The notes beneath the pieces are model-generated. The model worked only from the letters and a program-made list of their open reading frames with translations. It made no database searches and was not told the origin of the DNA. From assembly GCA_032718475.1 (NCBI GenBank), contig JAUCBJ010003987.1, positions 31,528 through 95,527 of the forward strand: 64,000 nt of DNA, given 5' to 3'. The translations under genes were made by a program, and so were the position numbers. Every line of letters begins with the position of its first letter. Within the stretch, counting starts at the first letter, position 1. The DNA comes from Nemertoderma westbladi (Eukaryota > Animalia > Xenacoelomorpha). Positions 1 through 64,000 of this stretch are shown here, in pieces.

Positions 1-1897
1 GGCAAGCTTAAACGTGGCAAATCCCCAGGCCCTGACAACTGTGGTCCGGAAGTTTTTATAGTTGGTTCTAAACATCTCGTAACTGTATTAACTGCAATAT
101 TTAATGCAGTGTTGTCGTCTAGTTATTATCCGGAACAGTGGGGACTGGCAAACATTATAGCATTATATAAGGGTAAGGGCGGTACCGATGATCCGACAAC
201 TTTAGGGGGATCTCTTTACTAAATGTCCTAGGCAAAATTTTCACAACTATACTTAATAATAGGTTACAGTGGTGGGCCGACTGTTTTGGTGTAATTATTG
301 AGGCGCAGGCTGGGTTTAGACATGGGTACAGTACAATAGATCAATTATTTATTCTTAAAACAATAATTAACCATAAACTTAACAACGGTCGCATAAAAAA
401 CTATATTGTGCGTTTATTGATTTTCAAAAGGCGTTCGACTCTATAAATAGGTTGCGCTATGGTGTAAGCTAATAGCGCTGGGATTTTCGGGTAAAGTACT
501 AAAAATTATCCAAAGTATGTATGCTGCGGCTAAATCTAGGGTTAGAGTACTGGGTGCATTTTCTACAGAGTTTGAATGTCTGGTTGGAGTGCGGCAAGGT
601 GAGTGCCTCTCTCCTCTACTGTTCGCACTGTTCATAAATGATCTTGAATCAGAGTTATCTGGCAGGGGAGTTGAAGGTATTGATGTTGGTGTTTTAAAAC
701 TCTTCCTTTTATTGTACGCTGACGACGTAGTACTTATTAGCAATTCTGTAAATGGCCTCCAGATGGCGCTTGACGTTCTTGGCGATTACTCTAGGTATTG
801 GGGCTTAAATGTTAATATAAAAAAATCCAAGATTATTGTATTCCGTAAAGGTGGAGTGCTAGCCGGGCATGAGGAGTGGATGTTCCAGGGGAATGTGTTG
901 GAGGTCGTTGGGTCATATACATACTTAGGTATAGCTTTTTGCACTGGGGGTAGCTTTAATTATGCGCAGTCTTTATTAGCGGAAAAGGGTATGAAGGCAT
1001 ACTTTGCAACGTTAAAGTACTTACACAAGTTCCCAAATATTTCGTTCGAACTTAAACTGCATATATTCAACACACTCGTAAGGCCTGTTCTCGAGTATGG
1101 TAGTGAGGTATGGGGATTTAACTCTGCGCACCACTGCGAACGTGTACAGCTTAAATTTTTGAAGTATATGTTAGGGATTAAATCGAGCACTCCTGATTGT
1201 TTAGTGTATGGTGAATCAGGAGTATTTCCCTTGTTTATATCTAGGCGTACCCGTATTATTAAATATTGGATGAAAATTCTAGGGTTGCCAGACTCCCGCT
1301 TAGTGAAACAGGCTTACCTTTTACTGTTGGAAGACTCGGAAAAACATGGGACAACTAACTGGGTCTCGAATGTCGAATGGCGCAGGACTAAACTACATAT
1401 GGGATAATCAATTTGTTCCCGATTCTAAAATACTTATAAGTCAGCTATCGCAAATAGTAAAAGATAATTTCATTCAAACATGGTGGACTAATTTAGCTAG
1501 TACCTCACGTAGTTTGTGGTATGTTAAACACTCGTTTGGTATGGAGCAGTATCTAAACTATATGAGTGGTTACCCAACCCTGCGTCGGACATTAACAAAG
1601 TTGAGATGTTCGTCTCACCGTCTGCAGGTCGAGCTCGGTCGTTGGCACAATATTCCGCGTGGCGAGAGATTGTGCCAACTTTGCGATCTGGGGGAGGTTG
1701 AGGACGAATACCATTTCGTGTTGAAGTGTCCGCTTTATAAATCCCTGCGGGAGAAATTTCTTCCCGCTAAATACACAAGATTACCTACAATTGGTAAATT
1801 ATTTGAGTTATTAGCTTTACCATCTCAGAACAAAACAAAACAATTAAGCATATATGTTTTTAAGGCATTTAAACGTCGGTCTGAATTCCTACCTTGA
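1..1897 (+). mobile_element. Non-LTR retrotransposon ORF2 (RT plus C-terminal Cys/His knuckle, RTEX-like), frameshifted, runs off the window 5' end
   Basis: ORF 517-1407 has GVRQGECLSPLLF, LLYADD and YTYLG. ORF 1346-1897 has HRLQVELGR..RLCQLC..VEDEYHF..C. Upstream frames give KSPGPD, QAGFR and FIDFQKAFD. Frameshifts near 200, 400 and 1380. Confidence 0.9.
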
Positions 1898-2189
1898 AAG
1901 TATTATATAAATTAGAGCTACTACCGCAGTTTTCATTTATTAATTCCATAATTATTAATGTAAGCCTAGTAGATATTATGTGTTATTATAAAAGTCTGGT
2001 ATTGTATAATAATATTAGTTATAAATTGAAATTGATTGGGTTTTCACGGTTTCTTTTTTCGGTACCTATGCATACATTATAACCTACTGTATGTTCATTA
2101 TTATGTTAAGTATTCTGTGCACAATCTGAACCGGGCAATTTTCAACTATAGCGCTTTGTGCGCATGTTGTTATGAAAATATTAATAATA

Positions 2190-2930
2190 ATAATAATATT
2201 AAGATGGTCTAAGGACATGCGTAGAATATAATCAACTACAATGACAAATACGAATGGTGCAATGGTGAATGGATCTGTGACACCATCAGCAGTAGACACA
2301 AATGTGGTGGAACAATCGTACAGTGATCTGATAGCTGCAATAATTTCCTCATGAATCCCATATTGTGCCAGAATGCTTTAACATACCTAGTTGGGAGACT
2401 GAGTCGAAGACTTTACGTACAGAAATGAATAAAGATAATAGCCAGATGTCTGTCTTTATTTGTTGATAACTCTTTGATTATCTTTCTAAGTGCCAGAATA
2501 GACTCCATGGTCCCACGACCTTTAGGGAACCCATTTTGGTTCCCATGTACCAGTCTCTCAACAGGATTCCTGATGTGATTTAATATAATTCTGTTGTATA
2601 GCTTTGAAGCAATCGAGATTAATGAGATTCCACGAAAAGATCCATGGGTTGTTAGGTTTCCTTTCTTTGGGACCAACTTATTTGTTTTCAGTTCTTGAGA
2701 GACTTTCTTTGTCCTATACATGTCCTTAATATTGGGGTGAATGAGCTTCAAGCATTTATGAAATTTAAAGACCTCAGGGGGCACTCTACTCCCCTGGCAT
2801 GATTGGTCTTGATGCTCATAGCTACAATCTTGATTTCAGAAAAGGAGATGTCACCAATTGGGATATCTGTGAGCACAGACTCAGATGAAGATGTACCTCA
2901 ATGGATGGATGATTATATCATGATCATAAC
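2190..2930 (-). mobile_element. Decayed RTE-clade LINE RT fragment
   Basis: Translations LVPKKGNL..FRGISLISIASKLYN..NQNGF and APFVFVIVVDYILR. Similar to the RTE remnant at 51.7-52.9 kb. Confidence 0.75.
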
Positions 2931-3135
2931 CCTCCAAAAATTAGGGTAAACTATACAAGCATAATATCGCACACCATACATAGCTTTGCTGCTCCGACAC
3001 TTATGCCCGCCGTGGCCAAAATATTCCACATTTACAATCCTCCTCTCTTACCTATTAAGCTCAGGAATGTCACAGAATATGACGACTTTAAAACTCAACT
3101 GAAAACACTATTTTTTAGAGCTTCCTTCAGTAAAA
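2930..3135 (+). mobile_element. 3' end fragment of an L2/CR1-type LINE
   Basis: LPIKLRNVTEYDDFKTQLKTLFF resembles the typical ORF2 C-terminus. Confidence 0.45.
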
Positions 3136-3407
3136 TGTTGTCTAAAATTCAACTTTTGTATGAACTAATTATTTTTTACATTACAGACTGTTTTTATTTA
3201 TTTATTATTCATATATAATAATTATTTTTAAATACATCAACCGAATTAAAATTGGCATTTGGTATTAACATGGCTATTATCCCTGTCTGATAAATCGAAA
3301 ATTAATAATTTATAGAACAGATAAATGTAATGATTTAAATTTTAAGATTACAAGGGAAGGGCAACAATAAAAATAAAAACAGTTGTTTTGTGAGGGTGAA
3401 CACATAA

Positions 3408-4676
3408 TTAAATGCTGATTTTCATTTCAATTCTTTCTGCAGGATCTACAGCAGTGAACTCCAGCCACCATGGCCCATGCTGCCCGCCAGCACCATATAT
3501 CCCATTCAAATTTGCATGCGAACAACTCTTGTACCACCAAGCGCCTCTGAAATGCACAGCACAGTTATCAAAACCATATTCATCATTGTCCCGATCCTTT
3601 GTGGTAAAGGACTGACCATCTAACCAATCAGGGTGAGAGGGGCCACTTATTAACATAGCATTCCCTGCAGTCCCTTGGTATCCTGCAATTCTTAAAGTAT
3701 AAGTTGTGCTTTCCGAACCAACTCGGAATAAAGAATATTCCGCGAATCCATATTTCCCCCTATACCAGATATCCACTCTCAGTTTAACCCCTCCAGCAGT
3801 AAGATTGTGTATGGTATCCAACCCTAACCAAAATTCGTTGCTAACATCACCGAATCCAGACTTATAATACGCCCACTCCCGATAAAAGTCCATGGCTCCA
3901 TTAATTCTCCTCTGAATCACCAACCATGGACCACCTGGGACCATGGTGTCACATCTGATTAAACCATTTAGGCCATAATCACTACTGTAGATTCTAATTG
4001 TATTATTCAGTTGATAATTGTGACAAAGATTATTTGGAGGAACTCCTAGTGCCATAATTATTGCTTCCTTTTGTTCATCAATCTTACCAATGAATTCATT
4101 TGATTGTTCATTAACTTTCCCATCAAATATGTCACTTAGTTCATTAAGTGTATTTCTCAAGGTTTCAGTATTCGTACTAATGTTATAAGTAAATTCATTT
4201 ATATTTACCTTCACCACATCATGGAATATTTTTGAATGATGAATTAGATTACTATATACTATATCATTGTGGTCTTCGACGTTTGCGTTAAAGTTGCTAG
4301 TTAGATAATCTAGTTGCTCACCTATTGTCTCTTCTTTATCCTTTAGACTGTCAGCAAATTTATCCAACTTCATTATGATTTCTATTTGGTTATTTATCAT
4401 GAAAAAAGAAATCCTTGCCAAGGCAGCCATCACAACTAGTAGTCCAATAAGTGTTATAATTATAATTATCCACTTGCATTTTGTTGGATTTCTCTGAGCA
4501 ATTTTCTCACCCTCAGTTTTGAGTGTTCCTTCACTGATTATCGGATCCGGCACATCATATACGGAATATACGCCTTCTTCAATAACTGATGGCTTTTGTT
4601 TACCCATCAATGTTAACTCATAAACAGGATTAGTCAACTTAACTGCATCATCATTTATTTTTAGAGAAGTTGCCAT
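3408..4676 (-). CDS. FReD-1: type II membrane fibrinogen-related-domain protein (class A, Arg in TM), 422 aa
   Basis: Uninterrupted ORF. Tail has NPVY and YDVP. TM WIIIIITLIGLLVVMAALARISFFMI, then a coiled-coil-like stalk. FReD motifs WLVIQRR, GFGD..EFWLG, FTTKDRDND, NCA, GAWWY..C..ANLNG, EMKI. Confidence 0.93.
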   Translation of the reverse strand: MATSLKINDDAVKLTNPVYELTLMGKQKPSVIEEGVYSVYDVPDPIISEGTLKTEGEKIAQRNPTKCKWIIIIITLIGLLVVMAALARISFFMINNQIEIIMKLDKFADSLKDKEETIGEQLDYLTSNFNANVEDHNDIVYSNLIHHSKIFHDVVKVNINEFTYNISTNTETLRNTLNELSDIFDGKVNEQSNEFIGKIDEQKEAIIMALGVPPNNLCHNYQLNNTIRIYSSDYGLNGLIRCDTMVPGGPWLVIQRRINGAMDFYREWAYYKSGFGDVSNEFWLGLDTIHNLTAGGVKLRVDIWYRGKYGFAEYSLFRVGSESTTYTLRIAGYQGTAGNAMLISGPSHPDWLDGQSFTTKDRDNDEYGFDNCAVHFRGAWWYKSCSHANLNGIYGAGGQHGPWWLEFTAVDPAERIEMKISI

Positions 4677-5160
4677 TTATCTGATGTTATGTTTTTCTCC
4701 AATATATGTGTTTCTAGTACTTGATACACTTAACTACATTCCTATGAACAAGTTTTATTTCAAATTATAGTAATAGTGCTTAATTCAGAAATGATAGATA
4801 TCTAAATTTATGAGGAATGTACTGGTTGTATTGCAGTAGGCCATGGACTGACTGGGGAATAACGCAATTAGTTGGTGATAATATACGTCATTCTTATGCC
4901 AACTGATTACTGCTATTCTGCTGTCAGAAGTAAAGAAGTACTGCCACTGGTAGCTGACTTTTAGATTTCTTCTGGGATACCTTCATTTGCAGTAGACAAG
5001 GAACCAAAATTTAATCAAAAAGTTTAATCATAAAAAAGTAAATACTTACTGGTACTTTAGAGAGCTGCAGGCTATAAAGTTCTTTAATGTTCTTAAATAT
5101 TTTTTCATATTTATTTTTTTCCTTTTATTTTCATATTTAAAATATCTCAACCACCAATTT

Positions 5161-5440
5161 CCCTTTGCTTCAGTTACAGTTTTAATTGATTCAGGGGCTA
5201 ATCTTTCACTAATGAGCAGGGTTTACTTTTATTCAAGCAGTTGTTTTGTGGTCGAATTCCCTTAGCATAACTGAAAAAACAAATTGACTGTAGCTAATTG
5301 GACTAAACATTGGATAATTTGTCACTGCTACCACAGTTCAGGATCAGACACTAAACATGAAACTATCACTGTTAGCATAGCACCAGATCTTGCCATTAAT
5401 TGCCTCATTGGGCAGGATTTCCTGCGCACCTTTTCTGAGA
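5161..5440 (+). pseudogene. Degenerate retropepsin (LTR-retrotransposon aspartic protease) relic
   Basis: Manual translation gives VTVLIDSGANLSLMS, then LTVAN, then IAPDLAINCLIGQDFL. Stops are present and the relic is not in the ORF track. Confidence 0.6.
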
Positions 5441-6629
5441 TTGAACTTTATATATGAGGACATGTATATTGTATAAGCAGTATAAGCAGCCCATTTAAGA
5501 GCAGCTACCAGGAACTTTAGAATCCGAGTAAAAGGATTCTAACAGCAACTCACGCTTCACAAAAGCTTGGTGAGGGTCAATGTAAAGCTATTAATTCACA
5601 CAGCTTTGATAATGACCTTGTGGATTACTATCAGGACTTCTGTGCTGCAGAATTTTCTGATTGACATATATCTGATATCTGATCCACATCTGACACCAGA
5701 ATGTAATAGCAGTAACCACCATATCTACCTCAGTAGGCATATATGAATAATACCACTAACTCTCTACCAGTCTTTCTCCGTCAGTGCATGGCCTACTAAG
5801 CCTTTGTCTTAAGAATACAAGCTGCTCAAGTGAGCAAGAAAGTTTTCATTTGAGTTTCAGGAACAAGTGCATATAATGATGACAGATTGGTTGGAGCCCC
5901 ATTGATTGAGGAAAATAATAAATGAATACACTTGATCATGCACCATATTATTTGGGAGATGTTCTTTTTACTGCATGGCAGTGAGTGCACATTCTTCTCA
6001 AGCAGTGGTAAAGCCTCTACTTCAGGCCACATGATTTAGGTTCGTGGGTAATTTCTAAATATCAATTATTTTTCATCAAGTGGAACCATTTTTTTAGGCC
6101 ACAGTTAAAAAAGTATTTTAAGGAACACACTATTGCTTGATGAATGTTGGTGAACCGATGAGAGTGGCACCTGATTTCAAAGAAACAGTGGTTTTGGTCA
6201 AAGAGCTTGTCTCCCCGCAACTGTTTCGAATCCTGGATGGGAATTTTCTATAAATGCACAGCTCCATTGTCCAATGGAATCACTGAATCACAACAGTGAC
6301 TTCGAACTACTCACTTCAACAATATGATAAACTTTACCAGAAGCATGATTACCAGCCTATTGTTCGGTGATTTGCTAGTGACAATGTAGCTCAACCATTG
6401 ACTTCAACTGCAGTTTTCATTTACAGGGAGGGTGCAGTAGGTTATTGACTGACTGGCGAATACCAGTAATCAGTTAGTAATATTAGTACAGTGATTACTG
6501 CTATTACAAGTATAAATATATAATACAAGTATAATGTAATGTAAGAAGTATAGGGTTTAATCCTACCTAGTACTGTACTTGGTAATTCAATTGATTTTCA
6601 ATTGATTGCTTAAATTTGATCACAATTAA

Positions 6630-9072
6630 CCCGCCTATACCCGGTTTTGTTTTGCCACATAGACACCCGCTTTGGGTCAATTTGACCCATACCTACAAAA
6701 AACGACTTTGTAGGGGAAATAATCAATTTCCACACTGCCAATATAATTATAGGGTTAAAATATAGTACAAGTGATTGTACAGAGTTATATATCGATTACC
6801 AATATCATGTTATCGATTGTTATCAATATCATGTTATCAATAGTATGTTCGGACTCTAGGTGCAACTAGTGCAATACGTTGATACACGTGAATGTACGTC
6901 GCAGATGAAGTGTGCACAGTTGTCGCATTTTCGTGAATACTTTGTAGACCCAGACTTTTGTGGGCACCTGTAGCATCTCCCACGTTTGGGAACTTTGGGT
7001 GCTGAAACACTGGAGCCCACCAAGGATGTACTGAGCTGCTGCTCTCGCTGGGCTATAGTACGAGGTGCCTCAGCAATATGACGGGATAGGGTACGAGACG
7101 TCATACTGATCTTCATAAGACCCTGAGATACCTCTGTTAGGTAATTGAACCTCGCCCGATTAGTGCGACGGGTTGTTGGGAAGAGAGTGTAATACACCAC
7201 AAACCCGGCAACTGCAGCGACATCAACTACCACCATGAAGACCCGCATGGGCCAGCGGCGGGTGGCCCTGCGTGCTGTGAAATGACCCACCATCGCATCC
7301 ATCACATCAACACCACATTTTTGCGCATTATAATCCAAAATCATGCTGGGTTTGTGGGTCGCCTCGGCTGAAACTTCCTGATCAAAGTGGGACGATGATA
7401 ACATCAGCACACACTTGCTTGCCTTTGGTATATACGAAACCAATGTTGCGTCATTGGTGTGGCCGAACAAACTGGAATGGACTTGTCTTCCCCGTGTGTC
7501 AACGAACTCTTGGGGAACCTCCGGCTTGTTACGCCTGACAGTTCCTAGGTAGCTGAGCCGATGCTGCTTCAGTTCCAATAAAAGTTCCATACTACTAAAG
7601 AAGTTGTCTGCGCAAATGTTTCTATTAGTTCCAAATAAAGGCTGCGCCAAGTCCAGGACCACACGCTTAGACTGTCCCTTTTCTCGTGCTTCATTCGGAA
7701 GCCGGCCGCAATAAACTTGGCCATTGTATGGATAGAATGTCTCAGAGTCATATAGCCACCAGAACTTGATGCCGTACTTCGCTGGCTTTGATGGGATGTA
7801 TTGCCGGAATGGACACCTACCACGGAATGGTGACAGCATCTCGTCCACAGTCACAGTCGGACCTGGTACATAGGACGATCGGAGACGGTTTACAAACATG
7901 TCCCACACTTCCCGGATTGGGGCCAGTTTGTCAGTAGCTCGCCGTTCTACACGAGTCTCTTTGTTGTCAAAGCGAAAGTGGCGCAAAATTTCAACGAAAC
8001 GATTTCGGGACATAGTGGCACTGTAAATGGGCCGGCCATATTCATTGTGGAAGAGTGAACGTACTGGAAGTCGATTGTCTCGATGAACTCCTGCAAAGAT
8101 AAGGATGCCGAGGAAACCATACAGCTCGTCGAGTGTAACGTCAGGGTCAATCGCACTGTTGTTCGTTGCGTCCAAAACGATCATCAACATTTCATGTGAA
8201 ATGAAATTGGTAAATGTGTCCAGTGGGGAAGACATATTCTTATCTCTCACATGTTTGGGAATGGACCGACCCTCACGAATGATATTGATGGATCGAACTT
8301 GAGAAGTTGGAAGACATGGCGTCTTGCTCCACTCAATGTTGCCCCTACGTGATACATATAATGTTGCCCCTTCACCTTCTCCATTGCTCTCCCCGACTCC
8401 TCCGGCATCACTCATCCCGCACTCCTCCACACCATCTCCGGCAGACACATTGCTTCCAGAGTCTTCCACCTCACTCTCACCACCATCCAGTTCATCATTG
8501 TCATCTATTGCATCACTATCAACTCCATCGCTGTCATCCAGGAACTCATCTTGGGACGGAAAAAGGTACCCATAGGCATTCACAGGACGTCTTGTCCGAT
8601 TAGGATAACGATTCGACATACTAAATGATACCTCCGAAATTTGAGATCTCTGAGAGTGTTTATGTTTATCCAGTTACCTTTCAGCCTTTCAACTATATGA
8701 TTAATATCAACATACAATCTCTACCGGTACAGCAGTACACTAAGATTCACTGGAGAAAATTCAAAATTCCCACGTTTTTCAAGTTACCAATGGTACATTT
8801 CCTACTATGTATAAGCGCTTGTATAAGATAAGGAACAGCATTTACACTATTGGGTCAATTTGACCCACTTTGGTAAACCACGTGTACAAGGTGTTTAGAT
8901 GTCTACTGCTAGAACACCATTTCGGTATATGTTATTATATTATAGCTTATGGTTACTAACTAGTAGGGGTAGGATGTCACAAGATATTATGACCATCACG
9001 CCAGCCTGTACTTCACAGCTGGATTTTTAACAACGAGTTGGGCCAATTTGACCCACATCTGGTAACCGCGGG
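6630..9072 (-). mobile_element. Full-length piggyBac DNA transposon (2443 bp)
   Basis: TTAA at 6626-6629 and 9073-9076. Termini CCCGCctaTACC / GGTAaccGCGGG. Palindrome TGGGTCAATTTGACCCA at 6673 and 8851, one-mismatch copy at 9039. Encloses the transposase ORF. Confidence 0.93.
6856..8619 (-). CDS. piggyBac transposase, 587 aa, intact
   Basis: Acidic N-terminus. DDD triad in VTVDEM, CADNFF and GVDVMD. IPSKPAKYGIK motif. C-terminal Cys-rich domain RCYRC..CDNC..IC..H..CTSC. Confidence 0.95.
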   Translation of the reverse strand: MSNRYPNRTRRPVNAYGYLFPSQDEFLDDSDGVDSDAIDDNDELDGGESEVEDSGSNVSAGDGVEECGMSDAGGVGESNGEGEGATLYVSRRGNIEWSKTPCLPTSQVRSINIIREGRSIPKHVRDKNMSSPLDTFTNFISHEMLMIVLDATNNSAIDPDVTLDELYGFLGILIFAGVHRDNRLPVRSLFHNEYGRPIYSATMSRNRFVEILRHFRFDNKETRVERRATDKLAPIREVWDMFVNRLRSSYVPGPTVTVDEMLSPFRGRCPFRQYIPSKPAKYGIKFWWLYDSETFYPYNGQVYCGRLPNEAREKGQSKRVVLDLAQPLFGTNRNICADNFFSSMELLLELKQHRLSYLGTVRRNKPEVPQEFVDTRGRQVHSSLFGHTNDATLVSYIPKASKCVLMLSSSHFDQEVSAEATHKPSMILDYNAQKCGVDVMDAMVGHFTARRATRRWPMRVFMVVVDVAAVAGFVVYYTLFPTTRRTNRARFNYLTEVSQGLMKISMTSRTLSRHIAEAPRTIAQREQQLSTSLVGSSVSAPKVPKRGRCYRCPQKSGSTKYSRKCDNCAHFICDVHSRVSTYCTSCT

Positions 9073-9264
9073 TTAAGTGTACAGTAAGTGATTATGTAGT
9101 GAAAATTGCCAGGCTTATGTTAAATCAATGGGTAAGTAATTGGGGCGAGCCAAAACCAAGGTAACCTTTAGCATTAGGGTTATCTTCTATCATCATGATC
9201 TTTTTAACCTAAAGTTAGGAAGCTAAGTCATTCTGAAATTTATGTTATTGTTCCAAAACCTAAT

Positions 9265-9372
9265 TTTGCGAACTTTTGTTCCAATGGGTTGCGTACTTTA
9301 TTCCAATAATTATGAACTTTGTTCCAATAGTTACGAACTTTGTTCCAATAGTTGCGAACTTTGTTCCAATGA
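9265..9372 (+). repeat. About 21-bp tandem repeat, about 5 copies
   Basis: Repeated GAACTTTGTTCCAAT core. Confidence 0.8.
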
Positions 9373-11149
9373 ACCCCACCCCCATTGCTTTTTTATGACT
9401 AACATAAGAATACCGGCATAACAACAAAATAATACGATTAAGAACCGAATATACACAAACTTTTCGTCCTGGTCACGTTATATTTCATTATCAGACGGGT
9501 CGATGGGTGAATTCTGAAAGTTTGTAAATTGCTTGAGGCTGATGGCATCTTTATTTATTAAGATGAGACAGTGCTACGACTATACAGTTGCAGAGTGATA
9601 TTGCCCCAGGTTGATTTCTGTTTGTTTATCTGGCCCATTAGCACAGTCCAATTACAGTAGCCAATTCCTTATCTTTCTAAAAAAAGTACCTGACTGCCAA
9701 AATTTTACTATATATCACCTCTACCTCAATAAATACTCAATAGTATACTTTCCATCCGGGAGGTTAGAAGGGCCCATGGATGTGTTCCTATTGTAATAAT
9801 AAATTTATAATAAAATAATTTAATATGGATTAATAAATAATATGTGTTAGAGATATTGTGATGAAATGTTAATTAAATATTTGCCAAATATTTCCAAACT
9901 GGATAAAACTATTGAATTAATTTTCCATTATCTCGTATGTATCCCTGTTGTCTCATCATAAACATTCTGTAGGAAAGAACATTTATTATCGAATTTCTTT
10001 GTACAGATTAAACAACAATAACTAACGTAATACACTTTCTTTACTGTATGGCTATATTTAATATACTTCAATATAATATAGGCCTATGAATTCTATTATA
10101 TTCCAACTACAAAGACACACAAAGTATGGTTGTCTACTGGTTTTAGATACGTTGGAAGTATCATAATAATAATTAATATTATTATCCTTTATGCTTTATG
10201 GCACTACCTCATAAACTTCACTCATTGACTTTCCATCCTGGTGCTGTATAGTGCGTAGCGTACAAAGAAGTTATGGATTTTGGATAGTGAGTGATAGTGA
10301 GAGTCCGATGTTTTCCCCAATTCTGACGAACTGATCTGATACCTGTCAATCAATCATACAGATAATCAATCAGCTTGGCTACTATCCACCCAGTGGTACC
10401 GGAATCAACCGCGGTTCAATATCCTCCGCAGGTATGCCTGCTCGCTCATCAGTCCCATAATGTCATTACTGTAACGCCGAAGGGTATCAGGTGATTATTG
10501 ATTGCATGCACATCTGGATTTTCAGTTAATTTCAATGTATGTTTTTTATACCAATAAGACTGGTGGTTAGGGCAAAAAGGTGCAATTTTTTATGGTTTTT
10601 CTAAGCCAGCTTTGATCCATGTAATTTACACCGCGTTTTAGTAATTATTATAATATTTTCACTGGGGAACCACTCGCGCTGCCCTGACAATCGCCAGGCC
10701 TACTACCAATGTATCTGTGGTTTTATTCAAAGCTATAAACCATGCAGCGTGTGTAAGGACCATCAAAGAATATGTGCAATATAATAAAATAATATATAAA
10801 TACGATATATCTACAATGCAACATCTGCAGTGGACCGATGAGATGGACACAATAATGATTATGTATATCAATAACATGTCATTTCAACACAAACCACACT
10901 CAACAGGGACACACACGCACAAGTATTAATATAAACATGGACCTCAGATGTTAAAAATATTGAGAAAAATGATCGGGGTTCAAGGTCAACATGACACAAG
11001 TATCTGAGTGGTGGCGTGACAACGTGCGTCCGGTTTTTTACGTGACCCCAGCACCCAGATTGTGACGCACTGTATAATTAAATTAAACTTTTTTTATAAT
11101 ATTTGCGAGGATCATATGCTTAAAAGTGTACATTTCAACTTTCTATAAG

Positions 11150-13060
11150 AACTAGATATGTTTTATTTCCGTAATATTGGAAGGGAGGCTGTTCCATAGC
11201 CATAGTCCTTGGAAACATAAATATTGCTGTGGGCTGTGGTGCTTCAAGGCATACTGGTGGGATGTAAAATAGGCCTCGCGAAGCAGCATGCGCGTTGTAT
11301 GAATGAGCTGATGATAAAGCGATTGCTGAATATGCTGAAAAAGATTAGAAACTAGACTTGAGATGTTGTTAGATACATCAACAATAATGTTGAGTACCTG
11401 AAATTTGTAAAGTTATTAAAGTGGCAAAATACCAAGGGCTTTGTTATATAGGAATATGTGCAAAGTCAAAATATGGCGCATCCGATAGAAAATGCCTGAA
11501 GACTTTGAAATGTGTTACAAGTTACAAAAAACAAGCAATTACATATGTAAGATATATATACACATTCCGGTCTATACCAACAAAAAACCCGTTAAATTAA
11601 AGTAATTATGTACTGTTATAGGCGTAACTAGATACAGTTGGCGTTTGACACTGATTACTTCTTATTGGCATTGTCCAAAAATGAGCAATTATTACAAAAG
11701 TAAGATAACACAATATGGTAGTGACTTAGAAATATAAAGAATTATAATTTCATCTAGCTGAGTAAGGCAGCAACAAAGTTAACAGACAGTCCCAGTAGTG
11801 CAGTGGTTTCTGGGACTGAGGTCTCCTTTGCCAATCGATCACATGCTGCATCATCTCCACCTGTTCCTGCGAGTGCCATAGCCGACGCTTACTAGTAGAT
11901 TATTATGTTAGTTCCTTATTGCGTCGATGGAAACAACTTTAAGAGCATAATCTCCTTAGATAGGTAGTACCTTCACGAGACCAGATAAACTTACAGTGAT
12001 ATTTATTCCTGATTCATTCATATCCATTCTCATTCATCATTGAATATTTTTCTATTGGTTGGGGTTAGATGTTCATTGAAGAATATCAGTGAGTTCAGTG
12101 AGGGCGCCGTTCCTTATTTGACCTCTTGCTCAAAAGAGCGTCTTTATTCTACCTATTAGTGAATTTGCAGATCAGGAGATTTTACTGGTTGGATTATTGA
12201 CCCCCCAGCCTATGGCATACCTGGTTCCTGGCGATATACCAGATACTTCTAACAAATGCGCTATCAGTATGTGTGTCTCTTCAAGCCTCATTTGGTCGAC
12301 CGATTCTGGAATCCCAGATATAATTAGGTTACCTGATCCATGTCGTTCAAAGTGGAAGCTTGTTCACCAATTATCCCCTGGTTACAAACCTTCTCTTTTA
12401 GTGCGGAAACTTCCGATTTTAATAGTATATTCTCTCTTTGCAGAGTAGTAACTAACCGTTTAACTCATTGTGCTGGTCAGACATAAAGTGCTGGGAATGT
12501 CCGATGTTAAGGAGCTTCTGATTTATCGCTTGTACTTTTGCCATTAAACTATTAATAAGGGATAAATCTTATAAAAGTCATTGCTAAAGTGAGATTTAAG
12601 TTGTTTGATGTCTACAGGCAGAGCCCAGAGCAGACTTTGCAGTCACTGCATTGTATTCAATATTGGAGCCCACATCAGCCAGCACACTACTAGGATCGGC
12701 ATGCTGCATTGCAGCTGCATTTTTAAGAATGCCGGCACAGATTTATCGTTTACAGCGGACCAGTCCGTAGACTGGAAGCAGCTTCAGGAGTATGTTGTTC
12801 TTTCTGACTGCATTCGACTGTAAGACCTACCATAGTCGCTTCGGCATTCTTTGTGGTTCTGGAGACAAATGATTATGGAAGACTTGTTACCTGATATCTG
12901 GAGTTCGCAACGGGCAAGTTAAGCCTTAAGTTGTCTGCTTGACCAGGCAGAATACGGTTGATCAAGGCCAGTGTCGTCAGCGTCGGAATTGTCAAGAAAT
13001 TCTTCTCCATTTCCAGTTTCAAACTCAGCAACAGTTGTGCTGGTGGATTGAGTCATTCCA
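11150..13060 (-). mobile_element. Decayed, internally deleted CR1-group LINE (ORF1 plus the 3' end of ORF2)
   Basis: Manual minus-strand translation gives NLIISGIPE, CHRLG, LICKF, IFFNEHLTPTNRKIF and KFIWSREG (12.0-12.35 kb), then GLWLWNSLPSNI near 11.2 kb. Confidence 0.65.
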
Positions 13061-13779
13061 TCAGATGCATATAATAGAAATTAACAATCATTAGGCCCAG
13101 CTGTATAGATTATGTCAACAGTGCAGGATTGCAGTACGCAGCAGTCCAGTAATGTCAACATATAATATTGATATTAGATAATAACATAAGTTTTATACAT
13201 GACCAGTGGGCCATCAAGCAACTGAACACATTGACTGATGATCAAAACACGAATTTTCAATATTGCAATTTTTCGAAAGTTTAGGTTAACATACACAGTT
13301 CTTGTTTAACAGTAATATGCTGAAATGGAGAGTGACAGAAATTGGTAAAAAAATGAAAAGTCACAATGTGAGTAGATTCCTTTGGGTCTGAAAGGTTTCG
13401 GATCCTTGGTTCGGATCAAGTGTGTTTACGCATCTGATATCTACCTACTCGTCTTAATCAATCTCACTCTGGTCTCGAACTGGGATTTTGTCATTGATAA
13501 ATCAAGTTGAAGGTTTGGTATGGATACCAGAGGAGTGTCAATGGAAAGAAAGGATTTGTTGTTGCTATGTATGTATATTTGCTCTGATAAAATAAAACTA
13601 TCTAAATTACGTTGAGGATAGCATAAATACTTGACCAACATAACAAATTGTTCAAACACACATCAGGGTCCTTATGGAACCAAGAGAGGTAATATTTGAT
13701 GTAGAATACGTAAACACAGAATGAATCTACACCAATAAATCATGGGTAATGTAATCAATATTGAAAAGTGACTCTAGTT

Positions 13780-16700
13780 GCCAGATATCTAGTACTTGGC
13801 GTTCTTGTAGTGTGAATCCAAGATCTTCACAATTTGTGGCCATCCTCATTGCGTAATCCCATACAATTACATATAGGAAAGGCGCCAATGTGTTACCTTG
13901 CAGTACGCCAGCCAGGATTGAGAATAATTCAAATTCACCATATGATGAGAGTACCTGCGCTTCTGTGTCACATATAACAATCCAATGCCAGCAACAATTA
14001 CTTCTGGTATTCCATAAGCTCTTAGTATTTGCAGCATTTTACCTCTATGGATGGAGTTGAATGCTTTCCTTAAGACCACACATGTGGGGCGAGACACGTA
14101 TGGCGAGCCATCAGCGAACTGATATAATTATACTATGGCCGTTTTTCAAAAGTCTGTGTGTGTGTGTGTGTGTGTCAGTGTGTGTGTCGGAAGCCATAAA
14201 TGTCGGAAGCCATAATCGAAGTTAATATCTTCAGCTAAATTGTATGGTTGAGTCATTTTGAACGGTCTCTCCATGGAAATTAATTGTTTAGCACCATACG
14301 ATTAAAGTTATTTTGCACAGAAATTAGATATCTGGAATCCATGTACCCCATTCTATTATAGTTTTTTATTTTTTCAAGTGATTTGCGTTAATAAATGTAT
14401 TTTTAATTGATTTAAACATAATTAACTTTGTAAATTCATACGCTGATTCCATTCTCCCCCATAGAGCCTAAGGCATGGCAAGGGCAGCCGTGCCCAATAA
14501 TATTTCTTGAAGTTTTACATTAGTAACATTGCAAGCTCAAGTCTTTGACCAAGCCAGTGCCTAGGCTAGTTAGTACACAAGGACATAGTAGTCCAGTAGA
14601 AGGAATAGTGCTCCTTCAATACATCTCAACAGACATCAATTAATTTGCCTGTGCCTACCAACGCGTGCTCCTTAACATAACATATATTCTTGATTTCCAT
14701 CACCTCTCACCACAATTATTATTAGTAATTAAAAGTTTCAATTCGGTTTGTCTTTCCGTTATCTGGTTATTCAGTTATTGCATTATTAATAAATAAATGT
14801 TTTAAAATATATCTTACGAAATATGGTTAATCATTAAAACTTGGCGCTAACATTCTCGCTATGGGGGTTTTAAAGAGTGTTGATTACATTTCTGATGTCA
14901 GTTTTCACGTTTACATAAATCTAGTCTGTCTGTCTGTCGGTCGTTCTGTCAGTCAGTCTGTCAAAACATAAAAGAGAATTCAAATTAACTAACATTCTCG
15001 CTATGGGGGATTTAAGGGGTGCTGATTTCATTTCTGATGTCAGTTTTCAGGTTTACATAAATCTAGTCTGTCTGTTTGTCGGTCTTTCTGCCAGTCAGTC
15101 AGTCTGTCAAAACTTAAAAAAGAATACAAACTAACCAACATTCTCGTTATGGGGGATTTAATGGGTGCTAATTTTATTTGAGATGTCGGTTTTCACGTTT
15201 AAAAAAATCTAGTCTGTCTGGCTGTCGGTCTTTCTGTCAGTCAGTCTGTGAAAACTTAAGAAAGTATACTAACTAACCAACATTCTCGCTATGGGGGTTT
15301 TAAGGGTTGCTGATTTCATTTTTGATGTCAGTTTACACGTTTACATAAATCTAGTCTGTCTGTCTGTCGGTCTTACTGTCAGTCTGTACTACTGTACTGT
15401 GGTTGGCATTACGCCATATACCTAACACTAATAATACAGTCTACAATACAGCCTATCTACAGTACAGAATGGATTTTTTGCCACGAAGAGCAATAAATGT
15501 CATTAATACTATCCACCAGTATACCTTATCCAAGAGCCTTCCAATAAAACATGTATTCCAGCATGACGTCCACTGCACGTCTTCGTGCTGTCCATTGTGA
15601 CGTGCAGTGGACGTCATAGGCTCTAAGGGGTTAAGCAACACGGTCCCTACTTCGCCCTGTCGACACCAAGGCCATTTTTCACCAATCCTTTTTTAGAGTT
15701 TTTTAATTTTTTTGGTATTGGTGAAAGTTCTACAACATTAGTAGATATGTTTTTTATGATAGCTAGTGTTTTTTTGCTAGCTAAGTATTTTTTGAAATTA
15801 TAAAAAATGTGAAAGTCCATGATATTTCAGGTTAAACTGTTGAAGAATATATTAATGACCAAAATAATTTCCAAAAATTACTAGCTAGTAAAAAATACTA
15901 GCTATATATCATAAAAAATCTACTAAGGTTCTAGAACATTCACTAATATAAAAAAGCACTCAAAATCACAAAAAAATAAAGGTTAAAAACTCATTCGGGA
16001 CTCTTTTGCTTAAGCAGTCAAAATTGTAGAAAAAATTCCCGAAGTTTGCGACGTTTGCGAAATTCGCGAAGAATCCGTCAGTTTCTGTGCCCTAATGGTT
16101 TCGTGACGAAACAATAAAATCTTACACACTTAACACACACGAACTAATTTAATGTGTGTACATGAAATCTACGGAATCAATACACAACACACGCACACTA
16201 CTGAATTTAAAAATTTATAAAGATTGCAACTTATATTTGGCTACCTTTTAGGCCTAATGGGTGACTAATTTAATTATTCACCCCTATATATTTGTAGCCT
16301 TTTTAATTTGTGCCTCTAATTGAATCAAACATTAAACTAAAATATATGTCACAATATTGGTCTGTCGGTAGCTGGTCAAAGAATCTCTCATAAATTTGTT
16401 AATTAGTCGCTGCACAGTCATTGAACATTTGAACACGTGCTGCTCGAAGACCCCACAACGTATCAGGATTGCATTGAGATTCTTCGACTTAATTCCTTCA
16501 ATCAGTCTCCGTAGCGCAAGTATCTGAGCTATTGTTGATCTATTTGGTCGAAATCCGTTTTGACTCTTACACACGGTAGTTCTTTATGTGAGGCTTAATT
16601 CTATATTGAATAATTTTGTTGTCACAACAGATCCCACGATAGTTTGTTGGTATACCGAAGTCTCCTTTTCTTGGCTTTAGTTGACTTTTTGTCCAAATTG

Positions 16701-16935
16701 GTGGTGGCTCCATAATATCCTGTTTTACAATACCTCGGCAGGGATTTCATCTAATCCACTGGCTTTATTATTGGACATGCTGTTAATGTTTCTCTGGAGT
16801 TCGGCAGGTGTGAAGTCCCCTGTTTCTATAGGTAGTGTCTTGTCATATATTTTCCTTGTAGGGCTGACCTCGATGTTTGGTGGTTGCCCAAGCAAGTTGC
16901 TGAAGTGATCTTTCCATTTCCCAACACGTTCTTCA
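13780..16935 (-). mobile_element. RTE LINE copy (same family as 48.9-50.8 kb) split by about 2.4 kb of insertions
   Basis: 16465-16935 matches about 49160-49700 and 13800-14080 matches about 49700-50000. The two pieces are contiguous at the VDFKKAF codons. Confidence 0.8.
14849..15385 (+). repeat. About 143-bp tandem repeat, about 4 copies, with (CTGT)n blocks
   Basis: AACATTCTCG(C/T)TATGGGGG recurs at about 14849, 14991, 15137 and 15279. Confidence 0.85.
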
Positions 16936-18687
16936 TTACCAGTATACAAAGTAATCTAAATTGATTTAATTTTGTCTCAGAGAGGAAGAGCAATTCGAAT
17001 ATAAATCAAGAGGTTACCATAGATTACAATATTATTGAATTATTTTTTCTACTGTACCAGCGTTAAATCTGAAATGTTCGAGTGCCAAATTTACTCGCCA
17101 TTGTGTTAAATGTTCCATGTTCAGAGAATATTAACAATTGCTTACATACACTAACACAAGCTTACATCGGGAATGTAAGCTACTGCGGAGCGTTATGGAA
17201 AAACGGGGAATAAATTCTTGAGTAATAAGTTGTTTGGTAGTAATATCGCAGGTTCTATTCCAAAATGATCTGCTGCGGGACCAGAATAGAACATGTGGTA
17301 TACAGGGTTGTAGAGTCACTTTATACAAGGGTTGAGCTGTGAAGTATGTATGCTTCATATTATATAAAATTCACAAATATATTTGCAAATTTGTTGCTAA
17401 ATAAATGTAAAATGTAAATAAAGCTTTCAATATTTCTTTAAATATTCTTGTCTTTCAATATTGCTTTCAGATGATAGATAGATACTGCCATAAAGTGGCG
17501 ATATTTTGTACAGAATATCCTTGTGGATTAGGATTAACTATAAATATTTCAGCATAACGGCCAAAGTCTATCATGGATGGATAGTTTCAGATAACTAAAC
17601 ACCGTTAATTAATATGTCATGCCGACGTAATAATCAAGTTTTAGATAGACACTTCTGTAACCAGGGGAACAAAAATTAGATAAACTCTCTGTAATCGAGT
17701 TGAGAGATTTTTACTTAAGTAAAATGCATATAACTCATGAAAAAATGAACCATAACCCTGTAATGTTACTAATATATTGCTTAATCTCTCAATTTCCAAG
17801 TTGACTTTGTATCACAATAAAGTTATATTATGACGTACAGTACATGCAGTTTAACAACCATGAGATAAAAATCAATCAATACAGAAGGGGTAGACAAATG
17901 AATTTTGAATGTTGTCAAATATGATGGTTTGGAATCCTTTAGATTGTAGTCCTCCCTAATTGTATAGTATTGAATTATTCTGCAAAGAAAAATATAAATA
18001 TATGCCTATATATATGATGTACAGTTTTTTTTTTTCAATATAAATATTAAATTATTAGCAAGAATCTGAATTTATAGGCAATAATTATTGTAGATTTTCT
18101 GGCACCATAGACAATAAATATATTTTTGTTGGAAATATAAATGGTAATAAACGAAATCTAACAATTTTTGGTAAAGTCTTATTTCACTGGTGCCTGTAAT
18201 CCGTAACATCGATTGTTTTCAAATTATTAATAAATATTTAAATATTTTATTCCAAAATTGTAACATTACTCAATGCCGTTAGAAATAGCAACGAGTTGTT
18301 ATTTAGCACTTTACAACTTTGTATTGGATTACAGCATTGTATTGGCCTGTACATTTAGTATTGTATTTGGTGTTAGTAGTTTAGTAATGTCCCGTTAGAG
18401 GACATTACTTAACGCTGTCTTTGGATACCACGTAAACAATAGGTGGTATTTGCCTGACAGCCAGATAGGCCTACTGCATTACCTAACGGTAGGCAGGGTA
18501 GAGCTATTAATAACCAGTAGCTATAAACTATTAGCATGGCTCCAAACACCACCATAAATATAAGCTAACTTATTTATAACATAATTTATGTCATTTTTAC
18601 ATTTATTTATACAGTCAACTAATATAATTTATGTAGTTTCTATCACTTATAATGTATATGTACAATCATTTCGTAATGTTAAAATTT

Positions 18688-18855
18688 TGGAATAAAACTG
18701 CATACATACTTGTTGCAAAGTACTTTACAGTGTTCTGATCCTCGTGGCTTTATTTTCACTCACTCACTAACGTTCGTTCGTGTAATAAAGCCACTCGGAT
18801 CTTCACACTGTAAAGTGCTACTTTACACACAAGTATGTAAATAGTTATTATTCCA
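18688..18855. repeat. Palindromic (hairpin) MITE-like element
   Basis: Arms TACATACTTG..TTTACAGTG..GATCC..GTGGCTTTATT and AATAAAGCCAC..GGATC..CACTGTAAA..CAAGTATGTA. Confidence 0.75.
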
Positions 18856-20191
18856 ATTATTAATAAATATTTAAATATTTTCCATTACTTTTCTTATATA
18901 ATATTACAAAGTCAAATAGTAAGGACAAAAATTAAGTAATAACATGAAATTAATCAAATACAAGTGGAATTAAGACAAATGAACGAATATATATCTTTAC
19001 ACATTAAATTAATCTAAACTTATTGTCAATATAAATAAACTATAATAAACTCATAAATTACTATTATTACATCAAGCCGCCAAATGTTATTTAGTTTGAA
19101 TGTCTTGCACCAACATGTTTACCAACAATTTTACAAAAACTGATCTTTTCGCGATCATGAACTCGATCATTTGAATGGGCTTCTCCAACCAAGATAAATT
19201 TATAATTTTAAATATTAATTTATAATTAATTTATAGATAATATATATATATACAATATAAATTTATTTAAATAAATAAATAAACAAAGATAAATTTGGGC
19301 ACTGTAACCTAATCTGAACATAGAGTTCGTGTAATTTTACGGGGTGTGAAATTAAACTCTTTATAATGGATAGAATACATTCAAACAATTGGCAGTCTTC
19401 AAAAGTGACCTACGGACTCTGTAAGTTGTCAATTTGACAAAATCACCAATTGTACATTACATGTTATCTCTGAAACACGAATATTGCCCACCAAGGACAA
19501 TTGCCACCAAAACAATTTTTAACCTCGTTCCTCTTAGTTGTATTTCAATGTGGAATTGATAATAATTATTCGTACTTGTAATTTACATAATTACTCATAA
19601 TTTTACACATTCAACTAAAAATAAATCCCATCAATTACTGGCATAAAATCTTGTACAATATTTATTACTTCCAAAATTACTCAATGTAAACAAACGGGTT
19701 AGCAAAATAGAACACTTGAAGCAATGAACTTAACTTGCCAATAAATTGGTTCCATTTTCTTAAAAGATCTAAGTTTCATTTTATTTTGAGAGAATTGGAA
19801 AGCGTCCTTCACCCCTGGTAAAATAATTCCATTCAGTGTAATTATGTCCAATGCTTCCCTCCATATAGACCCCAACCCAAAACCTATAACACTTTGATAG
19901 TTTGATAGTATTTGTGATAAAAACAAGGTTGATTTTCCTTTGTGAAACTATAGCAGAAAGATGGAGATGTTATAATGATGGGCAAAGGATGATTATCTCG
20001 TCAGCATATGCCAGAGCTCCAAGGAATATTTTTAACACATCATACATAAACCCTAAATCACAAATCATGCAATATGTGTAATGTTGAATCCAAGAGGAAG
20101 TAAAACAGAATAGTATAGTTATACAATTGGAAGACTAATGAGATGCTTCAAATATATAATAGAATCTGGGTCTATGAGAGAGATAACATAA

Positions 20192-21427
20192 TTAAATACT
20201 AATTTTCATTTCAATTTTTTCAGCAGGACCTACAGCAGTGAACTCCTGCCACCAAGGCCCATGAAAATTGACGAAGTCGTTATAAATTCCATTCAAATTT
20301 GCGTGCGAACATTTCTTATACCACCAAGCGCCACTGAAATGCTTGGCGCAGTTCAAATAGTATTTATCGTTGTCTTTATCCTTTGTGGTGAAGGGCTGAC
20401 CATCTAACCAATTATCACCAGTTGGATCACCAGGTAGCAATGCGTCCCCTGCAGTCCCTTGGTATCCTGAGACGCCCAAAATATAATTTGTGCTTTCCGA
20501 ACCAACTTTGAATGAAGAATATTCCGCGAATCTGTATTCCCCCTTATACCAGATATCCACTCTCAGTTTAACCCCTCCAGCAGTAAGATTGTGTATGGTA
20601 TCCAACCCTAACCAAAATTCGTTGCTAACATCACCGAATCCAGACTTATAATACGCCCACTCCCGAAAGAAGTTAACAGCTCCATTAATTCTCCTTTGAA
20701 TCACCAACCATGGGCCACCTGGGAACGTTGTGTCACATCTGATTAACCCATTTAGACCTTGTTGACTATTATAGATGCTAACTGAGTTATTCAGTTGATA
20801 ATTTTGGCAAAGATGATTTGAAAGAAGATATCCTAAAGCAACCAGTATTGAATTCTTTTGCTGAAGAATTCTCTCAGTAATTGTGTTGCTTTGATTATTT
20901 AGCTGACCAGAAAACTTATCAACTTTTTCCACAACACTTTTATTTAATTCCTTAAGTTGTTCATTTTGAATATCAGAGAATAATTTACTTTGCTCACCAA
21001 TGGTACCATTGAATATCGCAATTTGTTCTTGAAGTTTATCAGAATGTATTTCCATTTCCCCATTTAACTTTGCCTTTAGCTCTTTTGTTTTATCATTTAG
21101 TTCAGCTAAATAATTCTTTATATCTTTATTTATATCACTTTCCAAACTGATCACTTCTATATCACTTTGATAACTACCAGATACCATAGCATTAGCAATG
21201 GCGATTTCACCGACCAACACAATTAGTAAACCAGTAAATATAACAGCCATCACCGTCCACAAACACTTGTAATTATTTAGCTTATTTCTTGTATATCTAG
21301 ATGCATATTGATTGTCTTGGATTTTATCTGGAATAACTATGTATAGAGGATTATTATAATCTGAATTATCTTCTTGAAAGTCAATGACACCGCTCTCAGC
21401 TGTTATTGGACTCATATCAGTTTCCAT
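20192..21427 (-). CDS. FReD-2: type II membrane fibrinogen-related-domain protein (class B, Glu in TM), 411 aa
   Basis: Uninterrupted ORF. Tail DYNNPLYIVI. TM LWTVMAVIFTGLLIVLVGEIAIA. Coiled-coil stalk and complete FReD. Confidence 0.93.
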   Translation of the reverse strand: METDMSPITAESGVIDFQEDNSDYNNPLYIVIPDKIQDNQYASRYTRNKLNNYKCLWTVMAVIFTGLLIVLVGEIAIANAMVSGSYQSDIEVISLESDINKDIKNYLAELNDKTKELKAKLNGEMEIHSDKLQEQIAIFNGTIGEQSKLFSDIQNEQLKELNKSVVEKVDKFSGQLNNQSNTITERILQQKNSILVALGYLLSNHLCQNYQLNNSVSIYNSQQGLNGLIRCDTTFPGGPWLVIQRRINGAVNFFREWAYYKSGFGDVSNEFWLGLDTIHNLTAGGVKLRVDIWYKGEYRFAEYSSFKVGSESTNYILGVSGYQGTAGDALLPGDPTGDNWLDGQPFTTKDKDNDKYYLNCAKHFSGAWWYKKCSHANLNGIYNDFVNFHGPWWQEFTAVGPAEKIEMKISI

Positions 21428-21494
21428 AGTATAATATTGCTAAGCATTCAACAATGTATTTTCATTCATGAAACTGCACGTTAAACCCAATATT

Positions 21495-21735
21495 ATTATA
21501 ATAATTAATAATTTTTAATAATTACAAATTAAATAATAATTAATAATTAAATAATAATTAATAATTAAATAATAATTAATAATTAAATAATAATTAATAA
21601 TTAAATAATAATTAATAATTAAATAATAATTAATAATTAAATAATAATTAATAATTAAATAATAATTAATAATTAAATACTAATTAATAATTAAATAATA
21701 ATTAATAATTAAATATTATAATTAATAATAATAAT
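21495..21735. repeat. Nearly pure A/T 18-bp minisatellite (ATTAAATAATAATTAATA)n
   Basis: About 11 near-perfect units starting about 70 bp upstream of the FReD-2 ATG. Confidence 0.9.
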
Positions 21736-22999
21736 TTTAGATACTTTATATTACTTTGTATTACTATATTTTTAATGATAAGTATAAAATGCATGGGTAG
21801 TGAGAATTTCACAAACTCTAGCTAACAATACCCACTTAGTGGGTTTAGCTGATCTACTGTCAGTGGAAGATCTAATGTGCGGAGTCTTTAACACAATAAA
21901 AAGTGACGATTGGCAAAAATGATACTGCTAACCCCATTGAAGCGGGATCTGTTGTCTTAATAAATGGGCATTAGAATACCTGTCAACCCATCAGCCTTTC
22001 CACAGGGGCAACTGATGGAGAAGGAACATACATTGAATGAGGAGTCAATCAAATTTATTGAGTAGATGAGACGAGATGAGATGGAGCCTGGTGTAATGCA
22101 AGGCAATCGAACCTTGTTGTTGGGAGACCGGATGGAGCCCCTTATTGAGGGCCGCAGTCCAGACCAGACTCCTCACGAATTCCATGCACACACAATCCAC
22201 CACTAGCATACACCCGCTGTCATGGATTGAGTTGAATAGAAATCCTCTGACTAGAAAGTGAAATTAAAGGGATAACTAACTTAGAGCAATCCACTCCAAC
22301 AACGCCAAGATGGGTGGAGTAACGGACTATCAACCAAGATGAAACAATGAGAGCTGATGACTGCGACTCGATCAAGATAAACTTTCAAAACATTATTGAC
22401 GAGTTATTTGGGAAGTTTTATTATTATACTAGGATACTACAGTGAACTGTTAGTTGTTTAACCTGTTGAAGAAAAAATTTACCAACAATAAGAAATTTGC
22501 CATAAACATTTTATTGGATTAATGGAGGTGACTTGGAATGGAACAGAAGGCCAGTTAGAAAGTAAATCTTATTGTATTTCTGGAAAAAAAACATTGAATT
22601 ATGTTGTATATACGTTTAAGTGCAAGAAAAAGAGGAAATAATGTATTATACTGTATATATAGAAAATATGTAACTTATATATGAAGTTTGAATAGGTTAT
22701 TGATTAGAAGATGAGATTATGAAACTATGCAAATATGCATTACTTTCATTTTAAGTACAAACATATAAATTAATAAACAGTCATGTGCAGTTATCTTATC
22801 AAAATCACAATGAACTATGTCCATTATACGTTTCAGTTAAATTTATTTATTTTATTGGTATATAATTATTGCTTATGTATTATAACATAGGAAATTGATT
22901 GATGCTTGTAACAAACTCAGCAGAAAGAAATTCAGCCAATTATGCATCAATCGCTGGATTAGGAATTATTTTTAAATTTTATAAAAATTTTTGTTTTAT

Positions 23000-23420
23000 G
23001 AAGTTTTATGAAAATCTGCCTGGAATTATAAAGGACATTCTGAAACACAATGTCAGTGTCATTGCAGGTGATGCGAATGCCTAAATGGGCCCAAAGGACA
23101 TCAAGGGTTGCATCTATAATACCAGTTCGAACAGAAATGGGGGCTTAATCGTATACCTATGGAAGAACGTGAATTGATACCAATAAAAATCACATTTATA
23201 AAGTGTAAGTTGAAGCTTTCAATTCCCAAACGAAACCAAAGTGCGGGTGGACTTATCTGTGTCAAAAAAAGTGGAGGAAGAACATACTTAACTGCGAGGC
23301 ATACTTGTCGTTCAACCTAATTGGCTTGTACTATAAAATCAAGACGGTGGTGGTACGAAACAGTTTGAGGGACAGCAAAAACAGCTCAAGCAAGCGAATC
23401 AACTATGACTGTGATAAACT
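23000..23420 (+). mobile_element. Decayed RTE endonuclease fragment
   Basis: FYENL..IIKDILKHNVSVIAGDANA. A homologous decayed copy lies at 43360-43520 plus 44250-44400. Confidence 0.6.
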
Positions 23421-23869
23421 TAGATCAGGGGTCGCATTCACCAAGCTCCCTAAATTAGACCGAACATATATACCCAGTTGAAACTAATACGATTGAAACA
23501 CAATCTAAACTGTATTTACCAAGATTATAATTACCTAATTAGTTCGTAAATTAGTACAAACTAGTTTACCTAATACTAGTAGGTAAATTAGATTGAACTC
23601 TACCTAAAATCATTCAGCGGGGCCTTTTATCGGAGTAATGTAGCTCAGTGACGGTACCAAAGTAGGCATGGCATGATTCATGACTAAGGTTCGCTCATGC
23701 CTTAGGTTTAAGGTACATTGTGAATTACCGATGTTTCTCTTTGGAAGTTTTTAAACATTGATGAAAAGTTTAACACTACTATAGAAATATTCTATGCATA
23801 ACTAGTAATGTATTGGGTCTATGTAAATGCTACGCCTACACCTACGTCTACACCTACATATCTGTTCGG

Positions 23870-25800
23870 CTGACATGAACCACAGCACAAGTAGTAACAC
23901 ACAAACGGACACAATTAGAATGGAAGTTCTAAAATTGAGTCAACAGGAGAGCATTCCTACAGTGTCACCAGACGTAATTAAACCAGCGGTGAGGCACTTG
24001 GCCAGGCGAAAGTCTCCAGATATAAACTCTCTGACGGTTGAACACCTGCTCCATACTGATCCAGACAAAACAACACTTCTACTAAGTAATATACTCAACT
24101 GTTGCTTCCGGCTTGGTAAGGTTCCAACGACATTTGGAAAGACAACCACAACGTACATCTACAAGGGCAACAAGAGGAATACATTACAACCGAACTCGAA
24201 TCGACCAATTTCCATTGTCAGCCTACTCGCAAAGGTATATGAGTACACTGTACTGAATAATTTCCTCACAGAGGTCAACACACAGGGACTCACAAGTAAC
24301 TACCAATGTGGATACAAAAAAAAAGGCTGGGACTGACATGGTGATTGCTTGTATACTGGAATGTATGGAATATTTCAATCAGGGTGGATCACCGCTTTAC
24401 ATTTGCAAACTCGATATATCATCTGCATTTGACGAAGTAAACCACAACATTTTATTCAATAAATTGAAAGGCAAAATTAACTCTCACATAATTCTAACCC
24501 TCATTGATTACTACTCTGTCTCCATGATATACCTCAAGTTTAACGGAATCATTTATGACGGTCCAATTGAAATTTATAAGGGGGTGAAACAGGGATCACT
24601 ATTATCACCAACACTTTTTAATATCTACACCTGCAATATTCTCACGAAATTAGAGGAGTCTGGACTAGGTTGTTGGATTACATCCACATGGTTAGGAGCA
24701 CTATGTTACGCTGATGACATAATTTTGTTGACTACCACTCAATCAGACATGGAGTCAATGGTTAGCATCGCGATATCGGAAGCAAACACCTTAAACTTGA
24801 AAATTGAACCCTCTAAATCCAACTGGATGCGCACATCATAAAAATCTCCCACAACTTTCATCAAAATTAATGGTGTACTGGTCCCTGAGTCAGACTCAAT
24901 TAAATTTTTGGGTGTGGAAATAACCAAAAACAAGTTCAATAATCTCTCAAGCAAATGCATCAGGGTGATATCCGCGATAGCTGGAGCTTTCCATAAAAAT
25001 GGATGGTCAGTACGAAACCTGGACATCGACACCGTGGCTTACCTCTGGAGAATGGTCGCCATACCTGCCATCCTATATGGTCTTAAGTTCTACATAGGAG
25101 GGATGTCAGACACACAAATACATCATCTGGAGGTGCATTACCGCAAACAACTTCGGGGACTACTATCCCTGGGGACGTACGTAAACAACACAACCATTTA
25201 CAACCTATTTAACTCCAACTCACTTTCTAACCTGGCCCTAACTCATGCCATAGGGACTTTAATCAACATTATATAAATGTCCCATTCCACCGGTTCAAAC
25301 CACCTTACTTATCAACATGCAACTGAATAAACGACGGAGATATAAAGGAGTCGGCAGTGCCTATCACCTAACCAGCAGTAGGTGTGCAATGCCGGCGCTA
25401 ATTACAATGCTGACATCCAGATTTGATAAAAAAAGAATTGCATCTCGTCTTGACATGGGAAAATTAACCTGCCTGGAGACAATTAACTTGAATTTCATTA
25501 GGAACACTTATAAGATCTCAAACATCACTTTCAACCAAAAACACGACAGGATCATACAGTATTTCAGTAAACATAATGAACTTCTGAACGAGGACCCAAA
25601 TGAAACAAACTCACCGATTTTTAATACCCAATAATGTAAATATACACCTGATTTTATTATGAAATGCCCCTGTGCCTAGCACATTTTAAGATGTTGAATT
25701 GTACTTATAATATTATGGGTTTTATGTCTCAATTGTTAATATTGTAATTTGTCATTTTATATGATCTTAAAATAAAAATATATATAACACACACACATAC
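23870..25800 (+). mobile_element. 5'-truncated non-LTR retrotransposon (RT, frameshifted)
   Basis: ORFs 23827-25634 give RPISIV, LDISSAFD, GVKQGSLLSPTLFNIY, CYADD and KFLG. Ends with AATAAA and a TA/CA tail. Confidence 0.88.
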
Positions 25801-27219
25801 TTCCAACCATGAATTTCAACACTGTGGCCAGTTCCCCATAAATCCATTGCGTACAGAGTCGAGAAGCCGCACAATCTCCCAAATACAGAAGTAGCGATCA
25901 CCTATTATGATCACGAATGATGTAATTTAAACAGCTATAGTGACAGACTTGACTGACGTTACTATCAGTCTAATTTAAAAAAAAATAGCCAAATAATTAG
26001 TGTCACAAACATTGAAATCACAATTCGGTGTTTATGCGTACAATATATAAAAAAAATAATTGGTTCACGTTATTCTACAGTAAAAAATTATCCTAGAGAG
26101 AAATTTTCAAGTCTATAACTCAAATAGCAGCTGAGAAAAATGTACCGAAATAATTTGAAAAACACATTTCGAGTAAAATGGGTTTAAAGTTTGCCTTTGT
26201 TTTTTTTGGTTTTTCAATGTTAATGACGGGTTTTTGTTCCAGAATCCAAAATTAATGTTGATGAAAAAGAACAGCTGTGCTTACAATTGGTCTTAAGGCG
26301 TAACATTTTGTGCTGATTCCTAATATAATAATGAAAATCGTATATTTCCAATACATTTCAAATATATAGTGATTTATTGATTATTTTTATTGGCAAATGT
26401 TGTAAATCGTCATACAAATATTGTACAGATAAATAATATTATAAGTGGCTGAATAAAATTAAGGGGTAAAATTGGTTATATGTGGTAAAATTTTATGTTG
26501 ATTCCGAATATTACAATGAAAATATAAAACCAATCAATCAATCAATGTATTTTAAATAAAACCACCCTGCAAACCACCAACGTTAATCTAACGTTGGGTT
26601 TATGTTAGACATTCGTTAAAAAATGACAGTTAGAATTTAACCATAAACCTACGTTAAAATACGTTAGAATTCTGTCAATTTTTAACGTTAATTTTTTACA
26701 GTAATTATACGTCAAAAATAGACAATTATCTGACAATACCATATTTTTTAACGTTACTTTAGATCGTTAATTTTTGACAGTAATTATACGTTAATAATCA
26801 ACAGAGATCTGACATTTCCAAATTTTTTAACGTTGATTTAACGTTAATTTTTAACGTTCATTATTAACGTTAATTTAGCATTAAAATACATCAGATTTTA
26901 ACGATGATTAGTGAATCACTTAACTATCAATGGATAACATATCTATGTCTAGCTGACCATCCGCTGACTTTGTTCATTTCTTATTTTGTTAAATTTTTAT
27001 GATACTTGTGTAATTTTTTAAATATTATTTTTAAATATTTGCCTTACTAGTCAGCATCTGTGTACCAGTACCAAGCGTACAGTATAAAAGTACAGTAAGT
27101 AAGCGTACAGTAGAAAAAGGGTGGAAAGAAGGATCTAGAAGATGCTAGTGGGGCTGCAGCCGATAGCGAAGATGAATGAATATTATATATCGATAAAAAC
27201 TTGGCCCTAATTACGTTAC

Positions 27220-27460
27220 GGATAACTTTATGAAACTGGATGTACGTTTCGGTTAACTTTATGAAACTGGATGTACGTTTCGGTTAACTTTATGAAACTG
27301 GATGTACGTTACGGTTAACTTTATGAAACTGGATGTACGTTTCGGTTAACTTTATGAAACTGGATGTACGTTTCGGTTAACTTTATGAAACTGGATGTAC
27401 GTTTCGGTTAACTTTATGAAACTGGATGTACGTTTCGGTTAACTTTATGAAACGGATGAG
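27220..27460 (+). repeat. 31-bp tandem repeat, about 7.5 copies
   Basis: GGTTAACTTTATGAAACTGGATGTACGTTTC, head to tail with no spacers. Confidence 0.95.
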
Positions 27461-27965
27461 TCCGGTAGCAACCTACGGGTCTCTGAACTATAGATCTAAG
27501 CCTCCCATTGATAAATAAAAATTCCACAAATTTCTAATTCCGAATTCCAAAAATTCCACATTTCTAAAGCCTACTTTATAGTGTTATAGAAATTAAATTC
27601 AGAATTTCATACAAGAAAAAATCATACATAATTATTGATTTTTTCATTGATCAATTACACGAGATTATGAATTTAAGCTTATGGTTTTAACACTTGAATT
27701 TGTTCAAAATTACATTTCACTGTATGTAACTGGCAATTTGAAAATCTATCGTAATGTGATAATAACGTGTATTATTAATATTATATCTAATACATAATTA
27801 AAATATATACATAATTATTATATGTAATATTGATTAATCATAAGTAATGTGTTAATTGTGAGTTAATACAATATAATTTTGTCAATATTAAGTGGCAAAG
27901 TTGTCTTCGGCCGTTAGGCCAGGGAAAACATTACGCACAAAGTCTGACGACTTGTTTCCAGATAA

Positions 27966-28481
27966 GGGGGCGTTCATAAAGTATGTCACTCACTAGGGGA
28001 GGGGGGGGGGGGGGTCGAGCTTTCGTGACATTTTGTGACAGGTGGTAGGGGGGTGTCGACCTTTGTGACGGTCACGGCGATGCTCTACGGTATGCTTTAA
28101 TGTTAGCTTGACTTTGACTAACACATTTGTAGATGAGTGGGAAACTTTAAGGAAAAAACAATAAACTCAATAACATTGAATTTAATCCCTAACATTAACA
28201 GGGCACCCCTGTCTAGTCTGCCTTGTACATGTACAGTATTGTAGTTTGAAGCTGCTAAAGTATGTATAGGCTTTTAGTAAGAACTACTTCAGTCAAAATG
28301 TTTCACTTTCTATTGTGCTTTCTAACTGTTATTAAATTACTGAAATAAAATATTTTTCGTCTAGGGGGGGGGGGGGGGGGGGGGGGGTTATAAATTTACG
28401 AAAATAGGTTTTTTGTGACAGAAGGGGGGGGGGGGGTCAAAAAAATGGAAAATTTGCGTGACATACTTTATGAACGCCACC
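27966..28481. mobile_element. PIF/Harbinger-type MITE (516 bp) nested in the CACTA-like element
   Basis: TIR GGGGGCGTTCATAAAGTATGTCAC / GTGACATACTTTATGAACGCCACC, TAA on both sides, internal poly-G tracts. Confidence 0.85.
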
Positions 28482-29359
28482 TAATTCCACCATATTTTTA
28501 TTCACCAGAGGATACTCCAGTACCCATTAAAGGACGCCCTTGAGAAATGCGCCCTAGCTCGTCCCTTTAAAGCGTTCGTCCTGAAACGAAAACTCTCCCG
28601 ACCCCTTTGCGGGGATCGAACCCATGACCTCTGGAGAGATGTTAATTAAAGGCAACGGATTAACACTACACAAACTACAAGGGCGGGAAGAACATAAAAA
28701 ATGTTAGATTTTTGCTTGATCAAATGTGGCGTCGAATGCTGGACATTGACATTGACATATAGATTATCTATCATTACTAATATCAATATTAATCATAACA
28801 ACACATTTTGATGCTAACAAATACAATAGTATTTGTAATTTCTCTGAATGCTATTTTTAATGCAACCACGGCGACAATAAACCGAGAGGATCATAGATTC
28901 GAGCTGAGTTTCAGCAGAGTAAGTGCAATACAAAAGACCGCAACTATTTAAATTTATGCAAAAAAACCGTAAGTCAACAAGACTTGCGGTTTTTTGTCAT
29001 CAGAATTTAATGAGGATTTCACATCTGGAAATGGTTTGGCGAGATCTGTTGTATGCATTTTCAATAATTACCAGAAGTAGCTCCGATGAGAGAAAGCTTG
29101 TAATTAAACTGATTGTTATTAATTCCATTAGTCACCTGAGGTCAACCCACCCTAACCTAACTGTTTAATATGAGAATGCCTTCTTAGGTTGTTTCGAGTT
29201 ATCACTGTCTACCGGTCTGACCGTCAAGATGTAAATTTAGACAGAGCCAGATAAGATAATAGCAATTGTCTGGAATATGTGATTATTTGACGTTAATTAA
29301 CGTTAAGGTAATTAAGCGTTAATTATTATAATTATGTTTTTATCACTGTCAGTTGTTTG

Positions 29360-29705
29360 TATTTTTTACGTTAAATACAATATATTTTGACGATCCAAAC
29401 TGATTGTCAGTAATATGTCATTTTTTAACGTTAACATACAATATATTTTGACGATCCAAACTGATTGTCAGTAATATGTCATTTTTTAACGTTAAACATA
29501 CAATATATTTGACGATCCAAACTGATTGTCAGTAATATGTCATTTTTTAACGTTAAACATACAATATATTTTGACGATCCAAACTGATTGTCAGTAATAT
29601 GTCATTTTTTAACGTTAAACATACAATATATTTTGACGATCCAAACTGATTGTCAGTAATATGTCATTTTTTAACGTTAAACATACAATATATTTTGACG
29701 ATCAA
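29360..29705 (+). repeat. About 61-62-bp tandem repeat, about 5.5 copies
   Basis: ACGTTAAACATACAATATATTTTGACGATCCAAACTGATTGTCAGTAATATGTCATTTTTTA repeated. Confidence 0.92.
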
Positions 29706-30328
29706 AATACCTACCGTTTAAAATTAACGTTAATTTGCGTTAATTTTTAACGTTAAAAGGGCGGCCAAACTAACGTTATTTATATGTATTATTAACGTTA
29801 ATAATTAACGTTGGCATTGTCAGAAAATAACGTATATTAATGCATTATTAACGTTAAATTGTTTGCAGGGCAATACCTGCTATAATTCTTACCAGGTTGT
29901 CATTTATATAGAGTATACTACTATTATGCAGTAAATCCGTATGCTTTTACCAATTATGATATAAAAAAATGTTGTATTTTTATTAATTAGCAGATAAATA
30001 AAAATCCCAATACTATAAAATTGCATAATATCCCCCCCCCCCCCACTCATCACAACATAGATGAAACTTTCTAAAACTGCCCGGTGCCATATTCACTTTT
30101 ATCGACTTCCTCGAACTCCCTCTTCCGTTGACACTTTCGAGCTATCTTGGCAGCATCTGAATCGGCTTTATCGGCCCTATGTATCCTCTCGTCCTTTACT
30201 CTTTAGACTATTTAGCAAAAACTGACCAGCACTAAACCCAAGTTTCTCAAAAATCTGGCATCTATTAGCAGCGCCATCATTGAATGTAATGACTAAGTCA
30301 TAAGCACTAATAACATTTTCCATTATGT

Positions 30329-31386
30329 GTATGTAGTTAAATAACTCTGGAAGCCATGTGTTTTCTAAGTTGTAACACTGTGTACAAGTTGGGTATAGTA
30401 ACCCCAATTGTCTCACACTTTCTCAAGTCACTGGCACTGTCTCCTCGAAAGTTACAATTATTTAACTGGTTCTGTGGGTAGTAACATGAAAAAACGCCGC
30501 TTATAGCCTAAAAACACACTCCCACCTAATATAATCGTATGTAGTTAAATAACTCTGGAAGCCCTGTGTTTTCTAAGTTGTAACACTGTGTACAAGTTGG
30601 GAATAGTAACCCCAATTGTCTCACACTTTCTCAAGTCACTGGCACTGTCTCCTCGAAAGTTACAATTATTTAACTGGTTCTGTAGGTAGTAACATGAAAA
30701 AACGCCGCTTATAGCCTAAAAACACACTCCCACCTAATATAATCGTATGTAGTTAAATAACTCTGGAAGCCCTGTGTTTTCTAAGTTGTAACACTGTGTA
30801 CAAGTTGGGAATAGTAACCCCAATTGTCTCACACTTTCTCAAGTCACTGGCACTGTCTCCTCGAAAGTTACAATTATTTAACTGGTTCTGTAGGTAGTAA
30901 CATGAAAAAACGCTGCTTATAGCCTAAAAACACACTCCCACCTAATATAATCGTATGTAGTTAAATAACTCTGGAAGCCCTGTGTTTTCTAAGTTGTAAC
31001 ACTGTGTACAAGTTGGGAACAGTAACCCCAATTGTCTCACACTTTCTCAAGTCACTGGCACTGTCTCCTCGAAAGTTACAAGTATTTAACTGGTTCTGTA
31101 GGTAGTAACATGAAATAACGCCGCTTATAGCCTAAAAACACACTCCCACCTAATATAATCGTATGTAGTTAAATAACTCTGGAAGCCCTGTGTTTTCTAA
31201 GTTGTAACACTGTGTACAAGTTGGGAATAGTAACACCAATTGTCTCACACTTTCTCAAGTCACTGGCACTGTCTCCTCCAAAGTTACAAATATTTAAATG
31301 GTTCTGTAGGTAGTAACATGAAATAACGCCGCTTATATGCTAAAAACACACTCCCACCTAATATAATCGTATGAAGTTAAATAACT
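30329..31386 (+). repeat. 208-bp satellite, 5 full units plus a partial unit
   Basis: Unit starts at 30329, 30537, 30745, 30953, 31161 and 31369. Few substitutions between units. Confidence 0.97.
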
Positions 31387-31861
31387 TTGTTATAACAATA
31401 ACATATAACACTTTCCATCCAAAAAATACACTTTTCGAACTTCGGGACCATAGGACATTGTTGAAAGATTAATTTACATTCGGTGTTTGACCATGTAAGC
31501 ACTTCTGTAACAGATGGGCAGCTGTCAGATGTAGATAGGTTTCACAATGTCCATTATAGCAATGGGTAGACTGTTTTTTTTTATATACTTCATTTGTAAT
31601 ACGTGCCCGGTTGAAGGCGCAACAACTAGCTTCACCTGTTGGACACAACTCATGACACGGTGCTGCATCTGTGGAAACGTGGTGATAGAATGTGGCCCAT
31701 ATTGCCTTTCTCATATTGACTACTGACTAGTAGTTAATACTGTATTGCAGTATGGTGTACTAAAACCTAAGTAGGCTAAAAGCACTACTGCACTACCGGT
31801 ATTCATCTATCTGCTATCTGGAATGGAATGAAGTCTCAGCAGAATATGTTGGTTAGCACCA

Positions 31862-33085
31862 ATGGCAAAGAAAAGGAAGCGCGCGAAACAAACTAAATCG
31901 CCACTTTCGCCAAATGAAATCGGAATTCTGGGGTTGGCTAACGCAAACCCACAACTCCTACCTGTAGGCCTATCTAATAAAACACCATATCGGGAAGCCA
32001 AACGGATCAATCGCAGGGTGGAGATAGATCTGGACGATTCGACAGCTGGTACCGGTAGGCCTACCCCTGCCATTACAGATGCACCGACCCTTACTGCCCC
32101 CCTTAACCTTGCACACGCTCGAACCAATAGTCAAACCTTAGGCCTATCGAGCACCGCCGGTGGTACCAGTAACTCTGACTCTTCTTCTGCTGCCACTATG
32201 GATCAGCAAGCTATGGTACAGCAAATAGCTTCCCTCGTAGTCACTGAAGTAACGAGGAATCTGTCCGAGTATATCAACTCTGTAAACTCTGGAGCGGTAA
32301 CCTGCGCGGTTGCTTCTCAAAACAGCGTGGAAATCGAAGACGTTAAGGATCATGGCGATCGTGTCGAACAGTTTCACCTACTAACCATGGTTGAAGTGCG
32401 CGGTCAATCTGTCAACTCACTTTTAAAGATGAAAGGCGACCGGTATGGCTTCGTCAGGAGTCTAGCGACATTCCTAGGATGTGCAAAATCTACAACAGAT
32501 GACATTTCACGTGTGTTCACCCCAAATTACCGCGGTTCAATAGTGGTTGTATTTACGAAGTACGTATCGCGCTATGACTTTATAACAAGAAAGAGAAAAC
32601 TCCACCAACCGAAGGCATCTTTCACCGCAGACGATATATTCACGAATAAGACTTTCATATCAGAATGTCTTACGGAAAAGCGAAAAGCGATCTTTCGTTA
32701 CACAATGGAGAAAGTAAAATCCTTGAATCTCAAGCAAACATGGACCATTGATGGGCGAATCTGGATTACGAATAAATCCGGGAACAAACGTTGCGTAACC
32801 ACCGTAGATGAGATTGACAAATATATCACTGCTGAATCTATCACTAGCGTGGATCCAGTGGACATAGGTCGATCGAAGACTACGCCTACTGTAACCAACA
32901 CCCCGAGCAACACTGAAATTCAGCCACCGTCTGAATTTACCCCGGTACGAGGGTCAAAACGAGATGGTACGGTGCTCGCCCCTCGCCGTTTGGCTGTTTC
33001 GCCGTCCAACAACGTCGGCAGTCCAGAGTACTTAAATATTTATAACAATCTGAGTGATGAGGATAGTAGGGGTGTTAACATATAA
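31862..33085 (+). CDS. LINE ORF1 protein, 407 aa
   Basis: IVVVFT..SRYDF, FISECLTEKRKAIF and TWTIDGRIWI motifs typical of CR1-group ORF1. Lies upstream of ORF2. Confidence 0.85.
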   Translation: MAKKRKRAKQTKSPLSPNEIGILGLANANPQLLPVGLSNKTPYREAKRINRRVEIDLDDSTAGTGRPTPAITDAPTLTAPLNLAHARTNSQTLGLSSTAGGTSNSDSSSAATMDQQAMVQQIASLVVTEVTRNLSEYINSVNSGAVTCAVASQNSVEIEDVKDHGDRVEQFHLLTMVEVRGQSVNSLLKMKGDRYGFVRSLATFLGCAKSTTDDISRVFTPNYRGSIVVVFTKYVSRYDFITRKRKLHQPKASFTADDIFTNKTFISECLTEKRKAIFRYTMEKVKSLNLKQTWTIDGRIWITNKSGNKRCVTTVDEIDKYITAESITSVDPVDIGRSKTTPTVTNTPSNTEIQPPSEFTPVRGSKRDGTVLAPRRLAVSPSNNVGSPEYLNIYNNLSDEDSRGVNI

Positions 33086-33606
33086 GTAGAGGTTTGGGTT
33101 GAGAATCAATAAGCAATAACTAATATGATTATTTCATGTATCAATATGAGTTGGTATACCGGTAATTAGAAACATATAGTCTATTCCTTGAAAATTTTTT
33201 TAGTAATTTTCTTTTTTTTTTTCCTGTGCTTGCAAGTTTCAATCCATAAATATATACTATATATATATACTTAAAAAATATATATTACCGGTGCCGGTAT
33301 ATAATTGTCAAGCTCACTGACTATACCATGTTATTACCTGTACTGAAACTGAATTGTATTTTTGACAGTGGCTATAGATTAAGTTCTATACTTAACTCAC
33401 CGGTACCACCGATCGCGCTTAAAATCAATCAATCATAAGACTAAGACTTTTTTTTTTGGTTTTTTTTTGTTATTGCTACCGTTGTATTATATTTTTTTCT
33501 TATTGTTTGATTTTGTTAACCATTACTCACTATCTAGACGCAGATTGTAACTTTTAATATTTAATTTTAAACCGTATGCCTATCGTACTTGAACCGGTAG
33601 TGTAGA

Positions 33607-36600
33607 ATGCGCAGCGCCTTTATGGATTTATACAGACAAATTGCTACAAATACAGTGTCATCTTTATGTTCATGCCGTCTATGCTATTCTGGCTTTGAAA
33701 ATACTGACCTAACTTTGTCTTGCCCTTTTTGTAAAAATAATTTCCACCTACAGTGCGGTACATGTATCACCTCCGAAGAATACACAAAAATATTTGAATC
33801 AAATAGTTATGGGGGTATATTTTGTGTATTTTGTTATAATGAAACGTTTCCATTTACATATATATCAACGGATGACTGTGATATTTTTGACTCTGAAACG
33901 AATTACAAACTATCTAACTTGAATGATTACAGTGCTCACACTAACTCAATTGATCCCGATATTAATCTTCAAAATTGTGCACGCTTTTGTGAATATTTTT
34001 CAGCTGACACATATAATGCTGAGATTGCTGCTCTAAAGTCAGTACCCACTTTATCTGCTTTCCACCTCAATTGCAGAAGCTTAAAAAAAAATCTTCCAGA
34101 TATCATAGATTTCTTAAGTACACTAAACCGGGATTTTGATACTTTTTAAGTTTTACAGAAACACTGGTTGGGAAACATGATAGCCATGAGAAACTTAATA
34201 TTGAAGGATATAACGGCCCGTTTCTAAGTGAAAGACCTGAGGGTCGTACGGGTGGGGCGGGCTGGGGAATTGGGATTTATATTAAAAACGACCTTGTTTT
34301 TTCAGAACGTGAAGACTTAGTTGTCCCTGGTTTTGAAAATATGTGGTACCAAATAAAAAAACCTAATAATAAAAACGTAATAATAGGGACAGTATATCGC
34401 CCGCCGTCACTGCCGTACAATAAATTCCACGACTTACTTGAGCCAGTATTAGCTATGTTATCTTCACTTCATTGTGATGTAGTTATTACAGGGGATTTTA
34501 ACGTTAATGTAAAGAAAAATACATCAGAAACCAGACAGTACCAACAACTAGTGCATTCCTATGGGTTTTCTCAACTCATTAAACAAGCGACCCGAATTGT
34601 TTTCGGTGCAGATTCAATACTGGATCATATTTTAACAAATATATGTACCTCCATAAATACGTCCGGGGTATTTTTGGCTGAGTTGGGGACGACTGACCAC
34701 TTAGCCACCTTTGTCAATTTTCATAATTATTCCGTCTTTTTTGAAGATCCATTTACTAGACTCTCGTATGACTACTCAAATTTTAAAAAGGCAGACTTTA
34801 TAGCAGATTTCTTATCTCCATCGTTTTCATCTTACATGTCTCAGCATGTGCCATCTAAAATAAAATTTGACACTTTTTATAACGATTTTGAAGGGTTATG
34901 CAACAAACATTTAACAAAGAAAATAATACATAAAAAGAATTTGCCAAAAAAACCATGGCTAAATGAAAAGTTACTTAAGTGCATTGTGAAAAAAAACAAA
35001 TTATATATTAAACAATTAAAAAAACCGTCCAATGAAAATGTTTCACAATACAAACGGTATAAAAATGTGCTAACCTCGACCTTGCGGGCAGCTGAGAAAT
35101 CATACTTTTCCTTGCAATTTGAGAACGCTAAGGGAAATATGGCGAAGACATGGAAGGTAATTAACTCTGCTATGAATAAGGGAAAAAAAACTTCGGCCCC
35201 ATTGAAAATTAATTACCAGACGAGAGACGGGTTTAAAACCACAGTAAATACATCAGAGACAGCAGCGCAACTAAATTCCCACTTCTCTTCCATTGGATCT
35301 AAACTGGCGAATCTAATACCCCGCTCAAATCGCAACCCCACTAGACATATGAAATCTCGAGTAAATTCTTTTTGCCTCATTGAAACATCTGTAGCTGAAA
35401 CGCACTACAACCTCCTTCAACTAAATCCCAATACTTCAACAAACGATTCATTCCCGGTCGCGCTTATTAAGTTGGTTGCAGAGCCATTAGCGCGTCACTT
35501 AACGTACTTAATAAACTTAGCTGTTACTACAGGTGAATTCCCTGCTAGTTTGAAGATGTCTAAGGTTATTGCAAGCTACAAAGGGGGTGACCCTCTTGAT
35601 GCCAATAACTACCGGCCCATATCCATTTTACCTGTGTTCACAAAATTGTACGAAAAAATAATCTACGACCAGCTTATTTCTTACCTGGATCACTTTTCAA
35701 TTCTCACCAAATGCCAGTTTGGATTTCGAAAGAAAGTTTCAACTTACTGCGCTATTTTAACTGTGACTGAGAAAATTCGTACTTTTCTTGATTCGAAAGA
35801 AACCAGCTGCGCGATATACATTGACCTGAAAAAGGCGTTTGATACGCTGGACCACAGTATATTAATTAAAAAACTCGAAAATTATGGTATTCGTGGAACT
35901 CCTAATGCGTTAATAAAAAGCTTTCTAACCGAACGTAAGCAGGTCGTAGTGATAAATGATACAATTTCTGACCCACTATCTTTAAAATGTGGTACTGTAC
36001 AAGGATCGGTGTTATCTCCGTTATTATTTTTACTATATATAAATGACCTGCCGTTAGTATCCAAATTTATGACAACCCTTTTTGCAGATGACACCACCTT
36101 GCTGCATAACGATTCCAATATTGAATTATTAATTGAATCTTCAAATAGTGAACTCAAAAAAATATCTGAATGGCTGGCCGACAATCGACTGTCTCTGAAC
36201 TTAAAAAAAACCGAGTACTCAATTTTTACGAACAAAAATTATTTCCTAGGTGGCCTACCCAAAGTTAAAATTAAAGACAATATTATAAAGAAAGTAGAGT
36301 GTACAAAGTTTTTAGGTGTCTGGATAGATGATAAGCTTAACTGGAAAATACACATTGGGCATATTTTAAAGAAAATTAGTAAAAGCACTGGGATATTTTA
36401 TAAATTACGACATATTTTTCCGACAGACATACTTCGTACTCTTTACTTCACACTGATCCATCCATACTTAACATATGGTATTTTGGCTTGGGGTTCGGCA
36501 TGTAAGAGCGATTTAATGAAAATTAAAACCAAAACTAATAAAATTATCCGTGCTATCACTTTTAGCCATTTCCGCCAAACAGCTTATCCCCTATATAAAA

Positions 36601-36911
36601 CAATGAATATACTACCTTTGGAGTCACTATATGTCTATCATGTTTCCCAACTAATGCTAGACATATCACATAACCCCTCACACCCTCTCTCGCACCTTTT
36701 TACAAAATGTTCTGCCATGCACCGATATAGTACCCGTGCGGCTTTGACAGGAAAATATGTTATTCCCCTAACCCGTTTAGAAGTAGCTCATAAATCGATC
36801 GGAGTAACAGGACCGACTATCTGGAATGATCTCCCAACTGACATTAGAGCAATAAAATCAAAAGCCATATTTTTAAAGCACCTTAAGAAATATTTACTCG
36901 ATAAACTCTGA
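33607..36911 (+). CDS. LINE ORF2: PHD finger, AP endonuclease and reverse transcriptase, frameshifted near 34145
   Basis: CRLC..CPFC..FHLQC..CVFC, then HLNCRSL, VYRPP, GDFN, LDHI, TDH, NYRPIS, DLKKAFD, QGSVLSP, FADD and KFLG. Confidence 0.9.
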
Positions 36912-39265
36912 TTAAGTTTTTTTGCTTATGAATCACTCAAGTTAATACATGTAGTAACTACAAATCTATTTTATTAAACAAATACAGCACTCCCATATCT
37001 GTTTACATTCATTAACCAGGTGGAAATTATTAAGCTTTAACAAATGTATATGAATATATAAATTACTCTAGATACAAATTATATTCTACAATAAAAACTA
37101 CTACAAAGCCAGAGTATTACGCATATATGGTAAATTTTCATAATATATTCTTAACTTATATGTCTTAGAATAATTGTGCAATTTATTTCTTTGTTATTTC
37201 TTTTATTTTACTTTGCCCTCTTTGTACAACAGATGACCTTGACTAGCATTACGCTACTGCCAGCTGTTGTACGACAATCTATTTAGCATAAAGGTGCAGC
37301 GCAACCAAACATATGTATGTAGTAGGCCTACAAACGTAGTGTATAATTATAATATGAAAGCTCTGTTTTGGTGGTGGCTGCAGGTTTATGCCGTTATATG
37401 TATTGAATCTTATATTATAATAATAAATTGAATTGAATTGAATTGAATTGAGTTGTTCTGGTGGGTAGCGTTTCCATGGAAGACATGTAGGGAATTAACA
37501 TTGCATCAGTTAGTCGACCTCTGCCAATCATTATCTCACCATCTGCTAACTTTTGTCCCTTCCACGTTTTCTCCAGACTTCGCAGCCGCCTACCCATGCG
37601 CTTCTGAACATGACCAACCTCTCCATTTTTACTGCTTTACCGTATGGTTCTGATTCCGACATTCTCAGGAAGCTGCTGGAGTCACCATCACCTAGATATT
37701 TCGTATATCTAACACCATAGCATGACATGGATCTGGAACAAATGGCCCCTTTGACCTCCATACCACCACTAGATCTCTCAAAGTTCTTCAAAGATTTTGC
37801 ACTGTGTTCGAACTTCATTTTGTAATTTACAGGTTTCTTTTGTAATTGTGTACACATATGACAAAATTTAGTGAGGGTGGCAATATCTATAATCTTACTG
37901 GTATCAATATATGTACATGTGACAACTCCATTGAGAGATTTATGGCCTCTTCGCTGCCAAGTGCCATCGAAGCTTCAAGCCAGATCCGCTTTGACATGCG
38001 CATCTATGTTACACTCAATCGCTTCTGCAGCTGCAACCCGCATTGAGTTCTGTGAGATGCCTTCTAATATTGGTAATATAATATCATACACCTCGAATTA
38101 TTAGATGAGATAGTTTTGGAAGGTTCATCATTGCAGCCAACACTCTACCATGAGATGGAGCCGCACCTATACACAAGTCCATACACATATCGAAGGTTAA
38201 TTTCGTAGTGTTTTTTGTTGTCTAACTCGAAAGATTTCGAATTCCAAAATTCAGTTGATGTTTTGCAATCATTATAGATAATCTCAAATCTCAATGCTAG
38301 ACCAACTACTTCGGTACTAGAAGGTCGGTTTGGAGACTTTACTTCAATCTTTGAAGACTGGCATTGCTTACATACAAGATATTTTACAATTGCGTTTTGT
38401 ATCAACTTTAGGTCGAAAATAAAATGTTGACATTGTCCTGTGACTGGTGCCATGCGGGATTATGGCGATTTTAGCTTACGTTTTGAAGCACTTTGTCGTT
38501 TAGCAGTATCACCATGGAATTTACGCCGACCAAACTCCGTTTTGCTTGGCATTGCTAAAAATAAGGGAATATGAACTGACGACAGTATGACAGTGGACTA
38601 GTAACTGTCTGACTAAAGTATATGTAAGAAAAAGTGAAGGTACCTGAAATTGCATTAGGCCAAAAATATATCATCAATGATATACCTGTATACCATCAAA
38701 AACTTTATATACAGTTGGCCTGTGTCACACTGCATTTGTGGTATCACAGTATTTATTAGCCTATAGTTCAGTATTTGATAACAAACACTTTAGTTACAGC
38801 TGCAGTACTAATAATGTAGTATAAACACTGATTTGAAATTCCTGCCAAAATGTAATAACAGGTTATTTAAATTTGATAGTATGATTATTCAATTTTTCCC
38901 AGATTTATTACCATTTTTTTTGTTTGGCAGTGTCGGTTATATTTTGATGGACAGACTGACAGGCATACAGACAGAAACGATGAGGCCAAATTTTACCCAA
39001 CCACGAAATACCCTTATAGGAATTTTTTTTTGACAGATAGTTTACTTTTTATTGATGGACAGACATACTGATGGACAAACCGACAGTCAATCGGTCAGAC
39101 GTACTGCTCTACCTGTACCGTGGATGGCTGTCTGATACCAGCTGACTCGTACTACAGTAGTACTACATACAGACAAGACCCGGCATATGTAATCGCTACT
39201 ACTATTACGAAACTGCTTCGACCCGCAATATTTTATCAGGTTATCCTTCTCACCCTGCACCCACA

Positions 39266-40187
39266 ATGCCACCTAAGCCTGCTGCCGCTGCTGCCTTCAA
39301 CAAAAAACAAGACGATATACTAAACAATCTCGGTGAAATAAATAGCGCCATCGGCCACCTCACAAACAAAGTTGCCTCGCTAAAAAAACAGCTGAGTGTC
39401 GCTCAGGAAGCCGTTAACATTGTCAAAAGCTTAAAACAAGAAAACGTAGATCTTAAAAAAAGAAATTATTGAATTGAAGAAACATAACGACGCGCAGGAC
39501 CAGTACACTCGGCGGAATAATATTCTGCTTCACGGTGTACCGGAAGATGATTCCCGGAACATGATTTATCTTATCCAATCCCTGGGTGTTTCCCAGCGGG
39601 ATATCGATGTTTATCATCGCCTCGGGAAGGTACCAAAGGGATCCAATAAACCACGGCCAATGATATTTCGGTTTAAGGGACATTCTGCGCGCATAACATG
39701 CTTTAAAAATGCTTGTAAACTGCCCCAAGGTATGTACTTCAGCGAACATCTCACTAATTCTCGAACTCGTCTTCTGCGCAAGGCAAAGGATGAAAAGCGA
39801 AACGGTAACCTCCACACTGCTTACTCAATTAACGGAGTTGTGCGCGTACGACAAGCCCCAGATACCAAGCCAGTCATTATTTATACTGAAGAAGGCCTTG
39901 ACAACCTTTTAGCAGATGGAAACGTACCGTTAGACGGTTTTGCAACAGTAAAACCGAAGTCACGAAAAGGAAGTTCCTCAAAGTCGTTGAAACTTCCTCG
40001 ACTCCGAAGTTCAAATGCGAAAGAATATCACGGATCGCCTGAATTGAACCAATCGACAAACAGCTATGCTGCATTGGATGATGGTGTAGATGTCAAAGAG
40101 GAAATCGGTAGGTCTGTTACTCTCAACTCGTGGGGTGAGCAGGAGGAAAAAACTCCAGAGACAAGTGGTATAGAGGCGGATGATTGA
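39266..40187 (+). mobile_element. CR1-group LINE ORF1 (frameshift near 39460) with no ORF2 following
   Basis: Coiled coil, then DQYTRRNNILLHGVPE, HRLGK, PRPMIFRF and YFSEHLT. Confidence 0.85.
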
Positions 40188-40814
40188 ACTGAATCTTATT
40201 GCAGTATTGGGTTTGTAGACTTATATCTAACTACTGAACAATGTCTTCTACTAAAACTCTCGTTTTATAATTAACCCTTCTGATATTGCATACAACAATA
40301 ATTTCTGTTCATCCTCATTCATTTCGCCATAGTTCATCTCGAGTAGCGTAATGTCACATAAAACATATTAACACCCGTAGCTAATGAGTTAATTAATACT
40401 ACCTAATTGTATTAAAACGGGACTTATTTGTATGTAACTATGTATTGAAGTCAGTCTTATCAATTTACGTAATTAAAAGAAAGACATTAGGTTGTGGGAA
40501 ACATAACATAATATCATATCTTGGTTCTTGTTATTGGATCTGTATCATCATTATCATGTCACAACTTGCTCCACCTGTTTCACCTTCCTGTTGGACCCGG
40601 GGGTGAGGGGGGGGGGGGGGTGTAGTTTGGGCTTATAAACAGATGGTGTTGCATAGATCTGATCATCTTCATAATCATATCATCCATAGGCTTCACATTT
40701 TAGGGCGACCGCCACTCAACTCGCATTGCAACAAGGCGGCGTCCTACTTCATCAACATAACTTTGTCAGTTTTTAATTCACATTAAATAAAATGTGCAAT
40801 TATAAGTATATATA

Positions 40815-43177
40815 TTAGGGTGGAGTGAAAAAAATTTTTTTCTTTATTTTTAAGGGAAGCACTATTTTTCTGATGCCAAATCGGTCTAAACTAACTTTGC
40901 AAAAAAAAATTTTTGATTTCGAAAAATTCTAAGCGGGCCTCACGACACTTGAAAATTTCAAATTTTTGAGAAGGCAATGCCAGTTTTGAAAATCCCAGAT
41001 ATTTTGTATTTTTGATAAAAGTTAAGGAAGATGCAAATATTTAATGTCAAATAGGTTGGAAACAAACACAAAATGTGAAATTGTGATTTTCATATAAATC
41101 TACCCCAGCCTCATGGCCTTTAAAATTTTGCAAAATTTGCCAAATTTCACCCTTAAAATACAGCAAACCTACTTCGTAGTCTCTATAGTTGAAATCGATT
41201 TACTGTGGTTTGGAGTTCTTCCTGAGTGAAAACCAAGTCCCCTGATTTGATTACAACTATATTTCAATACTAGAAACCCAGCTTGCTGGCTGTGAATTTA
41301 CCTTTGGATCAAATTCCCAATAAGTATATTATAAACAACAGTAGGTATAGGAAGAAGGATAATTCTAAATTAGGAAAACACTAGTAAAACAGTAAAGCAC
41401 TAGAAAAACAAATGAAAAACACTGTAATGCACCCGGAAAAAGTAAAAATATTGATCAACAGGAAATTTAATACATGTATTACACTGAATTGGTAATCTTA
41501 AATGTACTCCTCGCATAGCACACCATTAAGTAATTTACGTAAAACATAGGGACAACTATAAACTGTCCAGAAAACAGTGAAAAAATGATTGGCATTAAAT
41601 AGCATTAAATTTTACCTAATATGCTGCTAAAAAATAAGTTGAAAGTGTCTAATACTACACAGAAACCATTGTTGCCCGGCAACCAAGGAACAGTAACCAA
41701 TCAGCATGCATTTCAACAGTTTTACTGGTCAGTCGGTAGAGGCACATTAATGGTGTATTCTGGTATTAGTGTATTCCAGTATTCAAGTATTGTTAGTGTT
41801 GGATCTTGTCATCTGCTAAATGTTGAACAGTTAAAGTGCAGATGTTGCGGTATTTAATATTAAGACAGCAAGAGGGCCACAGTTAGGTCCTACGTACAGA
41901 GATACTGCAGTGAAGTGGCATACCAGTGTGGCTAGAAGCGCGGATGCAAGATCTAGAACACATCACACATGATTTTCTAGTCAGTTCGGTTTTCTGGTAT
42001 GACTGGTATCCTTTATAATAAATACCACAACTTCTGCACTTCAACTGCCAACATTTAGCAGATGAATTGATCTAACACTAACAATACTGGAATACACTAT
42101 GTAATACCAGAATACAGCAACACTGGTACTACTGGCTGACCAGTAAAACAAGGATAGTGCTGAACTGCATGCTGATTGATTTCTTCTTTCACCTAGTATT
42201 ATTAGCAGCATATCAAGCAAACAGTTGAGGCGACCCGAAGGCTCCTCTTTCGATAGATGCTACCGAGGGTAGGGGTGGGCGCTACTATTATCCCAAGATT
42301 TGCTCCCAGTTATTTAACTGGTACTCAATTTATCGACCCCAGTGGATGAAAGGCGGCTGAGTGGACCCTGGTGGGGCTGAACCTACAACCAATCGATTGC
42401 AGGCCTGGCGCTCAGCCAATTGAGCTACCCCGCTTTCTAGCGAAATATAGGTAAAATTTCACTGTTGTCCAGAGGGTTTATAGTGTTTTCCCTATGTTTT
42501 ACGGAGATTACTTAACGTGTGCTATGCGAGGAGTACATTTAAGATTACCAATTCAGTGTAATCGATGTATTAAATTTCCTGTTGATCAATAATTGTAATG
42601 TTTTCCGGGTGCTTTACAGTGTTTTTCATATGTTTTTCTAGTGTTTTACTAGTGTTTTCCTAATTTAGAATTATCCTTCTTCCTAGACCTAGGCCTACTG
42701 TTGTTTATAATATACTTATTGGGAATTTGATCCAAAGGCAAATTCACAGCCAGCTAGCTGGGTTTCTAGTATTGAAATATAGTTGTGATCAAATCAGGGG
42801 ACTTGGTTTTCACTCAGGAAGAACTCCAAATCACAGTAAATCGATTTCAACTATACAGACTACGAAGTAGGTTTGCTGTATTTTTAGGGCTAAATTTGGC
42901 AAATTTTGCAAAATTTTAAACGCCATGAGGCTGGGGTAGATTTATATGAAAATCACAATTTCACATTTTGTGTTTGTTTCCAACCTATTTGACATTAAAT
43001 ATTTGCATCTTCCTTAACTTTTATCAAAAATACAAAATATCTAAGAATTTCAAAACTGGCATTGCCTTCCCAAAAATTTGAAATTTTCAAGTGTCGTGAG
43101 GCCCGCTTAGAATTTTTCAAAATCAAAATCATGCTTCCCTTAAAAATAAAGAAAAACTTTTTTTCACTCCACCCTAA
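40815..43177. mobile_element. 2.36-kb foldback (long inverted repeat) element in a TA run
   Basis: TTAGGGTGGAGTGAAAAAA / TTTTTTCACTCCACCCTAA. Arms about 40815-41860 and about 42010-43177 are reverse complements. No coding capacity seen. Confidence 0.92.
42217..42432 (-). mobile_element. tRNA-derived SINE inserted in the right arm of the foldback
   Basis: A box TAGCTCAATTGG and B-like box GGTTCAGCCCC. Central CTCAGCC..TTTCATCC..GGGGTCGATAAA..GAGTACCAG resembles, from memory, the MetaSINE core. Absent from the left arm. Confidence 0.8.
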
Positions 43178-43550
43178 TATATATACTGTAACAATGCTTG
43201 AAGTAAATAAAACAAATAAATGAAATGAAATGAAATGAGACATCCACATCGAGAAGTAAGACAGATCTTGCTAAACGGTTTTCAAATTTTGAATCATCTT
43301 CATAAAAATCTGCTCTAAATGAAACAGAAAAAAAAAAAAAAAATAAATTTGGATGCCTGCACTGCTTCCCTTATACCTAATGGCAGAAATTGAGTTGATG
43401 CCAATAAAAATCACATTTATAGAGTGTAAGTTGAAGCTTTTAATACCTTCCAATACCCAAACAGGCCCAAACGAAGATAGTTTACATCCTTATCACAAAA
43501 AAATAGAGGAACAACACAATTAATGGGTGAATGAGTGGCTTCATATTATT

Positions 43551-44236
43551 ACAGCTTTTGCAAAGTCGGCAATGATGTCCAGATGGGATCGAACTGGTGA
43601 CCTCCGGGTTGGAAGTCTGACGCTCTAACCATTCAGCTAGCGGCTCAGGTAAAAGATAGACCTGGAAATACTATCGGATACCTTGAATGTCCTAATTTAC
43701 CTCCTCATAGCCTCCCTCGTTCATTTAATATACACTGCCCTTTCGTTATAGCGAGTGGTTAAAGACGGCCAAGTATGGTACAGTTGAGCACACTGACAGC
43801 ATATGATGGTATTGACAGATGGGAGGTGATGTAGAGGTAAATTACGGACATTCAAGGTATCAGATAGTATTTCCAGGTTTATCTTTTACCTGAGCCGCTA
43901 GCTGAATGGTTAGACGGTCAGACTTCCAACCCGGAGGTCACCAGTTCGATCCCACCTGGACGTCATTGCCGACTTTGCAAAAGCAAAAAAAAAAGCAAAC
44001 AGTCGGCCGAAGCTGGAGGCGTCAAGAAGGCTCCTCTTTCGATAGCTACTACCCGAGGGTAGGGGTGGGCGCTACTCCTATCCCAAGATTTGCTCCCAGT
44101 TATTTAACTGGTACTCATTTTATCGACCCCAGTGGATGAAAGGCTGAGTGGACCCTGGGCGGGGCTAAACCTATAACCATAGATTGCAGGCCCGGTACTC
44201 AACTAAATGTGCCACCCCGCGTTTTGCAAAAGCTGT
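43551..44236. mobile_element. Palindromic element with a tRNA-like head in each arm
   Basis: Arms 43551 to about 43705 and about 43833-43984 are reverse complements. Each has TAGCTGAATGG, a CTTCCAA loop and AGTTCGATCCC. Confidence 0.8.
43985..44222 (-). mobile_element. tRNA-derived SINE, second copy
   Basis: Similar to 42217-42432. 11-bp TSD TTTGCAAAAGC at 43974 and 44223. Confidence 0.85.
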
Positions 44237-46189
44237 GCACAACAAAAATTATAATAATTAACTGAGAAGCATACATATCATTCAACGGGTACACTTCAAT
44301 AGGTGGTCAAAGCCATATAGGCTTGGACCACCTAAGCGTAACAGTGGAGGTATGGATCAGTTTGAGAGCCAGCAAAAAAAATGAATAAGCTAGCGAATCC
44401 TTTGTTTGGTTGGCTGCTGGGCCCTGTTGCTACCGTGACCTTTCTAGGTTGCAGTACCCTTTATTGTAGGGTGATAATTACTACCGTTATATGGCCGATG
44501 GCTAATAAGGTGATATATTGGTTTTTGGGTTAACGAAGTGCATCATAATAATCCCGTAACACAAATTGTGTGGAAACCTTTACTAAACTTGCTATGCTCA
44601 GTTAATAAAATATTACGACTATAGTGAAAATAAAATTCTACATTATTTACCATGCAATAAATAAGTACAATATTACTCCCCAGTCTGATTTAGGTTTATT
44701 ATTTAATAATAGTCTTACAATAAATTCATCATATTTCAGTTGATATCTTCACCCTATCTGGGAATAAGGAACTTAGGTTTAGCATATAATCAGTGTCTTG
44801 TAAACAGTCTCTACAGTGTCTCGTAAACCTCGTACCCTGTGCCTTTACTAATCTATATAATCCAGTCGCACGATTTAACTTTCATTTATTGTTTTGGTTC
44901 AATGTCACTGTCACTGTAACCTGCTCCTTAACTAACCTGCATAATGTATTAATGTGTTGTAACACCTGTCATTAAAAGGAGATTCCTTTTGTAGATTACC
45001 TTAGGAGATTAACTTAGTAGTTAATGCGGAATTTCATTCTTGAATGAATTTCTACAACAAATCCTTGCTCTTATTTGATATTGGTCACTTGCACTTATTG
45101 GTTTATTGGTGTATATGTTGTCCGCAACATATTGGTAAGATAGTACAGTAGACTAGTTGATATCAAAACATTATACATTGCACGACAAACAAGCATTATT
45201 GTGTTCATGACACTTCCTCTGGTTTCCATACATATCGCTCGACTGGAATATCAAACATCAGGTTCCCTGTCCGAATCAAGAGGTCTACTGTAGTGAGAAG
45301 AAGGGAGGTAGATATTCAACTAGAGGAACACTCAGAAGTTTTGACTCGCCCCACAAACTGAGTTAACCTCTCACAGTGATGTTTTTCTTCACTAATTAGA
45401 ACGACATACCAGTTGGAGATTCTGATAGTAAATTTTTTCTTCATACTTGGATTTACATGCAGACCAGCCATACCGAGTAGTGTACTTCCGAATACTCTAG
45501 TCAGATTGTAGATTAGTTCGGTACACAACAGGAAGACAATAACAGTCAGTTTGGAAAGTCCAAATTTAATTAAATTATTGATTTTGAAGGAAGAAATCGC
45601 AATTTTTTTCGAGGCATAAATATACTTTATTTTGAAATTTTCTTATTTTCTTTAAAAGATCGAATTTTGAATTAACATAATTTTTACATATAATAATAGT
45701 ATTAATTGAGTAATAGATAAACAACCTTTCAGATTAATAGTATTTGAAATGTTGGTTATGTACATTTTTGTAACAAAGTTATTGCAAATTAAGAGTTTAT
45801 GAAGCACCAATGTTAATAATAATAGTTACCATATTCTATCCACAATTGTGAAATTACAGAAGATGTCACAGAACAAAAGATTACAATTGAATTAATATGT
45901 CAATAAAACTACTGTAGACAAAGATATAGTGTAATATATACATACACATACATACATGGTATAAATATACACTTACTAATCAACATACTAAATTCATTAA
46001 TAATTCCAATGTATTTTCTGATAATTAATACTAATTTTTAAGCAGAATATATTTCTAGATTGTTGATTGGATAAATACTTTTCTATACACATTTATGATT
46101 GATTGAGATTGGATATTTTATTTTTGTCTGTATTTTCATGAAATTAAAGACCTTGCTGACCCCACTTCTGCGGACAAAATGGAATGTAG

Positions 46190-47419
46190 TTATTTACTAA
46201 TTTTCATTTCAATTTTATCAGCAGGATCTGTGAAAGTGAACTCCTGCCACCAAGGCCCTTTATTACCAGCCCACTGGCCATAAATCCCGTTGACATTAGC
46301 GTGCGAACAACTCTTATACCACCAGGCACCGCCGAAATGAATAGCACAGTTAGAACCATATTCATCGTTATCTCGATCCTTGGTGGTGAACGGCTGACCA
46401 TCTATCCAATTATCACCAGTGGGGTCACCAGGTAGCAGAGCATCTCCAGCTGTCCCTCGGTATCCAGAGATTCCTATAGTATAATTTGTGTTTTCAGAAC
46501 CAACTCGGAAGGAGGAATATTCCGCAAATCCATATTTCCCATTATACCAGATATCCACTCTCAGTTTAACTCCTCCAGCAGTAAGATTGTGTATGGTATC
46601 CAACCCTAACCAAAATTCGTTGCTAACATCACCGAATCCAGACTTATAATTCGCCCAATCCCGGAAGAATTCAACAGCTCCATTAATTCTCCTTTGAATC
46701 ACCAACCAAGGGCCACCTGGGAACGTTGTGTCACATCTGATTAACCCATTTAGACCTTGTTGACTATTGTAGATACTAACTGAGTTATTCAGTTGATAAT
46801 TGTGGCAAAGGTGATTTGGAAGCAGATATCCTAAAGAAATCAGTATCGAATTCTTTTGCTGAAAAACTTTTTCAGTAATTATGATACTTTGGTTATTTAG
46901 CTGACCAGAAAACATCTCAACTTTCTCACCAACGCTTTTATTTAATTCCTTATTTTGTTCATTTAGAATATCAGAGAATAATTTACTTTGCTCACCAATG
47001 GTACCATTGAATATTGCAGTTTTTTCTTTAAGTTTATCAGAATGTATTTCCATTTCCCCATTTAACTGTGCCTTTAACTCTTTTGTTTTATCATTTAGTT
47101 CAGCTAAATAATTCTTTATATCTTTATTTATATCACTTTCCAAACTGTTCACTTCTATATTACTTTGATAATTACCAGATACCATAGCAATGGCGACTTC
47201 ACCGACTAAAACAATTAGTAAACCAATAAATATAACAGCAATTAGCGCCCACAAACACTTGTAATTATTCAGTTTATCTCTTAAAAATGATGTAGTATTC
47301 CCAGCAGCATATTGATTGTCAGGAATCACTCTGTATAGAGGCTTACTATAATCTGAAGTATCTTCTTGAAAGTCAATGACACAGCTCTCAGCTTTTATTT
47401 GACTCTTGGTAGTTTCCAT
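46190..47419 (-). CDS. FReD-3: type II membrane fibrinogen-related-domain protein (class B), 409 aa
   Basis: Uninterrupted ORF and close paralogue of FReD-2 in tail, TM (LVGEVAIA) and stalk. Complete FReD. Confidence 0.93.
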   Translation of the reverse strand: METTKSQIKAESCVIDFQEDTSDYSKPLYRVIPDNQYAAGNTTSFLRDKLNNYKCLWALIAVIFIGLLIVLVGEVAIAMVSGNYQSNIEVNSLESDINKDIKNYLAELNDKTKELKAQLNGEMEIHSDKLKEKTAIFNGTIGEQSKLFSDILNEQNKELNKSVGEKVEMFSGQLNNQSIIITEKVFQQKNSILISLGYLLPNHLCHNYQLNNSVSIYNSQQGLNGLIRCDTTFPGGPWLVIQRRINGAVEFFRDWANYKSGFGDVSNEFWLGLDTIHNLTAGGVKLRVDIWYNGKYGFAEYSSFRVGSENTNYTIGISGYRGTAGDALLPGDPTGDNWIDGQPFTTKDRDNDEYGSNCAIHFGGAWWYKSCSHANVNGIYGQWAGNKGPWWQEFTFTDPADKIEMKISK

Positions 47420-48029
47420 GGCATAATATTGCTAAACTTTAAACAATGTATGTTCTCTAATTAAACTAAACATTAAACCTAATGATGATGAATGCATCAC
47501 ACAAATTACAGAATGATGTAACTCATTCACTGGGACATTTCTACAATATAATATATTAACTATTCATCGTCCAGTAAATATAATATGCATTATTTATCAC
47601 CTGTCTTGAGATATCTCTCTCATTCGTGTGATCATCAAGCAAATTCAATAAGGATCTACGGAATTGAAGGTAATATATATTCATTACACGTATTTGGGGA
47701 CTTCGTGCAGCACGTAAGTCCAGATGAGCCTTTGCATAGAGGTACAATTAGTGGACCTAGTGGCAAACAGAGGAACTGTAAAAGTCTGTCTGTGGGAAGA
47801 ATTTTTTATCAGCAATACCCGTAGTTTACTCCTACCAAGTTTCTGATGGTTGGTTCTATAATTTCAGCTACTTTTACGTTTCTGACAATTCGCCCCCTAG
47901 CGACAGACAGATGAACTACAGAAGTTTGTATCTCTGTAGAATTTGTAAACTTTTGAGAGACTACATGTATACCAAGTTTGGTACAATTTCATCAAAGATT
48001 GATCGATTTATTAGCATTCAAACATTTCT

Positions 48030-48125
48030 GACAATGACGACGACAACAATGACAACAACAACGATGACAAGAACGATGACAACAACGACGACAACAACGA
48101 TGACAACAACGACGACAACAACGGA
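48030..48125 (+). repeat. (ACR/ATG)n trinucleotide microsatellite
   Basis: ACAACGATGACA-type repeats. Confidence 0.85.
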
Positions 48126-48861
48126 TAGGTCAACTAATTATACCACTATGTTAAGGCTCACCTGGACTTACGTGGATCACCCCACATGAAAACTATTGGG
48201 AATTTTTCTTAATTACGAGGAGATATATAATTTTCCGAATGCACTACCACTCTATCAGGTATCCATCAAACAAGTGAAACACAGTCTTAACAACAGAGGC
48301 TCAGCAGCTCTGATCTGAGTACAATCGTTCAAAACTACCTGTATCCAAATGGTGGCTACAATAAAAAAAACCAAAGTATCAAAATTACATCGTAATGCCA
48401 TGGAAATAGCAACTCAAGCAACTACTCGCTGTGAATTTAATTTAATGAACATCAGATAGAAGATCAGTATAACGTAGGCAGTAGGCCGCCAGCAAGGGGC
48501 TATGGGGGGTTACCGGGTTCTGAGAAACAGTAGACCCAGGGTTGGAGTCTGAAACGGCAGAATATGTAGCGGCATAGGCTAGTCTGCTATGCATCACTAC
48601 TACTGGTACCAGCACATTTATCTGGTTATGCAGATAGGCCTGTTGGTGTATGTAGGGGGCAAGGGCAACAGACCTCAGTTACTGGGTTACAAACTAGGTT
48701 ACATGGGATACATACAGGAACAACCAGAAAGCATCTGAAAGCAGCCTATTTGATGAATTTTGGACTTAGTTGATGAATGATATAACCAAAATTGGAATGG
48801 AACAAACCCATTTACAATAACAACAACAAGACCACAATTAAGGGGGTGGTACTATTGGCTT

Positions 48862-50781
48862 GTTACTATTGGCTACTATACAGCTAAGAGGCATATCCCC
48901 CAGAAACCCAAACGAAAACAGTATGTGCCATGGCAAAACTCTGAGGTTGGTTGTAAGAGAGAAGATCTTAAGAAAGCCTACAAGCTAAGGACGATCTTAA
49001 ATTGGCCTACAACATCAGCCAGGAAAAGTACATCCAGGGTAAAATTGAAGCAATTACAACTGCTCACATACAGCAACAATCAAGACTTACCTGGCAAACT
49101 GTAAATGAGGTATCTGGTCGGAAAAGTTGTGCAAAGGGTCGCCTCAAAGCCGATAGTCCTGAAGAACGTGTTGGGAAGTGGAAAAATCACTTCAGCAACT
49201 TGCTTGGGCAGCCTCCAAACATCGAGGTCAGCCCTACAAGGAAAATATATGACAAGACACTACCTATAGAAACAGTGGACTTCACACCTGCCGAACTCCA
49301 AAGAAGCATTAAAAGCATGTCCAATAATAAAGCGAGTGGATTGGATTAAATCCCAGCGGATGTATGGAAAACAGGAGTGCTAAACAGACCATTATTGAAT
49401 GTTTGCAACCGGATGTTAAAAAGGGAAAAGCCACCACCAATTTGAACTAAAGGTCAACTAAAGCCACTCCCCAAGAAAGGAGACCTCGGCATACCAACAA
49501 ACTATCGTGGGATCTGTCTGCTTGTGGTAGCTGCCAAAATATACAATAAAATGATTCTATATAGGATTAGGCCTCACATAGAGAAACTACTGCGTAAGAG
49601 CCAAAACGGATTTCGACCAAGTAGATCAACAATAGCTCAGATACTTGCACTATGGAGACTGATTGAAGGAATTAAGTCAAAGAATCTCCCCGCAGTCATG
49701 ACTTTTGTGGACTTCAAGAAGGCATTCGACTCCATCCATAGAGGTAAAATGCTTGAAATCCTAAGAGCTTATGGAATACCAGAAGTAATTGTTGCTGGCA
49801 TTGGATTGTTATATTGTGACACAGAAGCGCAGGTACTCTCACCAGATGGTGAAACTGAGTTTTTCTCAATCCTGGCTGGGGTACTGCAAGTTGACACATT
49901 AGCACCTTTACTATTTGTAATTGTGCTGGATTACGCAACGAGGACAGCCACAAAGGGTGAAGACCTGGGATTCACACTTCAAGAATGCAGAAGTAGTAGA
50001 TATCCGGCAACTACAGTCACAGACACTGACTTTGCGGATGACATCGCCCTGCTCTCTAATACCCTAGCAGATGCACAGCTTCTACTAAATAAAGTGGAGA
50101 GGGCTGCTAAGGAGGTTGGATTGCATATAAATGCTACCAAGACCGAATTCATGACCTTTAATGTTGATGGAAACTTGACAACCATTGACAATAATCAACT
50201 AAAAAAGGTTGACGACTTCCAGTACCTTGTATCATGGATAGAGAGTAGCAAAAAGGACATAGAAGTTGGGAAAGCAAAGGCATGGGTAGCTCTATCAAAA
50301 ATGGATACCATCTGAAATCAGATCTCTCCAGACACCTGAAGACTAAGTTCTTTCGAGCCACAGTGGAAAGTGTATTTTTATATGGGGGTGAGACCTGGAC
50401 ACTGACTAAATCACTTGAACAACGAATTTATGGTTGCTACACAAGACTACTAAGGGCAGCCCTAAACATCAGCTGGAGACAATACATGACAAACGCCGAG
50501 CTTTATGGTACAATACCACCTGTATCAACCACCCTCCGTGAAAGCAGATTAAGATTCAGTGGGCACTGCTGGCGAAGTAAAGACGAGGTCATACCAGATC
50601 TACTTTTCTGGCAACCAACTCATGGAAAGCGTAGTCATGGACGACCAGCCATAAGATATATAGATAAACTTGAAAGGGATACTGAACTTGGGAGAAATGA
50701 AATTGCGACAACTATGGAGAATCGGGAAGCCTGGATGGATCTCATTTCCACTGTCCGAGTTCGCTCGACCTAGCAGTAGTA
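48862..50781 (+). mobile_element. 5'-truncated RTE LINE with TSD
   Basis: RT motifs QNGFR, VDFKKAFDS, DTLAP and DFADD. C-terminus RLRFSGHCWR. (TAG)n tail. TSD GTACTATTGGCTT at 48849 and 50782. Confidence 0.92.
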
Positions 50782-50886
50782 GTACTATTGGCTTCCAAAT
50801 TTTTTTCAACATATTTTCTATTTAATCTAGAGCAGATTTTTATCAAGATTCCAGATTTCAAAACAGTTGAGCAAGAACTTTCATAT

Positions 50887-50990
50887 TTCTCGAGATATTG
50901 CTGTTTGTCTTAATTCTCGAAATATTACTGTCTGTCTTAATTCTCGAGATATTGCTGTCTGTCTTAATTCTCGAGATATTGCTGTCTGTC
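50887..50990 (+). repeat. 27-bp tandem repeat, about 4 copies
   Basis: TTCTCGAGATATTGCTGTCTGTCTTAA repeated. Confidence 0.85.
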
Positions 50991-51669
50991 AATTTGACTG
51001 CCGTTCTATCCATCAGTAGGTCTCTAAAACAATAGAAAACATACTATCTGTCTAAAAAATTTCGTAATTGGTTTTCTTGGTCTCTGTCTCCTCGTCGTTT
51101 CTCTACTGCATGCATGTCAGTCAAAATTTTACCGGAATTAATGGACAATTTGTAAGTTCGAAAATTTTAAATCTGATCACACTTGAAATGAATTCTACGA
51201 CCAAGAAATCCCTCTAATTCCCGGCCCTCAATCATTCGCAGCTCATAAATGTCTTATCAAAGTTGGGGTTCCACGCAACAGAAACAGCGTGCAACTTATT
51301 AAAAGTTATTTAACCGACAGACTACAAAGAGTTACTTCTATATACAAACGAATACCGGGTTTTAATATCTGACAAAGCCAATACTCTTCATTATGTGGTC
51401 AACACGGCAATATACATTATGGAATGGACGATCTGACTGAAGCAACTAACAAACTAACACTAAAAAGAAAGAAAACATCTGAATCATACAACTATCACCA
51501 AAGATGACCGCAGCATTATTGGCAATACTAAACCAATCATAAAGTATAAACTATCTCGGAGTAGTAATCGAAAGCAAATTGAGTGTAAAGAACAAATATA
51601 TACTTTGGAAATTATGGGTTCCATAGAGGTCCTGGAACCATGGAGCCCATTTTGGCTCTCTTTCCATAA

Positions 51670-52850
51670 TTATGGAGTTATCAAAAAAAGAAAGACAGGC
51701 ATCTGGCTGTTATCTTTGTTGACTTCTTCAAGGCCTTTGATTCAGTCTCTCGATTAAGTAAGTATGTTCAGCATACTTTCATTATATGGGATTCCTGATG
51801 AAATTATTGCAGCAATCAGATCAGCATACAATAGTTTGACAACATTTGTGTCTGCGGTTGTCTGTGACACAGAACCACTCGAAGTGTCCTCCAGGGAGAC
51901 ACACTTCCGCCATTCTTGTTATAATTGTGGTTGACTATATTCTGCGCATGTCCTTAGATAATAATAATGATGATGACTCCATCTTCTGGCTCCAGAAGTC
52001 GAGGAAATCCTGTCAAGTACCTAACTACCTAACTGATTTAGACTTTGCCAATGACTTTTCTCATAGTCACTCATAGTTTCTCATAGACTTTTCTCATCGG
52101 AGAGTCTCAGAATCACTAGAAGGAGCCTAACGGCTCCTCAGCTCATTAGAACCGGCTGCTTCTAGTGTTCTAGTGTTTGACTTTTTATTAACTCCAAAAC
52201 GACCAAAATTTTGAAAGTTAACTTTGAAAGTCCTCAGCAAGTCTCTGACCTGATGAGCATAGGTTCAAAGGATGGAATGCTTGAGCATGTTTACGACTTC
52301 TGTTACATGGGATCATGGATCCAGAAGTCAGGTGAGGACCTTCGAATACGTAAGGGAAAGGCATGGGCAGCCTTGAACGGGCTTTCCAGGATTTTGAAGT
52401 CACAGAGAATTAATCGAAAACTTAAGGTCCGATTATTTAGAGCAGCAGTAGTTCCAGTACTCCTCTATGGGAGTCCATGCTGGGCTCTAACGGCTGAGGA
52501 CACCAAATCTATGGATGGCACCTTTACAAGAATGCTACGTCGGGTTCATTTGTCAAGTACAATGCACACATCTCCAACCAGACACTATATAACATTGGAG
52601 GTGTCTCATTGGTAACCCCAAACTTCACACTAGAATAATGCCGCCTCAGCTTTGCAGGACATTGTTTTCGCCGTGAGGACCAGCCTGTGCACAATCTTGT
52701 CCTTTGGCAGCCCCATGAAAAAAATAAGCATGGTGGACTGCCCATGACATTCGTCAGACGCCTCCTAAATGACACTGGCCTTGAAGATGCGGATAATCTT
52801 GGGAAAGTCACGGGGGGTAGGGAGTTGTGGCGTTGCAACTTTATTGATAA
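51670..52850 (+). mobile_element. Decayed RTE LINE (second family)
   Basis: FVDFFKAFDS, TDLDFAND, FCYMGSW, LKVRLFRA..VLLYG and FAGHCFR. Confidence 0.8.
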
Positions 52851-55800
52851 GTGTTGCATACCTAATGCATCGGGCTTGCCAACTGTGGATTGCATGGTGG
52901 TGATAAAATGTTTTTGTTAAGCTGGCATAGCATCTCAATGTCCAGTTTAAGTGCAGCAGGCCTGTGTGGCGCGTAAACAATCGAGAATGGATGTAATAAC
53001 TATTATTATACCTGAGCCTCATCTGCCTGTGACTAGAGAATAGGGCCATCACCATAATCTATGCGGATCGTTCAAAATGGTCAATTTAGTAAAATTATAT
53101 GTGAAAGTAAATAGGCCGAGCAGTAAATTAAGCCAATTTTAACAATAAATTTAATAAATTATTATGCGATGGTGAACTGTTGTTTAACCTGTCGAAGATA
53201 AAATGCACCTATAATTTATTAATACAGTTGTGTTCTGCAATTCTTTGTAATTGATTTATTTCCGTAGACAAACCAACCACCACACGTTTACCGCAAACAT
53301 GATTAGTATGGGTGGTGTATTTGGAAAGGTACAGAATAAAGCCAAGGTCAGATTACGAAGTTAAGCAAATATGCATTACTTTCATTTCAAGTACTAATAT
53401 ATAATAAATTCAAGAGCAGTCCATGTGCATTTATCTTATCACAATCGTATTAAACAATAATTCCGTAATAGGTTTCAGTGAAGTTTATAGATTTTATTCA
53501 TATACAATTATTGCATATAGATTAATCAGACCAGTCGCTATTAAGGTGATGTGAAGGCTTGATATTTGGTGCACGCGCAGGTAACATATTGATGTTGATA
53601 AATCTATTCAAAGTTCGTTGTTTAATCTCTGTAACTTTCATGTTAGTGGTATGAGTTATACCACAATCCTTTATCACGACATACTCTATATATATATACA
53701 TACATACACTTCCTGGTTTACTTTGGGATGAAGGGGGGGGTATGTTGAATGTGACACCATTTTGGAACTGTATAAAAAAATGTACAAATTAAAAAAATGT
53801 AATATTTTTATCTTTACAATTATTACTCAAACAGAGCCTTAAACTTATACAAATTTGAATTTAAGGTTTTACAAATTGTATTCAAATCTCCCTCTACCAA
53901 AACAAACAATAATTATTTCTCCTAATTTGTTGTTTCCAATTTTATATCATTGTTTCCCTGGCTAACTAATAATAGTAAAATGTGTTATATAGGTGGTTTT
54001 TAAAAAATTACTTTATCATACGGTCGATGTAAAACTATGGCTTATAGGTGGTTTTGAACCCATAAATACAGAAGTTTTACGTGGGAGTATGTATGGCCTT
54101 CTAAGTTTGTTATTGAGATTCAGAATATGTTTTATCATAAAGAAAGGCAACAATCTCCATTTCAGCAACAATGGCGTAAGAAATTTGAATTTTATTGAAA
54201 TTTAAGGGGGGGGGGGGGGGGGGGTTACACCATTTTTGGACAACTCTTAGATTTGTCACTCTGCCCCATCCATCTATCATATAAAAAAACTTTCATGTGA
54301 TTCAATTTAAAACTGTAAAAGCCTTAGGGTTTTAAAACATTGTTGTCGATCTCGTTTTTATTTAATTTTTTAACAACACTTCACACCCAGTTAATAATAT
54401 TATTATATATTTGTTACTTTATTTATTTATTTATTGTTGTCGGTATAGTTTCGGTTAATAGTGGTAGGCTACCATACTTTGTGTTTTGAGTAGTTTGTCC
54501 TGTAGAATATTATAAAATTTCCAGATATATAATATTAAAGAAAGATTGATCATTATATAATAATAAAGAGTATCACATTATAGTTTAATCTGCAAGCAGT
54601 ACAAACATACTAATTACCAAGGCGTGTGCATTCCTACAAAGGTTTAACAGTAGATAAACTGGGAACTGGGTCACCTCAACCGTAGTCTGTAAAATATAAA
54701 GGTTAATTAATTCAATAATGTTTATATGTTTTTATCGATTATTTAGCAAATATTTATTTAACATCTGTTCACAATATGTGCAACATGTATTATTATTTAT
54801 TTTTATATTTTAATATTAAAGGAAATTAAGTCATTATTACAATAGGAACAAGTTCACAGGCCATTAACACAGCTGCACGATGTACCTTCCTCAAAAGTGC
54901 TCCTGCTATAGTTAGCAGGAGGCATTCTGCTCTAACTCGAACTGTAGTTGTGTGACATAAACTTAATCCTAGAAAAGTGTATGTATGTATAGGTTATGTG
55001 TGGGGCGAGCAACGAAAGTAAGCGAGCTTAGCATACAGGTACCACTAACTCAATCGGTGTGTCTGTTGCTCTGTGGGGCGAGCCACGAAGTGACTGAGCC
55101 TTATCGTAAAGGTACCATTAATCAACCTGTCGTTCTGTTGATCTGTCGCTATTTTTGCAGTGTTCAATTTTGAACGTTAATAACTCGATCAATCCTTGAT
55201 GAAATGTAACCAAACTTGGTAGACAAATAGTCTGTCAAAAGTTTAGAAATTTTCCAAGTTGAATTTGCTTAGGGCCTTCGTGCAGCACCAGTGTAAATGT
55301 CTTACAGTTATAATAAATTTATTTATCCAAAATTATAACGCTTGACATCAGCGGGTTGCTAGAAGACTAAATCAGCTGGGTTTCTGGCAAATTACGAAAT
55401 TACAGTAATACCATTGTGGCCTGTCTGCCTGTACCGGTACTATACTCAATCCCTGAATCCAGGAATCCTGCAATCAGACAATACTGCAATACCATTTTGT
55501 GTTCGTTGTTTTATGCTAAAAACTGGCAATATTTCATATTGTATGTTTCTGTATAATTTCCAATATATATTCCCATTGCAGGCATTTGAAGCGAATGCGG
55601 TTTAATTTGTTAACACAAGCTCTGTGTCTAGTGGCGAAAATAATAGTATTATAATAAGTATGGCTTACTTGAGTTATTCTCAAACAAAAATTTTCAATAA
55701 AATGGATCATATGATAGACTTACTTACCACTTATAATACTGCTATATTCAAAGTTAGGCACAGTGCTCATTATGCTGGTATTAACATAGGAGGGGCTAGA

Positions 55801-55932
55801 CTTCGGGTAATAACCTGCCTGCACTTATTGCTATCAATTGTAACCTTAGGTTGATAAAATTTAATTGTATGTTAGGTGTAACAAGTACTGGTTTAAATAA
55901 AGCGACAGAAAACATAATATTTTGTGAGAAAA

Positions 55933-57204
55933 ATGGATGCTTCTACCCCAAAAACAAATGATGATGATGCAGTTGAGCTAACCAATCCTGTTTATGAGTT
56001 AACAAGGACGGGTAATGAAAACCCATCAGTTATTGAAGAAGGCGTATATGATGTGCCTGATCCGATAATCAGAAAAAAAACTCTCCAAACCAAGGGTGAT
56101 AAACTTGATCAGAGAAATCCAACGAAATGCCAGTGGATAACTATAATTATAACACTTATTGGACTACTAGTGTTGATGGCTGCGTTGGCAAGGATTTCTT
56201 TTTTCATGGTAAATAATCAAACAGACCAAAGAGAAATCGAAATGAAGATGACGGATTTGGCAGACAACAGGAAAGAAAAAGAAAAGGCAGTAGCTGAGCA
56301 ACTAGATCTTCTAACTAGCAACTTTAATGGAAACATCGAAAACAAAAATGATATACTTAATAATAGTCTAATTGATCACGCCAACATATTCAAAGACGTT
56401 ATTAAGGGAAATGAAAATACATTTAATGATTCTGTTAGTAAGAATACTGAAACGTTGAGAAATAAACTCAATGAACAAAGTGATATATTTGGTGGGAAAG
56501 TAAATGAACAATCAAATGAATTCATTGGTAAGATTGATGAACAAAAGGAAGCAATACTTCTCGCAATAGGAGTTCTTCCAAATAACCTTTGTCCCAGTTT
56601 CCAACTGAATAATACTCTTCACGTATACAATAGTCAACATGGACTAAATGGTTTAATCAGGTGTGACACCATGGTTCCAGGTGGTCCTTGGTTGGTGATT
56701 CAAAAGAGAGCTAATGGAGCTGTTAACTTCTATCGGGATTGGGCAAATTATAAGTCTGGATTCGGTGACGTTAGAGGCGAATTTTGGTTAGGGTTGGATA
56801 CCATACACAATCTTACTGCTGGAGGGGTTAAACTGAGAGTAGATCTATGGTATAATGGGAAATATGGATTTGCGGAATATTCCTCATTCCGAGTTGGTTC
56901 GGAAAGCACACGTTATACTATAGGAGTCTCTGGATACCGAGGGACTGCAGGGGATGCTCTGCTACCTGGTGATCCCACTGACAATAATTGGATAGATGGT
57001 CAGCCCTTCACCACAAAGGATAACGACAACGATGCATTAGATTTTAAAAACTGCGCTGTGCATTTCAATGGTGCATGGTGGTATAAAAGTTGTTCCCACG
57101 CTAATTTGAATGGGATTTACAATGACCCAATGCATGGGCCTTGGTGGAGGGAGTTCACTTCTCTAAATCCTGCAGAGATGATTGAAATGAAAATCACTAT
57201 CTAA
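55933..57204 (+). CDS. FReD-4: type II membrane fibrinogen-related-domain protein (class A), about 423 aa
   Basis: ATG at 55933 aligns with the FReD-1 start (the ORF track begins at an upstream GTG). NPVY, YDVP, TM with ALARISFF, and a complete FReD. Confidence 0.93.
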   Translation: MDASTPKTNDDDAVELTNPVYELTRTGNENPSVIEEGVYDVPDPIIRKKTLQTKGDKLDQRNPTKCQWITIIITLIGLLVLMAALARISFFMVNNQTDQREIEMKMTDLADNRKEKEKAVAEQLDLLTSNFNGNIENKNDILNNSLIDHANIFKDVIKGNENTFNDSVSKNTETLRNKLNEQSDIFGGKVNEQSNEFIGKIDEQKEAILLAIGVLPNNLCPSFQLNNTLHVYNSQHGLNGLIRCDTMVPGGPWLVIQKRANGAVNFYRDWANYKSGFGDVRGEFWLGLDTIHNLTAGGVKLRVDLWYNGKYGFAEYSSFRVGSESTRYTIGVSGYRGTAGDALLPGDPTDNNWIDGQPFTTKDNDNDALDFKNCAVHFNGAWWYKSCSHANLNGIYNDPMHGPWWREFTSLNPAEMIEMKITI

Positions 57205-57540
57205 TGACGTTTTTCCTCTCTTATAAAATTTTTTTTTATAACAATTATTAGAAATCTATTTATAATCTTCCCCATTATAAAATTAAATTACTAACATCAG
57301 TGATTCGCAGTTTTAGACCAATTAGTAGTGTAAATGTGTGATAGATTTTAAGATTGTGTTTAATTGATGATATACACAGTAGAGTTTATATTACTAAATG
57401 TATTGTATTTTGGTAAGAATATAAAAAATTTTATTTATCATTATTTATATATAATAATATATATCTATTTATAATAAATTATTGTAGGAAGATATATTAC
57501 TTGAATATATAAGAAACCGCAGTGAGTTAAGGGATCCGGT

Positions 57541-59130
57541 ATATATTTTGTAAGCATAAAATAATAAATAAATAAAATATTATTTTAAATATACCTAGAT
57601 CCACCTCAGAAAAAATTAATATATTACTTTATTACTAGCTTTCGATATAATAAGTATATCTGTTTCAAGTGTTGAAAACCAACTATTTATAAATAAAATA
57701 AATTAACAATATAAGCACAATTTAAAATTCTAGAAAGTTTGTTTACGTCTTTCCTATTTCGTGTTTCTCAGGCGAACCGATTTAACTATGAGTTGAATAC
57801 ATCTACACCGAAATCATTTACTACTGCCTCGTTGATGGTGTTCAACCCGAATGGTTTTACTGTTAGCAAAGTACATTGCCCAAAGTCCTCCCTGTTCCTT
57901 AGTTCGCTAGTTTGATCTTTTATGTTTCTCGATTTAAATTTGACGTTATCAATGGGTGTAATTTTTAAAATTCCGCAAAATTGTGTCCAACCTGTTCACA
58001 GAAATGAAGTTCAATTGAAGGCATAGGTTTATTTATTGTTTACAATCTTGCTTTTATAATTTCTAATTCTTGCTTTTAGGTCGGTTGTCGATCCTACCCC
58101 TTGTAAGTTGCATTTTTCACACCTTACCAGATAAAAAACATTCTTAATGTCATAAGTAAAATTTCCTTTAATTAGATATCTCTTTTTGTTCAGTGGGGTC
58201 GTTGTTGTTAAATTCTTTAAATAGATTTATAGAGGTTGAATAGATTCACAAGGATTACATCTTCTTCGTTTACACTTCGTAGCACCAACCAAGTCACTTC
58301 TATTACTGTAGTTATTGGTTTGAGGATGCAATCATTGTTTTCAAAGTTGGGGCCCTTCGATGTACTACTCTAAACTCATAATTCACATAATTGAGCTTGC
58401 GTGTAAATTACCTTGTCATTCAATATACTTGCGTTTTTGCTTATTATTTCCGCCAGATATCCTAGTTTTGGAGCCACCTCAGCTACGTAGTAAATTGGTT
58501 TCTTCTTGTTATCGTTTTGGCGTTTTTTTCTGTTCTAGTGCTTGTTTTTGCGTCATAATTAGAGTCTTTCCAAATTGTTCACACACATCCTGAATATTCC
58601 ACCCCCTAGCAACAAAATGCTGATCCATATTCGGTTAAAGAATTAAATAAGTCATTAAATTGTGAACTGTTTCTTCTCAGTTTTAACCCCAACTACGTAC
58701 GGAATAAATTTTAGTTTGGGTTGGTGTGCAGAGCTTGGGCAAATGTATTGGTGAACATTTGTTGGTTTACTGTACTGTACACCTTTGTTTGAATAAAACC
58801 TCTCTCATCTATGTAAATTGTAAGATCTAAATAGTTAACTGTTCTACCTCTCTCTTCTAATTTAAATTTTATTTTTCATTGTTTAACCATGGCGTTTAGA
58901 TAAATACAATGCATTGTAGAAGCCTTAGAGATTTGCTTGAATAGCAATAATTGTGCTTATATTGTTAATTTATTTAATTTATAAATAGTTGGTTTTCAAC
59001 ACTTGAAACAGATTTACTTATTATATCGAAAGCTAGTAATAAAGTAATATATTATTTTTTCTGAGGTCGATCTAGGTTTATTTAAAATAATATTTTATTT
59101 ATTTAATATTTTACGCTTACAAAAATATAT
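57541..59130 (-). mobile_element. Decayed Penelope-like element (RT thumb plus GIY-YIG) with about 180-bp inverted pseudo-LTRs
   Basis: Minus-strand translation gives FVARGW, KCKRRRCNPC and KNVFYLVRCEKCNLQGVGSTTDLKARIRNY. 57541-57722 is the reverse complement of about 58949-59130. Confidence 0.8.
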
Positions 59131-59160
59131 ATTTATAATATATATATATATATTATAGAC

Positions 59161-59602
59161 TATAATTTTGAGTTGAACGAATTATGTTTTTGACAGACCA
59201 ATATCAAGCAAGTAAAATTATTTGGAAACAGAGAAACAACATGTTCCTATCTGTTCAACCGTAAGTAGTCATTGTTTTATTTAAGCAGGGACACAAAGCG
59301 CAACCCTGTTTAAATACTATAAGTAAAATTATCACATTGGTTACATTTTTGCAATGTGTTTCGCTGCACGGGTTAGTGTAGCTGATGAGCCAAATCCCGG
59401 CGAAACACATGCAAAAATGTAACCAATGTGATAATTTTACTTATAGTATTTAAACAGGGTTGCGCTTTGTGTCCCTGCTTAAATAAAATGATGACTACTT
59501 ACGGTTGAACAGATAGGAACATGTTGTTTCTCTGTTTCCAAATAATTTTACTTGCTTGATATTGGTCTGTCAAAAACATAATTCGTTCAACTCAAAATTA
59601 TA
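59161..59602. repeat. Near-perfect 200-bp-arm palindrome with a hammerhead-core-like spacer
   Basis: Arms 59161-59363 and 59401-59602 differ at about 3 positions. The centre contains CTGATGA-GCC..GGC-GAAAC. Confidence 0.9.
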
Positions 59603-60660
59603 TATAAGAGACCGGATCATGCTGAACATGGTTGTATAAAATGCCTTCCTATTATTTTATTTTTATTATATATATTATAGATATATATTTATAAATATAT
59701 ATCTATATTTATATTGTGCCGATAATTCTACTGTACGTTTAAAGTATAAAATCTATATTCTACTAGTGTTACGCCATCTATTTATTTCTTTCTCAGCCCT
59801 AGTATCCGTTAATAGTATCCTTAGTATCCTAAAATCCGTATAGTTTGACAACCTAACTAACTGTTGTTGTAAGTATAAAATGTATTTATTTATTTGTTTA
59901 TTCATATTTTGAATTATAAAAATTAGTATTTGTGTGTTTTGGGATTTAGTTAAAAGAACCTACTAGCCTAGCATGAATTACGAATTTTTAGCCACAATTG
60001 CTGTACATTTTGACATAGGCTTGGTTTATTGTTTTGGTTGCTGGTGTTTTACAGTACTTTAGATGTTAGCCTTTATTGCCTGCCAAAATTGAACGACTGG
60101 TAAAATTAACGAATATATTTTGTTCCTACTTATTGTGAGCGCTGCTGTTACAAAGGTGTTGAGGTCTCCGCCATAGAATTAAAACATTTGCAATTTTCAA
60201 TTTGGGTTTAAGGGACTATTACCCCGATCAAAAGTGATATTTAATAAAATTTAAAAAAATATATATTTGTGTAGTTTGATAGAATGGCTTTGGTTTGGTG
60301 ATATCGTTATTTTTCACCATAAAACAGCATTTTTCAAAATTTGAACTTTTTGAATTTTTTTCTGGAAAAAATTATTGAAATGTTTTCGTAAATTTTGGCA
60401 ATTTTATATATTTTCATAGATTACTTAAATATGAAAAATTTACTGCAGGGAACTGCAGAATCCAAAATTACACTTAATATTTTGTGTAAACAAGAACAGC
60501 AGTATGAATATCAGTATACTTGATATTCATGACTGTCTATAAAAAATAATTTTTTCTCACTTTGTCGTTTTGACATTTTTCATCATGCATTCTAAAGAAT
60601 CCATAAATTTTTTAAAAATATGAATTATATGCAGAAATTTTCATAAAAGATTGACTACAT

Positions 60661-62670
60661 ATCTAGACGGTCACGGCCCTAAACCGATTAGGTTCTCTGT
60701 TCGCAGAACACCGAACACTATTCCGGCCACGGAACTAGTCCAGCAGAATGCCTTTATAGAATCCTGGGATTTGTGGGACGAGAGGATCTCAGCAACTAAG
60801 CGAAAACGAACAATAGGATGTTCCTAGACCCCCCCCCCCAAAATTTATCCAGAAGACTTTTCGCCATACATAATGTGTTAAAAAAGTCTACGGTTCTCCG
60901 GCTAGGGCCAATTTGAGTCAAAAAGACCGCTTCCCTAGCAACCACGTTGCTATGGAGATAAGTCCAGAACCGCTAATGCTACGGACTTGGGACCGGCGCC
61001 AATCGATAGGCAGCATATGGGTTTACCTTCAAGAGATTTTTTTTGGAGCGATCAGATCATGATCTTGACCATGATCAGCAAAGATCAGTTTTGATCAGCA
61101 ATCGGACACTCAAGGCTTGCTCCAATCGAAAAACTTAACATTACAAAAAGATTCAGCGACCCCACATTAGTCATGATTCCCGTTAAAAGATTTAAAAAAA
61201 AGTGAATTCTTCCCGGTCAAAACGCAAGATCATGATCGCGCAAAGATCGGACTTCGTAAAATCGTAACTAAGCATTTTGGATATAAACAATTACTGTAGG
61301 AAACGTTCAGAACACCGCCCTGAGTCGATTAAAAAAAAATTGGCTCGATCGGACAACCGGTTCTCGAGATCTGATACCTGATCATTAAAGATCAGATTTT
61401 TTAGTTTTTTCGGATTTTCTCGAAAACTTTGTTTGAGACCCCCGATTTTTTTTTTACGAATCGACTTCTATGATGAAGGGGCAACTTTTGAGCATTTCGA
61501 AATTTTCAAAAAGCGATTTGATCAGGCCGCGATCAGAAAAGATCGTGTTTTCGGTTTTATTTCGAAGACCAAGTCCTGGGAGTTCACCGTATGGAAAAAC
61601 TTAACATCACAAAAAGATTCCTCACCCTCGAATTATGGGGGGTAGCCAAAATTTGGGCATAAAAAAGTTCAAGTCTAGTGGGTCAAAACTCAAGATCATG
61701 ATCGCGAAAAGATCAGTATATTTAAAATCGAATCTAAGCATTTTTCTAATAAACATTCATTGTAAGAAATGTGCAATGGTCTATTCTGAGTTGATTAAAA
61801 AAAAAATTGGCTCGATCGGGCAACCAGTTCTCGAGATCAGCTTCCTGATCATAAAAGATCGTGTTTTTCGGTTTTTCCCGATTTTCTCGAAAACTTTGTT
61901 TGAGACCCCCGATTTTTTTTTTACTAATCGACTTCTATTAAGAAGGGGCAACTTTTGAGCATTTCAAAATTTTCAAAAAGCGATTTGATCAGGCCATGAT
62001 CAGGAAAGATCATGTTTTCGGTTTTATTTCGAAGACCAAGTCCTGTGAGTTCACCGTATGAAAAAACTTAACATTACAAAAAGATTCCTCACCCTCGAAT
62101 TAGGGGGGGTAGCCAAAATTTGACCATAAAAAAGTTCAATTCTAGGGGGTCAAAAGATCATGATCGCAAAATGATCAGTTTTTTCGTAATTACTTCTGAG
62201 CATTTTGGGGCAAAACTTTCAAACTAAAAAACATTCACTGGAGTGTTCTAAGTAGATTAAAAAATATTTCGACTCAATAGGCCTACCGGTACCGGAGATA
62301 TGGTCGTCCAAAGTCTGCTTCCGGTAATTCGAAAATATTTCGAAAACCCTTGATCGAATTTTTTCCTTGAAAATATGTGAATGTACAGTTAGTGGACCCG
62401 CATCTAACGATATATCACAATCCATATTTCGGATGACAGGTACCGGTGAAATCAGACTTTACCGAAAAAAATTCAAATTTTAGCTACTCATGTCTGACTA
62501 TCTCGAAAACTATAATAGGTATGGAAATACTTTCACTGCAAGAAATGTTCGCCTATCCAATGCGCTTCTAACTCTGTGCTCGGATTTTGCATAGTGTCAA
62601 AACCTACAACTTAACCCCCCCAGCGGAGGGAACGGAGTGACCGGAGCGCCAGTACTATCTTTCATTATTA
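60661..62670. repeat. About 2-kb unclassified non-coding element with an internal 467-bp tandem repeat (about 2.5 copies), rich in GATC
   Basis: CGATTTGATCAGGCC at 61514 and 61981. AAAATTGGCTCGATCGG near 61337 and 61803. Outer boundaries are uncertain. Confidence 0.65.
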
Positions 62671-64000
62671 TGAAGTAATAAGGGCGGTGGGTGGGGTAGG
62701 TGGTGAACACTATTTATAGGGTGGAGGGAGGGTCTAGTATATATTACTTTAGGATATTTGATTTCTTTGCAATATAGTTTAGCTGCCTCAGTCTTATTTG
62801 TAATATGTTATACATTATACCAAATTATATCAAGTTTTAACATACTACATTGTCTACCTGTAGGAGAAATATACAATGTAGGGCTCATAATATATTTATA
62901 AATAGATTTAGTATATTTACATTGTATAACAGAGTTAATTGATACTATTACGGTATTATACTAAAGACGCCGCTTTGATATATCTGATCAAATGGCAATT
63001 TCTTGTATATTATCTATTTCACTATCTTGGGTATATCATTCAATTTCTAAAACTATAATAATAAACATTTACTTCACTTCTTGTTTACTCGCATGGATAT
63101 ATTAATATAAAATACGTCAGTATAATATCTTATAGGGCCAAACGCAGATTAATCGGAATAATATGTTTAATTATTATTATTACAATTGGCACATTGAAGT
63201 AAGTAGTACATGAGTTTGATAAAATAATTATGAATCTGTATCTTATTCTACTTTGTCTATATGATTATGTTATATAATAATGTTACTTTATCACTTTGGT
63301 TTAAACCGATCTCCTTTACTATTACTTACTACTTATACTACTACTACTACTACTATTACTACTACTGCTACTGACTACTACAGAGTTATATATTATAAGA
63401 GGATGGGGTTCGTGATTATTAGTTATTATACAAGTGCCCCTCGGCTATAGAGAGTCCACCCTCGGTTGCTTACTGGGTCTATTGTGAAGAGAACAGCAAG
63501 GCCTCCCTGGTTGTATTACTGGTACTTGATATATTTTACATAAAAAGCGTGAAAATGTATACAACCAATTTTTGATTTTGATTTTTATGATTTGATTTTG
63601 AATTTGATAAACAACCTAAACAAAAGTTCAATATTTTTCAAACAAAAGTGTTTGCGAAGCTATCGCTACTCAGTTTTCGTAGTAAAAGATCACTGTTAAA
63701 GTTTCAGATTTGTAGCTTTATTAATATAAAAAAATAGAGTTGGGGTATTGGTCTCCATAATAAGGGTTTATGAACATAATTATGCATTTTTCACGTCCAT
63801 TCACCTATATTTAACTAGGGGTTGCCTGTTTGTTTTCTTAACTTATCGAAAGCATTTGATTCGTGTCAACCATTATAAATTATTGAAATTGCAAAAGTTA
63901 CTAATTATGGTGTATCGCACTCAGTAGTTAGGGTTCTATATTTCTGTTACTCATAGCAATAAATTTCCGTCTGTAGTTCCACAGTTGTTTCGAGATGGGG

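Follow-up and report, generated by a model that had tools for sequence, protein, structure and literature searches.

Four putative membrane receptors with fibrinogen-type heads form a tandem cluster of two classes with opposite helix charges and mosaic heads

Background

The window analysed here, a 64-kb stretch of DNA, carries four linked genes that each combine a tail, a hydrophobic helix, a stalk and a C-terminal fibrinogen-type head (FReD). Two of them (class A) have Arg in the helix and the other two (class B) have Glu. An earlier note made from the letters of this DNA proposed that chains of the two classes associate through an Arg-Glu pair and a coiled coil, as a candidate paired-receptor system with combinatorial heads. 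The question is whether the opposite charges reflect such an assembly, or whether each class works with its own kind.

Results and discussion

Four intact genes in two classes

The genes and their parts are as follows.

F1, 3408..4676, minus strand: class A, 422 aa, single ORF; tail 1-68 (NPVY, YDVP), Cys67, hydrophobic helix 69-93 with Arg88, hendecad stalk about 96-210, FReD about 216-422
F2, 20192..21427, minus strand: class B, 411 aa, one uninterrupted ORF; tail 1-55 (YNNP, NPLY, YIVI), Cys55, helix 56-82 with Glu74, stalk about 84-199, FReD about 205-411
F3, 46190..47419, minus strand: class B, 409 aa, one uninterrupted ORF; tail 1-55 (YSKP, YRVI), Cys55, helix 56-80 with Glu74, stalk about 82-197, FReD about 203-409
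F4, 55933..57204, plus strand, inverted relative to F1-F3: class A, 423 aa, one uninterrupted ORF; tail 1-67 (NPVY, YDVP), Cys66, helix 68-92 with Arg87, stalk about 98-212, FReD about 218-423

The four reading frames have the ends given by the earlier note, and a tblastn search of the 64-kb window found no fifth copy. From F1 to F4 the order of classes is A, B, B, A, the two being interspersed. Identity is 70.6 % between the class A proteins, 80.2 % between the class B proteins and 54-56 % across classes over the alignable part. An in-frame TAA lies immediately 5' of the F1 ATG, while in class B an AG found 12 nt 5' of the ATG and in frame makes an upstream coding exon possible.

Each of the 8 indels that separate members of one class has a length divisible by three, and 5 fall in the tails; within-class dN/dS is 0.28-0.64 across all five segments. 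We therefore consider F1-F4 coding and intact. The ORFs without introns and the surrounding LINEs could suggest processed pseudogenes, and polishing errors can create identical tracts, as expected of collapsed or chimeric copies in an assembly. We give almost no credence to either view, given four full ORFs with frame-kept indels and within-class dN/dS below 1; furthermore, contigs from public runs carry F1-, F2- and F3-specific letters and stop 30 nt inside the tract common to F1 and F2. None of the 8 public runs listed is an RNA run; the paralogues have similar contig depths in run X1 and dissimilar ones in X4 and X2, to which we give no weight.

Predicted topology and tails

Net charge is +2 to +4 ahead of the helix and 0 to -3 past it, in agreement with the positive-inside rule, and 19 of the 20 N-glycosylation sequons are on the C-terminal side. 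The helix segments, starting at residue 55-69, score -1.6 to -3.5 at 23 residues. For comparison, 9 of 48 homologues have a segment scoring under +0.5, and 8 of these 9 start by residue 10. In the AF2 model of F3 the tail is disordered and a helix at 44-80 runs through Glu74 before a break at 81-86; in that of F4 a helix at 63-133 runs through Arg87. Taken together, sequence features and predicted structure back the two classes of type II membrane FReD receptors described earlier, with a predicted helix through the charged residue and a predicted long helical stalk. F1-F4 likely act as surface receptors.

The tails differ by class. Class A has a tail of 67-68 residues with NPxY and YDVP, and class B a tail of 55 residues with YxxP and YxxI, joined by NPxY in F2 only. 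ITIM, ITSM and ITAM motifs are absent from all four tails and YxxM from both class B tails.

It is conceivable that the helix instead serves as a long signal sequence or as a place where the protein is shed. A signal peptidase or SPP-like protease would then cut at its outer end and release a soluble stalk-plus-FReD lectin, the usual invertebrate form, and the charge would mark the end of the hydrophobic core, which is only 18-19 residues long ahead of it. An A-x-A motif indeed closes the helix in 4/4 proteins, just before Arg in class A and 2-4 residues past Gly-Glu in class B; shuffled sequences give it in 9-17 % of cases per sequence, with a window chosen post hoc. Most invertebrate FReD proteins consist of a signal peptide, a coiled coil and the FReD (PMC8878817). 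Such cleavage seems to us rather improbable, since a tail of 55-68 residues is kept in frame with conserved Tyr motifs and a dN/dS of about 0.6, and since all four proteins have the juxtamembrane Cys. The segments of F1, F3 and F4 are also more hydrophobic than the N-terminal segments of homologues, F2 being the exception, and in a third class B gene Thr replaces the first Ala of A-x-A, a change that is tolerated but shows that the Ala is not kept.

Intramembrane charge and stalk

Re-reading the sequence agrees with the earlier assignment of Arg to F1 and F4 and of Glu to F2 and F3 at similar depth, as well as with a Cys directly ahead of the helix (K-C-x-W in 4/4). The charged codons are:

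4413..4415, minus strand: F1 Arg88, AGG
21206..21208, minus strand: F2 Glu74, GAA
47198..47200, minus strand: F3 Glu74, GAA
56191..56193, plus strand: F4 Arg87, AGG

Relative to a common Trp, Arg88 and Arg87 lie 19 residues and both Glu74 17 residues downstream, and 5-8 mostly hydrophobic residues follow each charge. Using a re-implemented insertion-energy scale, the charge falls at a normalised depth of about +3.5 to +6 of 9 in the best 24-27-residue segments, with a weighted mean of about +6 (+6.0 to +6.4) that is alike in both classes. When the segment is taken as 19-21 residues, the charge is at or outside the membrane edge. On these estimates the charged residue lies towards the outer end, in the outer third of the longer segments, and not at the helix centre.

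The third class B gene, located outside the window, appears to keep the Glu, with no difference listed at the codon in its contigs. The class charge thus appears to be kept in 5/5 genes seen (Arg in 2/2 A, Glu in 3/3 B). Run X2 has no contig of F2 type over the helix, which we do not read as absence. Helix-wide conservation predicts that both charges would be retained by chance with a probability of about 0.63. The opposite charges that the earlier note pointed out are present, but they count as two lineages and not as four observations. The charge pattern is weak evidence of pairing because there are two lineages only, chance retention is about 63 % and the stalks lack charge complementarity. 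A small-xxx-small motif occurs once in the four helices, at the outer end of F2, and class B has no Ser or Thr three or four residues from the Glu.

Tail, helix and FReD stand in all four proteins as first described; the stalk is a hendecad and not a heptad coil. Its period is 3.66-3.68, corresponding to an 11-residue repeat, with little power at 3.5, and we rejected a heptad coiled coil. On periodicity all four stalks beat the best of 300 shuffles, F2 narrowly (286 versus 280). Their lengths are 113, 113, 113 and 116 residues despite about 20-25 % cross-class identity, and the distance from charge to stalk anchor is 118 in F1 (Arg) and F3 (Glu) and 120-121 in F2 and F4. The stalks of both classes are acidic (net -4 to -12). 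A crude count of attractive and repulsive charges gives 20-27/26-30 across classes versus 28-38/28-32 within, slightly favouring same-class pairs, and we saw no complementary A-B charge pattern. None of the four stalks has a cysteine for an interchain bond. A complex prediction for two A and two B chains, which took the helix and stalk from F4 and F3, scored 0.33 against a mark of 0.34, with controls at 0.00 (n=3), in a job that left alignments unused and was unlike the calibration; it counts neither for nor against pairing.

The fibrinogen-type head

All four heads match Pfam Fibrinogen_C (E 2e-48 to 4e-47, 161-166 bits versus a cut-off of 22). With the F3 model, Foldseek returned tenascin-R (E 2.5e-24) as well as ANGPTL2, FIBCD1 and ficolin, the best fold matches being tenascin-R and ANGPTL2. 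The Asp pair of the calcium site (D348, D350 in F3 numbering) and the P-domain disulfide (C358, C371) are kept in 4/4. The S1 pocket of FIBCD1, used here as the mark of the acetyl lectins (FIBCD1, ficolin, tachylectin-5), is formed by Tyr405, His415, Tyr431, Ala432 and Trp443, according to PMC3908420. In F1-F4, with the pocket aligned through vertebrate ficolins, the 405 position is Phe, the 415 position is Ser, the 431-432 loop is shortened and no aromatic is conserved near 443. The residue after the second P-domain Cys, His in 25 and Ser in 8 of 48 homologues, is Ser in all four. From these residues we predict a calcium-binding head with an altered acetyl pocket.

Of the 26 head positions at which the four genes show at least three states, 17 are in the P subdomain (residues 335-402), and head dN/dS is nevertheless below 1 within class. 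In a tree of 36 rows, FIBCD1 not among them, the four heads form one clade (100/99) with a long stem and no resolution inside it.

Bodies and heads group differently

Across tail, helix and stalk, 186 of the 188 informative sites follow the class split. So do 11/12 sites at residues 199-236, but the figure drops to 1/12 at residues 237-321, where 9 of the 12 sites group physical neighbours instead. The class tree is rejected there (p-AU 0.012, a value that is optimistic because breakpoints were picked after the sites were seen). One head tract is identical across classes:

3761..3882, minus strand: 122-nt F1 head tract, identical to F2 20545..20666, minus strand

Read assemblies support this tract, with contig ends in three runs falling 30 nt inside its ends (by-hand comparison). 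It likely represents conversion between classes.

Synonymous differences point the same way. Between classes, codons for identical residues differ synonymously in 15/39 to 17/35 cases over helix and stalk, and in 5/68 to 9/65 cases over the head core (p 2e-5 to 7e-3), with a stalk alignment across classes that rests on about 25 % identity. For pairs of the same class, the P subdomain shows greater divergence than the stalk (16/54 versus 13/97 and 19/61 versus 10/118). Permutation of the longest run over all sites gives 0.003 for F1/F2, 0.006 for F3/F4 and 0.018 for F2/F3; with synonymous sites alone within the head it is not significant (p 0.15-1.0), and the P-subdomain tree lacks resolution. 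Homogenisation of the heads is partial, as the P subdomain remains 69-78 % identical. These results suggest that heads have likely been exchanged between classes by gene conversion. Conserved domains often undergo conversion in tandem arrays of every kind, and its occurrence does not demonstrate paired function.

Same-class assembly or pairing

The explanation that we favour, and whose chances we put at about even, is a lineage-specific FIBCD1-like tandem receptor family forming same-class oligomers, with conversion-exchanged heads and tyrosine-based signalling or internalisation proper to each class. Two old bodies, each of tail, helix and 11-residue-repeat stalk, would carry Arg (A) or Glu (B), and gene conversion would move fibrinogen-type heads between genes of both. 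Chains would oligomerise through the stalk, each class with its own kind; the heads would cluster on a non-acetyl ligand, which is probably a polymer of microbes or of cell surfaces, and class-specific tyrosine-motif signalling or endocytosis would follow. The Arg or Glu, placed in the outer leaflet, would then fix how deep the helix sits or how chains of one class pack, with no obligate A-B salt bridge. By analogy with the family, F1-F4 may have an immune role.

The equal stalk lengths and the similar depth of the charges would be just as expected of an A-B heteromer. Such a heteromer, held by an intramembrane Arg-Glu contact and in-register hendecad stalks, also gains from the interspersed genes, from the charge kept in every gene seen, and from the outer-end Arg of CD89, which is functional, one basic residue binding two acids (PMC13107469). 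By analogy with this one-base/two-acid rule its likely form would be an A.B2 trimer joining two tyrosine tails and mixed heads. We nonetheless consider it unlikely. Given two charges, opposite sign is about a coin toss, and retention of both is more likely than not by chance; the register shifts by 2-3 residues within each class and the F3 model breaks past the helix; the acidic stalks attract each other less across classes than within, without interchain Cys or a Ser/Thr helper near the Glu; and equal stalk length would be the ancestral state as well. The class-own tails and the one-base/two-acid precedent further depart from the simple Arg-Glu pair first proposed. Combinatorial heads do arise, through the mosaic at the DNA level. 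A real heteromer would mean that a mechanism of vertebrate immune receptors had also arisen convergently here. Its fullest version, an adaptor-free charge-paired receptor of an Arg chain and Glu chains (likely A.B2) with two Tyr tails and conversion-shuffled heads, strikes us as quite improbable; it would mean that intramembrane charge assembly and paired-receptor evolution arose independently outside vertebrates.

Pairing in the classical sense would have class A activate through its Arg and a separate acidic adaptor dimer, and class B oppose it on a common ligand. In the genome such receptors are defined by close linkage, by heads that conversion keeps similar and by tails that diverge (PMC13358205), a pattern seen in F1-F4, and the CD89 precedent for an outer-end Arg applies here too. 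The tails, lacking ITIM, ITSM and ITAM, and the longer tail on the Arg class, the reverse of the usual pattern of an ITIM on one member and a short tail with a basic residue on the other, make this reading very unlikely. The charge adaptors are known from vertebrates. Their duplication is placed early in vertebrate evolution in PMC13107469. What stands of the paired-receptor idea is heads homogenised across two divergent bodies, in a sense that was not the one originally meant.

The same molecules could have a non-immune role, serving adhesion, attachment to the matrix or the recognition of gametes or self with a FReD that binds protein, as in tenascins and angiopoietins. NPxY and YxxP motifs serve adhesion signalling too, the acetyl pocket is altered (Ser for His in 4/4, loop of FIBCD1 Tyr431/Ala432 shortened) and tenascin-R and ANGPTL2 are the top fold matches. 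Tandem expansion, conversion and P-loop variability rather recall recognition families under pathogen pressure, and we regard a non-immune role as possible but doubtful. It concerns the ligand and is compatible with the architecture of the same-class, FIBCD1-like explanation.

Relation to known systems

FIBCD1, described as the first membrane-bound FReD (PMC6153955), resembles F1-F4 in its tail with phosphorylation sites, membrane helix, coiled stalk and C-terminal FReD (PMC6153955 and PMC3908420). FIBCD1 is a homotetramer of the apical surface. F1-F4 keep its calcium-site Asp pair, and endocytosis is plausible for them too. The match to FIBCD1 is only E 4e-33, below ficolins and tenascins, and does not indicate orthology. 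Unlike FIBCD1, F1-F4 are a single-ORF tandem family in two classes, with a hendecad stalk, a charged helix residue, an altered S1 acetyl pocket and net acidic stalks without a polycationic region.

Vertebrate paired receptors (Siglec-5/14, Siglec-11/16, PILR) share with the cluster linked genes, conversion-alike binding domains, divergent membrane and cytoplasmic parts and a basic membrane residue in one class (PMC13358205). The body-versus-head mosaic is this genomic pattern again in an unrelated fold. F1-F4 differ in their FReD heads, predicted type II topology and lack of ITIM; their basic class is the longer-tailed, the other class is acidic, and the stalks have diverged too. NKG2C/NKG2D with DAP12/DAP10, and CD89 with FcR-gamma, likewise have a single basic residue in a single-pass helix, at the outer end in CD89 as here, while their acid pair belongs to a dedicated adaptor dimer that also supplies a Ser/Thr helper (PMC13107469). 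In class B a second complete receptor, which has a head of its own, carries the acid and lacks both the helper and the ITAM, YxxM or DxxxT/S of those adaptors.

Invertebrate FReD expansions and snail FREPs also form lineage-specific clusters of coiled coil plus FReD, with diversification through gene conversion in the FREPs, and are secreted as described in PMC8878817, PMC12074976 and PMC6321704. FREPs have a signal peptide and Ig domains at the N-terminus, whereas F1-F4 give no Ig match at E up to 0.1. The cluster suggests that the FReD can serve, in diversified form, as a surface receptor whose tails are of signalling type. In the literature searched, with subscription papers largely outside it, we found no tandem type II membrane FReD family in two classes, which does not prove that there is none. 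Should the DNA come from an acoelomorph worm, the cluster would be a candidate recognition system of a lineage whose FReDs we did not find described in that literature.

Relatives of the N-terminal half numbered 0 of 594 candidates (232-741 aa) and 0 of 4695 (112-382 aa), and a lineage-specific family is the best reading of these searches. A profile search of 1.84 billion representatives gave 38 matches, all to the repeat stalk only. The sole FReD carrier of the 38, P0058 (2331 aa), is of low complexity with a signal-like N-terminal segment and was rejected as a repeat coincidence. A metagenome scan kept 80 of 112 confirmed stretches, with best segments 31-67 % identical. There, 42 of 51 ORFs have a FReD and 11 of these 42 a hydrophobic segment, always at most 29 residues from the frame start, a weak background because many of the ORFs are exon fragments. 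The Atlas search returned FReD clusters only, with a top match of 0.86.

Four intact fibrinogen-domain genes

A six-frame scan of the window found four uninterrupted open reading frames of 409–423 amino acids, each ending C-terminally in a fibrinogen C domain (FReD, the head):

3408-4676, minus strand, F1 (class A)
20192-21427, minus strand, F2 (class B)
46190-47419, minus strand, F3 (class B)
55933-57204, plus strand, F4 (class A)

The layout described in the earlier note, with tail, membrane helix, coiled coil and FReD, is confirmed, with corrections. The genes are separated by 15.5, 24.8 and 8.5 kb amid LINE and DNA transposon remnants, and a similarity search of the whole window found no fifth FReD copy. 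Identity is 70.6 % for F1/F4, 80.2 % for F2/F3 and 54–56 % between classes. A tree of 36 heads places those of F1–F4 in a single clade (100/99) with no resolution within; ficolin-2 and tenascin-R are the nearest solved structures by sequence.

All eight indels within class pairs preserve the frame, five of them in tails, and within-class dN/dS is 0.28–0.64 in each segment; the genes are therefore coding over their entire length. A stop codon immediately precedes the ATG of F1. An in-frame AG lies 12 nt 5' of the ATG in F2 and F3, so class B genes may have a further coding exon upstream. Going upstream, F2/F3 similarity stops some 70 nt before the F2 ATG, where an A/T-only tandem array starts (21498-21729, 18-nt unit, 12.8 copies); this array may disturb F2 expression.

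Topology and intramembrane charges

Each protein begins with a 55–68-residue tail, followed by K-C-x-W and a hydrophobic run. The cysteine previously noted ahead of the membrane segment is present in all four, within this motif, and we take it to be a candidate palmitoylation site. The hydrophobic run is preceded by a net charge of +2 to +4 and followed by one of 0 to −3, and its C-terminal side holds 19 of the 20 sequons; from this we infer type II membrane proteins.

The class A Arg (Arg88 in F1, Arg87 in F4) lies 19 residues past the Trp and the class B Glu (Glu74) 17 past it, with 5–8 mostly hydrophobic residues beyond. On a re-implemented insertion-energy scale, whose depths are approximate, the best segments are 24–27 residues long with the charge at about +3.5 to +6 of 9, and every one of the four proteins has a weighted mean depth between +6.0 and +6.4. 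When segments of 19–21 residues are used, the charge falls at the membrane edge or beyond. In AF2 monomer models, helix 44–80 of F3 passes through Glu74 (break at 81–86, long helices up to 195) and helix 63–133 of F4 through Arg87. The two charges are therefore at similar predicted depth, as claimed, in what appears to be the outer third of the helix. CD89 relies on an Arg at the outer end of its helix (PMC13107469), so a charge placed there may still be functional.

Contigs from public data (four runs on three samples from three studies, possibly including the source of the window) contain a third class B gene with 46–48 differences from F3 over ~310–330 nt, where F2 differs by 20–22. Of its 21 helix-region differences, 10 are listed, evidently those not near alignment ends; they include differences 4 nt to each side of the Glu codon but none inside it, so Glu appears to be kept. 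Codons 57–76 hold two replacements relative to F3 (L71V, A76T) and six silent codons. The tally is Arg in 2/2 class A genes and Glu in 3/3 class B genes, apparently so in the third. With 81–90 % of helix residues conserved overall, however, a given residue is expected to be retained throughout the three comparisons ~63 % of the time, and only two lineages lie behind the tally. The pattern is real and as yet uninformative. The earlier interpretation is partly supported: type II topology holds by inference, and the Arg/Glu pattern does not yet speak for pairing.

Stalks

Hydrophobic periodicity of the stalks peaks at 3.66–3.68 (power 239–330 versus 9–59 at 3.5) and exceeds the best of 300 shuffles in all four, marginally for F2 (null on a coarser grid). 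Stalk DNA self-identity has maxima at lags of 33 and 66. By these sequence measures the stalk consists of some ten hendecad units, spanning 113, 113, 113 and 116 residues from the helix-end Met to the final core Ile. Just 19–24 of 100 residues are identical in register between classes. The stalks of both classes are acidic; counted crudely, their charge pairs are slightly less favourable across classes than within. The four ectodomain cysteines are all in the head.

Bodies and heads have different histories

The class split is backed by 186 of 188 informative sites in tail, helix and stalk and by 11 of 12 at residues 199–236. At residues 237–321 it is backed by 1 of 12, and 9 join the physical neighbours F1+F2 and F3+F4; a likelihood test rejects the class tree there (p-AU 0.012, breakpoints post hoc). 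Sites in the P subdomain (335–402) are mixed (7/7/4), and within classes this subdomain has diverged further than the stalk. Cross-class synonymous divergence is 0.53–0.58 in the stalk versus 0.17–0.29 in the head core (Fisher p 2e-5 to 7e-3). These alignments indicate that bodies and heads differ in history, a point absent from the earlier note. Run tests for conversion within heads using synonymous sites only were not significant, which counts against head conversion.

F1 and F2 are identical over 122 nucleotides of head. By hand comparison, F1-type contigs end at ~46572 in three public runs and at 46635 in one of these (F3 coordinates), each 30 nt inside the tract end. The contigs presumably derive from a 31-mer assembly graph, for which such ends are expected if F1 equals F2 there; an assembly error is thus unlikely. 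Contigs matching 45900-47700 reveal further FReD genes outside the window: the third class B gene and head variants unlike all four, one whose calcium loop carries a 6-nt insertion and another, more distant, with 17 differences in 106 nt.

Ligand site and tails

The Asp pair of the calcium site is retained in all four heads, as are the disulfides. In FIBCD1, ficolins and tachylectin-5A, the acetyl pocket comprises Tyr405, His415, Tyr431, Ala432 and Trp443 (PMC3908420). Its Cys-His is replaced by Cys-Ser-His in all four, followed by a short, variable loop; among 48 homologues the residue after the Cys is His in 25 and Ser in 8. Judged by these residues the heads do not keep that pocket, and their ligand is probably no simple acetyl group.

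No ITIM, ITSM, ITAM, YxxM or dileucine motif was found in the tails. Class A tails carry NPVY and YDVP, class B tails YxxP and YxxI, with NPLY in F2; we assume these to be candidate PTB, SH2 and AP-2 docking sites.

Proposed mechanism and alternatives

The most likely reading, to which we give an even chance, is that each class oligomerises through its stalk with its own kind, so that its calcium-dependent heads are presented in clusters far out from the membrane. Ligand binding would be relayed to the tyrosine motifs particular to each class and lead to uptake or signalling, and gene conversion would shift head segments from body to body. A non-immune ligand, a minority possibility, is compatible with this and with every rival.

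The A/B heteromer joined through Arg and Glu is unlikely as an explanation, and that such a charge-paired assembly is real at all we rate marginally lower; if it forms, the one-base/two-acid rule (PMC13107469) suggests A.B2 over 1:1. Cleavage or shedding near the helix end, where A-x-A closes the helix in all four, is as doubtful as that pairing. F1–F4 evolve like vertebrate paired receptors (PMC13358205) but match them in neither ITIM nor short tail, and a classical adaptor-coupled pair is improbable. That the genes are an artefact is highly improbable. F1–F4 share the layout of FIBCD1 (PMC6153955) but not its S1 pocket or polycation features, and are not of the FREP kind. Four sequence collections yielded no relatives of their N-terminal half.

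Mobile elements and repeats

An apparently intact frame of 605 codons at 6859-8673 (minus strand) matches Pfam DDE_Tnp_1_7 (E 1e-73), a transposase domain of piggyBac type, and has a C-terminal Cys-rich motif. A broken Mutator-like transposase lies at 37549-38459 (minus strand; Pfam Mutator, E 2e-20). A near-complete LINE (31832-36908, plus strand) comprises:

31832-33082, plus strand, ORF1-like frame (six-frame scan)
33601-34146, plus strand, Cys-rich PHD-like frame (labelled by eye, without Pfam match)
34140-36908, plus strand, endonuclease-RT frame of 923 codons, entered by frame change after the PHD-like frame

Long inverted-repeat elements, likely foldback or MITE-type transposons, occur at 40805-43187 (arms 441 nt, 96 %), 43554-43984 (139 nt, 96 %), 57546-59124 (112 nt, 97 %) and 59161-59602 (193 nt, 99 %). 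Tandem arrays lie at 14849-15384 (142-nt unit), 27212-27458 (31), 29361-29703 (62) and 30329-31386 (208), and decayed LINE fragments at 451-1894, 23827-25273, 39161-40184 and 48781-50770, three with RVT_1 matches.
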